In this document: positions 1 to 64,000 of the stretch, in pieces
How the letters are laid out: every line of letters begins with the position of its first letter
How positions within the stretch are numbered: the stretch's first letter is position 1
DNA from: Lepidodermella squamata
Taxonomy: Eukaryota > Animalia > Gastrotricha
Length of the DNA stretch: 64,000 nucleotides
NCBI GenBank assembly: GCA_047495785.1
Contig: JBLDXI010000023.1
Location: forward strand, 992,001 to 1,056,000
Direction: 5' to 3'
Notes under the pieces: generated by a model
What the model saw: the letters and a program-made list of their open reading frames with translations, nothing else
What the model was told of the DNA's origin: nothing
Database searches by the model: none
Program-made: the position numbers and the translations under genes

Positions 1-1028
1 CTAAATTCTGAAGTCTAACATTTATTGTTCATTGATATCATATGAATAGGGGAGACGAAATATGAGAAAGTGCTACGCCATTGACGTCAGATGGTCAGCT
101 GATTCATCAGCTCTTGGAGGAAATCTCAGTTAGCGCAGAGGCTATTATATTTTATTTTAATTTCCGGACGTGCCACAAGCACAAAAAAAAACCAGGCATC
201 CAAATATATCGTCGAGAGCTCATTTCCTTGAGGTCTTATAGGCACTTGAACAGTTTGAAGGCTTTGAAGTTTGAGTTCGCTATTTCAGAAACAAAGCCAC
301 CTTTTTGCTGGATCATTGCGAGGAAGTCGTGCAACCGCTTCATCTTCACCTCGCCATTGACTTCCAACAGCTTCGAATTCGCAAAATCTCAAAAATCAGT
401 TGGCTGGGCATAGTTGAACGCTTTATGAAAGGCTGGTGGGGTTGATTGCAATGCTTCTTCATCTACAGTATGCCGAACAGTAAGCTCCTCGTCATGTCAA
501 AACAAGCGCCATGCGTGGAAGAGCGTGGGTCGCAGTCGATAACAGGACCTGAAATTAAATTCGGTCAACACTGCCCGACTGAAGCAATAACACACGCATA
601 ATAATACTTTGAGTGAGCTAAACATAGCTAGAAAAGGTTAAAATGAATGCAAAAAGTAGCAAAGCTATTTTTAGATGAGTATTATTACGCGAACGCTCTG
701 TACTCTGTACTATCAGTCTCCCTCGCTTGCCCGAATCGTCGTTGCGACAGAAATTTGGCACTTGACGTGTCACGTCACGGTTAGCCATGCTGGTGAGGAG
801 GATGGCGATACGGAAGTGAAACCAGGCTGGCAGTCATCGCCAATAAGGACAAGTAATCCTGTTTCATTCGATCAGATACTACAGCGTAAAAGTGAAGGTT
901 CTTGTTAACGTAAATCACGCAAGTGAAGATCGTGACCATAAAAAGCTAGCTTTGGATAATTTATTCAATAAGCATTTAGGGATTTACCAATTCTTTGTTC
1001 AAATTTTCCGATTGTATTTGGTCTTGTA

Positions 1029-1399
1029 CATGACCTGGCGGTTCTTTTGACACCGAATTCGGGGCCACAAGGTCTGAGCAGGTCATTGAAAATGACAGTG
1101 AAATAACGTCGATTTTTTTGGATTAGGTATAGCCAAAAATCAGACCCGAGAATTGGACCTAATTATTAGACCCAGATTATGGCGTAATAATCGCAATTTC
1201 ACTGTTTTTTCTGTGCTTTCCTGGAAGTCTTTTGCCTAAAATTCGGTGTCAAAAGAACCGTCGAGTCATGGCCTACACTTTGCCGCCAGGCATTTTTCTC
1301 TACGACGCATCGTTTACCCGAAATACAAATTTCGGACAGACCCAGGATTTGGACCCGAATATCGGATCTCGCGGTCTATTTTGGCAGTTAAAGTGTTAA
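1029..1399. mobile_element. piggyBac-like non-autonomous element remnant (one end)
   Basis: Ends ...ttttggcagttaaagtg-TTAA (1396-1399). The same terminus occurs in reverse orientation at 26045. Internal inverted repeat 1029-1059 / 1240-1270. Confidence 0.5.
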
Positions 1400-1774
1400 T
1401 ACATCGAGTGCGGAGAAATTGAAAATCAATATTAGAAGTTTCTAGCGATTACGGTTAGAGATCGAGACAGTTCACCAAGATGAAACAATATCTCCCCTAA
1501 GGGGTACTAAGGCGCCGGAGGGGCAAAAGTCAGTTTTTCTGACTTTTATTGGTTTTTCAACGGTTTCTATTAAATTCGACCACGTTGAGTTCAGCGCAAT
1601 TTACAGAGTCGCTCTAGCTTTCATAGCTTCTTGTCTACAATATAGGGAACGCTAGGATGACGCCGCTATGACAACCATTTTAAAAAACAAGATTTCGGCT
1701 CTCACATCGCGAGCCTCTCTGAATGTCGCATTTTGTTAAATTCACCTTGTAATAACTCGGAAGGAGCTTGCCGG

Positions 1775-1944
1775 CGACTCGTCCGATCATATCCTGGGGG
1801 TTTAGCCGCTCAGAAAATCGTAAAACTACAGTTATCACGCCCGTCTGCATGGGTGGGGTTATTCTTCGCTTCACGAAAGCCGTGAAAACTGTTACTGCCT
1901 GAGTTTCTGAGCGGCTAAACCCCCAGGATATGATCGGACGAGTC
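1775..1944. repeat. About 42-bp inverted repeat pair (MITE-like)
   Basis: cgactcgtccgatcatatcctgggggtttagccgctcagaaa (1775-1816) and its reverse complement at about 1903-1944. Confidence 0.7.
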
Positions 1945-2295
1945 GGGACAGACTGGGATAGACTGCATTAGCCCATTTTAGAGTGAAAATGTTCAACCGA
2001 GAAGCGAGGTGCGCTACAAATCTAAACAAGCTGGCTTGAACGCGAACAGAATCTCAAAACAGAATCTCTTGTTCACATTAGGGTGTCCACACTTGTTGGT
2101 AGCGTTGAATTTTGAACCGATGACTTTCCCATTTACATGTGCTCACAGGTGGTATGGTTATACTTCTCGGTAAAAGACGACGAACCCACGAATCTCCGAT
2201 TTATTAATGTAAAATAAGGACAATTAAATTTGAATTTACAACTAATATTCATAACGAGCTATCAGCTTCAGAAAGGTCATTCTAGTGCTACTTTT

Positions 2296-2366
2296 TCAAG
2301 TTTTCCATCCTGGCCAGCCTCCGAGACTGGGACTTGACCCCAGCGGAAGTAGCGTATTACTGACAC

Positions 2367-2402
<36 letters not shown>

Positions 2403-5400
2403 TAGGAGCGGTGGTAGTAGCAGCAGTACTAGTAGTTGCGACACTAGTAGTAGTAGTAGTAGTAGTAGCAGTAGTAGTAGTAGTACCGGCACTAGGAGTA
2501 GTACTACTAGTGATTCCGACACCAGTCGTTGCTGGGGCATTGGTCGTTATCAAATAGAATGGCATCGGTTTAGCCGTAATAGCTCCAGCGGCTATTAGTG
2601 CGGATATAGCCTGAGTATTGCCGTATATTAGCGCTAAGTCAAGTGGGGAATAGCCTTCGTCATTCAGCACATTGAAATCAGCTCCAGCTGCAATCAACTC
2701 GGCCGCATTACTTGTGAATTCGCGAGCTGAGAGGATGTGCAGAAGCGTATCTCCCCTTCGGAGTTTTCGATTGATATCGTATCCCTTCTCGACTAGAAGC
2801 TTGGCCAAACCGTCAAAACTGCGGTATTTCGGAATAAAGGTCAGGCAAGTATCGTTGTTCTTGTTCTGGGAATTCACGTCCACTCCAGTGAAATTCGCAA
2901 ATCGCCTGACTCGGAAAAGAGGGAAGTCAGCATTCTTACAAGTCAACAAAAAGGCGTTATTCCCATCATTGTCTACAGCTGACAAATCCGCACCCGAATC
3001 CACGAGAAGATTGGCTACACTTTCCTTGCTTTCACTAGCTGCAATCATTAGCGGAGTTTTGCCAGTCGATTCTCGATCCTCTAGGCCAATGCCAGGGGTT
3101 GCGATTAATAATCTCGCTAGATTAACGTCATTTTCACGTGCAGCTAGATGTAGCAGTGTATAATTTGCATATCCGTATGAGGTTGAATTAATCCTGATTG
3201 CAGCATCGGCCCCTTTCGATATCAGATATTCATAGACTTGAACGCGATCTGGCGACTTCAAGTACATGGCTGCGACTACAAGTGGAGTCCTGCCTTCGGT
3301 ATCCTTGTCCGAAACAGAATTTCCAGCCTCCTCAACAGCGAATTTCACCACAGGGAGAGCAGGCATCTTCGAGATCCGGCAAGCCTCCGAAAAGATTCGA
3401 TCCAAGTTTTTGGAAGCTCCTTGCGAAACGAGAAATTTAACGATTTCAAGATTCGTTGCTGTAGCGTCGAGAATCGCCGTTCTCCCGTTCGCTTCCAAAT
3501 CGACATCTGCACCGAATTGCACGAGCAATTTAACCAAATCAAGGCGACCTTGTTCAGCTGCAAGCATTAGAGCAGATTTCTTAAATTTCGGGTGAATCGC
3601 ATTAGCATCGCCATCATTTTCGAGTAGAATCTGAAGCATTTCCAACGAAGCATTGGCAACACTTATAGCAGCAGCCACCACTGGGATCGGCTGGAAGAAA
3701 TCGCCGGTGTAGTAGTCGTTGTGCAGTTCTATTATGAGATCGTCCCCACGGGCTTGATTGAGTCGAATCATCTCGCGAACAGCAGTGATGTTCCCAGTAT
3801 TGACTTTTCCAGCAAATTCCTAGTGGGAACAATTTTGTAAATTCATAAATTTTTTAAACATTTTATTTAGAGGGTTTATCCTCAAGCTGGGGGTGCTCTA
3901 TTTTCTATTGTACTTTCACCCCGATATTTCGAATTGAAGGATCCGCAAATTTTAAGCAAATTTTAACATACCGAAATACGCCATTCATTCCGTACAGCTT
4001 TCACGGCTGATCGGGTAGTTGTGCTAGTCTTCGCTGCAGCAGTTGATCTTGCCTTGAAAATAGCTCCAACAATGGGCTGCAGACCATCATTAATTGCCTC
4101 GTCGCTTGGCGTTAATGGCCAAATTTTAGCGGAATTCATTGCCGCTGATGTCGTCGAAATTGTGGATGAACTCGCTGTTGTCGAAGTTACGGGACTGGTC
4201 GATGATCTCGTGACTAACTCACTGCCCAAGGCAGCACCTCGCCTTCTCAAATTTCCGATACTGAATTCGCCGTTAATCAATCTCGCGGCGTCCAAGGCAG
4301 TTTGGCCACTGTCATCAGTTGCATTTACATCAACGCCAAGATCTAGCAAGGCCACAAGAGTGTGCTCCCGATTTTTATCGCGAGCTGCGGACATGAGAGC
4401 GGTAATGCCCGAATAGCCCCTAAGGTTAAAATCGTAGCCTTTACTAGCCAGGTACTGCATAATTTCAACAAGATCCCAGTCGTTAACCTGCAAACCATTT
4501 CGCCACTGAAGGCGATAGTCGCAGGCTGCAGCTTTCGACCTTGAATTGACGTTATTTTGACCGATTTCGATGGCAAACTTGATAAATGTAAAAAGGGCCG
4601 AACCAGCACGATTAATTTGACAAGCTTGCAGCAACATATTATCACCTTCGTTATTACTCGCCAGCGCATCCGCTCCTAGGTCAATCAAATATTGGAGTAG
4701 ACCGAGGGAATACCCAGCCCTAGCCGCGATCAGCAAAGGCGTGTTGCCTCCATTATCCCTCGCATTAACATCCATCTTGAACTGTTCCACTAGTAATTTA
4801 GCAAAAGGCACGGGATCAATTGTGTCAACCGCGCAAAGTATGTGAAGGGCAGTTTGTCCGGCGGAGTTTCTGGAATCTGGTGATTCGAATGGCAGCAAGT
4901 AGTAAGCTAGCCGGAGATATTCTTGAGTGATTGGGCCGTCAAAAGCAACCATCAACGCCGTCTGGTTCTTTTGGTCTCGAACATCCGTCCTTGCTGCGTA
5001 CTTTTCAACGAGAAGTCTCGCTAGGTCCAGTCGGCCAACTCTTACTGCCCAGAGGAATGGAGTTTTTGAATCGTCCCTAGGACCGATATAATCCAAAAAA
5101 TTTTTTGCCTCGACATTCGCGCCATTTCGTAGTAGTAAGTCGACCATTTCGAAGCTCTGATTCGTTCGAATTGCATTTACCAAAGCCGGGGCACGGACTC
5201 CCGATCGGTATTTCGCCGTGGAATTTGCTTTACCAAGGCCTGAATTCAACATTTGACGAACAGTAGAGATTTGTCCCGACATAACAGCTTGGTTCAAAGC
5301 CTATATAAATGAACAGCTCAAAACGTCAAGACGCTAAAACATGTTCAAGATCTTACGTTGCCGTAATCGATCTCACTTGCGTGAATGATCACACCAGCGA

Positions 5401-5437
5401 AACATATTTCGAACAAAATTACGTAGATGGATATCAT
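2296..5437 (-). CDS. Secreted ankyrin-repeat protein, copy 1 (3 exons, 977 aa)
   Basis: Exons 5437-5357 (MISIYVILFEICFAGVIIHASEIDYGN, signal-peptide-like), 5300-3972 and 3819-2296. Both introns are GT-AG phase 0 (56 and 152 nt). Many TPLxxAA / GADxxxxD ankyrin motifs, an S/T-rich linker, a poly-Thr tail and C-terminal GGWPGWK. Confidence 0.9.
2366..2510. repeat. (TAG/ACT)n microsatellite encoding the poly-Thr tail of ankyrin copy 1
   Basis: Directly visible agt repeats, in frame with exon 3. Confidence 0.9.
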
Positions 5438-5509
5438 TTGACTTCCAGATGGATTTCTAGAGATTACAAAGAGAAATGTTAAAGAATGCTGAAATCAAAG
5501 AGACATTAA

Positions 5510-5800
5510 TTTTTTTCAGCTATCATCAAACAAAAAAAGCACGATTCTACTACAGCATTGCCGTGCGTGCTCAGTCAGGTGTGCCACGAGGTTTTTTCCA
5601 CCCTGAGGAATTGTATTATTCTACTTAAGTCTTAGGTAAATGGCAATCATTCGACATCAAAATCTTTAAAATATTTGAAGAATGCTCAAATCTTGGAGAC
5701 ACGAATGATTTTCAGCTATTATTAAGATATAAAACACGATACTACTATGGCATTCTTGCCGAGCGTGGTCATCCAGGTTTGCCAAAGAGGTTTTTTCATG
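5510..5800 (-). promoter_or_regulatory. Conserved upstream module of the ankyrin genes (about 100-190 bp; doubled in copies 1, 2 and 5, single in 3, 4 and 6)
   Basis: ttttcagcta...acgattctactacggcattgccgagcgtggtcatccaggtttgccaaagaggttttttccacc recurs at about 5515/5710, 13780/13965, 19730, 25665, 31705/31900 and 45000, just upstream of each ATG. Confidence 0.55.
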
Positions 5801-6849
5801 TGGGGATTCGTCTTTTTCTTCTACTCAATAACGTGACGCCATTGTGTGTTTAACTCTGCGTCGTGTTTACATGGTCACCCAATTTCGCATCATGGCCACT
5901 GTTTACTGAGGCAAAAGATTTTCTCAATTCTGACAACATTTCCCAACATTTTGAAATCTTCTGGTTTGAGCGGCCGAAGGAGGTGCTACATAGACCAAAT
6001 ATTTATGCACTTTACCTTCTTATTGATATTATTGTATATTTTGAAGGAGAGGAAAAGAGGTATATCACGCCACGCTGGGGTTCGCTGGGTGTACCCTTGG
6101 ACGAAGGAGGACAGTTCTGTTGATATTCGGTAGCTGAAATCGGGTGAGAGTGCAGTAAACAAATGGAGAACATGGCGTGATTACTCCGGTTGCAGCGTCC
6201 ATTAAAACGACCAGCTCCCGGTCAATGTCCATCAATCTGAAACAGCTCAGACCTGCAGGGAAGCCACCTACTCGCACTTCTACGAAATAAATGCTGCAAA
6301 ATTGAAATTAAAATGAAGCTCTATATATTATATTTTTATATTTCCTTATCCACGGTAAAAAAACGGTGAGCTGCCGTTGTTGTAATATTGTTTCGTTTTC
6401 CTTATGGTTGACTCAAATTTATGTCATCTCCAATTGTCCTATCCTTTTGTAACTGTCCTGCAATTATCTGTTTTCTTTCAAACTTAACTTTATCGAGCTG
6501 CCCTCTCTGGGTGTCATAGCTTTGAAATAAATAAAATAAATAAATTCATGGTCTATCGAATGTTAATTATTGTTCTAAATAGTTGCAGGTTATATCTGAG
6601 ATCCATGAATACTCTCATTGTTTGTCCTTGAAAATTGGCAACAATCGCCCTCAAAATAAAATAAAGTAAAATTTTGCAAATTATGCATGCATTTAACCCC
6701 TCGCTTCAGGATTAGGATTAGCAGTATTAGCAGGGCTGGAAAAAGTGTAAAACCTTCCGCTACCGCAAGTCGGAAGTTCTCCAAACTTCAAAATTTCCCC
6801 TCAGAATTTTTCATTCAAATTTTCATACGTTTGTATATTCGTTTATTTA

Positions 6850-7108
6850 CACTAGGAAAAAAATCCGGTTTATTAGCTCAAAAGCCCTCAAAATGCTCTT
6901 GCTAATAAACCTGTCGCCAAAGGGTTTATTAGCTATATTTAGCTAAATATCCAGCTAAATAGCCATAATTTGATTGCGCAAAAATGAAAAATAAGCTATT
7001 TAGCTGGATATTTAGCTAAAAATAGCTAATATAGCCTTTGGCGACGGGTTTATTAGCAAGAGCATTTTGAGGGCTTTTGAGCTAATAAACCGGATTTTTT
7101 TCCTAGTG
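6850..7108. mobile_element. Foldback MITE with CACTAG termini
   Basis: About 110-bp near-perfect inverted arms (cactaggaaaaaaatccggtttattagc.../...gctaataaaccggatttttttcctagtg), flanked by TA. Confidence 0.85.
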
Positions 7109-7566
7109 TATACGCCTTATTTTATTCCTAGTGTGAATACGCGATTGGTGCCTACAATAATCCATAACAATGAGTAAGAAATTGAATTTGCAAGGCTTTC
7201 GATTTTCCAACAGCACCAACAGCAAGGTGATCAATCTTGCAGGTAATGTTTTTGATGTAAAACTCATCAAAACAGGAACTGAAATGCCGGTAAATGACCT
7301 GAAAAGTTTGGTTGCCTTGGCGAATGAAAATGGCCAGGATTTTGACGGTGATTTGTTGGCTGAACAATACGAGATCTGGTGCGATCGCGTGCGACAACTT
7401 CCAGCTACTTTTTTTGAGCGACCTATCGACGTTCTGTACAAGTCGTTGAAAGATCAGAACTTATACGCAACCTCCTGTGCATCGCCCATTGTGAAGCACC
7501 TACACTGTATCTGGCGATATTTCGCAAGCTCGATTTTGCGATTTTACACAAATCGCAAATTCTTTA

Positions 7567-7640
7567 GCGAGCAGTGAGGGTTGAACCAGCGACCTTTCGA
7601 TCAGCATTGGCGAAGCTTAACTAATGAGCTAAGCCGCCGC
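7567..7640 (-). other. tRNA-like (SINE head or pseudo-tRNA) segment
   Basis: Minus strand gcggcggcttagctcattagttaagc...ggttcaaccctc shows A-box-like and B-box-like motifs, but no convincing anticodon stem. Confidence 0.3.
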
Positions 7641-7678
7641 TCACTATTTATGCTGATAAAAATTTGTTTTTATGTGTA

Positions 7679-8070
7679 CCACAGGTAATTACCGGTAATT
7701 AGTATGGCTCCTGATGACTGTCGAATTTCCGGAAAATAATGATGCCATCGTGATCAGCGACCTTCTTTCCCCTTGGAACCCTCAAAGAAACCGTTAATTG
7801 CTGATAGGAAATCAGCGTAATTTCTCAAGAAACTTGTCCAGATTGCGGCAGGGATGAAAATAAGTAGAAATCCAGCTCATTTGAGGAAAACTGGGAACCG
7901 CGGGTTAGGGAACAGGAATATTGGGAAATTGGACCGATTTCTTATCAGCAATTACCGGTGTCCTTGGAGGTTCCAAGGGGAAGGAAGGTCGCTGATCACG
8001 ATGGCATCATTATTTTCCGGAAATTCGACAGTCATCAGGAGCCATACTAATTACCGGTAATTACCTGTGG
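7679..8070. mobile_element. MITE with long TIRs, TA target site
   Basis: ccacaggtaattaccggtaattagtatggctcctgatgac... with over 80 bp of perfect inverted match at the other end. TA on both sides. Confidence 0.85.
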
Positions 8071-10156
8071 TAATAAAATTTATTGCCCCCTGAAAAAATG
8101 CCGGAAATTGTTCGTGCAACACATGTTTTTGGTCAAAATTTCGCGCTGATTCCGAATCCGAGGTCAGTTCTGCGATTCCGATCTTCCGCTAATCCCCCCA
8201 AGCGCTGTCAGCTTCCCAATTTTTTTGAAATTCGAGCTTTTTGAGGGAAAAGTTAATTTTCGAAATTTTGATGATGCGAGATGAAAGAACTAATAAATAA
8301 CCCATTATTACTCAGTTTTCATATTTCTCAACGTAATTTTGACAATGATTAAGTGAAAATCATGATTTGAAAATTTTTCCAAATTTCCCAAATCTTCCGA
8401 TACCGCTGATACCGTGACAATATTTCCAGCCCTGAGTATTAGGAGCGAGACTGGCGGCGGTGGCGTCGGACTTCATGTTGCTAAGATTAGCATAGGTTAA
8501 CAAAGACGAGAAAGTGCTCAATATCTATTTTAAATGTTATCCAATCAAACTCATTTGCTCTGTTCGCGCTACTCTATGTTAGATAAATGAGCCGCCACAA
8601 GTGAAAACCGTGGGTTACGCACTTATTCATTTTGAAGCTTGTTGCTTGCAGTATTTTTAGACACAAAAACCGCCGATGAATTCCAAACTTGACCTTTGAC
8701 GTCATTGCGTCGCATGCGTGCGATCAAAAATACTCGCTATTAAATTGGCGTTTTTTACTTGTTTTCAGCATTTTTTTCCACCAATCACGTATCATGAGGC
8801 TTATTCCTCAACCTTTTATCACAAAGCATCTCAATTTCCGGAAACTCGATGTCCTTCGAACTAGGAGGAACAACGCTTGGTGTGCTAGAATTGAGTGATG
8901 AAAATAAAATGGGACTTGATAGCAATCAGAAACGCAAACATTTCACCCCTATTTTGAAAGTCATTTAAGGGCTATAGGATTCAAGCGTCTGAGTTGTCCT
9001 GGGCAAATAATATCAAGGCGCAGATTCTCGCAGCGTCATGTTAAAAGTGCAAATTATGTAAGGTATGCCTATGCTGAAACGCCAAAACTTGAATTTTCGC
9101 CGAGGACAAAATTATCGCGCATTCATCCATGTGATCTCTGGTTTCATTCCCATATTTGAAAGGGCTGAAATGGCCGAACGGACTTTTGAAAAAAATGGCG
9201 TAAAGCCCCTCAGAAAATTAATGTCATCCTGCGAAAATGAAGTAGAGCATATGTTAATTTATTTTTTTAAGTATGTTAGTAAGTAGACCAGCTGTGGAGT
9301 AACAAGAGTAGCGCTGCGAACGAAAAAATAAAAACAACGCAAAATCTGCCTGATTTCAAAAGCGCTGATTTGTCAAGGCGTTTTCAAGGCGCATTGTGCA
9401 CTCTCAGGTGTGCGATCGTGTTTTTAGCCATGAATTTCGTACCCTAAGACTTTTACGGAAAAATTGCGATATAGTGAACGCTGTTCGTGCCATCAAGTTT
9501 GTTCACAATAACGAAATTCCACCATAGTGATAGTTGAAAAAAAACTTTTATATGTCTTCAAAGCTCCTAATATTACTGCTAAATGCATCGGCGGCGTATA
9601 TATAATCGAAAAACCTGATTCTTAAGCGAAACGTAATCAGTAATAGTCATTTGAACAGTTCTGATAGTCGCCAACAGCTCGGGGCCCGCTCCTTGAAGCT
9701 TCTTCAAGGGGTGGGCCTGACAAGCCCTGACGAGCCCTGACAACTGACAACTGTTGGCCCGTCTGAGTCGAGTGAAATTGCGCTCAAGACCCTTAATCTA
9801 CGCTAGGGATTCACTAATTTTGGAAGCTTGAGAACGATTTTCATGTCTTTTTACAGTTCATCAAGTTTTTGAAATCGTTTTTGAAGAATTTATTTTTCAA
9901 AATTTAGCCTCGTTCATTATATCGCTCGCTAAACACGTGTTTTATATGGCGCATGCGCCACAAAAAGCGTTTACAATGACGATTGTTCACTATATGTGTC
10001 GTTCACAATACCGATAGCTATTATAAGGTAAATAGGTCACTTTGAACCGAGTGCCAGCAAAATCGTTCACTGCAGCGATAGTTCACTATAAACGGCTATC
10101 ACTATAACGATAATATACTGTATATCTACAGGTGCTCGCGGGAAACACCCAAGATC

Positions 10157-10344
10157 TGGAAAATTTGAAACAGCCAGCATTAAACTGCCTTTCCTTAATT
10201 GACAGCTATCTTTGGTTATGAACATTATTTGTAGAATCGAATTTAATTAATTAATTAAATTCGATTCTACAAATAATGTTCATAACCAAAGATAGCTGTC
10301 AATTAAGGAAAGGCAGTTTAATGCTGGCTGTTTCAAATTTTCCA
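10157..10344. repeat. Perfect 188-bp palindrome (94-bp arms, no spacer)
   Basis: Centre at 10250/10251 (atttaattaa|ttaattaaat). Covers the last codons, stop and 3' UTR of ankyrin copy 2. Confidence 0.92.
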
Positions 10345-13300
10345 TCCTGGCCAGCCTCCAAGACTGGGACTTGTCCCCTGCGTAATACCAAGCGTAGTAA
10401 CGAGACGAGTAGTAGTTGTACTAGAAGTTCCGACGCTAGTCGTTGTTGTAGCAGTGGTCGTTATCAAGTAAAACGGCATCGGTTTAGCCGTAACAGCTCC
10501 AGCGGCTTCGAGTGCGGCTATAGCCCGTGTATTGCTGTATATCAGCGCTAAATCAAGCGGAGAATAGCCTTCGTCATTCAGCGAATTGAAATTAGCTCCA
10601 GCTTCAATCAACTCGTTCACATTTAGTGTGAATTCTCGAGCTGAGAGGATGTGCGGAAGAGTATCTCCCCTGCGTAGTTTTCGATTGATATTGTACCCTT
10701 TTTGAACTAGAAGCTTGGCAAAACCGTAAAAATTGCGGTATTTTGGAAAAACGGTCAGGCACGTGTCGTTGTTTTTGTTTTGAGAATTCACATCCAGTCC
10801 AGTCAAATTTGCAAAGACCCTAACTCGGGAAAGAGCGAAGTCGGCATTCTTACAAGTCAACAAAAAGGCGTTATTCCCATCAATGTCAACAGCCGATAAA
10901 TCCGCACCTGAAGCGATGAGGAGATCAGCTACACTTTCCTTACTTTCACTGGCTGCAATCATTAGCGGAGTTTTACCAGTTGATTCTCGTTCTTCTAGGC
11001 CAATGCCAGGAGTTGCGATCAATAATCTCGCCAGATCAACGTCATCTACACGTGCAGCTAGATGTAGCAATGTATAATTTGTGTATCCGTATGAGGTTGA
11101 ATTAATCCTGATTGTAACATCGGCCCCTTTCGATATCAGATATTCGTAGACTTGAACGCGATCTGACGACTTTAAGTACATGGCTGCGGCTACAAGTGGA
11201 GTCCTGCCTTCGGTATCCTTGTCCGAAACAGAATTTCCAGCGACCTCAATGGCGAATTTCACCATTTGGAGAGCAGGAATCTGGGAAATCCGACAGGCCT
11301 CTAGAAGGATATGATCCACGTTTTTAGAAGCTCCCTGTGAAACCAGGAATTTCACAATTTCAAGATTCGTTGCCGTAGCGTCGAGAATTGCCGTTCTTCC
11401 GTTCGCTTCTAAATCGACATCTGCACCGAATTGCACGAGCAATTTAACCAAATCAAGGCGACCTTGTTCAGCTGCAAGCATTAGGGCGGATTTCTTGAAT
11501 TTCGGGTGAATCGCATTTGCATCGCCGTCATTTTCGAGTAGAATCTGAAGCATTTCTAACGAAGCATTGGCAACACTTATAACAGCAGCCACCACTGGGA
11601 TAGGTTTGTAGTAAGTTAAGGTCCCGCAACCAACGTAATCGTCGTGCTCCTCCATTATAAGAGCGTCCCCGCGGGCTTGATTGAGTCGAATCATTTCGCG
11701 AACAGCAGTAACGTTCCCAGTTGCGACTTTTCCGGTAAATTCCTAGTGAAAACAAAATGTAATCACTGGCGAAATGGGTGCAAGGTGCAAGTAAAAAATG
11801 TGTTAAATATAATCAAGGGGTATTAAGTTTGAGAGAGGCCTTACTCGCCTAGTAAAGGAAAATGTATTAGAATCAATATTGGTGAGTATAAAATTTCAGG
11901 AGGAACTGCTCTACGCCGACTAGAAATCGTGAAATCATAGAAATTAAGATCAACAATTTTCTGGTGCAATTTGAACTGGCAAAGATGCAATCTCTACAAT
12001 CATTCCTCGGCTGGAAACCAAATTGACGCCTGGGAATTTTCGCGCTTCCAGAATTTACCAAAAACCAAATTAATTGACAGGAATGAGTTGATTCCGTTGA
12101 AGGGAATTTAAAAGGTTATATAACGACAGCTTTTAGAAAAAGGTTCCCCCATCGATAAAGTAAACTATTACATCATATTTTTATATTGCACATTTTCCGT
12201 TATGCTGTTGTATCAACTAATTGTAACCCACCGAGATGAGCGATTCATTCCGCTCAGCTTTCACGGCTGATCGGGTAATTGTGCTAGTCTTCATTGCAAC
12301 GGTTGATCTTGCCTTGAAAATAGCTCCAACAATCGGCTTCAGACCATCATTAATTGCCTCGTCGCTAGGTGTCAATGGCCAAATCTTAGCTGAAGCTATT
12401 GCTGCTGATGTCGTCGAAAATGTGGAAGAACTCGTTGTTGTCGAAGTTACTGGACTGGTCGATGATCTCTTGACTAACTCACTGCCCAAGGCAGCGCCTC
12501 GTCTTCTCAAATTGCCGATACTGAATTCATCTTTCCACATTGTTGCGACGTCCAAGGCAGTTTGGCCCATGTCATTTGTTGCATTTACATCAACGCCAAG
12601 ATCGAGCAAGGCCAGAAGAGTATGCTCCCGATCTTTTGACAATGCTGCTGCGGACATTAGTGCGTTATAGCCCGAATAACCCCTAAGGTCGAAATTGTAG
12701 CCTTTACTAGCCAGGTACTGTATAATTTCAACCAAGCCCAAGTCACCCACCTGCCAACTATTTCGCCATTGAAGGCGATAGTCGCAAGGTGCAAATTTCG
12801 ACCTTGAATTAATGTCATTTTGTCCGATTTCGATGGCAAACTTGATAAACGTTAAGTGGACCGGGCTTGAAGGATCAATTCGACAAGCTTGAAGCAACAT
12901 ATTATCGCCTTCGTCATTACGAGCCTGCCTTTCGGCTCCTTGGTCGATCAAGTATTGAAGTAAACCAAGGGAATAGCCAGCCCTAGCCGCGAACAGCAAA
13001 GGCGTGTTGCCTTCCTTGTCCCTCGCATTGACATCCATCTTGAACTGCTCGACCAGTAATTTAGCAAACGGCACGGGATCAGCAGTGTCAACCCGGCAAA
13101 GTAAGTGAAGGGCAGTTTGTCCGGCGGAGCTTCTGGAATCTGGCGATTCGAATGGCAGCAAGTAGTAAACAAGACGGAGATATTCTTGAGTGATTGGGCC
13201 GTCAAAAGCAACCATCAACGCTGTTTGGCCCTTCTGGTCTCGAACGTCAGTCCTTGCTCTGTACTTTTCAACTAGGAGTCTCACTAGGTCCAGCCGGCCA

Positions 13301-13710
13301 TTTCTTGCTGCCCAGAGAAATGGAGATTCCGAATCAGCCCTGGTATCGATCAACTCCTCGACATTTTGACCGCTTTGCTGTTTGTAGGAGCCATTCGCAT
13401 TTGCGCCATTTTGTAGTAGCAGTTCCACCATTTCGGAGCTCTGATTCGTTCGAATTGCATTGACTAAAGCCGGTGCTCGGTTTCCTGGTCGGTAAACTGC
13501 CGGGGAATTTGCGTTAACAAGCCCCAAATTCAAAAGTTGCTGAACTGAAGAGATTTGTCCCGACATAACAGCTTGGTTGAAAGCCTAAATCGATCACTTA
13601 AAACCTGAAGAAACTAAATATGGCCAAGGTCTTACGCTGTCGTAATCGATCGCCCTTGCGTGAATGATCGCACCCGTGAAACATATTTCGAACAAAATTA
13701 CGTTGATCAT
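10333..13710 (-). CDS. Secreted ankyrin-repeat protein, copy 2 (3 exons, 945 aa)
   Basis: Exons 13710-13636 (MINVILFEICFTGAIIHARAIDYDS), 13584-12232 and 11742-10333. Same phase-0 GT-AG introns as copy 1. Ends GGWPGWKI. Confidence 0.9.
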
Positions 13711-14759
13711 TTAACTTCAAAATTGAGATTCTAAAGAGAATTTTCAAACAATGCTCAAAACAACGAGGCGTCAATGTTTTTTTCAGCAATCATTAGGCAA
13801 TAAAATACGATTATATTACGGCATTGCTGAGTGTGGTCAGCCACGAGGTTTATTCACCTTGAGGGATTGTGTATTTTCTACTTAGGTAAACGGCAATCAT
13901 TCGACATCGAAATCTTTATAAATTATTTGAAAAAACGCCCGAACCTTGGAGACACGAATGATTTTTCAGCTATTATTAAGATATAAAAACACGATACTAC
14001 TGCGGCATTCTTGCCGAGCGTGGTCATCCAGGTTTGCCAAAGAGGTTTTTTCATGTGGGGATTCGTCTTTTTCTTCTGCTCAATAACGTGACGCCATTGT
14101 GTGTTTAACTCAGCGTCGTGTTTACATGGTCACCCAATTTCGCATCATGGCTACTGTTTACTGAGGCAAAGGATTTTCTGAATTCTGACAACAATTCCCA
14201 TCATTTTGAAATCTGGTTTTAGCGTCCGAAGGAGGCGCTACATAGACCAAATATTTATGCAGTTTACCTTCTTATTATTGATATTTTTGTATATTTTGAA
14301 ATCGGAAGGAGAGGAAAAAGAGATATATCACGCCACGTTGGGGTTCGCTGGGTGGTCCTTACCCTTTGACGAAGGAGGACAGTTCTGTTGATATTCGGTA
14401 GCTGAAATCGGGTGAGAGTACAGTAAATAAATGGAGAACATGGCGTGATTACACTCTCATTCTTTGTCCTTGAGAATTGGCAACAATCACCCTCGAAATG
14501 TAAAATTTTGCAAATTTTGCATGCATTTAACCCCTCGCTTCAGGATTAGGAGTAAGATTAGCAGTATTAAGAGCGGGACTGGCGGCGGCGTCGGACTTCA
14601 TGTTGCTAAGATTAGCATGGGTTAACAAAGACGAGAAATGCTCAATGCTCAATATCTATTTTAAATTTTATCCAATCAAACTCATTGGCTCTGTTCGCGC
14701 TACCGTAAATTGGGGCAAATGCAAAGTGCCCTAAATCTGTGACCGAATCGCGAGCTTCA

Positions 14760-15130
14760 CCTCGTCATTCTGACACCGGAGACGACGCCTGACGCCTTCC
14801 AGCATGATGCTGTGGCTGAAGTTGAAAAGCTATCCGGAAACAGATTCTCCTTCTTCAATTCTATATCTCGCCATTACTTGCAATGTGCTGAATTATAGAA
14901 GAAGGCCCTTGATTCCATGCATCAGTCAGCCTTAGCAAAACAAGATGACAGTTTCCCTCATCCTTGCTCGAAAACATTGAGAAGTTTTCGCACTTGGATG
15001 GATGAGAAAATACTCAATCCAATAGTTACTGCAGAATGCGAGCGCGGATTTTCGGCCATGAACCTGATTCACGTTCTGCGTTTGGTGGAGCTCAAGGCTG
15101 AGGCTTGTCGATGATTCTCAGCATCTTGGA
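14760..15130 (+). mobile_element. hAT transposase C-terminal remnant
   Basis: PIVTAECERGFSAMNLI matches the hAT dimerisation-domain motif. Degenerate. Confidence 0.65.
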
Positions 15131-16415
15131 ATTAGCAGAACGATTTCTGGAACCAGCATGCGTTGCGGCATGCAGGTTGCCGTTCGAGCTGGGGTGTCGC
15201 CCAGCACCCCTGTACTTCGCATCCTGGCAGCGTAGACCGAGCGATGATGGCAGTGGGCAGTGGGGACGAACTGGTCGATATTGTGATTTAGAAAGCTCTG
15301 ATGTCGTTGCAGAAAGGTTTTTCGTGTTTACGTTTCAACCCGAGCCCAATCTCGGCCCGTATGCGGTAACTTTACCTCTCCGTGCTCGGGCCGTTCTATA
15401 GCGACGTTTACTGTAAATTCGAAAGAATCAAGCTTCACTGCACACGCGCCGGCAAAGCTGTTGGTCTGAGCACGGCGAACACCAATGGGAACCAGCGCTA
15501 TTGCTCAGCGCCGACTCGGGCCGCCGATCTGGAATGTGAGCCTACAAGATTTATTTATTACCTATATTTATTTATTTCTTTCAATGTCTTGCAATTATCG
15601 CTTGAGCGATCGAAGCAAATTTCAGAGAAAAAGAAAAATTGCGGCGAGAATTCGTGTCAAAAAGAAAAGGTGAAAAGGTTTCAGTTATTTAGCCTGCGAA
15701 AGAAAGATGAGTGAAATTGAATGTGACCGAAATAAAAAGTGAAAAGTGGCGTTTGGCGATATTTTTGACATCAAAAAGCGGCTTCAAAGATTACAGGGGA
15801 ATCTAATTTATAAAAAAAATTATAATTTATAAAAACTAAGTTTTTCTTTGCAAAAATTTCGTCGCGAAATAAATTCTGCTTCTATTTTCATATGCAGACG
15901 TCAACCAAAAGCGAAAAGCCTTTTCGGCGACATTTTGGGGCCTTCCGTCCATTCAGGTGGATGGGAGCCTCCTAGAGGTCTGAAATTTGAAAATTCGAAA
16001 TCCTCAACAAAAACTGAGAAATCCCAGAATCGTCCCACTTACGCGTCAATACGCGTTCTGCCATTTGCTGGAAAATGCAGAAAATACGCCAAGCCCCACT
16101 TTTCACTTATTTTCGGTCATATTTCATTTATCGAATGAATCACGCGTATTTCGAATAAATGATTCACATTCATCCGTTATTAGGATCTAGGTTCACAAAA
16201 AATCTCAAAACAAAATAGTGTAGAAGGCACGCGACCGCGCTTTTCTACGTTGACAAGACTTTTTATTTTCACTGCACAACAATAAAATTTTAATTTACAA
16301 ATACACATAATCCATGATTGGCAATCAGCTTCAGAGAAGCCGGCCTAGTGCCACTTATTTATGGTCAGCCCCAGGGACAGGGGACTTTACATTAATCACT
16401 TGCGTACTTCCGAGA

Positions 16416-19400
16416 CTAGTCGCGGGTTGTAGTTCCGACGCTAGTTGTAGCAGTGGTCGTCAAATAGAACGGCATCGGTTTAGCCGTAATAGCTCCAGCG
16501 GCTCTTAGTGCGGCTATAGCCCGTGTATTGCTGTATATCAGCGCTAAATCAAGCGGAGAGTAGCCTTCGTCATTTAGCGCATTGAAATTAGCTCCAGCTG
16601 CAATCAACTCGGCCACATTAAGTGTGACTTCTCGAGCTGAGAGGATGTGCAGAAGAGTATCTCCCTTGCGCAGTTTTCGATTGATATCGTACCCCTTTTG
16701 AACCAGAAACTTGGCAAAACCATCAAAGTCGTAGTATTTCAAAATAAGGGTCAGACACGTGTCGTTGTTCTTGTTCTGAGAATTCACGTCCACTCCAGTG
16801 AAATTTGCAAATAGCCAGGTCAGCGTGAGAAAGATGCTGTCATTCTCACAAGCCAACAAGAACGCGTTATTCCCATCTTTGTCAACAGCCGATAAGTCCG
16901 CACCCGAATCGACGAGAAGATTGGCAACCTTTGCCGCGCTTTCACTAGCTGCAATCATTAGTGGAGTTTTACCAGTTGATTCTCGTTCCTCTAGGCCAAT
17001 GCCAGGAGTCGCGATTAAAAATCTCGCCAGGTCTACGTCATTTTCACGTGCAGCTAGATGTAGCAATGTATAATTTGTGGATCGGTATTTGGTGAAAATA
17101 ATCCTGATTTTAACATCGGCCCCTTTCGATATCAGATATTCAAAGACTTGAACACGATCTGGCGACTTCAAGTAGACGGCTGCGATAACAAGTGGAGTCC
17201 TGCCTTCAGTATCCTTGTCCGAAACAGAATTTCCAGCCTCCTCAATAGCGAATTTCACCACAGGGAGAGCAGGAATCTTGGAAATCCGACATGCCTCTAG
17301 AAGGATATGATCCACGTTTTTAGAAGCTCCCTGTGAAACCAGGAATTTCACAATTTCAAGATTCGTTGCCGTAGCGTCGAGAATTGCCGTTCTTCCGTTC
17401 GCTTCTAAATCGACATCTGCTCCGAATCGCACGAGCAATTTAACCAGATCAATGCGACCTTGATCAGCTGCAAGCATTAGAGCAGATTTCTTGAACTTCG
17501 GGTGAATCGCATTTGCATCGCCGTCATTTTCGAGTAGAATCTGAAGCATTTCTAACGAAGCATTGGCAACACTTATAGCAGCAGCCACCACTGGGATCAC
17601 TGGGAAGTACTCGAAATACATGTGACCGTTCGACTGTTCGATTATAAGAGCGTCCCCGCGGGCTTGATTGAGTCGAATCATTTCACGAACAGCAGTGATG
17701 TTTCCAGCTTTGACTTTTTCAGCAAATTCCTAGCGAAGACACTATTTACACTTTCTTTTTTTATGCGCGTTACGCGAGAGTGGAAAAGATTGTGCCAAGC
17801 TATCACCGCAACATAGAGAAAAAATGACCAGAGTAAGCACTCAAGCTAAAATTGTGATCTGCGTTATTATAGCAGTGCTTTCTCAAAACGGATATCTCCG
17901 TTTTCCACCAAATTTTGCATGCCTATAGAACGCGAGCTGCTCTTTCACGTGGTAAAAGATTTGAGGTAGGCAATTGCTGCTCAGTCTTGATCTCATCAAA
18001 ATAAATGAAACCATGGTGAAAACGCGGTTTTTGTATCGCAACAACGGTTGGGTTGCCCACCTCAAATCTTATACCTCGTGAAAGAGCAGCTCGCGTTCTA
18101 TAGGCATGCAAATTTGGTGGAAAACGGAGATATCCTTTTTCAGACTAAGCCCCCCCCCCCCCCCCCCCCAGCTAATGTAACTGCCTTTTCATAACAACTA
18201 ATTGTAACCTACCGAGATAAACGATTCACTCCGCACAGCTTTCACAGCTGATCGAGTAGTTGTGCTGGTCTTCATTGCAACGGTTGATCTTGCCTTGAAA
18301 ATCGCTCCAACAATCGGCTGCAGACCATCATTGATTGCCTCGTCGCTAGGCGTTAAAGGCCACATTTTAGCGGAATTTCTTGCTGCTGATGTCGTCGAAA
18401 TTGTGGATGAACTCGTTGTTGTCGAAGTTACGGAACTGGTCGATGATCTCGTGACTAACTCACGGCCCAAGGCAGCACCTCGTCTTCTCAAATTGCCGAT
18501 ACTGAATTCATCTTTCAATATTTTCGATATGTCCAAAGCAGTTTCGCCTCTGTCATTTGTTGCGTTTACATCAACACCCAGATCGAGCAAGGCCACAAGA
18601 GTTCGCTCCCGATTCTTAGACGCTGCTGCAGACATGAGTGCAGCATAGCCCGCATGGGACCTAAGGTTGAAATCGTAGCCTTTACTAGCCAGATACTGCA
18701 TTATTTCAACAAGACCCATGTCGCTCACCTGCCCCCCACTTCGCCATTGAAGGCGATAGTCGCAGGCTGCAGCTTTCGACCTTGAATTGACGTCATTCTT
18801 TCCGATTTCGATTGCCAACTTGATAAAAGCTAAGTGGCCCAGCTCAGTATGATCAATTTGACAAGCTTGAAGCAACATATTATCACCTTCGTTATTACTC
18901 GCCAGCGCATCCGCTCCTAGGTCAATCAAATATTGGAGTAGACCGAGGGAATACCCAGTCCTAGCCGCGATCAGCAAAGGCGTGTTGCCTTCCTTGTCCC
19001 TCGCATTGACATCCATTTTGAACTGCTGGACCAGTAATTTAGCAAACGGCACGGGATCAGCAGTGTCAACCCGGCAAAGTAAGTGAAGGGCAGTTTGTCC
19101 GGCGGAGCTTCTGGAATCTGGCGATTCGAATGGCAGCAAGTAGTAAACAAGACGGAGATATTCTTGAGTGATTGGACCGTTAAAGGCAACCATCAACGCC
19201 GTCTGGTTCTTCTGGTCTCGAGCATCCGTCTTTGCTGCGTAATTTTCAACTAGGAGTCTCACTAGGTCCAGCCGGCCATTTCTTGCTGCCCAGAGAAATG
19301 GAGATTCTGAATCAGTTTCAATATTTAGGCCGTTTTGTAGTAGTAATTCGATCATTTCGTAGCTCTGATTTGTTCGAATTGCATTAACCAAAGCCGAGGG

Positions 19401-19667
19401 TCGGCTTTCTAATTGGTAAATTGTCGTGGAATTTGCGTTGACAAGGCCAGAATTTAACATTTGCCGCACGGTAGAAATTTGGCCCGACATAACAGCTTGG
19501 TTGAAAGCCTAAATCAGACACTAAGCACTTGTAGCCTGAAAGAAGCCAAAAAATGTGTGAGGTCTTACGCTGTCGTAATCGACCGCACTGTCGTAATTGC
19601 TCGTACTTACGTGAATGATCGCACCCGTGAAACATATTTCGAACAAAATTATGTAAATGGATATCAT
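16416..19667 (-). CDS. Secreted ankyrin-repeat protein, copy 3 (3 exons, 902 aa)
   Basis: Exons 19667-19569 (MISIYIILFEICFTGAIIHVSTSNYDSAVDYDS), 19508-18213 and 17729-16416. Short tail without the WPGW motif. Confidence 0.88.
17882..18143. mobile_element. MITE in intron 2 of ankyrin copy 3
   Basis: About 90-bp inverted arms ggatatctccgttttccaccaaa...gcatgcctatagaacgcgagctgctctttcacg and its reverse complement. Absent from the other copies. Confidence 0.8.
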
Positions 19668-20719
19668 TTCATTTCAAAACTCAGATACTATAGAGAAATG
19701 TTAAATAATGCTGAAATCAATGATACAAAATTTCAGCTAATATTAAGATAAAAACATGATTCTACTACGGCATTTACGAGCGTGGTCATCCAGGTTTGCC
19801 AAAGAGCTTTTTCACCTTTTTCCTATGTTTTTCTTCTCAATAACGTGGCTCTATTTCACATCATTTCCACTGTTTAGGCAACAAAATCGCTAATAGAGCC
19901 AGTACAGTGTGGTCTGAAACTAGTGAAGAACGCGCATTTCTTCAAGTAATGGCTAATAATCTCGAGGCTAATCCATTTCATCAATCCATCTTCTCGTCTC
20001 TTCGCTAATGCATTGACATTGAATTTAGGATTTAGGATAGACTGCTTACCGACGAGAAAAATGGTGCTATGCCATGGGCACCAGATGGTTAGCTGATTCG
20101 TCAGCGCTTGACGGTATAGCAAAGAAAATATTCGATTGGTTCCGTGACGGTTTGGGTTTCGGAAATAAAATTAATGAATAAAATTAATTTTTTGATCAAT
20201 TAATTTGAAATTAACCGTCCGAGGATAAGTTGAGCAAGGCGTCAACATCTTAGTCACTTTTGCTGCAATAGCTGGAGGCAAACGCTACAGAAAGCTCGCC
20301 AACGATCGATAGCTGAACGATGAATTGAGACCAGCCCGATATCTATGTTTGCGAGGTCTTGCGTTTGAGTTACTTGGCAGACTCAATTGAAAATAGAGAG
20401 AGAATTCAGAGGGGGGATGGAGGGGATCACCCTCCCCAGCTCGGCCGAGCCAGACGACAAACTGAGAATTTTGCTCCGACTCTGCTCGGTTCTAAGCCGG
20501 CAAAAACAGGAAAAAAATGACACCCACTGTGGCAACCGGTAAAAAGTTGACTATCAAAAAGTGTTTTTTTGCTGACAGAAAAACTAAACACCAATGACAT
20601 TTACATATGATGCCTAGAACAACTTCCAACGCTGATTTCAACGGTATAACTTTTATCAGCCTATCTGCCATTTGTGTTACGTAATAAGGGCCGTCCCATA
20701 TATGGGACGCTCGGTCATT

Positions 20720-21850
20720 CTCAGGGTAGATGGTGACATGCGCCCAGTCTTTTGCGCCAAGCGCGTTTGCGCCCACAAAAATGCACCCTGACATTTGCGC
20801 CCAGACTTTTGCGCCCTGTGTTTTCTTAGCTGGAATAACATATTGTTTTCCTAATCGTGTAAATCTTACTATAAACTGGCTGTTACCCTAATAACTGGTC
20901 TATGAATAGAGGAAATATTTCTAAAAATTGTTCTCTTATATCTATGATTCTTTGTTGGCGAAAAGTCAAGCGAGCTCATTAATTCAAATCGCAGTCATTC
21001 TTTGCCAGAAACAAATTGTAGCTGTTTTCTGGCTTGAATGATGTCAATGATTTCATGAAAGATTTCAATTTATTTGCTATCATCTGCAACATAAAAACTC
21101 TGGGCATTAAAAATTGTGTTGGCAACAATTTACAAGAATTCGTCGCATTTACACGAGCTACTTCGTAATTATCGATGTTAATTACTTCGGTTATTGCGGC
21201 ATCATTTTGTCTTTAACTCGACAAAAGTAATCGCGTAAGTAATCGCGATTTCGCAATGACATTTTTGGCTGACACCTGATCTATACAATTCTCCTACTGG
21301 AAAAATAGAACGATCGATTTATAAATTATAAAAATTCTTAAATTCTTGCCAAAATCCTTTTAAAACGATTTATGCACCGAATCGCGTCACTGGGGCAGTT
21401 TCCAGCCATCCTGTATGGATAAAGTACTTGAAAAAATAAACAAAATCAGAAAATATTGATAGTTTCGAGATGTTCTCATTATTTTCGTGGGTTTTGTTAA
21501 GCGTTGCTTTTTGAAGTCCAAACAGGAGCCTAATTTACAAATGTCATGTGACGTGTTGATTTTCTGATATGATGTTTGAGAGTTAGTAGCTAAAAGTATC
21601 AATTGAGCTCAGATAGAGCGAATGAACAAAGTGCCACATATTGCAATGGCGTCTTCTGGCCATTTATTAGCTGGGCGCCGTAGGAAGCGATCCGGACGCT
21701 GATACGCTGGTACACTTGCTTAGGTGGGCGCTGAACGTTCGCAACATGCTGGGTTCGGATAGCCCGAGCGTATCCTTCCTCCTTGATCATGGCGGCCGCA
21801 ATGACCCAGGTGGTTCCCATGCCGGTTCATTCTGTTGTAAAATCCTGCAA
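20720..21850 (-). mobile_element. Degenerate DNA transposon, possibly Mutator-like
   Basis: Subterminal ttgcgcc repeats at 20740-20820. The 21599-21820 peptide resembles MULE transposase C-termini. Confidence 0.35.
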
Positions 21851-22694
21851 AAAATCAGCAAAATAATTATCAAATAATGACTAAAATCAATCCAACCGAC
21901 TAAAATCTACGCCGTCTTTCGTCCGGACTATAGACAATTCGCTTGACATCCGAGGCCCTCTTACCCGCGCTCTTGCTGCCGATATGTAGTAACCCTGCCT
22001 GAAGTCATAAGTCATCTTGTTGACAATTTAATTCTGAATGAAATTCGATAAAATTTTTGTAATTATTGGCTACGAAATGATGCTTGGTGTCATTTTAATA
22101 GAAAAATACGCAAGTGATTTTGATTTGACCGATTTTGATACGCAAGTGATAAAATACGCAAGTGACAAATACGCAAGTGAAGGTAATTCTTAATTTTCAC
22201 TGTAGGATTTTTAGGAGCTAAAAAGTGGAGACGTCTTTTTGTCAGCCGGCATGCTCTGCTTGAGGCGTCCTATCTACGTAACATGCACGTGATAGAACCG
22301 CAAAATTCATGAAAATTGCATTTTTGTGAAAATCGCGGTCCAATAAATGTTTTTTAGTTGCTGTCCATGGTACATACTGCTTGCCTGACAATCGACATCG
22401 AGAATATTTCTATCTCAGCAAAATAAGCAACCATATTGGCAGATGGAGAATGTGTGTATCATACTTTAACCTTGGGCCGCGAGAAAGTTGTCAGCAAACT
22501 TCACACGGGCCATTTCAAATTTATTAATGTTTAATTAGGACAATAAAGTTTGAATTTACAAATATGCATGATCCAGGATAGCAAACGGCTCCAGAAAAGT
22601 CAGTTCAATGCCACTTATTTGATATTTCCATCATCACCAGCCTCAGAGACCAGAGACTAAGGACCCTAGCTGAATCACTTGTGTACTTCCGACA

Positions 22695-25602
22695 CTAGTT
22701 GGAGGTTGTAGTTCTGACACTGGTCGTTGTTGTAGCAGTTGTCGTTATCAAATACAACGGCATCGGTTTAGCCGTAACAGCTCCAGCGGCTCTTAGTGCG
22801 GATATAGCCTGAGTATTGCCGTACATCAGCGCTAAATCAAGCGGAGAATAGCCTTCGTCATTGAGCGTATTAAAATTAGCTCCTGCTTCAATCAACTCTC
22901 CAATATCCATATCGATTTGTCGAGCTGAGAGGAAGTGCAGAAGAGTATCTCCCTTGCGAAGTTTTCGGTTGATATCGTACCCTTTTTGAACTAGAAGCTT
23001 GGCAAAAATGTTAAACTCGCCGTATTTCCAATATCCAATAAGGGTCAGACACGTGTCGTTGTTCTTGCTCTGAGAATTCACGTCCACTCCTTTCAAATTT
23101 GCAATTTGCAAGGCCCGCGCGAGAACAGTGTTGTCACTCTCACAAGTCAGCAAAAATGTGTTTTTCCCATCATTGTCAACAGCCGACAAATCCGCACCCG
23201 AAGCGACGAGAAGATCGACAACATTCACGGCGCATTCCCTACCTGCAATCATTAGCGGAGTTTTACCAGTTGATTCTCGATCCTCTAGGCTAATGCCAGG
23301 AGTTGCGATTAATAATCTCGCCAGATCGACGTTGTTTCCACGTGCAGCTAGATGTAGCAATGTATAATTTGTGTACCAGTTTGTGGTTGAATTAATCCTG
23401 ACTTTAACGTCGGCCCCATTTGATATCAGATATCCATAGACTTGAACGCGATCTGACGACGTCAAGTAGACGGCTGCGACTTCAAGCGGAGTCCTGCCTT
23501 CGGTATCCTTGTCAGAAACAGAATTTCCAGCCTCCTCAATAGCGAATTTCACCATAGGGAGAGCAGGAATCGCAGAGATCCGGCAAGCCTCGAAAATGAT
23601 TCGATCCAAGTTTTTGGAAGCTCCTTGCGAAACCAGGAATTTAACGATCTCAAGATTCTTTGCCGTAGCGTCGAGAATCGCCGTTCTCCCGTTCGCTTCC
23701 AAATCGACATCTGCACCGAATTGCACGAGCAATTTAACCAGATCAAGGCGACCTTGTTCAGCTGCAAGCATTAGAGCAGATTTCTTAAATTTCGGGTGAA
23801 TCGCATTAGCATCGCCGTCATTTTCGAGTAGAATCTGAAGCATTTCCAACGAAGCATTGGCAACTTTTAAAGCAGCAGCCACCACTGGGATCGGTTGGAA
23901 GTAGGTCAAGGTTTCGCAAGACACGTAGTCGTCGTGCTGTTCTATGATTAGATCATCCCCGCGGGCTTGATTGAGTCGAATCATTTCGCGAACAGCAGTT
24001 ATGTTCCCAGCTTTGACCTTTCCAGCAAATGCCTGGTGAAAACAGAATTATTAATCCTTTTTATGCCCTACAAGAATGCTGCGTTGTGCCAAGCTTTCCT
24101 CACAGGAAAACCGACAGTGAACAGCTTCACATTGTTTGAATCAGTATTTATATACGTATCCTCGAGCTAGGGGGTGGAATATTAACCCACCGAGATAAGC
24201 GATTCATTCAGCACAGCTTTCACAGCTGATCGTGTAGTAATGCTGGTCTTCATTGCAGCCGTTGATCTTGCCTTGAAAATAGCTCCAACAATCGGCTCCA
24301 GACCATCATTAATTGCCTCGTCGCTAGGCGTCAAAGGCCACATTTTAGGGGAATTTCTTGCTGCTGATGTCGTCGAAAAGGTGGAAGAACTCGTTGTTGT
24401 CGAAGTTACGGGACTGGTCGATGATCTATTGACTAACTCACGGCCCAAGGCAGCACCTCGTCTTCTCAAATTGCCGATGTTGATTTTATGGCCCCACATT
24501 GTTGAGATGTCCAAGGCAGTTTCGCCCCTGACGTTTGTTGCGTTCACATCAACGCCAATATCGAGCAAGGTCACGAGAGTAGTCCCATGATTATGAAACG
24601 CTGCGGTCATGAGTGCGGTATAGCCCGAATAACCCCTAAGGTCGAAGTCGTAGCCTTTACTAGCCAGATACTGCAAAATTTCAGGAAGATACCAGTCGCT
24701 CCCCCACCTTAGAAGGGGATAGTCGCAGGATGTAAATTTAGACCTTGAATTGACGTCATTCTGTCCGATTTCAATGGCAAACTTGATAAATTTTAAATGG
24801 CTATATGCAGTACGATCAATTTGACAAGCTTGAAGCAACATATTATCAATTTCGTCATTACTCGCCAGCGCATCCGCTCCCAGGTCAATCAAATATTGAA
24901 GTAAATCGAGGGAATAGCCAGCCCTTGCCGCAAACAGCAAGGGCGTGTTGCCTTCCTTGTCCCTCGCATTGACATCCATTTTGAACTGTTCGACCAGCAA
25001 TTTTGCAAAAGGCACGGGATCAACAGTGTTAACCCGGGAAAGTATGTGAAGGGCAGTTTGTCCGGCGGAATTCCTGGAATCTGGCGATTCGAATGGTAAC
25101 AAGTAGTAAACAAGCCGGAGGTATTCTTGAGTGATTGGGCCGTCAAAGGCAACCATCAGCGCCGTTTGGCCCTTCGGGTCTCGAACATCCGTCCTTGCTC
25201 CGTACTTTTCCACGAGGAGTCTCGCTAGGTCCAGTCGGCCATTCCTTGCAGCCCAGAGAAATGGAGTTTTTGAATCAGCCTCAATATTTGCGCCGTTTTG
25301 TAGTAGTAATTCGACCATTTCGTAGCTCTGATTTGTTCGAATTGCATTAACCAAAGCCGGGGCTCGGCTTCTTAGCCAGTAATATGCCGTGGAATTTGCA
25401 TTAACAAGGCCTGAATTCAACATTTGCCGAACAGTAGAAATTTGTCCTGACATAACAGCTTGGTTGAAAACCTAAATCAACCACTTAGCCTGAAGAGGCC
25501 AAAACATGTTCAAGATCTTACGTTGTCGTAATCGATCGCCCTTGCATGAATGATCGCACTCGTGAAACATATTTGGAACAAAATTACGTAGATGGATATC
25601 AT
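22695..25602 (-). CDS. Secreted ankyrin-repeat protein, copy 4 (3 exons, 899 aa)
   Basis: Exons 25602-25522 (MISIYVILFQICFTSAIIHARAIDYDN), 25471-24191 and 24032-22695. Short tail. Confidence 0.88.
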
Positions 25603-26419
25603 TTCAAAACAGATTCTATACAGAAATGTTAAATAATTCTGAAATGAACGAGACATACAAAACTTTCAGCTATTTTTAAGATACATGTATAAAAACTTGA
25701 TTCTACTACGGCATTGACGAGCGTGGTCATCCAGGTTTGCCAAAGAGGTTTTTTCCACCTTTTCCCTATGTTTTTCTTCTCAGTAACGTGGCTCTATTGT
25801 GTGCTCAAGCCATCTTCGTGATGATATGGTCACCCAGTTTCGCATCATTTCCACTGTTTACAGAGTCAAAAATATCGCCAATAGAGCCAGTACAGTATGG
25901 TCTGAAACTAGTGAAGAACGCGCATTTCTTCAAGTAATGGCTGATAATCTCGAGGCTAATCCATTTCATCAATCCATCGATCATCTTCAATGGGGCGCAT
26001 CTGATGATCCAATTTCGAGAGGAAAAATCAGTTATTATAGCACTTTAACACTTTAACTGCCAAAATATACTGCGAGATCGAGCCCTTAAAGTGAAAAACC
26101 ACATGTAGACTAATCCTTCCCAATGTCATCGTGCAACTAGATGTTTGTTAAGCGTGTGTCCCTACCGCCAATGTCGCCGATTTCACTAATATTTCCAAGA
26201 TGAAAAAGCAACAACATTTCAAATGAATTCATCTAGTTGGTGAAGGATTTTTCTGCGAATTTACTGCACTCGAAAGCGAAGCAAAACACAGGAAACCATT
26301 GTTGAGGAACATATTCATCTCTATCTAAATAGAAATAAACTGATCTCAGAGAACCAGTACGGCTCTCTTCAATAACAGGAGAATTCCGAGAGTGAGAAAT
26401 ACCTTAAATCAGCAGTAAA

Positions 26420-26548
26420 TCAAGGGGGCTCTAAATCGAAATCAAATCAAATCATTGTAAAATTTTTTAAATCAAATCATCAAAAATGGCCTAAATCAAA
26501 TCAAATCAAATCACAATCAAATCAAATCAAATCAAATCCAAAGCACTG
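26420..26548. mobile_element. End of a MITE family with (aaatc)n subterminal repeats and terminus ...aaatccaaagcactg
   Basis: The same terminus occurs at 32332 and 41724, and a two-ended copy at 33101-33512. Confidence 0.65.
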
Positions 26549-26659
26549 CGCCTGCCGCCCGGCCAGTTCCCTGTCCCACGATGTTAGTCTCTCTCCTCTC
26601 TCGCCTTCCGTCTTCCCTGAAGGAATCGAGAAACGACGCGCTAGGGCTTGATTTGCCTT

Positions 26660-27230
26660 CGATACAAATACAAACAACAATTTTAATTTCACTTTCGAAT
26701 TCGACAGGTTTACCCATAGCATAATCATTATAACGTCCAATCCTAAACCCGAAACAAGCGCTGTGTTGCGCAGCTCATGAACACAGGGTAGCAGAAATAT
26801 TCTGGCGGAGAACGGAGTAGAGAAGGAATAAAGAGAGATTAGGTCAAGAAGACAGGGAGCGGGCCCGACGACAGGCGGTTATAGAGGACGACTACTGGCG
26901 ACTTCACCGTTCACCGACTTTAAGCGGACGCCTTGGATTTGCTCGCGGAATGGCAGGACATGCCGGCAGGCATTCTCGGCGCAGCAGCTTAGATCCTGGG
27001 AGAACAACTGAGCAAGGCTAGGCGGGCGACAGCTCGAGTTCGGTGATGCGAAGGCGGTCTGTGAGACGAACGTTAAGCATCGCACGCATGCACTTGTTCT
27101 GGAGGACGTCGAGGCGGCGCAACTGTTGCTTTCCAGCGGACGAAAAGACGACGCAGCCGAAGGAGGCGATCGAGCGAACTAAAGCGAGATAGCTGGCACG
27201 GCGCCAGCAGAAGGAGCGGTTGATACGATA
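26660..27230 (-). mobile_element. 5'-truncated LINE fragment related to the element at 34-39 kb
   Basis: WRRASYLALVRS...KQQLRRLDVLQNKCMRAMLNVR aligns to WRRTLYLTLVRS...KQQLNRLAVIQNDSLRAMLHIR. It has a (TTTGTA)-like 3' tail. Confidence 0.8.
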
Positions 27231-28638
27231 GTGTGGTACCAGGAAAGGTTTTGCCCGCAGCGGCTCAAGGTGCGGTTCATGTGGTGCTTCCACGATAGAG
27301 GGAGCCAGAGGTCGAGCGGTCCAAGCTCCTCACTGGCGGCGAAGAGGCATGGGTTCAATCACCAGAACCGCAACAACTATCATTCTTCTATACGCATTGA
27401 ATGCAGCGTTTCTGGGACCGATAATCAAGCTGACAGGAAGACGTGTCGCCGACTAAGGAGCTAAGTGCACAATCCTCGAGTGCGTACCTGCTGGTAACAC
27501 CGCCAAGCAAATCCACCCGAGACCGCGGTTTCCTCCCTCCCGGTGTAGGACGCCATTCACCGGCAATCAAGATATGGCTACTCAGCACTCAGCAAGCAAA
27601 GCCTGGGGGCCACGGTTCGACCATCAAACATGGGAATAGTTGACTCTTAGCCTTGTGATGATACTACATGCTGGTGATCGAAAGGCAACTTGCTTAAAAA
27701 AGAGTATGAGTATGAGAAATAGCCGAAAAATAGCTGATCACGAATGGCGAAAATCGCTTCAATAGCATACAAAAATGTCCCAATCATTTTTACTTTATAA
27801 TCCAGGTTTTCTCAAACTGCGGGTCGCGAGGGTCGCCTGATGACTTTCGTAAAACTTTATAAAGTTTTATGAAAATCGTCAGGCGAATATATTTTTTTCT
27901 TTTATAGTCACTTTTCCAGGAATAGCTTTACCTAAATTTTGAAAGAAATTATGGGGGAAAATGATTTAAATTGGGTGAATGATATTTTACATAACTTATA
28001 ACTTGGACGCTAAATTGAATTTTCCCACACTGAAAAATGGTGAAACGTAGAAAAATTGGCTAGAAGTCGCAGCCTGGTACAGATTTTGTAGTGGCCAAAG
28101 ATTGGAGGTTGAGAATTCATCCATTGCATAAACTGTGTTCCTGTACTCTAGAGGTATGGATCATGCGAGAGGTGTAGATTGGAGCTACCGTTTAAACGGC
28201 CTGTTTCGGTGTGTCCAAGATAACGACACATAACTCGAACTTCAAACTTCAAACTTAACATCGAAAACGACGCAAATCCATGACATGCGATCAGGGAGCT
28301 CGCGCAAAACAATAGACCCCCATTTTAGCGATTCGTGTCGTTTTTAATGAAAATACTCTGGAAATGATGGATAGCACGTTAATGGACCGCAAACTTCGTG
28401 AAAATGGCACTTTTGTGAAAATCACAGCCCAATTGTTTTGGCATAGTAAAGACTGCTTTCCTGACACTCACCATCTCGAATATTTTCATCTCAAAGAATT
28501 GATATTTTTGATTTATTTATGTGAAATTGGAAATTGGTACAATATGTGAAATATATATTAAAAATTATTCAGAAAGTCAGTTAAATGCCACTTATTTAAT
28601 ATTTCCATCCTGGCCAGCCTCAGAGACTGCGGCTGGAA

Positions 28639-28717
28639 CCTAGCGGAATCCCTAGCGGAATCCCTAGCGGAATCCCTAGCGGAATCCCTAGCGGAATCCC
28701 TAGCGGAATCCCTAGCG
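28639..28717. repeat. 12-bp tandem repeat (cctagcggaatc) x 6.5
   Basis: Directly visible. Lies in the 3' UTR of ankyrin copy 5. Confidence 0.95.
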
Positions 28718-28728
28718 TACGTCCAACA

Positions 28729-31658
28729 CTAGTCGGGGGTTGTGGTCGTCAAATAAAACGGCATCGGTTTAGCCGTAATAGCTCCAGCGGCTTTTAGTGC
28801 GGCTATAGCCCGAGTATTGCCGTATATCAGCGCCAAATCAAGCGGAGCATAGCCTTCGTCATTCAGCGCATTTATATTAGCTCCGGCTTCAATCAACTCG
28901 ATCAAATCACTCGAGATTTCTCGGGCTGAGAGGATGTGCAGAAGAGTATCTCCCCTGCGGAGCTTTCGATTGATAACGTACCCCTTGTCAATTAGAAATT
29001 TGGCAAAACCATCGAAGTCGAAGTATTTCGAAATAAGGGTCAGACACGTGTCGTTGTTCTTGTTCTGAGAATTCACGTCCACTCCAGTGAAATTTGCAAA
29101 TAGCCAGGTCATCGTGAGAAAGATGCCGTCATTCTGACAAGCCAACAAGAACGCGTTATTCCCATCTTTGTCAACAGCCGATAAGTCCGCACCCGAATCG
29201 ACGAGAAGATTGGCAACATTCTCCGCGCTTTCACTAGCTGCAATCATTAACGGAGTTTTACCTGTTGATTCACGTTCTTCTAGGCCGATGTTAGCAGTTT
29301 TGATCAGCAATCTCGTCAGATCAACGTCATCTACACGAGCAGCTTGATGCAGTAATGTATAATTTGTGTATCTGTACGAGGTTGAATTAATCCTGATTGC
29401 AGCATCGGCCCCTTTCGATATCAGATATTCGTAGACTTGAACGCGATCTGGCGATTTCAAATAAAGTGCTGCGACTGCAAGTGGCGTCCTGCCTTCGGTA
29501 TCCTTGTCAGAAACAGAATTCCCAGCCTCCTCAATAGCGAATTTTACCACAGGGAGAGCAGGCATCTTAGAAATCCGGCAAGCCTCGAAAATTATTTGAT
29601 CCAAGTTTTTCGAAGCTCCTTGCGAAACGAGAAATTTAACGATTTCAAGATTCGTTGCCGTAGCGTCGAGAATCGCCGTTCTTCCGTTCGCTTCTAAATC
29701 GACATCTGCACCGAATTGCACGAGCAATTGGACTAGATCAAGGCGACCTTGTTCTGCGGCAAGCATTAGAGCGGATTTCTTGAACCCTGGATGAATCGCA
29801 TTTGCATCGCCATAATTTTCGAGTAGAATCTGTAGCATTTCCAACGAAGCATTGGCAACACTTAATGCAGCAGCCACCACTGGGATCGGTTGGTCGTAAA
29901 TTAAGGTCTCGCAACCTACGTAATCGTCGTGCTGTTCTATTATGAGATCGTCCCCGCGGGCTTGATTGAGCCGAATCATTTCGCGAACAGCAGTGATGTT
30001 CCCGGCTTTGACTTTTCCAGCAAATTCCTAGTGGAAAGAATAATTAATCTTGTTCGTGCCCTACGAGAGTGCTGTTGTGCCAAACTTTCCTCAGGTGTTC
30101 TGTTGTACTTTTTTGCCCGAATTTCAAACCAACGAGGTGGTTCCAACCCGGGTGGAGATAAGCTTCAAACTCAATTGTAACCTACCGAGATAAGCGATTC
30201 ACTCCGCACAGCTTTCACAGCTGATCGAGTAGTTGTGCTGGTCTTCATTGCAACGGTTGATCTTGCCTTGAAAATAGCTCCAACAATCGGCTGCAGACCA
30301 TCATTGATTGCCTCGTCGCTAGGCGTTAAAGGCCACATTTTAGCGGAATTTCTTGCTGCTGATGTCGTCGAAATTGCGGAAGAACTCGTTGTTGTCGAAG
30401 TTACGGGACTGGTCGATGATCTCTTGACTAACTCACGGCCCAAGGCAGCACCTCGTCTTCTCAAACTGCCGATACTGAATTCATCTTCCCACATTGTCGC
30501 GACGTCCAAGGCAGTTTCGCCGTCGTCATTCGTTGCATTTACATCAACTCCCAAATCGAGCAAGGCCACAAGAGTTTGCTGCCGATCTTTTGACGCTGCT
30601 GAAGACATAAGAGCGGTATAGCCCGCATCTTTAGCCCGAATGTTGAAATCGTAGCCTTTACTGGCTAAGTACTGCATAATTTCAACAAGAGCCCAGTCGC
30701 TCACCTGCCAACCATTTCGCCATTGAAGGCGATAGTCGCAGGCTGCAGCTTTCGACCTTGAATTAACGTCATTCTGTCCGATTTCAATGGCAAACTTGAT
30801 AAACGTTAAAAGGCCCGACCCAGGACGATTAATTTGACAAGCTTGAAGCAGCATATTATCACTTTGGTTATTTCGAGCCTGCGCATCCGCTCCTTGGTCG
30901 ATCAAATATTGGAGTAGACCGATGGAATACCCAGTCCTAGCCGCGATCAGCAAAGGCGTGTTGTCTTCCTTGTCTCTCGCATTAACATCCATTTTGAACT
31001 GTTCGACCAGTAATTTAGCAAAAGGCACGGGATCAATAGTGTCAACCGCGCAAAGTAAGTGAAGGGCCGTTTGTCCGGCGGAGTTTCTGGAATCCGGCGA
31101 TTCAAGTGGTAACAAGTAGTAAGCTAGTCGGAGATGTTCTTGAGTGATTGGGCCGTCAAAGGCAACCATCAACGCCGACTGGTTCTTCTGGTCTCGAAAG
31201 TCCGTCCTTGCTGCGTACTTTTCAACGAGAAGTCTCGCTAGGTCGAGCCGGCCATTTCTTGCAGCCCAGAGAAATGGAGTCTTTGAATCGTCTCTAGCGT
31301 TGAAGTTTTGGCCGCTTTGCTGTTTGTTGAAGCCATCGACATTTGCACCATTTCGTAGTAGTAATTCGACCATTTCGTAGCTCTGATTTGCTCGAATCGC
31401 ATTCACTAAAGCCGGGGCTCGGCTTCCTGGTTGGTAAATTGCCGTGGAATTTGCGTTCACAAGGCCCGAATTCAACATTTGCTTAACTGAAGAGATTTGG
31501 CCCGACATAACAGCTTGGTTGAAAGCCTAAATGAGCAACTTGAAACCTGAAGTAGCCAAACATGTTCAAGGTCTTACGCTGTCGTAATCGATCGCCCTTG
31601 CGTGAATGATTGCACCCAAGAAACATATTTCGAGCAAAAATATGTAGATGGTTATCAT
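28729..31658 (-). CDS. Secreted ankyrin-repeat protein, copy 5 (3 exons, 906 aa)
   Basis: Exons 31658-31578 (MITIYIFLLEICFLGAIIHARAIDYDS), 31526-30186 and 30027-28729. Short tail. Confidence 0.88.
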
Positions 31659-32482
31659 TTGACTGCTTCGGAAATAAGTCTGAATTCAACGACACGTGAA
31701 TGTTTTTTCAGCTGTCATTAAGCAGTTTTATAACACGATTCTACTACGGCATTGCCGAGCGTGGTCATCCAGGTTTGCCAAAAAGGTTTTTTCCACCTTG
31801 AGGAATTTTGTTTTTCTACTTAGGTAAATGGCAAACCTTTGACATGCAAATCTTTAATTTTTGAAATAATGCTCAAGGGACATATAATGCTAATGTTTTT
31901 TCAGCTATTATTAAGATAATATAAAAACAGGATTCTACTACGGCATTGCCGAGCGTAGTCATTCAGTTGTATGCCAAAGAGGTTTTTCCACCTTTAGAAT
32001 TTTTTTTTCTCCTCAATCACGTAGCGCTATTGTGTGCTCAAGCCATCTTCGTGATGATATGGTCACCCAGTTTTGCATCATGGCCACTGTTTACAGAGGC
32101 AAAAAAATCGCTAATAGAGCCAGTACAGTGTGGTCTGAAACTAGTGAAGAACACACACAAGTAATGGCTAATGATCACGATTAATAATGATCCAAATCCA
32201 TTTCATCAATCCATTGATCATCTTCATTGGCGCACATCTGATATCAATATCGAGATAACAAATCAGATCTTATAAAAGTTCTTGAAAAATAGGGTCTAAA
32301 TTAAATCAAATCAGATCAAATCCAAAGCACTGCTAAGTGCTAAGATTCTCCCTCTCTTATATTTCACCGACAAAATTTAGTTAAAAAACGTTTCAGAGGC
32401 TCAGCATTCAGATCAGAATTCAGCTTTTCCAGTCGTTCCTCGCGACAGTCCTTGCGGAACAAAAATCATGCACTCCGCCTGA

Positions 32483-32823
32483 ATAAGTCTGGTCGGATAG
32501 GACGAATTCGGCCGGTTTGATTGAATTTCAATGGAGTCATCATTTTTAATTTCCAAATCGAAAGAATTTACACAGATGCCGATGAGACTGTGACGGACAC
32601 GGGGTTATCTTTTGTTGGATCAAAAAATGATCAGAAATCTATGAAAGTTGTTCAAAAATATCGAAATTTCAATCTCAGGCTGACTATTTTCAACAACAAA
32701 AGATACCCCGTGTCCGCCACAGTCTCATCGGCATCTGTGTAAATTCTTTCGAGCTGTGTAAAATGACGACGCTATTGAAATTCAATCAAACCGGCCGAAT
32801 TCGCCCTATCCACCCAGACTTAT
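32483..32823. mobile_element. Foldback MITE
   Basis: About 135-bp imperfect inverted arms (ataagtctgg...gaattcggccggtttgattgaatttcaat / attgaaattcaatcaaaccggccgaattc...ccagacttat). Confidence 0.8.
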
Positions 32824-33100
32824 TTGCTATTTTCAAATAGCTAGTATGTCCTGACCATGCAAGATAACGGCGTTCTGGTCTAAAAACCTTGTAGCCAACA
32901 TCGAAAAGCAATATTCATCAAAAGGGCGATCAGGAATTCATCGAATTCAATTTTCGGCGAATTTTCAAAGTCGAAATCGTCCTTCCCGCCTTGAAAGGGT
33001 TAAGAGAAAACCCAGTAAAAAGTCTAGACTAGGCTACCAGGCCTATCATAAGTCTTATTGCACCAAGCCTATTTCAGGTCTTCGCCTAGTCTCAGCTTAA

Positions 33101-33512
33101 CAAGAGCTTTGGATTTGATTTGATTTGATTAACAGCCTAAATCACGGACCTCCTTCAATCAATCAAAATCAATAATTGTCTCAATTTTCCAGGACTAAAT
33201 CAATCAAATCAAATCATCGACACCAATAAATCACTATAAATCGCGAAACATCGGGATTTCAAGTAAGCTGGGGGCTTCGAAATGTCAAGAAAAAGATACA
33301 ATACGCGAATTTGAAAACACCGTCCCTTACTAAAGCAAATTTTCAGGAAAAAAGGACGAGAGATTATAGTTTCGCGGTATCAAGTTTTTCGATTGCATCA
33401 CCAAGGGTAAATCAAAATTAATCAATTCAAAAGGCTTTCCCGCGTAAATCAATCATTTCAAATCTAAATCAGCGAAAATAGGGTATAAATCAAATCAAAT
33501 CCTAGGCACTTG
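33101..33512. mobile_element. MITE, (aaatc)n family, both ends present
   Basis: caagagctttggatttgatttg...caaatcaaatcctaggcacttg. The interior is homologous to 41430-41724. Confidence 0.65.
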
Positions 33513-34339
33513 GCCCAACATCAAAGCTTTGAACATTTATTTGGCCCGATAATGCTGGGCCTAGCCAATTTTCTAAATCCAGACTAGGCTTAGGATTTGA
33601 GTGAAATCGACTTATATAATTTGGGTGTACGATATGTCCGTTTCCCAAAATTCCAGAGGCAAATCGCAAGAATTTGTGAAATCATTGCACCTCGATGAGG
33701 TAATTTTTTTTACAGAGAAAAGTGCTGCTAGTCTCAATATATCGGTTCACTCAATAATCACTGTTCTTGATATAATACAGTGCCACCTCCAAAAATGCAA
33801 CCTCCATAAAACCTCCATTTTAGCCAATTTAGCCAATTCGGCGATTGAGATTTTCAATTTCAAAAAAGGCAATCTTTTTCGGTTGATCGCTGCTCACATT
33901 TTGCATTACCACATCAAGTGATTTTTTCCGGCACGCGACTCAAAAAGCATAAACATAAACATAAAAATCTTTATTGTTGTCCTCTTTCCAAATAAAAAAT
34001 ACACAAAATAACTCTCTAATAATACTATGGAACAAGAGGCGCGTGCGAGTAAGATGTATCCATGCTCATCATATTGATGGGGCACGTAGGAGACGGAGAG
34101 GGAGACGGCGAGGGTTTTATCAGTTGCAGGGTAGTTATCGATAGCAGAGAGAAACACATTACAGAGAATTGCGGTAAGAGTAAAAAGGAGAAAATTTGGC
34201 GGAGACAACGGTAGCTAACGGAGGAATTTTATAAAAAAGCAAGGCAGCCTGTAGAGGAAAAAAAAACAACATGAAAGAAGAGATGAAGAAAAAAGAGGGA
34301 AGATATAGGAGAGAAGATGGGAGAAAAGAGAATAACAGC

Positions 34340-37214
34340 CTAGCCTATGAAGTCGGGCAGAGGACCACGAGGAAGTCTGTTGCTCAACAGCACGAAGGGC
34401 GAGCGCGGAGGGGGGCGGGCCATCAGGCGGACGCTCTCGAGGTCCTCGCGCAGCGGCAGGACAAACTGAGCGGCTTTGGCGACATAACGGCGCTGGCACT
34501 TTTCCAGAAACCGAGGGACGCTCGGGATGCGGCAACGAGATTCCAACTCCGACACGCGGACCCTGTCGTCCCGACGAATGTGGAGCATTGCACGCAGGCT
34601 ATCATTTTGGATGACTGCGAGACGATTAAGCTGTTGCTTCGAGGCGGTAGCCAGACAAATGGTCCCATAAGACCAGCACGAACGGACCAGAGTCAAGTAA
34701 AGGGTGCGGCGCCAGCGGCGCGACAGCCCAGGGGTGAACATGAGATGTTTGAAAAAACCCAGATTTCTGCGGCAACGGTCAGAGACCTTGTCCACATGAA
34801 CTTTCCACGTCAGTTTAGGGTCCAAGTGAACACCGAGAACTCGTAACGACTCGACTTGCGGAATTACGGCTCCGTTGAGCCTAACAGCAACGGACGCGTT
34901 ACCAAAGGGCATAACTTCGCTCTTCGCGGGATTAAACTTCTGGCGCCATTTCTTGGCCCAGTCGGAAATACGAGTGAGCTCCAATTGGAGGCGACGCTGA
35001 GCAGCAGGGAACGTGCCACCCTCGCCGACGACAGTTAGATCGTCCGCGTAGGCCTGCAGCAACGTGCCACCCACGCTTGGGGCGGACAGCAAATCGGCGG
35101 TGTACAGAATGTAGAGAAGCGGCGACAACGGGGAACCCTGCGGCACCCCGCAATGGACGACGACTTGACGACTCAGCGAGCCCGCCACGCGAGCCTGCAG
35201 ACGACGGTCGCGAAGATAGTCGGCCAGCCAGCCGACCAAATTTCGCGGGAGAGGCAGCTGGGCCAGCTTATGGACCAGCCCGGCGTGCCACACGGAATCG
35301 TAGGCCGCCTGAACATCCAAGCCGGCCACGACAGTCTTCTTGCGCAGGGAGCGGTTGACGTGGACGCGATGAACGATGCGAAGTGGGACATCGGGCGCGG
35401 AATGGTGCGGACGGAATGCAAACTGATTCTCAGGGAGAAGGTGTTGACTTTCGAGAAACTGGGTCATCCACCGAGCCACGATCGACTCCAGGAGCTTGGC
35501 GTCAGTCGGCAGCAAGGAGATGGGACGCTGTGACGAGACATGGTTCTGCGGCTTGCCGGCCTTTGGGATAGGCACAACCAACCGCTTCTTTCCACGCTTG
35601 AGGCACGTAGCGACTGCCAAGAGACATGTTGAACAGCCGACGAAGGTGGGTTTGCAGGACAGGGCCACCCCACTTCATGTAGATGTTTTGAATACCATCC
35701 AAGCCAGGGGCCTTGAAGGACTTCAAACGGCTAACAGCATCAGCGAGCATCCGTTGACTGACAGAAAACTCGCCGAGAGCGGGCAAGCGGATCACATCGG
35801 AAGCCTGAAGGTCAGGATCTGCAACGACATCGTCCTCGACTTGTTGCCACCACTGGCGAATGGCAGCGTCCCCATCGGGGTCGACGTAGGGCGACATCGG
35901 TTTGACGAAATGATCAAGCAGTGCATCAGCAAGGGCAGTAGAAGGCGGCAGGACACTGCCATCATCGAGCTTCATGTAGGTCAGGCGATCAACAGGGGTA
36001 GGGCGAAACTTATCGAGACGACGGAGGCGGGCATAAGCCTCTCGGTAGCGGTGCTGGAACGACAGAGCTTCAACATACCGCAGGTTGGAGATATCCCGCC
36101 GCAATTGCTGAGCCGCTTTCGCAGCGCGGAACTGGGCGTCCAAGGCGTTGATCCTATCGACAAGCCCGGCATCAACTCGATTGCCGAGCCCACGTTCAAG
36201 AATCCTCTTTCTTTCGAGCAGGCTACGCATGTCGCGGGTCATTGAAACTTTTCTCAACTGAGTGCGGTCGAGCAGAGGGACGTGAACACGGCGAGATTCG
36301 GCGATTGCCGCACCAACCTGGCGCCGATACGAGTCGATCCGAATCACTGGGTCGCCGACATTAGGCAGCGGGATTTCGGACAGCAGCCGGATCAGGGTAC
36401 GAGAGAATCCAAAACGATCGGCTCTGGAGATGTCGTAGCGAGGAGCAGGGTCCACGAGGTCGTAGACGTGAGCAGGGCCAGAGCCGGACGGAAGACGAAC
36501 CCTGACAGACGTGCAGAAGTGATCGCTGCTAAGTCGGTCGCCAACAGACACGCCACCATCGAGAAGGCGAAGCGCCGCGTCGTTGACAATCCAGATATCG
36601 AGCGTAGACAGGGTCTTGTGAGCTTTCGACAGGTGCGTGGGAGGCGAGGAGAGAACAGTCAGACCGAGACGGGTGACGAAATGATGTACGGAATAGCCGT
36701 GAGGGTTCCATAAATCGTGGGACTGTGAACCCCACAGTGGAGACTTGCCATTGAGATCCCCGCTAAAGATACAGGGGAGGCCGGAGGCGGAGGCCCCAGC
36801 GAACTCGGTTTCCAGGAAGCTGAGATCCAAGGACGACGTCGGCGGACAATAGCCGGTAAGAAGACGAACAACAGACGAGCCAGCGAAAGGGACAGCATCC
36901 AAAGCGAGCCACTCACTAAGCTTGCGACCAGTCAGAGCCAGCCGCCGCTCGGCGACCACGAGAGCGCCCTCCCGAACAAACAGAGCAGCGCCGCCACGAG
37001 CGCCGTTGAGCAACAGATCCTCGGAGTCCTGTACCCGATCACAACGAAAAATTGCATAATCCCTAGAGGTTACACGCAAAAGAGAGAAAAGAAAGGATTC
37101 ACTTATGAAAAGAGCAAAGGGTTTATAAGTCTCTAGCTGTTGACAAGTTTCAGCTTCCTTGCCGGGGAGGCCGCACGGATTCCATTGTAGTAGCGTACGC
37201 AGCGTATTAGCCAT
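34340..37214 (-). CDS. LINE ORF2, AP endonuclease plus reverse transcriptase, one frameshift near 35578
   Basis: Starts MANTLRTLLQWN at 37214. APE motifs SES, GGAA, GDLN and SDH; RT motifs KAPGLDGI, RPISLL, QGSPLSP and YADD. One extra G breaks WKEAV|VVPIPK. Confidence 0.88.
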
Positions 37215-38781
37215 TACGGGTCGAGCTGGTTTGTGGCGGCAGCGGGGAGGCGAAGAGCCGGTCGAATAAGCGGCCGACAGTGTCGAGTCGGCGCTCGAAA
37301 GCGGCTTCCATACGCTGGAACCGCTCTTCCATAAGACTAAAGAGCCGGGCGCCATCAGGCGACAGAAAGTGACCGCGGAGTGCAGGATTAACAGGCGGAG
37401 CAGCAGGAGGCACCCACGACGGAGAAGGGGATGGCCACGGAGCAGGCGTTGGTCCGCCGACAAAGTCACGAGTGGAGAGAAAGTGCGTGGGGCCACCCCG
37501 CAGGTGCTCGGGGACCTTCGCTTGTTGACGACGCTTTTCACGTTCGGCGGCTTTCGCTTCACGGGCGACGGCGATGGCACGGCGACGGGCCACCTCGTCA
37601 GCCTGGGCGGTCTTGAACGCAGGGCAGCCCCGCCACGAACCAGAATGATGAGGCTCACCGCCGCCACTGCAGTGGGGGCAACGACGATCTTCAGGCTCAG
37701 CGAGACAGGTGGAAATCGTGTGATCAGTCGCAGCACAGCGGCTGCAGCGTTGCGTGGTGTCCGGAGAACAGTCGACAGCGACATGGCCGTAAGCGGCGCA
37801 CTTCAGACAGGTAGGCGGGAGAGCCTTGCTTTTCAACTTGTGGACTTTAATGCGACGATTCAGAAACTTGACACCGTTAGCCATGGCATCCTCGTAATGC
37901 TCAGCCGTTCGAAAGACGAGCACCATCGGCGACGTCTGCTTACCAGGAAGCGGGGGAATCTCGCGGATTTCCTCGATATACTCGGGCCGGAAAAGGGGGC
38001 GCAGAGTATCGCCAGTGTAACAGGAGGGCAGGCGGTAGCATATGGCCGAGCGTTTGTCTTTCAAAATGCGATCTGATTCGGTCACAGTCGGGTCAGGCCG
38101 GCCCGGATAGTGAATGCGGAAGTCTGAGTCGCGAAACGCACCCTTAGGGAAGCCGGCACGCTTGAGTAGCTTGTCAGCGTCCGTCGCAGTGGCGCACTTC
38201 ACGCGGAGGCCGCCGCTGCTCATGACATCGACAGCGACGGGCGCCAGCCATGGCGCAACGCGGACCAACTCTGGCTCGAGCTCTCCACGAGTCATGCCAG
38301 TGACGCGGTCGATTATCACGACCTTGTAGTTGACAGGCGCCTCTTGAGGTCCAATAGACGGGTGGGGAGCAGATGTACGAGTCGGGGGCGGCGGCGGCGG
38401 CGGGTCTTCCTTGCGCGCCACTTTACGCTTTGGCGACGCTTGCTGCCACGGCTGATTCGACGCCCCACTTGACGACGGGGGTGGGGAGGACGGTGGACTG
38501 TCAACAGACATCTGAAGGTCACCGAACGAAGACAGGTGAGGAGGGGACTGCCCAGTCGGCGGGCAGGGAGACGACGGAACGGTGTCAGCATTCTCCGAGC
38601 GTAACTGCTGGATTAGCTGCATGACGAGAGCAACTTGATCGACCGTAAGATCGTCGACCCGCAGCTTCTTCGCTCGCTCTTCGACAGTCATTCCAAATGG
38701 CTTCTTCGCTGGTGTAGCCATACTCCAGTAAACTTCCTCAAAGCTGTGGCGCGATGGGAAGCGTCGAGTAAATATTATCAA
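37207..38781 (-). CDS. LINE ORF1, gag-like with three zinc knuckles
   Basis: CLKCAAYGHVAVDC, CSRCAATDHTISTC and CPHC...HSGSWRGC. The true start may be the internal MATPAKK. Confidence 0.88.
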   Translation of the reverse strand: MIIFTRRFPSRHSFEEVYWSMATPAKKPFGMTVEERAKKLRVDDLTVDQVALVMQLIQQLRSENADTVPSSPCPPTGQSPPHLSSFGDLQMSVDSPPSSPPPSSSGASNQPWQQASPKRKVARKEDPPPPPPPTRTSAPHPSIGPQEAPVNYKVVIIDRVTGMTRGELEPELVRVAPWLAPVAVDVMSSGGLRVKCATATDADKLLKRAGFPKGAFRDSDFRIHYPGRPDPTVTESDRILKDKRSAICYRLPSCYTGDTLRPLFRPEYIEEIREIPPLPGKQTSPMVLVFRTAEHYEDAMANGVKFLNRRIKVHKLKSKALPPTCLKCAAYGHVAVDCSPDTTQRCSRCAATDHTISTCLAEPEDRRCPHCSGGGEPHHSGSWRGCPAFKTAQADEVARRRAIAVAREAKAAEREKRRQQAKVPEHLRGGPTHFLSTRDFVGGPTPAPWPSPSPSWVPPAAPPVNPALRGHFLSPDGARLFSLMEERFQRMEAAFERRLDTVGRLFDRLFASPLPPQTSSTRNG

Positions 38782-39699
38782 TTAAAAAACCTCAGAAAAT
38801 TTAATATTCAATCGCAGATATTCGCAGAAAGCAAAATATCGCACATAAATGTACTAGCGTATCAGATCTACTGTATTTAGGTATTCAATCTAAGTACTTG
38901 AAACTAATTTCTAATCATTCCCGTATTATCCGAAATAATTTGTTCGCTTCGACGTAGCGGAAAATTTTGAGATACCAAGCAAAGTCAGCCGTCATGCTCT
39001 TCATAAAATCATAAGCAGTGGGCAAAAAACCATGCAGCTCGTATATAGCCAAGCCCTTAGGTTACATCTAATTATGGCTCGATAGATGTAACCGCTGAGC
39101 CTTTCTGGTGACATTTTTGCAGTTCTCAGGCGGTGGTGATTACCTAAACATTGATTTTTCAATAAACTACTACAAACCAAAATACCTACCACTTCGGATT
39201 ATGATTCATAGCGCACGCCCTTTTTGTAATAATTTGGTGATCAGGGCAGTAAAGCAATATGTATGTTTTTTGCAGTGATTTGGCGTGCGGCGCGTTTCAG
39301 TAATTGGCACTGTTCTCTCGGTTTTATTAGTAGCTCGGGTTGCAAGAGTTTGAAGAAATCGACAGCAACTGCGTGGGGCAATAAAAGCTAGGGCATTGCG
39401 CAGCTACCATTCAGTCCTAAAATTTGCCGGTGCATTTGGTTAGCTTAAAAGAAATTCGTTTGTTTTTCGTAAATGGTTAATTCGCCAAAAGCCAAAAGCT
39501 CGCCCAGAGGTGGCTCTGGAATACAGCGAAAAAGAAAAAGGACATGGGAGTTAGATCCTGGCGTAACGCTCGATAACCTTCTTCCCATGCCAGGTCTTCC
39601 CACAAAAGACATTTTACTTGATTTGCGTGAGTATTTTAAAAAAATATTTAAGAAATATTGCTAAAAAAAATGTTGTAATTTAGCCAAAGAAAACTCGAA

Positions 39700-41428
39700 T
39701 TGGGGAGACCACGAGGTCAACGTGTGTCGCGCATTTGTTAAATTTCTACGAGTCACGGGCCGCAAAGCCACGAAATTCAATTTGCGCGTATATATCGAAT
39801 TTATCGACAGCATTTATCGCGCTCGATTGCCGGGTCGCTCTGCGACTTCCATCGTCGCCAAGGCTCGTTCTCTCCTTGAGGACGATTAAAAAACCTGGTG
39901 TTGAGTTGAGAAGGTGAACTACTGCGCGATTCTGAAAGAAATAAATTGACGACATTGGAAAACAATCGATTTTTTTATTCAAATTTCTGAACTTTTCAAA
40001 CCATCCTCACACAATCACACCTTGAAACTAGCGAAAAAGCTGTTCAAAATGCTGGCCGCCATGCGCAATGCATGATCGAACGCGCTCCTGCCAATTTCTC
40101 CGCACATTAGCCAGCGCTTCCTGCGTAACCTCTCCACAGGCGACTCGGATTCTTTCCTTCAGTTCATCCATACTGTCGATTCGCCCCCGATAAACTTTGT
40201 CTTTGAGGTGACCCCATAGGTAAAAATCGAGTGGCGTTAGATCCGGGGAACGAGGAGGCCACGGTACCGGACCTCCGCGCCCAACCCACCGGTGCGGAAA
40301 TCGTCGATCCAACCATTTGCGCACCTTGAGAGACCAGTGTGATGGGGCGCCGTCCTGCATAAACATGCTTCTAGGACCCACACGTTCTCGAATCAGCGGC
40401 CACAGCCATTGAACGAGCATCTTCAAATATTTCGCGCCATTAACACTGCCCTCGAAAAAATAGGGACCAATTATCGTGTCGCGAAATATTCCACACCAAA
40501 CGTCGACGCGTTCTGCACCCTGGTCTTGATTATCAATTATCTCATGTGGGTTGGATGTCGACCAGTGACGGAAGTTTTGCACGTCCACCTTACCACTTAA
40601 GCGAAATTTAGCCTCATCGCCAACCAGTATGTCCCACACGAAACCGATTTCAGATTCACATTGAGCGTCAAACCACGCCGAAAAATATAATCGCAGTTCG
40701 AAATCGGCGGGATTAAGTGATTGCACATGGCGCAATTTATAAGGGTGAAATCCAATTTTTTCAAAATTAATCTGATTCTTTCAGGGCTATAATTCAGCTC
40801 ACGACTGGCATCGCGAAGTGACTTGTTGGGATGTTGCGTAAAGTAATTGATAACCACATTTTCGACCTGATTCGTTGGAAGTTGATTTCTAGGCAAATCC
40901 GTCATCACCCCTAATGCAGAAAAAATAATTCCGATTAATCACCTGCGTGAGCTAAGTAATAAATTATTACCTGTGTTTACAAGGCGCGTGTAGTTTCTTT
41001 TAACCGTGTTAACAGATGGCTTCGGTCTAGTAGGATGTTTAGATCGAAATAATCGTGCCGCCAGACTCGCATTCTTTTTCTCGTGATATAGCAGCGCCAT
41101 TTCCGCGCGTTCGACAGGTGAGTAGTAAGAACCAGGCATTTTTTTTCAGAGAAAATTTTGCACTGACAGATGTGACTAACGACAATTATTCGTGCACCTG
41201 TTAAATTGTTTCGCATTCGTTGGGGCTCAACATGACCTAGGTCGCGGCGGCACTGTTAATTATTACGCGCTCAATCACTGCCAAGTTTTTTTACATGTAA
41301 ACATGTCTAATCTGATTCTACAGGATATCGACATCGGGCTGTGCAAGTACTCGCTATACAAACGTAATGCAGTACTACACGCAAATATTGCTAAGAAAGA
41401 TTATTGCCACTATAAAAAAGTCACCCTG
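39700..41428 (-). mobile_element. DD41D Tc1/mariner DNA transposon
   Basis: TIR-like end TA-CAGGGTGACTTTTTT at 41428 (minus strand), abutting a MITE half. The other TIR was not found, so the left boundary is approximate. Confidence 0.7.
40028..41139 (-). CDS. Tc1/mariner transposase, DD41D type, one intron and one frameshift
   Basis: HTH exon 41139-40971 and a 60-nt GT-AG intron at 40970-40911. Frameshift in an A run near 40755. Catalytic GDEAKF, QDGAPSH and SPDLTPLD, with 41 residues between the last two Asp. Confidence 0.85.
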
Positions 41429-41783
41429 TATATCAATCAAATCGAATCATCGACACCGATAATTCAAAATAAATGACGACACATCAGGATTTTCACCAAT
41501 CTTGGGGCTTTGCAAATTCAAGAAATTCGCTGTCCCTCTCCAGAGCAAACTTCTATCAAAAAAAGGCGGAAGTTTTGTTTACAGGCATCTGAGATTTCAA
41601 ATTTTCCATTGCATCCATCGCCGTAAATCAAAATCAAAATCAAAAGGTCTCCACGCCTAAATCAATCATTATAAATATAAATCACCAAAAATAGAGTCTA
41701 AATCAAATCAAATCCAAAGCACTGGTTCAAAGGATATAACTATCAGCTTTTGGAAAGTCTGTCATATTATGCCAGTTGTTTGA

Positions 41784-44700
41784 TCAAGATGGACTATTCC
41801 ATCCTGGCCAGCTCCGGAGATTTGGGCTGGACCTTAGCAGCATTCCAACCGTACTTCTGACACCAGTTGTGGTTGTCGCAGTTGTGGTTGTCGCAGTGGT
41901 AGTCGTCAAATACAACGGCATCGGTTTAGCCGTAACAGCTCCAGCGGCTCTTAGCGCGGCTATAGCCCGAGTATTGCCGTATATCAACGCTAAATCAAGC
42001 GGAGCATAGCCTTCGTCATTCAGCGCATTAATATTAGCTCCAGCTTGAATCAACTCGCCAACATTTTTAGTGGTTTCTCGAGCTGAGAGTTTATGTAGTA
42101 CAGTATCTCCCCTGCGGAGTTTTCGATTGATATCGTACCCTTTTTGAACTAGAAACCTGGCAAAACCGTTGAACTCGTAGTATTTCCAAATAAGGGTCAG
42201 ACACGTGTCGTCGTTTTTGTTCTGAGAATTCACGTCCACTCCAGTGAAATTTGCAAATCGTCTGGCCCGCGTGAGAGACATGTCGTCATTCTTACAAGTC
42301 AACAAAAAGGCGTTATTCCCATCATTGTCAACAGCCGATACATCTGCACCATTATGGACGAGAATATCGACCACATTTTCCGAGGTTACACTAGCTGCAA
42401 TCATTAACGGAGTTTTACCAGTTGATTCTCGTTCTTCTAGGTCGATGCCGGCAGTTTTGATCAGTAATCTCGCCAGATCAACGTCATCATCACGTGCAGC
42501 AAGATGTAGCAATGTATAATTTGTGTAGTGGTATTCGGTTGAATTAATCCTGATTGTAACATCGGCCCCATTTGATATCAGATATTCATAGGCTTGAGCG
42601 CGATCTGACGACTTCAAGTACATGGCTGCGACTACAAGTGGGGTCCTGCCTTCGGTATCCTTGTCAGAAACAGAATTTCCAGCCTCCTCAATAGCGAATT
42701 TTACTACTGGGAGAGCAGGCATCTTGGAGATCCGACAGGCCTCCAAAAGGATTTGATCTACGTGTTTAGAAGCTCCCTGTGAAATCAGGAATTTAACGAT
42801 CTCAAGGTTCGTTGCCGTCGCGTCGAGAATCGCCGTTCTCCCGTTCGCTTCCAAATCGGCATCTGCACCGAATTGCACGAGTAATTCAACCAGATCAAGG
42901 CGATTTTGTTCAGCTGCGAGCATTAAAGCAGATTTCTTGAACTCTGGATGAATCGCATTCGCATCGCCATAATTTTCGAGTAGAATCTGAAGCATTTCCA
43001 ACGAAGCATTAGCAACACTTAAAGCAGCAATCACCATTGGGATCGGTTGGTCGTAAATTAAGGTCTCACAACCTACGTAATCGTCGTGCTGTTCAATTAT
43101 GAGATCGTCCCCGCGGGCTTGATTGAGTCGAATCATTTCGCGAACAGCAGTGATGTTCCCAGCTTTGACATGTCCTGCAAATCTCTGAAGATGCATAATA
43201 ATTAGGCCAAATAATTATTTTCAGTCCTACGCTAATAAAGGTGGAAAGGGCTGGTTGATGGTACTAAACGCTCTACTACGGTGGATCTCTGGTTAACTGC
43301 TCGAAATGGTTGAAATCAGTGTTCGCAGTTGGGTCCTCGAGTTAGGGGGTGTCCCGTTGCAACTTTTGCCCCATTTGTAGACAAACTGGTTCCCCTCGTC
43401 GATAAAGTCAACTTTGAATTTTAACCCACCGAGATAAGCGATTCATTCCGCACAGCTTTAACGACTGATCGAGTAGTAATGCTGGTCTTCATTGCAGCAG
43501 TTGATCTTGCCTTGAAAATAGCTCCAACAATGGGCTGCAGTCCATCATTTATTGCCTCGTCGCTGGGCGTCAATGGCCACATTTTAGCGGAAGTTATTGC
43601 TGCTGGTGTCGTCGAAATTGTGGATGAACCCCAAAATGTTGGTGGCGGACCGATGCGCCAGTTCGATGATCTCATGGCTAACTCACTGCCCAAGGCAGCA
43701 CCCCGTCTTCTCAAATTGCCGATGCTGAGTTCATCTTTCCACATTGTCGCGATGTCCAAGGCAGTTTCGCCCCGGTCATTTGTTGCATTGACATCAACAC
43801 CCAGATCGAGCAAGGCCGCAAGAGTATGCTCCCGATTATTGGACGCTGCTGCGGACATGAGAGCGGTATAGCCCGCATCTTTAGCCCGAATGTTGAAATC
43901 GTAGCCTTTACTGGCTAAGTACTGCATAATTTCAACAAGATCCCAGTCGTTGACCTGCGAACCACTTCTCATTTGGAGGCGATAGTCGCAGGCAGAAAAA
44001 TCAGACCTTGAATTGACGTCATTCTGTCCGATTTCGATTGCAAACTTGATAAATGCTAAATGACCCAACTCAGTACGATCAATCTGACAAGCTTGCAGCA
44101 ACATATTACCCCCTTCGTAATTTCTCGCCTGCGCATCGGCTCCTTGGTCGATCAAGTATTGAAGTAAATCGATGGAATACCCCGTCCTAGCCGCGATCAG
44201 CAAAGGCGTGTTGTCTTCCTTGTCTTTCGCATTGACATCCATTTTGAATTGTTCCACGAGTAATTTAGCGAAAGGCACGGGATCACTAGTGTAAACCCGA
44301 CAAAGAATATGTAGGGCAGTTTGTCCAAGCCAGTTTCTGGAATCAGGCGATTCGAATGGCAGCAAGTAGTAAGCTAACCGAAGATATTCTTGAGTGACTG
44401 GGCCGTCAAAGGCAACCATCAACGCCGTTCTGTTCTCCTGGTCTCGAACATCCGTCCTTGCTGCGTAATTTTCAACTAGCAGTCTCGCTAGGTCAAGCCG
44501 GCCACCTCTTGCTGCCCAGAGAAACGGAGTTTTTGAATCAGCGCTAACATCCATGCGCTCCACAACATTTTTACCGATTCGATACTCGGAGTAGCCATAA
44601 CTCCTAGCCTCAACATTGGCGCCATTTCGTAGTAGTAATTCGACCATTTCGTAGCTCTGATTTGTTCGAATTGCATTCACTAAAGCCGGGGCTCGGTTTC

Positions 44701-44932
44701 TTGGTCGGTAAACTGCCGTGGAATTTGCGTTAGCAAGGCCCGAATTTAACATTTGCCGAACGGTTGAAATTTGGCCTGACATAACAGCTTGGTTGAAAGC
44801 CTAAATGAACCACTTAAAACCTGAAGAAGCTATACACGTTCAAGCTCTTACGCTGTCGTAATCGATCGCCCTTGCGTAAATGATCGCAACCGCGGAACAT
44901 ATTTCGAACAAAATTACGTAAAGGGATATCAT
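41784..44932 (-). CDS. Secreted ankyrin-repeat protein, copy 6 (3 exons, 950 aa)
   Basis: Exons 44932-44852 (MISLYVILFEICSAVAIIYARAIDYDS), 44800-43430 and 43184-41784. Ends RSWPGWNSPS. Confidence 0.9.
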
Positions 44933-45533
44933 TGGACTTCAACATTGAGATTATAAATTCTTAAGAGAAAGGGCTCAAATCAACGAGACATGAATGTTTT
45001 TTCAGCTATCATTAAGCAATAAAAACACGATTCTACTACGGCATTGCCAAACGTGGTCATCCAGGTTTGCCAAAGTGGTTTTTTCCACCTTGAGGAATTT
45101 TGTTTTTTTACATAATCACGTGACGCCATTGTGTTCAAGCCATTGTGTTTATATGCTCACCCAGTTACGCAGTTTAGCCATTGCTTACAGAGGCACAATA
45201 GAACCCGTAGATCACACAAACCGTAGTAGGGGAAAGCATTTATTAAGGAATTTTCTATCATCTCAAAAACAAATTTCAGATAATGACCGAAACATTTCCT
45301 CAATTCCGCGTAATCTCTCTGCATATAGCATACACCGTTCTCATAAGTCTGCTGTAATCGTTTTTGAAAATGAATAAGGTATTCCTTTCAGGATATATAC
45401 TCCCGCGATTTACCCTGATTCTAAAAATTGGTTGTTGATTTCATCAGACTTGCCAGGAAGCAAAGTTTTATTCACCCGAGAAGACTCTCATATCTCTCAA
45501 CAAATCACTTTCTCATCATTTATCGCATCTAGA

Positions 45534-46871
45534 TCATTGCATGTAGGACGGAAGTCCAACAACAGGCGCGAAACCCCAGCGAGCATTTCCGACATCGAAC
45601 ACGTTGTAGTAGCGCTGGATGACTGGCTTGCCCAGAACAATTTGGGTCAGAGTGTTAGCATAAATGCCGAAAACACCGCCGTATCCTCCACCAAGAGGGC
45701 AGAAACCACTATGCCAAGACAGCTCGGCGAGGCCCAGGTAAACAGCCGGCGGGACAGTCACACTTCCGCCATTGAAATCGAAGGTGAAGCTAGGAAGAGA
45801 GGCGAGATTGGTCCCGCAAGGCCAGCCCCAGTTCGAAGAGTTGAAGTACGTGGCGGTGTCTTGGCAAGACGGCAGAGTGCACTGTTGAGTGGCTCCGAGA
45901 GCCTTGGCGACAGTCACAGCCATTTCAACTGTTGGGAAGTTGATAGCACCCGTGGTACCAGTATCAGGCAGAACAGAACAGGATCCGTCCTGGCATGCGA
46001 CAGCTTTACCATTTACCTTAAGAAATCCATATGAAAATGGTAGTCTGAAGTTGGAATAGAACCTACCGAGATCTTGTTCAGTGAAACAAACCACTTTGTA
46101 TTTGACAGGCCGTAGGGGGTTACTGGGCTGTAGACCAGCGAACCAGTGAACTGAGAGTTATCAATGGTTCCGATGTTCAAACCTCCCACGGTTGCGTTTG
46201 AGGCAGCTGTGAGATAGATTGTCCAAATAGGGAGGTTTCCTCCAGCAACCGCCGTTGTGATTAGGTTCGGCAGAATGCAAGAAGGGTAGTTCTTCGCGCA
46301 TGGCTGCGTGTAGTTCTGCCAGCCCATTCCGATTACACCACTGTGGCCACTCGGAGGACTGCCACTGGTGAGTGCAGTTGTGATAGCCATGACTGTCGAC
46401 GCGACTTTGAAGTTTCCCAAAGCAACAGCGTCACTGCCGTACGAGCATTGAAGGGAGGCACTTCCATAGGTGAGTTGACCTGCTGGAATCGAGCTGGACA
46501 GATCTTTCCATGTGGAGGATTTTGCATAATCGAATCCTGTAATCCCAGTTGTCAAGGATTGAGCGAACTGTGCGCTAGCGACCTGGAATGACTTTGAGCC
46601 GGAATCGACCATCGTTGGTAAAGTCTGTCCTGGGGTTCCAAAGGTGACCATCACATTGTAGGGCGAGAATTTCTGTTCGCGAAATAGCTTGCTTAAATGA
46701 ATTCAAAGATTTACTACTTACATTCCAGCCAATGCTAGTAACAGGGGCCGTGTATATTACGGCATGTGCTTTCAAAAACAGAAAATAATTTTTTTTTAAT
46801 GAGTTAGATCAACTATACTTACCCTGCTGCATGGCAGCTGCAAGAAGTAAAGCTACGAAAGAGGCTGGCAT
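45534..46871 (-). CDS. Secreted pepsin-family (A1) aspartic protease, 4 exons, 394 aa
   Basis: Exons 46871-46823, 46768-46722, 46672-46067 and 46016-45534. Signal MPASFVALLLAAAMQQAHA; catalytic DSGS and DTGT; flap LTYGS; GVIGMG; IVLG...YYNVFD...RWGFA. Confidence 0.88.
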
Positions 46872-47363
46872 CACGCAGAGAAAATAATTTTCAAAATAAA
46901 AAGAGTTAGAATGATCTTGTATATGGTAAGAAGGCTTCAACTCGGCATTAGGGATTTTTTATTGTTTGCACATAAGGTTCAGCCTTCACTTCCCGCGTTT
47001 TTGTTTGCTTTTGTGCTAAATTTATCTTTGGCAAAATAACGTACCGGCATCCGTAGATGTTTAAGGCAATCTTGATGCTGCATCGTACTAACTGCATGGC
47101 TTATTTAACAAATGTGTTTTATTAAAAAAAAATCAATAAAAATGAAATGACATGTCCCTAGTTTGTTATCGTAGTTAGTAGAAGGATAGTTAGGAATGGC
47201 CGTCCTACTTTTAAATTAGCCATGGTAACAGCAATTAATTAATTAATTAATTAATTAATTAATTCAGACATCCTGCTATTCTGAAATGCACGCGATACGT
47301 TACGTCTATTAGCAATAAGTATCTCAAAATAATGAATGAAGAATGAAGCAAGAGTAAAAAGTA

Positions 47364-47840
47364 TCACGAAGAAATCATTGCAATGAAGTAGAGATTAATT
47401 CCCATAACAACACTGACACTTGTGAGTAGTACTACAAAGTCCAAGGCTCGAATCAGAGAGATTGCACTTATTTTCTTGAACAGCTCAACTTGCAGCGAAT
47501 ACAACTTCGGATTCTGAGTCATAGTTGCTGTCGCAATGACCTCATACATGGCAAGTACAGCAAATCGCAGGCCGATTAGGAGCAGCTGGTTCCATAAATA
47601 AAGACCCGAAGCCAAGAACAAGTAAGATATAGCAAGGGATCATGAAATTCACTATATAATAGCCCGGGTCCTGTTGAACTTCAAAGTAACTCGGGGATAG
47701 GACACAGTTGAAGAGGCGATCGAACTTGATGCAGTAGTACCTCTCGCGCTGGTCAACCCTTGGTAGCACCAAACTCCGTGGTCCAACGGCCCCTTGACCC
47801 TAGCGTAGAGCCCTCCAATTGAGAGAAAGCTAACATGCTG
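47364..47840 (-). pseudogene. Frameshifted 3' fragment of a Cys-loop channel paralogue
   Basis: HVSFLSIGGLYARVKGPLDHGVW, PGYYIVNFMIPCYILL and M4-like IRALDFVVLL match the 49215 channel. Frameshifts; much of M2-M3 is deleted. Confidence 0.8.
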
Positions 47841-47879
47841 TGTAAAGTGTAAAGCCCGTTACATGTTACATTATTTTCG

Positions 47880-48964
47880 AAGTGCTTGAAGGTTGACAGA
47901 ATAGGAGTGACCTCCGCGAACTCAGCTCTGAGCTACGTCGTGGCTCAGCCACCTAGTTTTGCAAGCCCGTTTGAGCTTTCGACCGTTGGTTCCTAAGAGT
48001 CTGCTTTCGGCTTACTTTCCGCGAAGATCTTCCGCAGCCTGAGCAACAGTTTTGCCAGCTTTTCAAGTAGCTGAGCTCTGTTATCGAATCGGCAGTTGCA
48101 AGTGCTTATCTGTGTGGGCAACACGATGAATAAGCCAAGCCACTAGCTGCCGAAGACGTGCTCAAGACCTCCAATGTCACCAGCCATATTATTGGTTTCG
48201 TCAGCACCGAGTCCGTTTAAAACCGTGAGAAACGTTTCGAGCAAGGAGGCGCAGTCAGTCGTTGACGCCATTCGAATGCCAAGAAAAGGAGTGACTGATA
48301 ACAATGACCATAAAATTATTCGCGTGCATTGTAAATAATATACATTGTGTGCATGAAAATTGGGTTAAAGCTTTTTGATGAAAGCCAGTTCATCAATTCG
48401 AAAGAGAGGCTCCGTTCGAAAGAGCTAAATCTGTTTTCTTGAGACATCGCCCATTGTTGTGCGATCAACGGTTGGCGAGTAATGGTTACAAACCCATTTT
48501 TTTAAGGCAGCTGACAACAAAGATTTTCCCACACATGATAAGACGTTCGAAATGTCAGATTTTTTCCATTCAGATGGCATTGCTTTAAAAAGGTAGGTTT
48601 GTAGCCACGTTACTTGCCAACCGTTGATCGCGCGAAAATGTCTCAAAAACACTGGCGAGAGTTTTTTATGCAAGATCCTTTTCTCTCAATCAGAGCGTCT
48701 GAAACGCTTGGACGCGCCTTGAATTAGCTGCAGAACTCAAGAACACTGTGTTTTCACGATGGTTGTGACCGCAGCTGACCCAAAGCCGTCCGAAGCATCG
48801 ACAAAAACGTCATCTTCATCAGTATGAAGCGCTTGGAAGTCACCGGCTAACGCGCTATCACTATGCTTTGGCGTTTTTGGTCTGATATTCCGCTGTCTCT
48901 TTTTTCCTCTAAGCCTAGGATAAGAATCTGACATTCTCAAAAAGTATAAACTTGAATGGCGCAA
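47880..48964 (-). mobile_element. Degenerate hAT-like transposase remnant
   Basis: Fragmented peptides (...TDCASLLETFLTVLNGLGADETNNMAG...) resemble hAT/ZMYM-type transposases. It truncates the channel pseudogene. Confidence 0.4.
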
Positions 48965-49214
48965 ACAACTGTTTTAATGCCCTTAAACTTAAACTATAAG
49001 AAAAAGATGAGAAAAATTATTGTTTAAAACATTATATAATAATTGTGATCAATGAAAACGCAAAAGAAATCATTGTCAGAAGATGAAAAATCTTGTGCTT
49101 CTATAAAAATAAGTTACAAAATGTTTTTAATGGGGTGTAAACACTGAAATTTTGCTAATCGGGCACAAGTTGATCGGAATCACTTCAGACTTGTTCATCC
49201 AATTCTAGCTGTTG

Positions 49215-52200
49215 TTAGATCCCAGCGGATAGAATAAAGTTGAAATTGATGGCCAATATTGCGAATGTAGCCGACAAAAAAGCCAAAATATCGTAAGCCC
49301 GAATCAAAGGCAAAGCTTGAAGAGGTTTCATAAGTTTCACTGGTAACGAATATTTGTCCTCATGACGAGTCATGACGGCGGATGCGACAATTTGATACAT
49401 CGCTACCGCTGCTACTGTAGCTGTAAGGCTAAGCACGTAGTTTGCAAACAGAATCTGCTGATCAGTCTCAGGCACGCTTCGCAAGACATCGGATTGAGCG
49501 ACAACCAGCGACAACATGATTGTGCAACAAATTGCGGGACGATCAGGGACATCTGGAGCCATCAACATTGTACCGAGCGCGAGGCACAGCAGAATAAAAC
49601 AAGGAATCAGGAAGTTGACAATGTAGTAGCCCGGGTTGCGTTCGAATTTCAGCTTGAGTTTAACGTAAGAAGACATTTGAGAAAACAACGGAATGGTGCC
49701 GCGTTCTATAGTGTAGCCCTTGAAATTCCAAACGCCAAAGTCGAGTTTACCAGCTATTTTGACATACATGCCGCCTATCGAAAGAGTATTAATATGTTCC
49801 TCGCTTTGTAACACGAGTTCGCAGGTTTGATGGTCGAATGGAAATGTCGTGAGGTCAATGTCGCAGCTAGTCGCGAAAGTTCCTACGCGAGTCCAATGGA
49901 AAAATAGCGTTCTATTCGGCCGAGTTGGGTAGTAAGCGATATCAATCTTCTCCCCGCATGCTGGATTAGTGATGTCGAAATCTGGCGTTTTGTTAGGGAA
50001 AATCATCGAGGGTCGCCATATATCAGTTCGCCGGGTTGAGACAAGTCGCTCCTTATCCTCGGCCTCCGGGGCCGTGTAGCTCGCGTCGCAAGAAGATACC
50101 ATCCACTGTAGGAGTAGAGAACCCCAAAAGTAGGCTCTTTGTTGATTTTGCTCGATAGATTCGACGTTTTCCAAGGTTAGCTGAATGTAAATCTGAGTTG
50201 CTGCGCCAGGGGCACGCTGCTCTACGTTAAGATGCGGACAGGGAAGTAGGTCATCAATTTTAACCGTCTGGGGGAAATTTCCGAGGAGCAGCTGTGAACC
50301 GGGAAGGTAGTTATTGGGTCGTAATAGGACTCGTTTTGCCCGGGCGTTGATGATGGTGATGTTGGTGATAGTGGCGATCGTGTTTCTGAGGGTGTTGGGA
50401 ATGGCGATGGTGATGATTGTAATTGTGTTCGTGATGTTGAAGGTAACGGTGAGGTTGATGTCGGCGCTGGCGTTGAAGTTACTGTTAATGTTGGTGTTGG
50501 TGTATGTGTTGAAGTCGAAGTCGAAGTTGAAGTCGAAGTTGAAGTTGATGTTGATGATGACGGTGACGGTGATGGTAATGGTAATGTTGTTGTATCGATC
50601 ACTGTCTCGTTAAAAGTGGACAAGACCCAGACAATCCTAGAATAATGCGGGGTTTAGAACAAGTCATTGTTATTGTAATGATGCGTCCAGTATGCGGCTA
50701 TCAGGAGGGGGAGGGGGTGGGGGGGGATCGTCCCTCCCAGCTCGGCTGGTCCAGAAAACAAAATGAGGATTTATCTTCTTTAATTTTGAGAGGTTCTGTA
50801 GCGTCGTCGGTGAAAGATCCCTGAAATCTGCAACGTTGAAGACGACAGTGAATCTGCTGCGCTATATGTCCTTATTTATGTTTTGCTTGTTTGCTTTACG
50901 AGGGGTCGGAGCATGAAGGAAGTTATATAGTATAAACCTACGCTCGTCGGATGGTGACGGTGCCTTTAAGAGCAGCGACCTCAAGCATTACATTCCCCTG
51001 AGGATACGGTAAATTGTCGAAGCACATTGCGGACGGGGTCGATCCGTAACCAGGCAATGCCGTAATAGCCACCTGGAATACAATTGAGAGGCAATGAACG
51101 CAATATGCAAATGGAAAACACACCGAAGCTGTGTAATTGCGCTTTTGCAAAATGAGCCGATACTTTGCATTGCCGCTCGAATTGAACAGCCCCGAGAGAC
51201 CACATGATGGGGGTGTCACGTTGAAGTTGTTGAACGGCACTGGGGTCAAAGTGGTGACCCTAACACTGTTGAATGCAGCGTATAATTCCCCGCTACCGTT
51301 CGCGAGTCGCTGCGAAATCGTCAGGCCTGAATATAAGTTCATGGCGTTGTTTATCGTCCCGTTAGTTGATCCTTTCGAATGAATTCAGCGACATGAAAAG
51401 CGTGGTTTCATACCGGAATATCTTACCTATTTGTGAAAACTGAGATTGTCTCGTGTATCCCATGACAAACCAGTATTCCGAGCCGTTTGTAGGATAACTT
51501 ATATCCATGTCAAATTCGATCCGCCAGGACCACGCCTCATGAGTTGGGCCGAAGTCCTATCATTGGCGTTAATTATATTAGTCGAGAGGCCATTTGACCG
51601 TTAACAAGTAGGATTGGGCTTACAGTGCCCGAAGTAGGATTCTCGAACTGGGGGGTATTTTCGGGCCCCAATTTTATGACCAAAGGGTCTCCCCTGTGGT
51701 ATTTTGGGGGTTTTTCCACTTTGGCCTGCCGAACTCGGGGGTACACGATACCCCTCATTCCCCCTGTACTTCGCGCCCTGTTGGTTTATTTTCTGTATTT
51801 TACCAGTATTTTTGTATTATTAGGGTTGCTAGATTTTCTTAGTCAGTTTATCCAGAGGATGTCAAATTTTCAAAATTCAGCAGATCCCAGGAAGAAGTCC
51901 ATCCACCTCAGACGACGGGATTATCGATTTCGTTTGACGTAATTATCCACTCTGTTTTTGACGTCCTTGGATTCCTCGTTTATTTATCCTGGAAGTGGCA
52001 TCAAAATCTCATGATGCATGATGCCCAAAATCTCGCCAAACTCCACTTTTCCCTTGTTAACAGCCATTTTACTTCAAAATTTGAGCTCGTTTTGAATGTT
52101 CAAATTAGAAGTCCTAATTTTACCAAACAATCTACATAGGATCACACTTTCAAATTTATATATTTATAAACCTGGCGACTGTCTTCCGACAAAATCCCTT

Positions 52201-53666
52201 AGGCCCCAGAATTTCGCACTCGCCCTCCCTCAACTCCAACTCCCACGTATGTTGTTAACACCGTTAACACCGTATGTTGTTATGACGTGTGCTTCATTCT
52301 TTAGTAAACTCACAGCTATAACTGTAGCCCGATTTGACGATGGACTGAGCGAACAGCCACTCAAGTTCACGCAAGCTGAGGCCGCCCATCGAGGAATTCC
52401 AACCGATGTGCTTTGATTGAACCCATCAAAGCTATTCACAAGATGCAATGTAGGTGTACCGGATAGATCTGGCGGAAAGGGCAACGTGGAGGTATCGGGC
52501 TCAGGAGCGTAGGCGGCGCGGGTATTCCAGAAATACCTAAGGAAAATCAACATTAGGAATTAAGAATAGATCCAAATATTAACGAGTTAAATTGTTACAG
52601 TTTCTTGATAAGAATATCGGCGTTGGTTCCCATTCCGATGAAAAATGGGCCTAAGGTAGCTTGGTTCATCATAAAGCCGGGTAAACTGTAGACGCCAGCG
52701 TTGTCGGCCATCGGGATGCAAGTGGACGCATTTCCCGCAAGTGGAACGATCGACAGCTGAGCGAAAGATTATTTTCGCACACATTTTTTGCACATGAGAA
52801 AGCAGCTTACACTATGGACATTAGTCGATTTTAGAGCTTGAAGTACGATTCGGTAGGTCATGTTGCCCGAACTCGTGAGAATCGCATTGCTACCACAGCT
52901 GGGCTGAGACTCGTTAAAGTCTGTCGCATTCATCATTGGCGGGCGAAATGTTTCATTAGCAGCTGCCGTTCTACGAGAATCCGAAAAACTCGCATATATC
53001 TTGCCACCAGGTTCGAGCTTGTGCCAATTTATGTTACCAGCCGCGCTGCTGTTGAAGGAATCGAGAAACAGTGCGCTAGGGCTTGATTTTACTGGGATAA
53101 AAGCAAATGTCGATGTAACATGCAAATTCGAGAAGTTTACCTGGTATATAATCAGTAAGACGTCCGATTCCGAACCCGAACCAAGCATCCGATTGCGCCG
53201 TGTTGTAGCTTACGGACAGCTCGATTTCAATCCTGAATGGCGACACAACTCCATGGGCATCTGTTATCAACTAATTTTGAGTATTAAATTTGTTCCTGTT
53301 TTTCGATTTTATTTTAACTCACACTTGCGCTTGCAGTGCCGAATGTTTTGTTTGGGGAAGTTTGAGAAGAAATTAGCCGGATTCCATTACTCGCGAATTC
53401 AGCTGAGTAGCTAAGCGTTAAGCTTGTATTGCCGTTGATATTGAGGTTTTCGCGGTCGAATGACAAGCCAGGAATATAGCGCGGTCTCCCTGCTAAAGTA
53501 TCTTCAAATGGCACTGATGTTGTGTCTGGCAGCGGGTCATATCCCGATCGAACCACTCCTATGTTGAAAAATCGATAAAATATGTCATTCAAATTTATGA
53601 GTTAGTCAAACCTGGTAATGCGAACAAAATTAGACTCGTTAAAGTAAATTTCGGAATTACGAACAT
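49215..53666 (-). CDS. Multi-domain Cys-loop ligand-gated ion channel: signal peptide, two duplicated beta-rich domains, S/T/P mucin stalk, LBD and M1-M4 (about 1004 aa if the 1-nt frameshift near 50270 is corrected)
   Basis: Exons 53666-53612, 53558-53323, 53270-53141, 53091-52811, 52756-52599, 52536-52314, 51556-51427, 51371-51124, 51072-50942 and 50636-49215, all GT-AG and phase-compatible. Cys-loop CDIDLTTFPFDHQTC, loop A IWRP, RNPGYY-M1 and four TM helices. Confidence 0.72.
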
Positions 53667-55679
53667 TGGTCGTCTTCTTTTCGAGTTCAAAATTGTGTCG
53701 ATTTGGTCAAATCGACCAGGCTTCCAACCAGGCAGACAAAATAAAATATGTCCTATTATAACCGTTGAAAAATGAGTAATCGGCCTACATTTTTAAGACA
53801 TGGCGCAGACGATCAGGTTTAGGCATTTTTGAGTTAAAACTTCGCTATTTTCGTACTTATTAATAAAAAAGTGTGCTCGCTTCGCTTGAATTCCACATTT
53901 TTCTTTCCTTTTCTATCCTCTAGAGCCAACATTCTCAAGCAGAACTTGGTTCATCAACGCCACTTCGGTGGCGATGTTTGAGCAGCGACGCATCAGCAAC
54001 TTCCACAATAGAAGTTCTGTTCTAATTAGGAACTCAATTAAAAAGCAGACGTCAATTCATCGGAAGTCTTGAAAGTTATGACATCACCTCAGTGTTGACT
54101 TACTAGTTAAGCAGACTTTTCATATCATACGTTAAAGTGAGAATGATCATCTAATTTCTATAATTTTGAACTCCACCTCCTGATACATCTCCTGGCTGAT
54201 TTGCAGCCAGTTTCCGGATAGGATCAACTGAGTTGTCTCCCAGCACAAAGCCCAAGAAATCAAGATATCACCCCAGCACCCCAGTACCTCCGCAGTACAA
54301 AAATGAATAAGGAAATGTGAATTTATTTTCATTTTTCAGCGGATAATCTACGGGAATAAAGAAGCGCACTCATTGTAAAGAAGTATTTCGAACCTATGCA
54401 AATGCAATATTTACACATTTCGAACTTCGAACCATATAAGGTCAATAGGGAGCTCTAAATGAGCGATACATGCCATTGACAAGAGGCGGTGGGAATTCCG
54501 TGGAAAAAAGACCAAATCTAGCTGAAGTGTAAAAACCGGTCTGTTGAAACCGTGTTGAAACCGTGTAAAAACCGTTTAAACCGTGAACCACACTGCTGAC
54601 TGCTGATTTCAGCAATGTAGAAAAGCTTCTTCTGTTGAAGTGGCAGTTGCTGTAGTGTCGCCTGCTCAAATAACACCGATGTAGGGACGTCGTTGAATCA
54701 AGGTGTTCAGAACCGCCTTAAAACCCATCGTCCCATGTGTCAATGGCATGAAGTCAACGCAGGCGACTGCCGGGACGCTCTAACAGGCCTGGGGCAGCCT
54801 CGTCAATGCGTTCAAACTATGAATCTCAAATTTTCATTTCTTTATCAGTGCTTAATTTAAAAACAGCACGTGTCGTTTCATTAACATTTTCCTTTCGAAA
54901 ATGATGAAAAAATATGATAAAGAAATGGCGTTTAAAAATAAAATGAAAATATGAAAAATATAAAATGATAAAATGAATAAATCAAATAGAGCCAAAAATC
55001 TGTGTTTTGTTCTAATTTTAAAATAAAAAATGGCTTGTAATAAAGAAGCACAGCCCAAATCAACGCAGACAAGGCACTATGCAGCCTTGTGTATGTGTTG
55101 CGTTAAAGCTTCAAAACCGAGGCAAGTGATTTCTAATTGCACTTTGCAATGAATTAATAATTAAGCCGTGGGCGAGCCTATTTTGTTTACATCGGGTACT
55201 TTTGCCGCTTGCCAGGAATTGATAGATTCCTTTTCAGCACAGCATTCAAGCAGTGATGAATAGATGCAGGCACAAGCAGATTCCGATAAACTTTTACTGA
55301 TATTAAATTCAAAATTCAACATCCAATGGCGATGATGAAAATCGTTGATGTCGGGGCTCTAAGCCACAATTGTTCAAAGCATGCTCAACTAAGCTGTGTG
55401 ATGTGTGCTTGGAAAATCCATAGCTGATTACTATAGATTCGCGAAATTCAAGAAATCTATCATTGAAAAATTGCGACAGACAACTACAATCAAGTTCCAA
55501 AATAAGTCGATAATTCGAGGAAACCACAAATCACCTATAACACGAGTCGCCTCACATTTCTCAGGAAGGAAACTCTAACGTGCGCTTGCAGCTAGCAAAC
55601 TCGAAAACCTCAATGAAAGAAAATTGTATAGTTCAAGTTTTCAAGTTCATTTTGACTAGGATCGAATATATAGAATATA

Positions 55680-58058
55680 ATGAGCACGAATAGCTTATCT
55701 GCCCTTCTATCACTGTTGATTCTGCAATCTGCGTTCGGACAAAATAGAACGCGAATGAAATTCCTCTTGCTGTCACCAGTTATTGGCATGGACCCGAAAA
55801 ACATTCAAACAGCCGCCATAACCATGCGATACGTCATCGATCGCGTCAACCAGCGGCAAGACATTCTGCGCGATTATCTGATCGAACTTGACCATCGTGA
55901 CGACTTCTTCTCCTTACAATCCGCTCAGCGCTTAATTGAATTCCGCCGAAACTGGACAGAAAGTTCGAGTTTCATTCAATCACCGATAATTGCTGGGCCT
56001 TTGATTTCAAACGGCTGTAAGGCTATGGGGAAATTGCTACCTTATGTCAATTCTATCGCAATAAGCACTCAATGTACGGCGCCATTCCTGAGTAACCACA
56101 GCGAATATCCGAATTTGTTCCTATCGCTAACAACCTCGAAAACTAACGCCTTAGCTATGCTGTTCTATATGAGAAATGAGGGTAAATGGAACCGGTTTGC
56201 ACTAGTAACAACATTATCAATAGCAAATGACGTCGCATTGGCTTATTTCATGCATGACCGAGCTGTTGCTGGTGGATTTGAAGTTCCCTACTTCAACATG
56301 TTCACCGAACCCGGCCCTGAGGCTGTTCAACCCCTGAAAGCCTCTGGACTGAGAATTATCGTGGTTACTGTGGGTGCAGCGCCTACTTTCAATCGATTTC
56401 TATGCGAGGCGTTCAAAGCAGGTCTGACTGGGCCTAGATATGTTTTCATAGGTCTATCAACCGCTTTTTCCTTGAGTATCCCTAATGGATGTAGTCGGGA
56501 TGAGTTCCTCAACCAATTGAGGCAAACACTCTTCTTCGGATATGCTACAAAGCCTGAGGATCCACATCGAATCTCGAGCCTGGGAAACTCCAGGCTTGAA
56601 TTTGATGCTATGATGAGCCGATTGACTAATCTAACTTCAGAAGACTATTTTCTGGCTTTAGTTCTTCATGACACCTTAGTCACCTCAATGTTGGCGCTGA
56701 ACAGAACTGACTGGAAGCTGAAAGCTGATTTTAATATGTCTCTGAGGGATTATCATCGATTCCCTGATATCGTGACCAAAGTTGCGTATAATGCGATTTT
56801 AGAGACTAAATCAGTCGGAATACGAGTTGGAATGACTTCATACAGCAAAGCTGGTCAATTGCTAGGCGATATTCAGGTAGCATCACAGTGGTCCCTTCAA
56901 AACGGCCTGACAGATCTAGCTTGGGTGACCGATTATTCTAACGCATCTTCAAGTGAATCAAATATGTCTTCGTTCAGTTTGAAAATTACTGGTAAAACAG
57001 CTTGGATTTCTGATTCCGTCCCAAGAGACAGGCCTATCTTGATTCGAGAAACAATGACTGTTAAATCGTCATCCTCGGTTATAGCTTGGATTTTGATAAC
57101 TTGTACGTCTTTGGTTCAGCTCATGACCATTGTCGCGATTATTGTTGGCAAGCCTATGATAGTCGAATTTCAAGCGACGAAACTTTTCGGCTTATCCGGA
57201 TGTCTATTTTTGAACGCAGCATCCTCAGCTTTTACTATGGACCGGATTTCAGGTGGAATCAGCCCTAGCTGTCGTGAATCTTTTCCTTCTCGGATGTGGC
57301 GTTGTAGCCACTTTCACGCCAGTTTCACTCCGCCTTTTAGTGATTAATCGATTCGTTCAACAATCAGTTCAGAAAGGCTTCAGAAAGTCCGACGCGAGAT
57401 TCAGCTCTACTGCTGCTACTAGAATTTCAAATGTGAAATCAGACGCTAATGGTACCAAAACAAAGCTATTGATAGCTTTTCCGTCGAACATCTGGCGAGT
57501 TTTTGATACTCAAATTGTTGCGTGATTCTTCTCATCAGCCTATCGATTTTAGTGGCATGGGTGATCATCATTCAAGATATGACATGCACAGAAACCTTAC
57601 TAATCGAGCATTCTTACAATGAAAAGATTGACACAGTTAAGGAAGCCTGGGCGGTTACATGTGGAATGAGTAACAGGTCATCAGTTATCAGCTGGTCACT
57701 TTTTGGATCCATATTCTGCGTTCAATTTCTGCTAATATTGGCTAGTTTGTTGGCAGCTTTCCAACTCAGGCAAATGAGAGGTTTCTCAAATGAGTGCCAC
57801 GAATTTCTGCCAACTTGCCTGGGAGCTATCGCTAGTGCAGCTCTACTTCCTGCAGGCTTCTTGATCGCGGTTGTGCTAAATAGCGATCCAATGAACCAGC
57901 AAATAGCTTTGGCTTATGTCACCGTTATTATTTCAGCGATAATTTCTATTCCGTGGATTTATCCGAACTTCTTGAAAAAAGGTGGCCAATCGATAGCAAG
58001 TAGCATCAGTTCTTCGAATTTGATGCATAATCCTGCGAGAGCGTCCGGGTTGGTTTGA
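55680..58058 (+). CDS. Intronless class C (GABA-B-like) GPCR with two frameshifts (near 57270 and 57521); pseudogene or sequence errors
   Basis: Signal peptide and Venus-flytrap domain (VNQRQDILRDYLIEL, YPNLF, WNRFALV, LCEAFKAGLTGPRYVFI), no Cys-rich domain. Seven hydrophobic helices are spread over ORFs 55680-57347, 57253-57525 and 57522-58058. Confidence 0.8.
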
Positions 58059-58396
58059 ATCCTTATGAAAAGAACGATATGAATTGATATTTTCCCCTTT
58101 TATCTTTATCTTTCGCAAGTGTCATGAAATTCGAAAGGGTAGAGACGCCTACTGCATGGGAGGAACATAAAACAGTTACTATTTCCACATATTTCCACAA
58201 GGAGGTGGTGGATTGTCCGAATCGACAATCTGAGATGTATCGTAAATTTTGAAGTTGCATAATAGAATTAAAGATTCTGAAATTATAGATGCCTGGTATG
58301 AATATGTGTGGCATGATCGCTAAATTGGCTTTAGACCACTCACAGAACAAAAGTCTCGTCCATAGAGAAATGAAAAACCAGTAGTTCATTGAAGAA

Positions 58397-59795
58397 TCAG
58401 AGATCATTGCAATCGTACTGTTGGGAACCATCCGGGCATTCGCATGTCATATAGAGACATCGCTTTGCCACCGCGCAATCGCAAATAGCTGAGGAAAATT
58501 CACAAACCCGATATGAAAGTAAAGTCAAGTTATACCCGCTTAATTCTACAACCTTTTACGCAATCGTCACCGGTTCTCCATTTGTCGAGACACGTGCAGG
58601 TGTTCGGTGCGGCGCAGTAAGCTGTTGTGGAGCAAATCACCGATCCGCAAATTTCTGGCCAAATATAAACAGGGTTCAATGGCGATTGAAATTAAAGGGT
58701 TCAGAACTCACGCCTGTTGCACGAAGCTCCAGTCCAACCGGCTTTGCAGGCGCACAGATTTATCCCGTAACACCTCCCATTTTTACACGAAGGATTACAA
58801 TAAGGCTTATCGACTGAAATCATAGGGTATAACAAGTTAATTTTAGATTAGTACAGAGCGCGTCTTACAAAATTGGTAAGTGCGAAGGTCCACCACTCTG
58901 GTAGGGCTCACATTCGCAGAATTGCCCCCATAAACTTGAATTATAGGCGGCTCCATTGTTGGATCGATCGCTACGAACCCTGGCGAGTCGATACCGCTAT
59001 AAATCGCCGTGCATTGGGTTGACGAGCAAATATCAACCGACAGCTTTGTCGCACGTCTAACCACAATGCCAATACTGATACGGCCCCTTGTAAGTTCCTT
59101 GCCAAAGCTCACTATATTCGTCGTGCCGAAGACTGTTCTTGTCGGGGACGAGAATAGGGTGAAGCGTTGAAAATAGCCGTTGTAATTCAAAACAAAGCCG
59201 GCGAAATTGTTGTTATCGATCGGCTTGAAAGAGCTAGAGGCAGCGTAGTTGAATGAAGAATTCGATACTAAGGATATCGAGTACGTGTCCAGGTAAGACC
59301 CAGGGACCCCATCGAGATTCAGCGTTACGTTGATTGAGAAATCAGCAAACAGGAAGTACTTTGAGGAGTGCAAAAATGTATAAAAATTTAATATTCGATT
59401 GCAGCTTACTTTTTTACTCGATAACGTTCCTTCGTTGGCGGCCTGATTGATCAGAACTATGTCGTTGTTTGGGCCGAGGGCGGGGAAAACCCTGTTACTG
59501 GCGTATATCCAGTTTTTTTCTGGTAAAAATAGCTTTCTTGTGTAAACCCCTAAGTAAGTTGAAATTGCGTTTACGATAATTTCCATCGTTTGGGTAGGAA
59601 TAATCGGGCGAAAACGTTCTTGGATCAGACATAGGCATTCCAATGGCTATTTTTAACGATTATTAGGTTCAAGTATACGGAGGAAAAGTAATTAACCTTG
59701 CGAGCAATCGGAACCTGTATATCGCGGCAGGCATGTGCAAGTATTGGTGGCGTTGTTGCAAAAGCCATTTCTCTGCAGGCATGCCGGAACACAAT
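58397..59795 (-). CDS. EGF / lectin-like beta-domain / 3xEGF protein (5' end unresolved)
   Basis: Exons 59795-59697 (CVPACLQRNGFCNNATNTCTCLPRYTGSDC), 59646-59575, 59519-59410, 59358-58869, 58813-58712 (CNPSCKNGRCYGINLCACKAGWTGASC), 58654-58553 and 58488-58397. The EGF exons are phase-1 bounded. Most of this gene is missed by the ORF track. Confidence 0.7.
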
Positions 59796-61539
59796 CTGTA
59801 AAACGAATTTCAGGTTTACCCGACTGTACCTGTGAAATATAAACGGGTCCTCCCTACCGGAACCATCAAATTTACGGTGAGCGGAACCACATTTTGGAAT
59901 TTTGTAATGGGTCACTTTTCGGATATTTCTTGGGTATCAAGCCCACAATTATTAGAAGACAAACAAATTCATCAAAATCTCCATGAAGATTACTTTTCAA
60001 TTCAGAACTCATGCTTCGCCTCAAACTAGTAGAATTATTCAAAAAGTGTCTCAAAAAGTACGGCAAAATGCAAATTAGGTCCGCTAGCTGTAAATTTGGT
60101 TCCGCAAACAAAAATTCTGAATATCAACCTCCAGACTACAGATTTCAGATAATTCCAGGGAAAATCTCGTCAAAATATTCAAGACGAAGAATGGCCAAGA
60201 AAGGATAACGAATATGAAGCCCTTTTCGAAAAAATTAGGGTTAATATTTTCTTAGTTGTCTTTAGCGAGTGTATCTTTTATCCAGGGACGCTTAATAAGC
60301 TTAGCTGATTGTTTCCCCTGGTGTCTTGCACTTAGCAATATAGATATAGTTCATAGCTTACTTGCGAAGCTAGCAGAGATGCATGTGAAGAAAAAGATAA
60401 ATCTTAATAATAATTCCATGATTACCAGCAAGTTTCAAATGAGGCATAAATGCGATGGCGCGTGTAGCTTAGGCTTCGCGACTGTGCATAACCAACTGTC
60501 AATTAAAGATTGGTGCAGTTTTTCCAGCCCCGATGTATTGGAGCGACGGCGACGATGTGTTAGAGGACTGTTTCCTTGGGATCCAGGCGGCACCGAATGT
60601 TTCGATCAACATCGATATCCCGTTGAGTTATACATTTGTTTCGCAAATAAATTCCGACTTATAACCCAGCTTTCATTCTATTTTACGTGTCAATCATCAC
60701 GTAAATCGCAAAAGAAAAATCAATCAGAAAAATCTAGCCTCACTGAGTTTTCCGGTTTTTGACTTGTTTTCAGGTAGCCTACCTCTTACTACGGAATTTC
60801 GTGAAGATCCAATGCTGGTTTCGATTTTTGAAAAGCTCGCCGTAGCTACGTCGAACTGTGACAGCACTGAAATAGCACTCGCCGTAGCTCCACCATAGCG
60901 TTACCTTAGTTGTGTTATTTTTTGTGCTACCATTTTTATATCATGTACGAGAAATGCCCAAATAATTGAACGGCGCGTGCCGGTTGTTTTCGAAGTTGAT
61001 CGTCCTGAAAAAATTGCTCAGTGCTATCACGTAAAAATACGACGTATTTAGCCTTAAAAGGGTGGGGCTTTCTTTTGACTGATTTTTACTGTTGTTAGTT
61101 TTTTAGGATTTACTTTGAAATTAGCGTTAAAACGCCGTGCCTTTTATGTAATGTTAAATGTAGCCGAAATTGAGGCAAAATAACAAAATAACCAAGTCCA
61201 CAGTGGAATGAAGTTCAAGTTATTCATAAACCAACAAAAACAAAAACATTCATGTGACAGCTGATGGCGTAGTGGGTGAGGTGCTTGCTTGTGTATTCAT
61301 AGTCGATGGTTTAAACATTTTTTATTTTTATGAGTTAATCAATTTAATCAATTGGTCGCATTGAAAGCAAGCATGGCAATTTCATTACCACTACCATAAT
61401 TAAAGGCAAAATCTACTCGCGTATTTCAAATGCAAAAATACTAAAAATTAAATAAGTCTAGCATCGCAGTCATTTTAGTTTTGAAAAAGATAATTATCAA
61501 GAAAGGCTGTTGATTACTACTCTTATTTGGGAACACTTT

Positions 61540-61830
61540 TTTCATCCGACCAATGTCTTTTTTTATCCGACCAATGTCTTATTTCATCCGACAACCAAAA
61601 ATGTGACTAAAACCTGCCGACTTGCTTTTTCATATTCTCAAAAAATTACAGTAAAAAGTGGCAACTCGGATCGCAATGTCGGTTCAGGGGCCAAAATAGG
61701 GTGCCTAAAAGTTGTACGCCCCTGTGGAAAAATCAAACTCGGGAAAATCGAGAAAATCGATAGTTCCATGTCGGATGATTTTAGTCACATTTTTGGTAGT
61801 CGGATAAAAAAAAGACATTGGTCGGATGAA
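61540..61830. repeat. Inverted/direct repeat element (catccgaccaatgtc motifs)
   Basis: Three direct copies at 61543-61592 and three inverted copies at 61770-61830. Confidence 0.6.
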
Positions 61831-62167
61831 TCCTCTTATGCTCATCTATTATGTCAAGTATGAGGCGCTGTGCGTGATCGCATGAAACAACTATGGTAGG
61901 AAATTAAAAAGTGGCTGAGCTATTACCTATTACAGACAATTTTGTTTAGCAGGGTTCAGCTCAAACTTCGACGGCAAATTTCTATCATAATTTTGTTCTC
62001 GAAAACTCGACAAGCGTAGGCTAATGCTCGATGCTCGTATCCTGCCGCGTAGTTCAAACAAGCTGAGGCAGCACGTGGTGGAGCCGATAAAAGCTGGCGG
62101 ATTTCGTTCAGTTTTCAATTCGCAGCATTTTTCCTAAAAGAATTAGTAGATCCCTTTTCCGTTGAAT

Positions 62168-63008
62168 ATGTTTTCGAAGCTCATTACTCTTTTCGCTGTA
62201 GTCGCCTCAGTTGGTGAGTGGATAATTGGTGTCATTTAATTGTTAGCATCTGACTACTTCCTTTCTTAATTAACAGGTGCGGTTCTCCCGCCCTTCGATT
62301 TCGACGAGGTGAAATACGCGTGCAACTCAGTCTACTCAACGCTTCAAGCCGTCGGCACAGTTGGCACCTGCAACAGCTACTGCTACCTGGCTGGCTCGAA
62401 ATGCCTCGGCTACGCTTACAGCGATACCACGAAAACTTGCCAGTTGAGTTCGCAGTGCGCTAAGACGAGCACCAGCGTTCCGAGCGGCTACAAGGTCTTC
62501 GCTAAGAATGCCAGTTAGTAAAGCTAAATGCACTACAAACTAGACAGGCGCGAATATATGGGAACAACTTGATGGGTTAAACAAATCGATGTTGTTCACC
62601 GTTGTTCACCGAAATTACGTCGAAAATAGGAGGTGAAAAACGGTGAAAAATGGTTCACGACAAAATCTTGGGGAAACATCGGCGAACAAATCAACATCGA
62701 TCTCACCCCATCGCTGTTCCCCTATCTTCATGCCGGTTTGGGATGGAAGGGATACGAAGCATCAATGTTACCTGTTATTTGCTTTTCTAGAGCTCAGCAA
62801 GTTCACCAAAGTCGACTACCAATGCAACGTTTACTACAAGCAGTACCAGACGCTCGACACGGCTGCGAAATGTGCTGACGCGTGCCTTGCCGATCCGAAA
62901 TGCCGCGGAATGGCCTTCGCGTCATTGGCTAGATGGTGCTATCTGTATTCGGCGTGCGACGCGAATGCTGAAAAGCCCTACAATGATCTCACCTTCTTCA
63001 AGCTGTAA
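62168..63008 (+). CDS. Small secreted protein with two PAN/apple-like domains (3 exons, 166 aa)
   Basis: Exons 62168-62213 (MFSKLITLFAVVASV), 62277-62513 and 62791-63008, phase-1 introns. CxxxC...C.G..Y/F...C.L pattern occurs twice. Confidence 0.8.
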
Positions 63009-63232
63009 TCAAAGCGGATGGATGATGAACAGCCCAGTTATTTCAGAGGATGAGTTTGTGTTATTGTTGTGCGGTTGAGTGAGAAGGTCTCATGGGCTCG
63101 TTAAAAGATTAATAAAATGAACCGCAATATATGTCATTCAAGAGCCTTGATGATTGGAAGCTTGTGAGGCGAACCTTTCACAATGATTCGTGCTAGAATA
63201 TATCGATAGCAACTTTGAATAACTCGGATTTA

Positions 63233-63363
63233 GGCCTGTTTACTTCCATTTCAAGGTGAAAGGCGACAAAAGTAAAAGTGCTTTGTTTTTGCCTCTTCAT
63301 TCACGTTGAAAAAAACCGCTTTTTACTTGTCACCCGTGACATTGAAACGGATGTAAACAAGCC
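63233..63363. mobile_element. PIF/Harbinger-like MITE
   Basis: TTA-ggcctgtttac...gtaaacaagcc-TAA, inside a longer inverted repeat. Confidence 0.6.
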
Positions 63364-64000
63364 TAAATCCGAGTTTTTCAACGCCGCTAACGATATCGGT
63401 AATTCATAGTTTCTAATTATAATGATCAAGCTTCATTTCTCAGATGGGAGTGTTCATAAGTTCAAAACCTTCGTCTTGAGGAAACTCTCTCTTCTACGGT
63501 GCCGCTTATATCTCAGCTGTTTCCGTCGCTATCTATGCTCAGTCCTACTTTTTCCGGTTCCATTTGCCTCCAGCGTGGTCTTGCTGTGGCCGCTCCTGTT
63601 GTTGATGTTGCCACTTGTTGATGTCCCCCCGTCCTGCCATATTGTCTGTCTTTCAACTCATCACGTGTCGCTGTACAACACTTCCAGTCGCTAAGAATTG
63701 GCCTCTAAATAGATCGGAATATGCTTGGCTTTTAACCCGAGGAGAAGGCGATGATGATGATGATGTCGTAGTAGAATTCGAATTCCTACTATTTATTATT
63801 AAGCTTTATTATTTCGAATGAGTGTTGGATTATTATTTTGGGCGCCGGCTTATATATGAGGCAGAATTTTATACCAGGCTGACTAACTTTTCGGGCTGTA
63901 CGGTAATCGGTAATAAAAACGCGCTAAACAGCTACAATAAGGGTTGTAGCATTGTAAGGATCATCAAAGGAGACTGATTTTTCGACCTTGTCGTCTTCAT

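Follow-up and report, generated by a model that had tools for sequence, protein, structure and literature searches.

The tandem array of six genes on the minus strand of the window, the 64-kb stretch of Lepidodermella squamata DNA analysed here, probably encodes two-armed, soluble, secreted ankyrin proteins that form a lineage-specific family expanded by tandem duplication, a reading to which we assign a probability of about 0.7. The gene models are intact and under purifying selection, and their predicted splicing is seen in an RNA-like data set. Entry of the products into the secretory pathway is a prediction, well supported by the comparison of leaders across divergent paralogues. The leader would direct the growing chain into the ER and be cleaved behind a small residue at about position 20 (IIHA/RA), and the product would be a soluble protein that leaves the cell or is stored in granules of the secretory pathway. 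The mature protein would present two rigid ankyrin surfaces for binding, borne on flexible stalks with O-glycosylation; its most likely job would be to bind or cross-link proteins outside the cell through its two arms, and the family would have diversified by tandem duplication.

Organisation of the gene array

The preliminary description of this DNA had read twelve ORFs as six genes, each with a leader exon of 75-99 nt ending at a GTAAG donor and with its two large ORFs joined in phase 0. Script-built gene models bear this out in every copy. The 12 minus-strand ORFs (416-491 aa) fall into six pairs that give six stop-free models, with spliced products of 899-977 aa and reading frames of ~2.7-2.9 kb that are open in 6/6 copies, splice sites intact. 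Each gene comprises three exons separated by GT-AG introns, all in phase 0. Exon 1 measures 81, 75, 99, 81, 81 and 81 nt in copies 1 to 6 and is followed by a GTAAGA donor in each; intron 1 spans 50-60 nt and carries AG at its 3' end; exon 2, of 1281-1371 nt and a multiple of 3 in all six, terminates in ...ATCTCG/GT (the slash marking the exon end); and, after an intron 2 of 152-489 nt, exon 3 begins with EF, AF or RF preceding AGKV. The exons of each gene match three protein modules, namely the leader, arm 1 with its linker, and arm 2 with its tail.

In copy 1, exon 1 (5357..5437) encodes the leader MISIYVILFEICFAGVIIHA followed by SEIDYGN, exon 2 (3972..5300) a 10-repeat ankyrin arm, a Ser/Thr linker and a two-helix element, and exon 3 (2296..3819) a 12-repeat ankyrin arm, a long Thr-rich tail and the stop codon; the model reproduces the junctions 5357/5300 and 3972/3819 offered earlier as examples. 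The leader exon, exon 2 and exon 3 lie at 13636..13710, 12232..13584 and 10333..11742 in copy 2, at 19569..19667, 18213..19508 and 16416..17729 in copy 3, whose 99-nt exon 1 contains a 6-codon internal duplication, and at 25522..25602, 24191..25471 and 22695..24032 in copy 4. They occupy 31578..31658, 30186..31526 and 28729..30027 in copy 5 and 44852..44932, 43430..44800 and 41784..43184 in copy 6, where the first Ser/Thr linker, in exon 2, is partly degenerate. Position 44932, taken previously as the array end, is exactly the copy 6 ATG, and a seventh array member is located 0.8 kb to the left of the window. A LINE and a transposase fragment lie inside the array, and a pepsin-like protease exon adjoins copy 6.

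Structure of the two ankyrin arms

Exon 2 specifies a 10-repeat ankyrin arm, a Ser/Thr-rich linker and a small two-helix element, and exon 3 a 12-repeat ankyrin arm and a Thr-rich tail. Pfam profiles Ank, Ank_2, Ank_3, Ank_4 and Ank_5 matched exon 2 and exon 3 alike in copies 1 and 6, with E-values of 1e-18 to 1e-43, and no Pfam family other than Ank reached its curated cut-off in either exon. AlphaFold2 models of copy 4 display 10 helix pairs in arm 1 (pLDDT 81) and 12 helix pairs in arm 2 (pLDDT 88), with the Ser/Thr linker after arm 1 modelled as disordered. The Ank profiles and the stacked helix-pair repeats of ~33 residues in the predicted models agree with the ankyrin-repeat identity first assigned to these proteins. 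The arms start directly after the leader and each solenoid is N-capped, and the best Foldseek matches for the arms are ankyrin-B/R, DARPins and espin. Conserved cysteine pairs, C216/C249 in arm 1 and C297/C328 in arm 2, are invariant in 15 and 19 paralogues and were considered as disulphides; the repeat geometry puts the paired residues at opposite ends of neighbouring helices, and no disulphide claim is therefore made.

Ser/Thr tracts, C-terminus and membrane anchors

The products had also been described as glycoproteins bearing NxS/T sequons and mucin-like Ser/Thr tracts and devoid of a TM helix, and these features fared unequally. Mucin-like tracts (at least 60% Ser+Thr over 20 aa) are present, extending over 20-70 residues after arm 1 in five copies and after arm 2 in four. 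Tracts of this kind are characteristic of extracellular stalks that carry O-glycans, and it is from them, and not from the sequons, that the term glycoprotein derives, O-glycosylation being putative. The sequons are real and positionally conserved, with 9 columns occupied in at least 5/6 copies, but their count is at chance level (about 10 per protein versus 7-10 +/- 2.5 in shuffled sequence), so that they constitute no evidence by themselves. Sequon asparagines are kept slightly more often than other asparagines (0.71 versus 0.56); neither enrichment nor retention was convincingly above chance, and both were dropped as evidence.

A Kyte-Doolittle scan finds no membrane span outside the leader, the nearest approach being a weak ankyrin-helix stretch with a maximum of 1.8, and no KDEL, GPI-like tail or retention or sorting signal was recognisable in the products. 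The lack of a further membrane span, a GPI-type tail or KDEL is the reason why a soluble product is proposed. Frame changes within the Thr tract have removed the C-terminal GWPGWK motif from three copies, which indicates that the tail is not under tight constraint. The evidence for secretion would serve equally for proteins that stay in the secretory pathway, as contents or scaffold of a gland granule, a lysosome-like or an extrusive organelle, and are not free binders. Repetitive, Thr-rich proteins encoded by large tandem families are characteristic gland products, and the protease exon beside copy 6 offers a weak hint in the same direction; the lack of a recognisable retention or sorting signal speaks against such residence, which we consider unlikely.

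The leader exon

The leaders in the window read MISIYVILFEICFTGAIIHA followed by RAIDYDS, or close variants of it, with a best 8-residue Kyte-Doolittle mean of 2.7-3.05 within the first 20 residues in 6/6 copies. A hydrophobic core directly after the start codon is also found in 10 divergent paralogues, and in paralogues at 39-62% identity the mini-exon (21-35 codons), an intron of 46-55 nt and the in-phase join are all preserved. Their leaders are divergent in sequence but classical in form: MKLIFLLFVEICFMGTLIAA (followed by RQ), MNSILIICFLGIYFACLIIDA (RK), MGGSIRLFFLGVCLTGAVINA (KP) and MRPILFLCTVSVAFA (DIDFNN). The leader-exon DNA of this subfamily was found solely ahead of ankyrin genes of the same family. 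The Met of 'MSGQIS', at the start of the exon 2 ORF, gives way to Ile, Val, Glu or Ala in the paralogues and thus cannot be the family start codon, so that translation must begin in exon 1. Upstream of the exon-1 ATG, 5/6 window copies present an in-frame stop and no other in-frame ATG, while copy 4 has one additional in-frame ATG, 18 codons upstream.

The window copies are without a basic N-region and carry Glu in the hydrophobic core (Gln in copy 4), features that weaken the signal-peptide prediction for these six genes in particular. Paralogue leaders possess the basic N-region (MK.., MR..), and the core Glu is replaced in them by Gly, His or Gln. Charges flanking the leader are neutral or positive on the N-side and net negative on the C-side, a distribution that, by the positive-inside rule, would favour moving the C-terminal portion across the membrane.

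The hydrophobic stretch of the window leaders, at 17-18 residues (ISIYVILFEICFTGAII), is long for a signal peptide, and cleavage is only predicted; both points would suit an uncleaved signal anchor, which would make the products type II membrane proteins, their two arms in the lumen or outside and tethered to the membrane of the producing cell. Every leader, however, ends in a small residue at -1, Ala in nearly all, position -3 being aliphatic or small, and several paralogue leaders have short cores of 10-12 residues (e.g. MRPILFLCTVSVAFA), typical of cleaved signals, which makes permanent anchoring quite unlikely. Ankyrin repeats in eukaryotes are treated as a marker of cytosolic or nuclear proteins, being almost always found there, and the products might accordingly be thought ordinary cytosolic ankyrin proteins, the leader being unused or tethering the N-terminus to a membrane while the arms stay cytosolic. 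The window leaders, with no basic N-region and an acidic residue inside, and the chance-level sequons would accord with this location. It is nevertheless very improbable in the light of the RNA-like contigs in which exons 1 and 2 are spliced together, the internal Met not kept in paralogues, the long poly-Thr stalks, which are atypical of cytosolic proteins, and the basic N-termini of paralogue leaders, which by the same rule would leave the N-terminus in the cytosol with the rest translocated.

Transcription, splicing and selection

Coverage by the public run X1, presumed to be RNA from its behaviour, falls on exons only, with none on spacer or promoter DNA, whereas the DNA run X2 covers both deeply. 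X1 contigs carry both the exon 1-2 and the exon 2-3 joints in the predicted letters, as the early gene structure implied. Matching the copy 4 models, one contig reads DYDS/ALNQA, passing from exon 1 to exon 2 with the 50-nt intron gone, and another SLIS/EFAG, passing from exon 2 to exon 3 with the 158-nt intron gone; neither spliced joint was found in X2. With 1-4 mismatches close to the joints, these contigs represent paralogues or alleles and are not demonstrably the six copies in the window.

The six copies are 77-84% identical in protein and their exons about 85% identical, and no alignment is left between copies in intron 2 and the spacers. The dN/dS ratio is about 0.35 overall and 0.32-0.38 in both arms. 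Signs of diversifying change are weak and patchy, the overall dN/dS of 0.35 giving no clear signal, and a hypervariable binding face was rejected, variation being patchy and distributed over hairpin tips, some helix-2 starts, the linker and the leader. That the array consists of functionless, decaying duplicates, as the loss of GWPGWK from three copies, the degenerate first linker of copy 6 and the LINE and transposase fragment might suggest, is barely credible given six open frames with intact splice sites, a dN/dS of about 0.35 where introns and spacers have diverged beyond alignment, and RNA-like coverage confined to exons.

Extent of the family

The family comprises at least 40-60 loci in the 121-Mb genome, with paralogues reaching down to 39% identity, and the window holds six of the seven tandem members of one subfamily. 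The assembly contains no COX1; an RNA polymerase I subunit exon reaches 46-48% identity at most in named animals, with no rotifer in the 120 best hits, and 82% in a metagenome relative, so that a rotifer affinity is not supported. The lineage-specific status initially proposed is supported, and the sequence searches returned no close relatives. A profile search with arm 1 against 1.84 billion representatives gave 396,423 hits, a list saturated by giant multi-ankyrin proteins in which no full-length family match could be recognised and which says nothing about orthologues. A word-based search with arm 2, in a database without this genome's own proteins, gave generic matches at 26-31% identity (Haliotis, Adineta, many bacteria). 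The 33 loci found in JGI metagenomes with the arm-1 alignment are all 23-42% identical and none is a family member, and the ESM Atlas contained only generic, mostly bacterial, ankyrin clusters. Full-text literature searches turned up no account of ankyrin proteins with a signal peptide that form a family in an animal.

Comparison with known ankyrin and solenoid proteins

The best structural matches of the arms are canonical ankyrins (Foldseek E about 1e-13, TM 0.5-0.6, identity about 20-28%), whose membrane-binding domain of 24 repeats in ankyrin-R/B/G likewise forms a long ankyrin solenoid without interruption. Canonical ankyrins act as adaptors in the cytosol, contain ZU5-UPA-death domains and have no signal peptide. 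The array proteins differ from them in having two separate arms, a leader exon, mucin-like linkers and a Thr-rich end, and no ZU5-UPA-death domains follow the repeats, Pfam detecting only Ank families.

The latrotoxins of widow spiders contain a large pore-forming part at the N-terminus and are not known to have a classical signal peptide. Neither the wing/body (pore-forming) nor the C-terminal domains of latrotoxins were detected by Pfam in the array proteins, and nothing suggests toxicity. Latrotoxins act outside the producing cell, contain ~20-22 ankyrin repeats and belong to an expanded gene family (PMC8630228, PMC4058007). They share with the array proteins an animal origin, ankyrin repeats, family expansion and action outside the producer, which is predicted here.

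The ankyrin effectors of intracellular bacteria and the ankyrin proteins of large DNA viruses are likewise exported by their producer, as predicted for the array proteins, and bacterial ankyrin proteins give generic search scores of a similar level. Bacterial effectors, however, are injected and act in the host cytosol, and the array genes differ from theirs in their spliceosomal introns, eukaryotic signal-peptide exon, host-like composition and dozens of copies. DARPins, which rank with the best fold matches, demonstrate that ankyrin repeats can serve as a scaffold for extracellular binding, but they are engineered proteins of 4-6 repeats and not natural genes. The LRR variable lymphocyte receptors and Toll-like ectodomains offer a functional analogy only, in their solenoid, signal peptide, Thr-rich stalk and multigene arrays; their fold is different, and neither somatic assembly nor a membrane anchor nor strong hypervariability is seen in the array proteins. 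The roles first put forward for the array proteins, in immune recognition, as a toxin or in mucus, are conjectural. By this analogy it might be speculated, as a minority possibility, that the array belongs to a germline-encoded repertoire of extracellular two-armed binders of microbes, prey or self surfaces, resembling LRR-based repertoires and forming a natural counterpart of DARPins.

Should the secreted, two-armed reading be correct, the family would place a natural ankyrin fold outside the cell or in the secretory pathway, a rare location, with dozens of transcribed and selected genes. When genes are called from ORFs or in prokaryote style the leader goes unseen, and such families are consequently missed in poorly annotated invertebrate genomes. 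A gene family would here have been re-addressed simply by gaining a signal-peptide mini-exon, and its members would provide natural extracellular ankyrin scaffolds to compare with engineered DARPins.

Structure of the six tandem genes

On the minus strand of the window, 12 ORFs of 416-491 aa are arranged in six pairs. Gene models, scripted after the DNA at the ORF-pair boundaries had been read, resolved every pair into the same three-exon gene (6/6). Exon 1 starts with an ATG, measures 81, 75, 99, 81, 81 and 81 nt in copies 1 to 6, respectively, and ends at a GTAAGA donor, followed by an intron 1 of 50-60 nt. Exon 2 comprises 1281-1371 nt, a multiple of three in all six copies, with a 3' end reading ATCTCG/GT, while intron 2 spans 152-489 nt and exon 3 extends to the stop codon. 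All exon joins are in phase 0, and the six products, of 899-977 aa, contain no internal stop. In five of the six copies the exon-1 ATG is preceded by an in-frame stop, with no additional in-frame ATG there; copy 4 has one such additional ATG, 18 codons upstream. The window can be identified as eukaryotic from its animal receptor genes, a LINE element and the short GT-AG introns. The preliminary description had proposed that the 12 ORFs represent six spliced genes with a leader exon, the two large ORFs joining in phase 0 in every copy. The models agree, yielding the same copy 1 junctions (5357/5300 and 3972/3819) and placing the ATG of copy 6 exactly at the proposed end of the array, 44932. The tandem ankyrin-gene observation is confirmed and the three-exon structure is secure.

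Intron 2 of copy 3 (~17800-18150) contains ~20 consecutive G and a long inverted repeat that is nearly perfect, features resembling an insertion of the foldback or MITE type. A 12-nt tandem repeat, reading ARDS six to seven times in one frame, lies immediately 3' of the copy 5 stop (~28600-28730). The LINE, of 56-59% GC, is located between copies 5 and 6 (34340-38781, minus strand). It encodes a reverse transcriptase (PF00078) as well as an APE-type endonuclease (PF14529); its ORF2 is broken up into two frames that overlap, and 37207-38781 (minus strand) is occupied by an ORF1-like frame. The enlarged spacer holding the LINE also contains an ORF (40028-40735, minus strand) with a weak DDE_3 transposase match, slightly under the Pfam cut-off, which is probably a transposon fragment. 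Directly upstream of copy 6 is a pepsin-like aspartyl protease exon (45534-46654, minus strand; PF00026, E 4.5e-21). A 555-aa ORF on the plus strand (55680-57347) combines an ANF_receptor ligand-binding domain with numerous sequons and a clear predicted signal peptide of its own, and resembles a portion of a gene for a family C GPCR or of a glutamate-receptor-like gene.

Transcription and splicing

Array sequence is present in two public runs, here termed X1 and X2. X2 behaves as genomic DNA, with a depth of ~100 over spacers and 500-1900 over the gene, a difference implying many paralogues. X1 is taken as RNA by a guess from its behaviour, the data in both runs being contigs and not reads: its coverage is confined to exons, and depth is zero over 22000-22563 and the promoter bin 25666-25806, where X2 reaches 100-740. 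X1 contigs omit exactly the two predicted introns. Letter-by-letter checking revealed both joints at the expected spliced length, exon 1/2 as DYDS/ALNQA with 4 mismatches to copy 4, and exon 2/3 as SLIS/EFAG with 1 mismatch. Because of these mismatches, the junction contigs that show the predicted joins derive from paralogues or alleles. X2 contigs contain no spliced joints, so those of X1 do not reflect retrocopies in the DNA.

Architecture of the encoded proteins

Pfam matches in the large exons 2 and 3 are to ankyrin families only. In AlphaFold2 models computed from paralogue alignments (A1 and A2), exon 2 forms 10 helix pairs (pLDDT 81; arm 1), then a Ser/Thr tract, which is disordered, and a small element of two helices. 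Exon 3 forms 12 helix pairs bearing two long β-hairpin fingers (pLDDT 88; arm 2), then a disordered Thr-rich tail. Both arms are confidently predicted to be solenoids, and the top Foldseek matches of the modelled arms are ankyrin-B/R, DARPins and espin. A similar N-terminal cap is observed on both arms (AFNQAVMSGQISTVRQML and EFAGKVKAGNITAVREMI) and each is followed by a Ser/Thr tract, so that the gene resembles a duplicated arm-plus-stalk module, the border between the two copies coinciding exactly with intron 2. Consistent with the earlier reading that no transmembrane helix is evident, a Kyte-Doolittle scan of the models identified no membrane-span-like segment outside the leader, the sole other stretch at or above 1.6 (maximum 1.8) being an ankyrin helix. 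Neither KDEL nor a hydrophobic C-terminal GPI-type signal was found in the six products. The C-terminal motif SPSLGGWPGWK is retained in copies 1, 2 and 6, and is out of frame in copies 3-5 as a result of length changes in the Thr tract.

Leader peptides and possible glycosylation

The leaders in the window, MISIYVILFEICFTGAIIHA followed by RAIDYDS and variants, are hydrophobic with a small residue at the end. They have no basic N-region, and their core contains a Glu, replaced by Gln in copy 4. Taken alone, these six would not pass as textbook signals, and leaders were therefore compared across the family. In ten of the 18 paralogues fetched, a script located the leader exon in the equivalent position, joined in phase across an intron of 46-55 nt. 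The paralogue leaders differ in sequence and have a classical form, as in MKLIFLLFVEICFMGTLIAA followed by RQ, MNSILIICFLGIYFACLIIDA by RK, MGGSIRLFFLGVCLTGAVINA by KP and MKSIFICFLTCFIAPITCF by KN, and in MRPILFLCTVSVAFA followed by DIDFNN, from a member at only 39% identity. The core Glu is replaced by Gly, His or Gln in other family members. The Met of MSGQIS, the start of the exon 2 ORF, is Ile, Val, Glu or Ala in other members, and the family-wide translation start is thus not there. Subfamily leader DNA was found only before family members. Charges flanking the leader are neutral or positive on the N-side and net acidic on the C-side, which, by the positive-inside rule, suggests that the C-terminal part is translocated. 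In combination with the poly-Thr stalks and the paralogue leaders, these charges favour entry into the secretory pathway over other readings, at a probability of roughly three in four. As a prediction, the original proposal of secreted proteins is well supported by the comparison across the family; we infer leader cleavage and product release.

Conserved sequons had also been put forward as a sign of glycoproteins, an argument that the counts do not support, since the ~10 NxS/T sequons per protein match the 7-10 ± 2.5 of shuffled sequence. Sequon Asn are retained slightly more often in divergent paralogues (0.71) than other Asn (0.56), and several are structural Asn of the ankyrin repeat consensus. 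With sequons at chance level, it is the mucin-like tracts that would make these products candidate glycoproteins.

Divergence between copies

The copies share 77-84% protein identity, with a dN/dS of 0.32-0.38, alike in both arms. BLASTN similarity between copies is restricted to exons and ~400 bp upstream, with no alignment over the 3-kb spacers or intron 2. This upstream region (~5530-5920 for copy 1), unlike the spacers, is 77-83% conserved, and it is doubled before copy 1. Exon 1 shows a synonymous divergence of 0.10, one third of the value in the arms. These two features suggest gene conversion at the 5' end, or else a promoter module that has been conserved. Copies differ in a patchy manner, and pN/pS reaches at least 1 only in windows within the leader and first linker, at two hairpins and at two helix-2 starts of arm 2. 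Any sign of a variable binding face is weak.

The family in the genome and beyond

A six-frame search with exon 2 across the 121-Mb assembly (G000) gave 62 matches at E<1e-20, among them a large cluster at C23:402-640 kb and, 0.8 kb to the left of the window, a seventh member of the array. The whole array has a near-identical twin on contig C54 (G000:C54:77000-138000), which is 99% identical in exons, as measured at copy 4 exon 2, and 94% in spacers, with indels; it is probably the other haplotype, the alternative being a very recent segmental duplication. The two-arm layout is retained in 18 fetched paralogues. At one paralogue locus, L001 (G000:C23:534000-538600), a single tblastn segment spans arm 1 to arm 2 with no break; intron 2 may be lost there, or short and open in frame.

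Outside this genome only generic ankyrin similarity (23-42% identity) was found, with no family match; giant ankyrin proteins saturated the profile search, so that it carries no information on relatives. An RNA polymerase I subunit exon displays at most 46-48% identity to any named animal and 82% to a metagenome protein; its best 120 matches include no rotifer, giving no support to a rotifer affiliation. Full-text literature searching turned up no account of animal ankyrin proteins with signal peptides that form a family. The present family, expanded in tandem arrays, would represent ankyrin-repeat proteins whose predicted destination has become the secretory pathway.

Follow-up and report, generated by a model that had tools for sequence, protein, structure and literature searches.

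Ankyrin (ANK) repeats normally form intracellular scaffolds, are unusual as domains of the secretory pathway, and are the basis of the engineered binders termed DARPins. To our knowledge, ANK proteins in nature are nearly always cytosolic, and variable families of them are rare. The latrotoxins, which are spider venom proteins, possess about 20 ANK repeats and an N-terminal wing/pore domain and have no classical leader. In the fungal NLR (STAND) proteins, hypervariable ANK, TPR, and WD repeats undergo recombination-driven shuffling, and diversifying selection has been reported; these repeats are near-identical within a gene, with few variable positions, and the proteins are cytosolic and contain NACHT/NB-ARC and effector domains (PMC4986451). 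A further, general class comprises invertebrate recognition or effector families in tandem arrays, diversified through duplication, conversion, and positive selection; such families, among them the bivalve C1q-domain genes (PMC6835236), combine tandem duplication and a probable secretory leader with variable surface loops on a conserved fold.

The tandem ANK family described here shares with DARPins and with natural concave-face binders, such as the membrane-binding domains of AnkR and AnkB, the ANK fold, with a conserved helix core, and with the bivalve genes tandem duplication, the probable leader, and variable loops on a constant fold. It resembles the fungal NLRs in that ANK repeats would serve as a natural variable recognition module shuffled by recombination, and the latrotoxins in that a long ANK solenoid dominates a large protein that may act extracellularly. 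In contrast to DARPins, the repeats of any single protein differ strongly from one another, many of them have inserts, and the protein consists of two solenoids, a mucin-like linker, and an N-terminal leader. It differs from fungal and animal NLRs in having no NACHT/NB-ARC domain detectable with Pfam and halves that are only 23% identical, and from the fungal proteins in that variation lies between paralogous genes and a leader peptide is present. Compared with the bivalve genes, it has an ANK scaffold with no lectin or C1q-type domain, six members, and weakly supported selection; the wing/helical-bundle domain of latrotoxins and any specific sequence similarity to them are absent.

Organization of the tandem array

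Within the window (the whole stretch of 64,000 nucleotides that was analyzed), six intact paralogous ANK genes occupy positions 2296 to 45075 of the minus strand, which corrects the span of 3600 to 44720 given in the first-pass annotation. Each gene has three exons coding for a product of about 900 to 980 aa; the open reading frames are intact in all six copies, and the splice junctions of all six spliced models are GT..AG and phase 0.

2296..5437, minus strand: u1, exons 5437-5357, 5300-3972, and 3819-2296; 977 aa, spliced model
10333..13710, minus strand: u2, exons 13710-13636, 13584-12232, and 11742-10333; 945 aa, Pfam Ank matches in sister copies
16416..19667, minus strand: u3, exons 19667-19569, 19508-18213, and 17729-16416; 902 aa
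22695..25602, minus strand: u4, exon 1 with its end at 25522, exon 2 at 25471-24191, and exon 3 at 24032-22695; 899 aa with the conserved ATG taken as the start
28729..31658, minus strand: u5, exons 31658-31578, 31526-30186, and 30027-28729; 906 aa
41784..44932, minus strand: u6, exons 44932-44852, 44800-43430, and 43184-41784; 950 aa, Pfam matches and an AlphaFold2 (AF2) model of exon 2

The two alternating types of open reading frame are exons 2 and 3, which follow a short exon 1. The splice donor and acceptor that link them are conserved and keep phase 0, on which grounds we rejected the option that the two types are separate genes. A pseudogene or transposable element-derived origin of the frames was likewise rejected, given the intactness of 6/6 copies and purifying selection. 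Every coding-sequence indel among the copies is in frame, with a length that is a multiple of three. The tail of u1 includes a long poly-Thr stretch encoded by (ACT)n at 2364-2507, which TRF reports as a period-3 array. BLAST of the whole unit against the window recovered no partial cassettes beyond the six copies, and with all six complete, the locus lacks the germline layout of somatically assembled, VLR-like repeat receptors, i.e., an incomplete gene with donor cassettes.

The sole conserved noncoding block contains a 29-nt motif, present once per gene about 100 to 350 nt upstream of each start codon and matched six times at ≤3 mismatches against an expectation of 0; it is a candidate for a shared cis-regulatory element. 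The spacing between u5 and u6 is wider because a non-LTR retrotransposon has inserted between them; this element lies outside the ANK family, and its GC content is 54 to 66%, versus about 40% in its flanks.

45047..45075, minus strand: 29-nt upstream motif CTTTGGCAAACCTGGATGACCACGCTCGG, u6 site
5759-5787, 14014-14042, 19776-19804, 25717-25745, and 31755-31783: the other sites of the 29-nt motif
34340..38781, minus strand: GC-rich non-LTR retrotransposon, Pfam RVT_1 and Exo_endo_phos_2

Elsewhere in the window, a class C GPCR open reading frame returned no matches in a homology search, and an nAChR-like frame returned one, at 30% identity; the only matches from PDB searches were a protease of the pepsin type and a Cys-loop channel of the metazoan type. 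Rfam and tRNA scans of the window were empty.

A double ankyrin solenoid with a hydrophobic leader

From the N to the C terminus, the products display a hydrophobic leader, a first set of about 10 ANK repeats, a linker that is rich in Ser/Thr and contains an invariant peptide, a second set of about 12 repeats, and a Thr-rich tail. The landmarks are given for u6.

44852..44932, minus strand: exon 1, hydrophobic leader MISLYVILFEICSAVAIIYA followed by RAIDYDS; conserved in 6/6 copies
44530..44620 (approximate), minus strand: A1/A2 length-variable β-hairpin, with in-frame indels only
43430..43640 (approximate), minus strand: linker and near-invariant peptide WPLTPSDEAINDGL.PIVGAIFKARST, alignment columns 411-492

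The ankyrin scaffold read from the sequence by the first-pass annotation is borne out at the level of both profiles and fold. Ank_2, Ank, Ank_3, Ank_4, and Ank_5 score far over the Pfam cutoff in both halves (Ank_2 E values range from 3e-34 to 5e-44; in u3 they are 2.8e-33 and 4.6e-44), no domain other than Ank was found by Pfam in either large exon, and about 22 repeats could be placed in register. The AF2 models display helix pairs along their entire length, and in Foldseek searches, the second-half model matches 12-repeat AnkB/AnkR solenoids and extended DARPins with TM scores of 0.55 to 0.62, the specific superpositions being with AnkB R13-24, AnkR D34, and extended DARPins. The two ANK halves align end to end (23% identity, E value of 1e-16); this colinearity marks the second solenoid, as read from the alignment, as an old internal duplication of the first. 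The mucin-like linker includes the invariant peptide, which is about 30 aa long, and extends to the donor site of exon 2; nucleotide identity in the linker reaches 0.95, and its dS (0.13 to 0.26) is below that of most of the sequence coding for ANK repeats. We considered a transmembrane segment within the conserved peptide and rejected it, as the hydrophobic run there is too short.

Indels in exon 1 preserve the frame (-6 and +18 nt), whereas those in the following intron of 50 to 60 nt do not. The leader has a mean Kyte-Doolittle value of about 2 over residues 2 to 20, and the same hydropathy analysis detected no further transmembrane-like segments in the protein. Its -3/-1 pattern is I-H-A ahead of R, with a small residue at -1. 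It is a probable signal peptide that would be cleaved at this point, and together with the mucin-like stretches, which may be glycosylated, it points to a putative extracellular location. Enrichment of N-glycosylation sequons had been entertained as support for secretion and was dropped, there being no such enrichment in the proteins.

The leader, the mucin-like regions, the tandem amplification, and the fast-evolving loops might also befit a family of secreted effectors, adhesives, or toxin-like proteins directed against prey, host, or symbiont, with the loops diversified by an arms race with foreign targets. Large secreted ANK proteins are known in venoms, and δ-latroinsectotoxin is among the Foldseek matches, at rank 49. 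However, this match covers the ANK region only, the similarity to latrotoxins is that of generic ANK repeats, and Pfam detected no non-ANK toxin or enzymatic domain, making such a role decidedly improbable.

Searches for relatives retrieved generic ANK proteins only: those started with the u3 exon 2 protein gave identities of no more than 38%, and an exhaustive search of representatives placed giant multi-ANK proteins on top, with generic matches of 25 to 43% identity over the repeats. One match of 959 aa (P0124) was considered as a relative and rejected as generic, at 25 to 28% identity. Two metagenome scans yielded no relatives, and none was found in 5.8 billion clusters at 90% identity plus 1.84 billion representatives at 50% identity. 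The absence of a relative from these collections suggests that the family marks an unsampled lineage. Our literature searches did not turn up any published secreted family of tandem ANK genes like this one.

Placement of variation on the scaffold

The strings on which the first-pass annotation had based its picture of an invariant framework, including ASLEMLQILLEN, NSVSDKDTEGRTPL, and WPLTPSDEAINDGL, all occur in the translations of the open reading frames and in the alignment, and so do the GAN...DS(K/E)(T/S)P loop, in its six variants of differing length, and the variable patches quoted there. Quantification upholds the picture: 537 of the 849 ungapped ANK/linker columns (63%) are invariant, 55% of the amino acid divergence falls in the top 15% of columns, and variation is concentrated in about 13 patches. 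Binned by 10 columns, the alignment has a dispersion index of 1.04; shuffled alignments give 0.375 (maximum, 0.65; P = 0.0002 with 5,000 shuffles). The patches correspond to the β-hairpin tips, the end of helix 1, and the helix 1-helix 2 turn, and many repeats bear family-specific inserts at the hairpin tips or in that turn. The A1/A2 hairpin insert measures 0 aa in u3 and u4, 11 aa in u1, 14 aa in u5, 18 aa in u2, and 22 aa, the longest, in u6; u4, which like u3 has no long insert here, carries the residues GY as an insert in repeat B9. In the variable loops, the A1/A2 hairpin among them, the AF2 models have low confidence (pLDDT below 50).

The description of the loops as aromatic rich also holds. 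In each copy, Tyr plus Trp make up 8 to 14% of patch residues versus 3 to 4% at other non-core ANK positions (Fisher P values of 0.025 to 1.5e-5), which amounts to about 1.7 times the base-composition expectation of 5.5% and 2.5 to 4 times the level at other exposed positions.

The proposed confinement of variation to a concave, DARPin-like binding face is not what we observed. With surfaces assigned by repeat register and a published classification of positions (PMC8415598), 80 of 160 concave columns (50%) and 88 of 195 convex columns (45%) are variable (P = 0.39). The fractions variable at DARPin positions 2, 3, 5, 13, 14, and 33 are 0.63, 0.60, 0.40, 0.59, 0.48, and 0.25, respectively, and those at positions 15, 16, 17, 18, and 21 are 0.57, 0.55, 0.68, 0.50, and 0.50. 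Thus, positions 2, 3, 13, and 14 are among the more variable in this family too, whereas positions 5 and 33 do not stand out, and variation extends to 15 to 18, 21, and the inserted helix 1-helix 2 turns instead of being limited to the six positions diversified in DARPins. By surface class, the ω values are 0.26 for the core, 0.29 for the basal surface, 0.59 for the concave face, 0.42 for the convex face, and 1.05 for the turn inserts. The suggestion that the patches lie on ligand-binding surfaces stands in part: the β-hairpin tips are variable and the core and basal surface are spared, but the convex face varies about as much as the concave one.

Selection, conversion, and the meaning of the loops

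Pairwise comparisons among the six copies gave dN/dS ratios of 0.26 to 0.42 at dS values of 0.25 to 0.38; framework ω is 0.25 to 0.31, and it is 0.31 outside the patches. Diversifying selection, for which the first-pass annotation expected dN/dS above 1 in the patches, fares less well there: the pooled patches reach 0.72 by the Nei-Gojobori (NG86) method (95% CI, 0.56 to 0.94) and 0.90 to 0.98 by maximum likelihood, the latter not different from 1, although the patches had been picked for variability, an ascertainment that favors high dN. In a scan with 30-codon sliding windows over the ANK domains and the linker, dN/dS never exceeded 1. As the patch-wide ratio is not above 1, most of the variation is compatible with relaxed constraint, and in its strict form this explanation would hold that floppy, unimportant loops merely drift between redundant or subfunctionalized paralogues, with any selected class being an artifact of gene conversion, multinucleotide changes, or local misalignment. 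The low pLDDT of the patches and the equal variability of the concave and convex faces agree with such drift.

What survives of the selection proposal is an apparent small class of codons with an ω of about 4. In site models run on the six sequences, a sample of little power in which conversion tracts are present, in a purpose-written maximum-likelihood implementation rather than PAML or HyPhy, the M1a/M2a comparison gave a 2ΔlnL of 24.3 (P = 5e-6; ω2 of 4.3 for 3.2% of codons), M7/M8 gave 28.8 (ω of 3.8 for 4.1% of codons under M8), and M8a/M8 gave 26.5. Contrary to an artifact, the likelihood ratio persists with a star tree (31.8) and when columns next to gaps are removed (25.7); it also holds when each of six segments has its own tree (summed 2ΔlnL of 29.8, df = 12, P = 0.003). 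Several flagged codons have 4 or 5 different residues across the six copies, drift alone does not predict the excess of Tyr and Trp, and the basal surface is solvent exposed yet as conserved as the core, so that exposure alone cannot explain where variation is placed. The signal comes mostly from the second ANK domain (the first alone gives P = 0.16), and the posterior exceeds 0.95 at only two sites, both on the outer helix.

Gene conversion bears on these tests. Conversion tracts are present among the copies, two-nucleotide dimorphisms that create double-hit codons are shuffled among them, and both confound and inflate tree-based site tests, in keeping with the artifact explanation. The dS of the patches (0.48; CI, 0.36 to 0.59) is higher than that of the framework (0.30; CI, 0.27 to 0.33), which fits conversion homogenizing the framework more than the patches. 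Taken together, the evidence that selection drives the loop variation is modest, and we regard relaxed constraint as the sole cause as possible but doubtful.

The first-pass annotation had gone further, to an antibody-like germline repertoire; in its full form, this would be a secreted immune repertoire under pathogen-driven selection with a DARPin-like concave paratope. A probable signal peptide together with mucin-like stalks, the tandem arrangement of copies shuffled by conversion, loops rich in Tyr and Trp as in antibody CDRs, and the codon class with elevated ω would all suit such a role. Set against these are the presence of only six copies, a positional pattern unlike that of DARPins, a patch-wide ω at or below 1, and the lack of any immune-type signaling or effector domain in the window; moreover, secretory-pathway ANK domains are unusual, and secretion is putative here. 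We consider this role very unlikely, and the present evidence describes fast-evolving loops on a constrained scaffold and falls short of demonstrating an immune repertoire.

The explanation we favor, at about even odds (a probability of roughly 0.5), is that at least six functional paralogues, in a tandem array specific to this lineage, code for binding proteins whose specificities have diverged via their loops. The copies have reached a dS of about 0.3 while purifying selection held the fold, with change tolerated or favored only within the approximately 13 surface patches. These evolve on average at a near-neutral rate, with 3 to 4% of codons appearing positively selected, and short gene conversion tracts shuffle segments among copies. 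The conserved solenoid would display two rows of loops, and differences between loops may translate into differing ligand preferences. A family with a leader of secretory type, mucin-like stalks, and two ANK solenoids, whose paralogues are distinguished chiefly by aromatic-rich loops, would constitute a natural experiment in ANK-based recognition; it also points to the ridge of helix 1-helix 2 turns as a second variable surface, one unused in DARPin libraries.

A broader proposition, which we judge unlikely, is that an animal lineage has moved the ANK scaffold to the secretory pathway as an extracellular recognition repertoire of tandem, conversion-shuffled, double-solenoid, mucin-stalked proteins with Tyr/Trp-rich loops. 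If true, this repertoire would be the ANK counterpart of the LRR- and Ig-based innate receptor families.

Organization of the array and its surroundings

The window is eukaryotic DNA with a GC content of about 43%. Searching it by BLAST with one unit revealed six homologous units on the minus strand (2296-45075), each made up of two coding blocks with 81-87% nucleotide identity; the inter-unit DNA does not align between units. The ORFs and variable patches described in the first-pass annotation are confirmed, but its span of 3600-44720 is corrected to these coordinates and its gene structure is revised. Two alternating ORF types (A, starting MSGQIS; B, starting MIRLNQ) as separate genes are ruled out by a conserved phase-0 donor and acceptor: the donor (..ATCTCG/GTGGGT) closes the A block at its 3' end, and the acceptor (..CACTAG/GAATTT) opens the B block at its 5' end, 48 nt before the first ATG of B. 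Between donor and acceptor lies a spacer of 152-489 nt that shows no conservation and carries many indels not divisible by three. Located 5' of the A block are an acceptor (TTTAG/G), an intron of 50-60 nt with a GTAAGA donor and, further upstream, a short first exon coding for MISIYVILFEICFTGAIIHA/RAIDYDS, whose indels among copies preserve the reading frame (-6, +18 nt), unlike those of the intron that follows. The spliced models are intact in all six copies (u1 to u6, numbered along the window; 899-977 aa), and about 250 nt 3' of the stop codon there is an AATAAA signal. Intron 2 of u3 contains an inverted repeat of about 260 nt with a poly-G run (17881-18144), which looks like a small foldback or MITE-type insertion and in part accounts for the greater length of that intron (483 versus about 155 nt).

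Features of the array and its flanks
5759-5787, 14014-14042, 19776-19804, 25717-25745, 31755-31783 and 45047-45075; minus; 29-nt motif (CTTTGGCAAACCTGGATGACCACGCTCGG, 0-2 mismatches)
2364-2507; (ACT)n array, about 40 copies long, coding for the poly-Thr tail of u1
28639-28717; perfect 12-nt repeat, 6.6 copies, directly 3' of the u5 stop codon
About 34340-38781; minus; GC-rich (54-66%; flanks 40%) non-LTR retrotransposon (LINE)
40028-40735; minus; ORF with a weak match, just under the Pfam cut-off, to DDE_3 (Tc1/mariner-type transposase)
45534-46654; minus; pepsin-type aspartic protease, immediately upstream of the array
49215-50174; minus; nicotinic-receptor-like Cys-loop subunit (C-x13-C, FPFD; best PDB matches, alpha-7 nAChR)
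50222-50623; minus; Ser/Thr/Pro-rich ORF, just upstream of the Cys-loop channel exon
55680-58058; plus; class C (GABA-B/mGluR-like) GPCR with a clear signal peptide, ANF_receptor domain and start of the 7TM region

Each of the six genes is preceded by one copy of the 29-nt motif, which is conserved beyond the level of the coding sequence and probably represents a promoter or enhancer element that the genes have in common; a module of about 190 nt around it is duplicated in u1, u2, and u5. In the LINE, ORF1 is gag-like and carries CCHC knuckles, and a frameshift divides ORF2 (endonuclease part, 35502-37784; RT part, 34340-35668); no poly-A tail is evident at the 3' end of the element. The DDE_3 ORF would be a second transposon remnant between u5 and u6, and the wider spacing of these genes is attributable to the two insertions. 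The protease, with its DSG and DTG motifs, occupies two overlapping ORFs, which implies a frameshift or a short intron near 46013-46094. The Ser/Thr/Pro-rich ORF may be another channel exon or a separate mucin-like gene, the 7TM region of the GPCR carries on into a second ORF (57522-58058), and a PAN-domain ORF is also among the neighbors. Taken together, these genes indicate that the DNA comes from an animal.

Only generic ankyrin-repeat (ANK) proteins were retrieved as relatives of the family, both by a length-limited protein search and by an exhaustive search of 1.84 billion representatives (best same-sized match, 25-28% identical), and two metagenome scans yielded no members. The neighboring genes are nearly as isolated: the channel has a single match, anonymous and 30% identical, in a 5.8-billion-protein collection, and a word-indexed protein search detected no homologue of the GPCR. 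The source lineage is therefore poorly sampled.

Protein architecture and placement of the variable patches

Pfam searches returned ankyrin families only, far above threshold, in both large exons, and about 22 repeats could be put in register, A0-A9 in the exon 2 half (domain A) and B0-B11 in the exon 3 half (domain B). The AF2 models have helix pairs throughout (pLDDT averages 61 over exon 2 and 76 over exon 3), that of exon 3 matching AnkB R13-24, AnkR D34, and extended DARPins with TM scores of 0.55-0.62. Confidence is low in the linker and the variable loops. Low confidence in the loops is explained by pure relaxation of constraint in floppy loops, the main rival to a reading of the paralogues as differing in their binding loops. 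The two halves align colinearly, atypical repeats included (23% identity, E 1e-16); hence, the gene arose by an old internal duplication, the duplicated module consisting of ANK repeats with a Ser/Thr-rich stretch behind them. A linker rich in Ser and Thr separates the halves, together with a nearly invariant peptide (WPLTPSDEAINDGL.PIVGAIFKARST). The C terminus is Thr rich and is enlarged in u1 by the (ACT)n microsatellite; the tails vary in length and frame, three copies ending in ..SPSLGGWPGW.. and three stopping earlier. The leader is hydrophobic (Kyte-Doolittle value of about 2 over 19 residues) with a small residue at -1 and is taken to be a probable signal peptide. No further TM-like segment was found in these proteins, and N-glycosylation sequons are not enriched.

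All of the variable strings quoted in the first-pass annotation are present. Of the 849 ungapped columns of the ANK/linker alignment, 537 are invariant across the six copies, and divergence is significantly clustered (dispersion of 1.04 versus 0.375 in shuffles, p=0.0002) in about 13 patches, the five already noticed and eight more. The insert in the A1/A2 hairpin ranges from 0 to 22 residues; its longer forms are mutually homologous, and u3 and u4 have a clean 66-nt deletion. The patches were rightly described as aromatic rich: Tyr plus Trp make up 8-14% per copy versus 3-4% at the remaining non-core ANK positions (Fisher p from 0.025 to 1.5e-5), with 5.5% expected from base composition. Relaxed constraint leaves this enrichment unexplained.

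Variability is highest at DARPin-numbered positions 1-4, 13-18, and 21, plus inserts, and lowest at 7-9, 11, 19, 22-24, and 27-29. With the surface classes of Utges et al. (PMC8415598), moved by two positions into DARPin numbering, omega is 0.26 for core, 0.29 for basal, 0.59 for concave, and 0.42 for convex positions, 1.05 for helix1-helix2 turn inserts, and 0.46 for hairpin inserts. An exposed basal face conserved as strongly as the core is likewise not explained by relaxation. The proposed confinement of variation to a DARPin-like binding surface does not hold, as it extends beyond the DARPin paratope, with concave (80/160) and convex (88/195) columns about equally variable (p 0.39). Of the 18 codons with P(omega>1) >0.5, 6 are concave, 5 are convex, 4 lie in turn inserts, 2 in hairpin inserts, and 1 in the core; the strongest sites are at the start of the outer helix of repeat B10. 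By these rates and counts, variation shuns the core and basal face and gathers in two loop rows, one at the hairpin tips and the other along the helix1-helix2 turn ridge. In each domain, the repeats with variable turn patches are consecutive and C-terminal (A6-A9 and B7-B10), so that these patches would form a contiguous ridge.

Selection and exchange between copies

Pairwise dN/dS over whole genes is 0.26-0.42 (dS, 0.25-0.38). Site models were fitted to 874 ungapped codons of the six copies with a purpose-written Goldman-Yang codon likelihood program (not PAML) and F3x4 frequencies. M0 gave an omega of 0.42, and models with positive selection were favored in M1a versus M2a (2dlnL 24.3, p 5e-6; omega2 of 4.3 for 3.2% of codons), M7 versus M8 (28.8), and M8a versus M8 (26.5; omega of 3.8 for 4.1% of codons), as well as with a star tree (31.8), with gap-adjacent columns taken out (25.7), and with six segments each given its own tree (sum of 29.8, df 12, p 0.003). 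This signal is weakened on four counts: its main source is the second domain (21.1, p 3e-5; first domain alone, 3.7, p 0.16); the posterior exceeds 0.95 in two codons only; the segment trees are mutually discordant and the gene tree has a star-like shape; and a GENECONV-style permutation test detected matching runs of 76-144 nt in four copy pairs (p<=0.0005), with several flagged codons, among them those at columns 201 and 301, being two-nucleotide dimorphisms mosaic across copies, which tree-based tests count repeatedly.

The expectation of a dN/dS above 1 in the patches is not borne out: pooled NG86 estimates are 0.72 (CI 0.56-0.94) versus 0.25 elsewhere, and the ML omega of 0.90-0.98, versus 0.31 elsewhere, is not different from 1. 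Thus, even in patches that had been chosen for variability, dN/dS is not above neutrality. These average rates are as relaxed constraint would have them; the multi-allelic codons are left unexplained by it. Among 30-codon windows, dN/dS rises above 1 only over the exon 1 leader (1.32), where dS is very low, and never within the ANK domains or linker. Patch dS (0.48) exceeds that of the framework (0.30) with non-overlapping intervals, which fits homogenization of the framework by conversion and could also reflect local misalignment.

The dimorphisms at columns 301-303 and 201 (in u3, about 18600 and 18900) are two-state and mosaic or alternating along the array, GCT/TTT alternating from u1 to u6 and GCG/CGG grouping u1 and u5 against the other copies, a pattern suggesting either old alleles that conversion has shuffled or the duplication of two genes as one unit. 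Separately, dS is 0.09 in exon 1 (u6: 44852-44932), markedly below most ANK-coding sequence (mostly 0.3-0.5), and is likewise low (0.13-0.26) from the end of domain A through the linker to the invariant peptide (u6: about 43430-43750), which hints at nucleotide-level constraint or recent homogenization of exon 1 and the end of exon 2.

Interpretation of the family

The conserved scaffold and its patches thus stand as first observed, whereas the interpretation drawn from them is supported in part only. An antibody-like immune repertoire, as originally envisaged, and an effector or toxin family are possible but unlikely readings. The best-supported reading of the sequence is that the six genes constitute a lineage-specific tandem family of large, probably secreted two-solenoid proteins, the paralogues of which have diverged in their binding loops. 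The loops evolve at an approximately neutral rate overall, some of their codons are probably under positive selection, and gene conversion exchanges sequence between copies. The products would be ANK proteins with a predicted binding function, here combining a secretory-type leader, mucin-like stalks, a double solenoid, and rows of variable loops.

What the first reader, a model, noticed from the sequence alone, without database searches (positions are those of the whole stretch)
49215..53666. Cys-loop ion channel fused to two tandem lectin-like domains through a mucin stalk
Seen: small ORF fragments assemble into a signal exon (MFVIPKFTLTSLILFALPGVVRS) and two homologous domains of about 250 aa. 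Matching segments: YDPLPDTTSVPF / YAPEPDTSTLPF; FRIEIELSVSY / WRIEFDMDISY; PSCGSNAILTSSGNMTYRIVLQ / PSCGLSGLFNSSGNAKYRLILQ. Both domains have identical intron phases 0-1-0-2 and equal 130-nt exons. The last donor (IRRA, 50942) matches the acceptor at 50636 just as IKKL|YFW does in domain 1. It leads into a roughly 100-aa S/T/P stalk and, after one 1-nt shift, a complete intronless LBD plus M1-M4 that has no signal peptide of its own. Established: animal Cys-loop subunits normally start directly with the LBD; extra N-terminal domains are known mainly from prokaryotic channels (e.g. DeCLIC) and Cys-less invertebrate channels. Inference: a tethered or glycan/surface-sensing pentameric channel formed by capture of a channel exon. 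The lectin fold is a guess from beta-strand patterns.
Basis: partly seen in the sequence, partly recalled or inferred. Interest (0 to 1): 0.88.

Follow-up and report, generated by a model that had tools for sequence, protein, structure and literature searches.

The report
Ion channel with stalked outer domains
An animal gene joins two unclassified sugar-coated outer domains and a mucin-like stalk to a nicotinic-type ion channel, a layout reported so far only in bacteria, but in this sequence a one-base frame break separates the stalk from the channel.

Summary
On the minus strand, ten canonical GT-AG exons (53666-50222) give a 668-aa ORF. It has a signal peptide, two homologous domains of about 250 aa (31% identity, E 2e-21, same intron phases, both with a 130-nt exon) and an 84-aa core that is 82% S/T/P. 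A stop-free, intronless Cys-loop channel (50291-49218) follows in another frame. It has no ATG before beta2 and no signal peptide. AlphaFold gives pLDDT 93, and the best PDB match is the alpha7 nAChR.

The fusion reading is supported by relatives. The channel nests in a clade of metagenomic animal channels. Single uninterrupted ORFs there encode signal peptide, outer domain, T/S-rich stalk and channel. Their outer domains include a C-type lectin and ConA-like Laminin_G_3.

- The stalk-plus-channel is the conserved module and the outer domains vary, so this is not a one-off exon capture.
- The frame break fits best at 50298-50283, not at the C5 run.
- The window's two domains match nothing, so their lectin fold is untested.

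Whether the break is an assembly error, a recent null mutation or bypassed by splicing needs reads or cDNA. The held literature says N-terminal domains are not seen in eukaryotic members of this channel family.

The parts
53612..53666 (-). Exon 1: ATG plus a hydrophobic signal peptide. It ends in phase 1 at a GT donor.
52599..53558 (-). Outer domain 1 (269 aa). Exons e2 53558-53323, e3 53270-53141, e4 53091-52811, e5 52756-52599. Introns are 52, 49 and 54 nt. It has 8 N-glycosylation sequons and 2 Cys.
   Evidence: No Pfam or PDB match.
50942..52536 (-). Outer domain 2 (244 aa). Exons e6 52536-52314, e7 51556-51427, e8 51371-51124, e9 51072-50942. Introns are 757, 55 and 51 nt. Phases match domain 1. 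It has 8 sequons and 4 Cys.
50222..50636 (-). Exon 10 read in the stalk frame. The acceptor is at 50637/50636 (phase 2). It opens with IVW..DTTTLPL, which echoes the start of each domain, then an 84-aa core that is 82% S/T/P, then ..YYDPITTFPV.., and ends at TAG 50224-50222.
   Evidence: Second codon position is C in 77% of codons in this frame.
50270..50298 (-). Zone where the reading frame must change from the stalk frame to the channel frame (net one base short). A profile of 7 relatives scores best with the break at 50298-50283.
49215..50291 (-). Intronless Cys-loop channel in the second frame, 358 aa plus TAA. It has a pre-LBD linker with a conserved Cys, the LBD with a Cys-loop (C143-C157, about 49865-49821), M1-M4 (about 49634-49227) and a short M3-M4 loop.
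49126..49131 (-). ATTAAA poly(A) signal 84 nt after the channel stop. There is no AATAAA or ATTAAA between 50784 and here, so none follows the stalk-frame stop.
47382..47852 (-). Decayed paralogous channel fragment on the same strand (pre-M1, M1, start of M2, M3 end and M4, spread over several frames with stops and a deletion).
26618..26759 (-). 142-nt relic, 70% identical to the e3-end / intron 3 / e4-start of domain 1, lying inside the ankyrin array.

Best explanation
This is one transcription unit of a lineage-specific clade of animal Cys-loop channels. Each subunit has a signal peptide, extracellular N-terminal module(s), an O-glycosylated S/T/P stalk, a short conserved linker with a Cys, and then a compact nAChR-like LBD with M1-M4.

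Here the N-terminal part is a tandem pair of heavily N-glycosylated domains of about 250 aa and unknown fold. Each is split by three phase-conserved introns. The stalk and channel lie in one exon.

Inferred mechanism: a pentamer would hold ten outer modules on flexible stalks of roughly 30 nm above a probably cation-selective pore (-1' Asp, 9' Leu). The modules would bind an extracellular macromolecule such as a glycan, matrix or a surface. They would then either anchor or concentrate the channel, or bias gating through the N-terminal helix.

In the sequence as given, the stalk frame and the channel frame are one base out of register at about 50298-50270. I judge it roughly even whether this is an assembly error, a heterozygous allele or a very recent null mutation. 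If it is real, only a 668-aa secreted glycoprotein would be made from the canonical splice form.
For: Shown:
- The exon model is fully canonical and in frame.
- The two domains are homologous.
- The channel is a confident pLGIC: Pfam, PDB alpha7 E 1.3e-13, AF2 pLDDT 93 and pTM 0.85, Foldseek E 3.5e-20.
- The channel frame has no ATG before 50102 and no signal peptide.
- No poly(A) signal lies between the stalk stop and the channel end.
- The 358 channel codons are stop-free and keep the family's near-invariant residues.
- The channel sits in a 97% SH-aLRT clade that holds all 12 relatives carrying outer domains.
- Relatives P0006, P0012, P0025, P0031, P0033, P0036, P0151, L008 and L010 have outer domain and/or stalk and channel in one uninterrupted frame. 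Their outer domains include Lectin_C, Laminin_G_3 and EGF.
- The window's stalk-frame '..ESYYDPITTFPV' parallels P0003/L008 '..SEYIIDPLTGFPI' right after its stalk. The channel-frame 'GNFPQTVKIDDLLPC' parallels 'GNAVPLVKISDILQC'.

Inferred: pentamer, ion selectivity, the binding role of the outer modules, and stalk length.
Against: - The two frames are not continuous in the sequence.
- The best-fitting break site has no homopolymer.
- The rest of the window shows no other frame breaks: 12 ankyrin ORFs are intact and the pepsin-like gene is normally spliced. That argues against a sloppy assembly.
- A decayed channel paralogue lies 1.4 kb away, so gene death does occur here.
- The frame-0 match upstream of the break is only marginally significant: 4.5 bits over an all-channel-frame reading, and no excess over shuffles across 18 relatives.
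- The window's two domains have no detectable relatives anywhere, so no orthologue confirms this exact fusion.
Confidence: 0.62

Rival explanations
1. The frames are joined by splicing, not by a missing base. One route is an alternative acceptor for intron 9 that enters the channel frame (first exon base 50601, 50481, 50466 or 50385). Another is an extra 191-nt intron inside exon 10 (GTAACT at 50482 to the AG at 50293-50292). Another joins exon 1 to an acceptor at 50329, giving signal peptide plus channel only. The 668-aa stalked secreted protein and a channel isoform would then be two products of one gene.
For: All these AG/GT sites exist in the right phase classes (and my reading). The acceptors at 50385 and 50291 have 11 of 15 pyrimidines, as good as the gene's confirmed-looking acceptors. 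The channel frame is open from 50627.
Against: - An S/T/P-coding region is automatically open in the channel frame, because NAC, NTC and NCC codons cannot be stops. Openness is therefore not evidence.
- In that frame the linker would be N/I/F/T-rich with an almost invariant third codon position, unlike any relative.
- S/T/P codon periodicity continues to about 50330, so the proposed 191-nt intron looks coding.
- More than 10 relatives have stalk and channel contiguous with no intron.
- One AG in three falls in any given phase class by chance.
Confidence: 0.15
2. These are two independent genes: a secreted two-domain mucin-like glycoprotein that ends at 50222, and a separate channel gene with its own promoter and 5' exon.
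For: The 668-aa ORF is complete with its own stop.
Against: - No ATG or signal peptide exists in the channel frame before beta2.
- Only 0-70 nt lie between the stalk stop and the conserved pre-LBD linker, which overlaps the stalk ORF.
- No poly(A) signal follows the stalk stop.
- Relatives have the fused layout.
Confidence: 0.06
3. The locus is a dead gene, and the apparent architecture is a relic without function.
For: There is a frame break at a site without a homopolymer. There is a decayed paralogue at 47382-47852 and a domain-1 relic at 26618-26759.
Against: - Only one lesion is seen in about 3.1 kb of coding sequence.
- All 18 splice sites are intact.
- The 358 channel codons are stop-free with invariant family residues kept and fold at pLDDT 93.
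- Any inactivation must therefore be very recent.
Confidence: 0.17

Closest known systems
Unnamed metagenomic animal channels (ENA assemblies): P0151 (812 aa), L006, P0003/L008, P0005/L010, P0004, P0006, P0012, P0025, P0031, P0033, P0036
   Same: - Same channel clade (97% SH-aLRT), 30-44% identity.
- Same pre-LBD linker with a conserved Cys, and a second family-specific Cys after beta2.
- Short M3-M4 loop.
- N-terminal signal peptide, outer domain and T/S-rich stalk ahead of the LBD.
- The two closest by identity (P0151, L006) also carry two tandem outer domains.
   Different: - Their outer domains are of other kinds (C-type lectin, Laminin_G_3, EGF, unclassified). None shows sequence similarity to the window's domains.
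- Their genes are mostly intronless and in one frame.
- The window's outer domains are split by introns, and its stalk and channel are out of frame.
DeCLIC and other prokaryotic pLGICs with N-terminal domains (PMC9897478, PMC12664993)
   Same: A pentameric channel subunit preceded by two tandem N-terminal lobes. In DeCLIC these are jelly-roll lobes that influence gating kinetics.
   Different: - DeCLIC is bacterial, has a Pro-loop rather than a Cys-loop, and its lobes pack directly on the ECD with no mucin stalk.
- There is no sequence similarity to solved structures for the window's domain pieces.
[quoted passage not shown]
Animal nicotinic-type Cys-loop receptors (alpha7 nAChR, best PDB match)
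   Same: LBD beta-sandwich, Cys-loop with FPFD, pre-M1 Arg, M2 9' Leu, M2-M3 Pro, four TM helices.
   Different: - Only about 19-22% identity.
- No loop-C vicinal cysteines, and the loop-B Trp is not aligned, so it is probably not ACh-gated.
- The intracellular loop is very short.
- An extra conserved Cys pair is present.
- It has a large N-terminal extension instead of starting at the LBD.
Ionotropic glutamate receptors (AMPA/NMDA) with amino-terminal domains
   Same: Ligand-gated channels in which a separate N-terminal extracellular domain sits above the ligand-binding domain and can bind ligands or modulate gating allosterically (as noted in PMC9897478).
   Different: The fold and stoichiometry are unrelated (tetramers). 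There is no mucin stalk. This is an analogy only.

Membership tests
Pentameric ligand-gated (Cys-loop) channel superfamily | Extracellular ligand-binding beta-sandwich matching Pfam PF02931 above its gathering score | tested here: met
   37.4 bits against a cutoff of 26, E 2.3e-9; alpha7 nAChR E 1.3e-13.
Pentameric ligand-gated (Cys-loop) channel superfamily | Cys-loop: two cysteines 13 residues apart enclosing F/Y-P-F/Y-D | tested here: met
   C143 and C157 of the channel enclose ..TTFPFDHQT... Both Cys, the Pro and the Asp are (nearly) invariant in the 62-sequence alignment.
Pentameric ligand-gated (Cys-loop) channel superfamily | Four transmembrane helices with pre-M1 Arg, M2 9' Leu and M2-M3 Pro | tested here: met
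   Hydropathy and DSSP give helices 220-241, 250-272, 281-309 and 329-355. R218, L260 and P274 are invariant.
Pentameric ligand-gated (Cys-loop) channel superfamily | Overall fold like solved pLGIC subunits | tested here: met
   AF2 pLDDT 93, pTM 0.85. Foldseek PDB top hits are alpha7 nAChR, GlyR and ELIC, E about 1e-19 to 1e-20, TM 0.7-0.8.
Pentameric ligand-gated (Cys-loop) channel superfamily | Translatable as a secreted membrane protein (start codon, signal peptide, continuous frame) | tested here: not met
   The channel frame has no ATG before 50102 and no signal peptide. The signal peptide is in exon 1, but the stalk frame stops at 50222, one base out of register with the channel.
Pentameric ligand-gated (Cys-loop) channel superfamily | Pentameric assembly and ligand-gated conductance | not testable with these tools
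   Needs expression and electrophysiology.
Acetylcholine-gated nicotinic receptors | Loop-C vicinal Cys pair and the aromatic box (loop-B Trp) | tested here: not met
   In the alignment to alpha7 the loop-C region is shorter with no CC, and the loop-B GSWSYGG region aligns to ..EEHINTLSIGG.. without a Trp.
Clade of animal pLGICs carrying outer domains (metagenomic relatives) | Channel groups with the members that carry outer domains | tested here: met
   a 24-row clade at 97% SH-aLRT contains all 12 such rows. A 6-row subclade at 97% contains P0001/P0151, P0006, P0004, P0003 and P0005.
Clade of animal pLGICs carrying outer domains (metagenomic relatives) | Conserved pre-LBD linker with Cys, plus a second Cys after beta2 | tested here: met
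   C18 and C68 are at least 90% conserved. A linker profile matches the channel frame from 50282 at 31.4 bits.
Clade of animal pLGICs carrying outer domains (metagenomic relatives) | S/T-rich stalk and outer domain in the same uninterrupted frame as the channel | tested here: inconclusive
   The stalk (82% S/T/P) and outer domains lie directly upstream, but in another frame. Relatives are continuous.
Lectins (ConA-like/Laminin G, L-type, C-type) | Sequence match of the window's two domains to a lectin family | tested here: not met
   No Pfam family at E<=1 for any exon ORF. PDB sequence and profile searches found no lectin: the only row was a 0.29 hit to a viral attachment glycoprotein, taken as chance. 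No similarity to the relatives' Laminin_G_3 or other outer domains.
Lectins (ConA-like/Laminin G, L-type, C-type) | Lectin fold of the domains | not tested
   A spliced domain has no contiguous reference, so it could not be given to structure prediction. The latter failed (pLDDT 33).
DeCLIC-type N-terminal domains | Homology of the outer lobes to the DeCLIC NTD | tested here: not met
   PDB searches with pieces of the domains did not find DeCLIC or any pLGIC entry. The resemblance is architectural only.

The most novel reading that the evidence does not exclude
A whole clade of animal Cys-loop channels works as ionotropic surface or glycan sensors. Interchangeable lectin-type modules (C-type lectin, ConA-like, and the new two-domain module seen here) are held on mucin stalks and directly tether or gate a cation pore. 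This would be an ion-channel counterpart of pattern-recognition or adhesion receptors. At this locus the stalk region may in addition be read in two frames through alternative splicing, giving a secreted and a channel-bound form.
Probability: 0.25. Interest if true: 0.9.

Novelty: new variant of a known kind. Interest (0 to 1): 0.72.

Why it matters
Structural papers on this channel family state that N-terminal accessory domains are confined to prokaryotic members (PMC9897478). Here the window's gene and more than ten relatives show animal Cys-loop channels with such domains. They have signal peptide, lectin-type or other extracellular modules, a mucin stalk and then the channel.

If these channels are expressed, they offer a eukaryotic model for how accessory domains modulate pentameric channels. 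They also suggest a way to convert binding of a glycan or surface directly into an ionic signal. The family also shows domain shuffling at the 5' end of a channel gene.

For this particular locus, the frame break means function must first be shown.

Tried and rejected
- **Word-based protein searches.** The channel, the e4/e8 profile and the neighbouring ANF_receptor ORF all came back blank. The organism could not be named.
- **Exact look-ups.** A window ankyrin ORF and the neighbours of the relatives gave no named records.
- **JGI metagenome scan** with the e4/e8 profile: 57 pattern matches, none confirmed.
- **Pfam on all exon ORFs** and **PDB sequence/profile searches** with domain pieces: nothing usable.
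- **Comparison of domains 1 and 2 with every relative's outer domain** by phmmer, blastp and hhalign: no signal, no better than a reversed-sequence control.
- **AlphaFold of the closest relative's outer domain** (P0151:1-448, 7-row alignment): pLDDT 33, unusable, so no fold search was done.
- **Long bivalve hits as N-terminally extended channels:** rejected. They are tandem channel-channel gene models.
- **A short intron spanning the break:** rejected. The only GT..AG pair near it is 39 nt and keeps the frame, and GTTCACAG is 8 nt.
- **Rfam and tRNA scans** of the window: empty.
- **Structure prediction or Pfam on the spliced domains:** left out, because no contiguous reference exists for them.
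Full report
**What is in the sequence**

The window is eukaryotic and gene-dense, with introns of about 50 nt. On the minus strand between 53666 and 50222, ten exons with canonical GT-AG borders join into a 668-aa ORF.

- Exon 1 (53666-53612) encodes a Met and a hydrophobic signal peptide.
- Exons 2-5 and 6-9 encode two domains of 269 and 244 aa. They align at 31% identity over 251 columns (blastp E 2e-21).
- The domains share intron phases 0-1-0-2, and each has a 130-nt second exon.
- Each domain has 8 N-glycosylation sequons and a conserved Cys pair.
- The phase-2 donor at 50942 fits the acceptor at 50636, just as the domain 1 to domain 2 junction does.
- Exon 10 opens like the start of a third repeat (IVW..DTTTLPL). 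It then becomes an 84-aa core that is 82% S/T/P and ends at TAG 50224-50222.

**The channel**

In a second frame, open from 50627 to 49218, lies an intronless 358-aa Cys-loop subunit. The evidence for this is consistent across methods:

- Pfam Neur_chan_LBD at 37.4 bits.
- Best solved relatives are the alpha7, alpha4, alpha6 and beta2 nAChRs (E 1e-13).
- It has a Cys-loop with FPFD, pre-M1 Arg, 9' Leu, M2-M3 Pro and four helices.
- An AlphaFold model built on 62 relatives has pLDDT 93 and pTM 0.85. It matches alpha7 nAChR, GlyR and ELIC at E about 1e-20.
- The pore has -2' Pro, -1' Asp, 0' Arg. This is a mixed signature that I read as probably cation-selective.
- Loop C lacks the vicinal cysteines and the loop-B Trp is absent, so ACh is an unlikely agonist.
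- The frame has no ATG before 50102 (inside beta2) and no signal peptide.
- The only poly(A) signal after exon 9 is ATTAAA at 49131, 84 nt past the channel stop.

The channel therefore cannot be an independent gene in any obvious way.

**Relatives**

The word-based search found nothing. The exhaustive HMMER search found 2,400 relatives, the best at only 35-44% identity. The nearest are all unnamed proteins from ENA metagenome assemblies. They sit on compact animal contigs whose neighbours include CUB-trypsin, LDLa, fn3 and EGF genes.

Many of them carry, in one uninterrupted ORF, a signal peptide, an N-terminal domain, a T/S-rich stalk and the channel. These are P0006, P0012, P0025, P0031, P0033 and P0036.

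- For P0003 and P0005, the called ORF merely starts at an internal Met. On the contigs the same frame runs upstream through at least 130 residues of T-rich stalk.
- In L010 that frame (1297-3282) also contains a Pfam C-type lectin domain (29 bits against a cutoff of 22.6).
- Others have Laminin_G_3, which belongs to the ConA-like lectin/glucanase superfamily. P0036 scores 6e-16, with weaker hits in P0033, P0031, P0029 and P0025. P0012 has an EGF domain.
- The two closest by identity (P0151 and L006) carry two tandem outer domains that are homologous to each other across species.

A maximum-likelihood tree puts the window's channel inside a 97%-supported clade that holds every relative with an outer domain. 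Long bivalve hits are tandem channel-channel models, not extensions.

The conserved module is therefore stalk plus linker plus channel, and the outer domain is what varies. The layout 'lectin on a mucin stalk on a Cys-loop channel' is real in this clade. 'Capture of a channel exon' is better described as exchange of the 5' module.

**The frame break**

Three lines of evidence place the frames on either side of the break:

- The stalk frame is the evolved coding frame up to about 50330. Second codon positions are C in 77% of codons and third positions vary. The other frame is open there only because NAC, NTC and NCC codons cannot be stops.
- The channel frame matches the relatives' linker profile from 50282 onward (31.4 bits).
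- I placed an unknown base at each position and scored each reading against a profile of the seven closest relatives. The maximum is 47.5 bits at 50298-50283. It is 43.0 bits if everything is read in the channel frame, and about 41 bits at the C5 run 50274-50270.

With the break in the 14-nt stretch 50294-50281, the spacing FPV-5 residues-GN..P.VKI..LL.C equals that of P0151 without gaps. The stalk-frame ..ESYYDPITTFPV also parallels ..SEYIIDPLTGFPI, which follows the stalk of P0003/L008.

These differences amount to only 4-6 bits, and the upstream match is not significant across all 18 relatives. The C5 run therefore cannot be excluded. I found no other frame breaks in the window: 12 ankyrin ORFs are intact and the pepsin-like gene is normally spliced. 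A decayed channel paralogue lies 1.4 kb downstream.

I therefore rate an assembly or allelic artefact and a very recent real lesion as about equally likely. Any real lesion must be young. The 358 channel codons are stop-free and keep all family-invariant residues.

**Splicing routes that would also join the frames**

Several sites exist in the right phase:

- Acceptors at 50601, 50481, 50466 or 50385 for the exon 9 donor.
- A 191-nt intron from 50482 to 50292 inside exon 10.
- An exon 1 to 50329 junction, giving a plain signal-peptide-plus-channel subunit.

They cannot be tested without RNA. I rank them below the one-base explanation for two reasons. The relatives are contiguous at this point, and the sequence that would be removed or re-framed looks like S/T/P coding sequence.

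**The two outer domains**

They match nothing:

- Pfam.
- PDB by sequence or profile.
- The word-indexed protein collection, within its length limits.
- A JGI metagenome scan.
- The outer domains of any relative, by phmmer, blastp or hhalign.

By eye, the order of motifs resembles a ConA-like or L-type lectin sandwich. That is my reading, not a test. A spliced domain has no contiguous reference, so I did not submit it for structure prediction. The attempt on the closest relative's outer domain failed (pLDDT 33). The lectin fold of these domains remains unverified. The lectin theme is established only for relatives.

**Comparison with what is known**

The nearest described analogue is DeCLIC, a bacterial pLGIC with two jelly-roll N-terminal lobes that affect gating. 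The paper describing its dynamics states that such domains are not observed in any eukaryotic homologue (PMC9897478). Jaiteh et al. 2016 deliberately trimmed terminal regions and called for architecture surveys (PMC4795631). No paper in the held library contains both 'pentameric ligand-gated ion channel' and 'C-type lectin domain'.

This is therefore a new variant of a known kind: an animal Cys-loop channel clade with accessory N-terminal modules on mucin stalks. The window contributes a new two-domain module to that clade.

**Verdict**

The architecture holds. The exon-capture origin, the exact break site and the lectin fold are not supported, or not yet.
- Interest is 0.72. It is high at the family level. 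It is lowered for this locus by the unresolved frame break, the unknown fold and the lack of an orthologue.

Noticed in passing
window 2296-31508 and 41784-44782 (minus strand): A tandem array of six units, five of them spaced about 6 kb apart and the sixth (41784-44782) lying beyond the transposon insertions at 34-41 kb. Each unit has two intact intronless ankyrin-repeat ORFs of 416-491 aa (Pfam Ank_2 E down to 1e-44).
   Followed up: partly
window 34340-38781 (minus strand): A GC-rich (56-59%) non-LTR retrotransposon with endonuclease (Exo_endo_phos_2) and RVT_1 ORFs in overlapping frames. A DDE_3 (Tc1/mariner-type) transposase ORF lies at 40028-40735.
   Followed up: partly
window 47382-47852 (minus strand): A decayed paralogue of the channel (pre-M1, M1, start of M2, M3 end and M4) spread over several frames with stops and a deletion. 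It is 63% identical over M1-M2 and shows local birth and death of channel genes.
   Followed up: partly
window 26618-26759: A 142-nt relic, 70% identical to the exon 3 / intron 3 / exon 4 junction of outer domain 1, embedded in the ankyrin array. It points to a former second copy of the domain gene.
   Followed up: partly
window 45534-46654 (minus strand): A pepsin-like aspartyl protease gene (Pfam Asp E 4.5e-21) with a normal intron of about 60 nt between two ORFs.
   Followed up: partly
window 55680-57347 (plus strand): A 555-aa intronless ORF with an ANF_receptor ligand-binding region (E 1.9e-19). The word-based search found no homologue at E<=1e-5, so the genome is far from anything in that collection.
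   Followed up: partly
L010:1297-3282 (ENA ERZ27332993 k141_1026815): One uninterrupted 662-aa ORF encodes a C-type lectin domain, a T-rich stalk of about 130 aa and a Cys-loop channel. This is the clearest lectin-stalk-channel example among the relatives.
   Followed up: yes
channel residues 18 and 68 (window about 50240-50238 and 50090-50088): Two extra cysteines are conserved in at least 90% of the clade. One is in the pre-LBD helix (..LLPC..) and one follows beta2 (..W.V..C..). They may form a clade-specific disulfide fixing the N-terminal linker to the LBD.
   Followed up: no
window 48452-48509 / 48581-48640: An inverted repeat of about 60 nt (82% identity) lies between the channel gene and its decayed paralogue. 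It may be a small transposon remnant.
   Followed up: no
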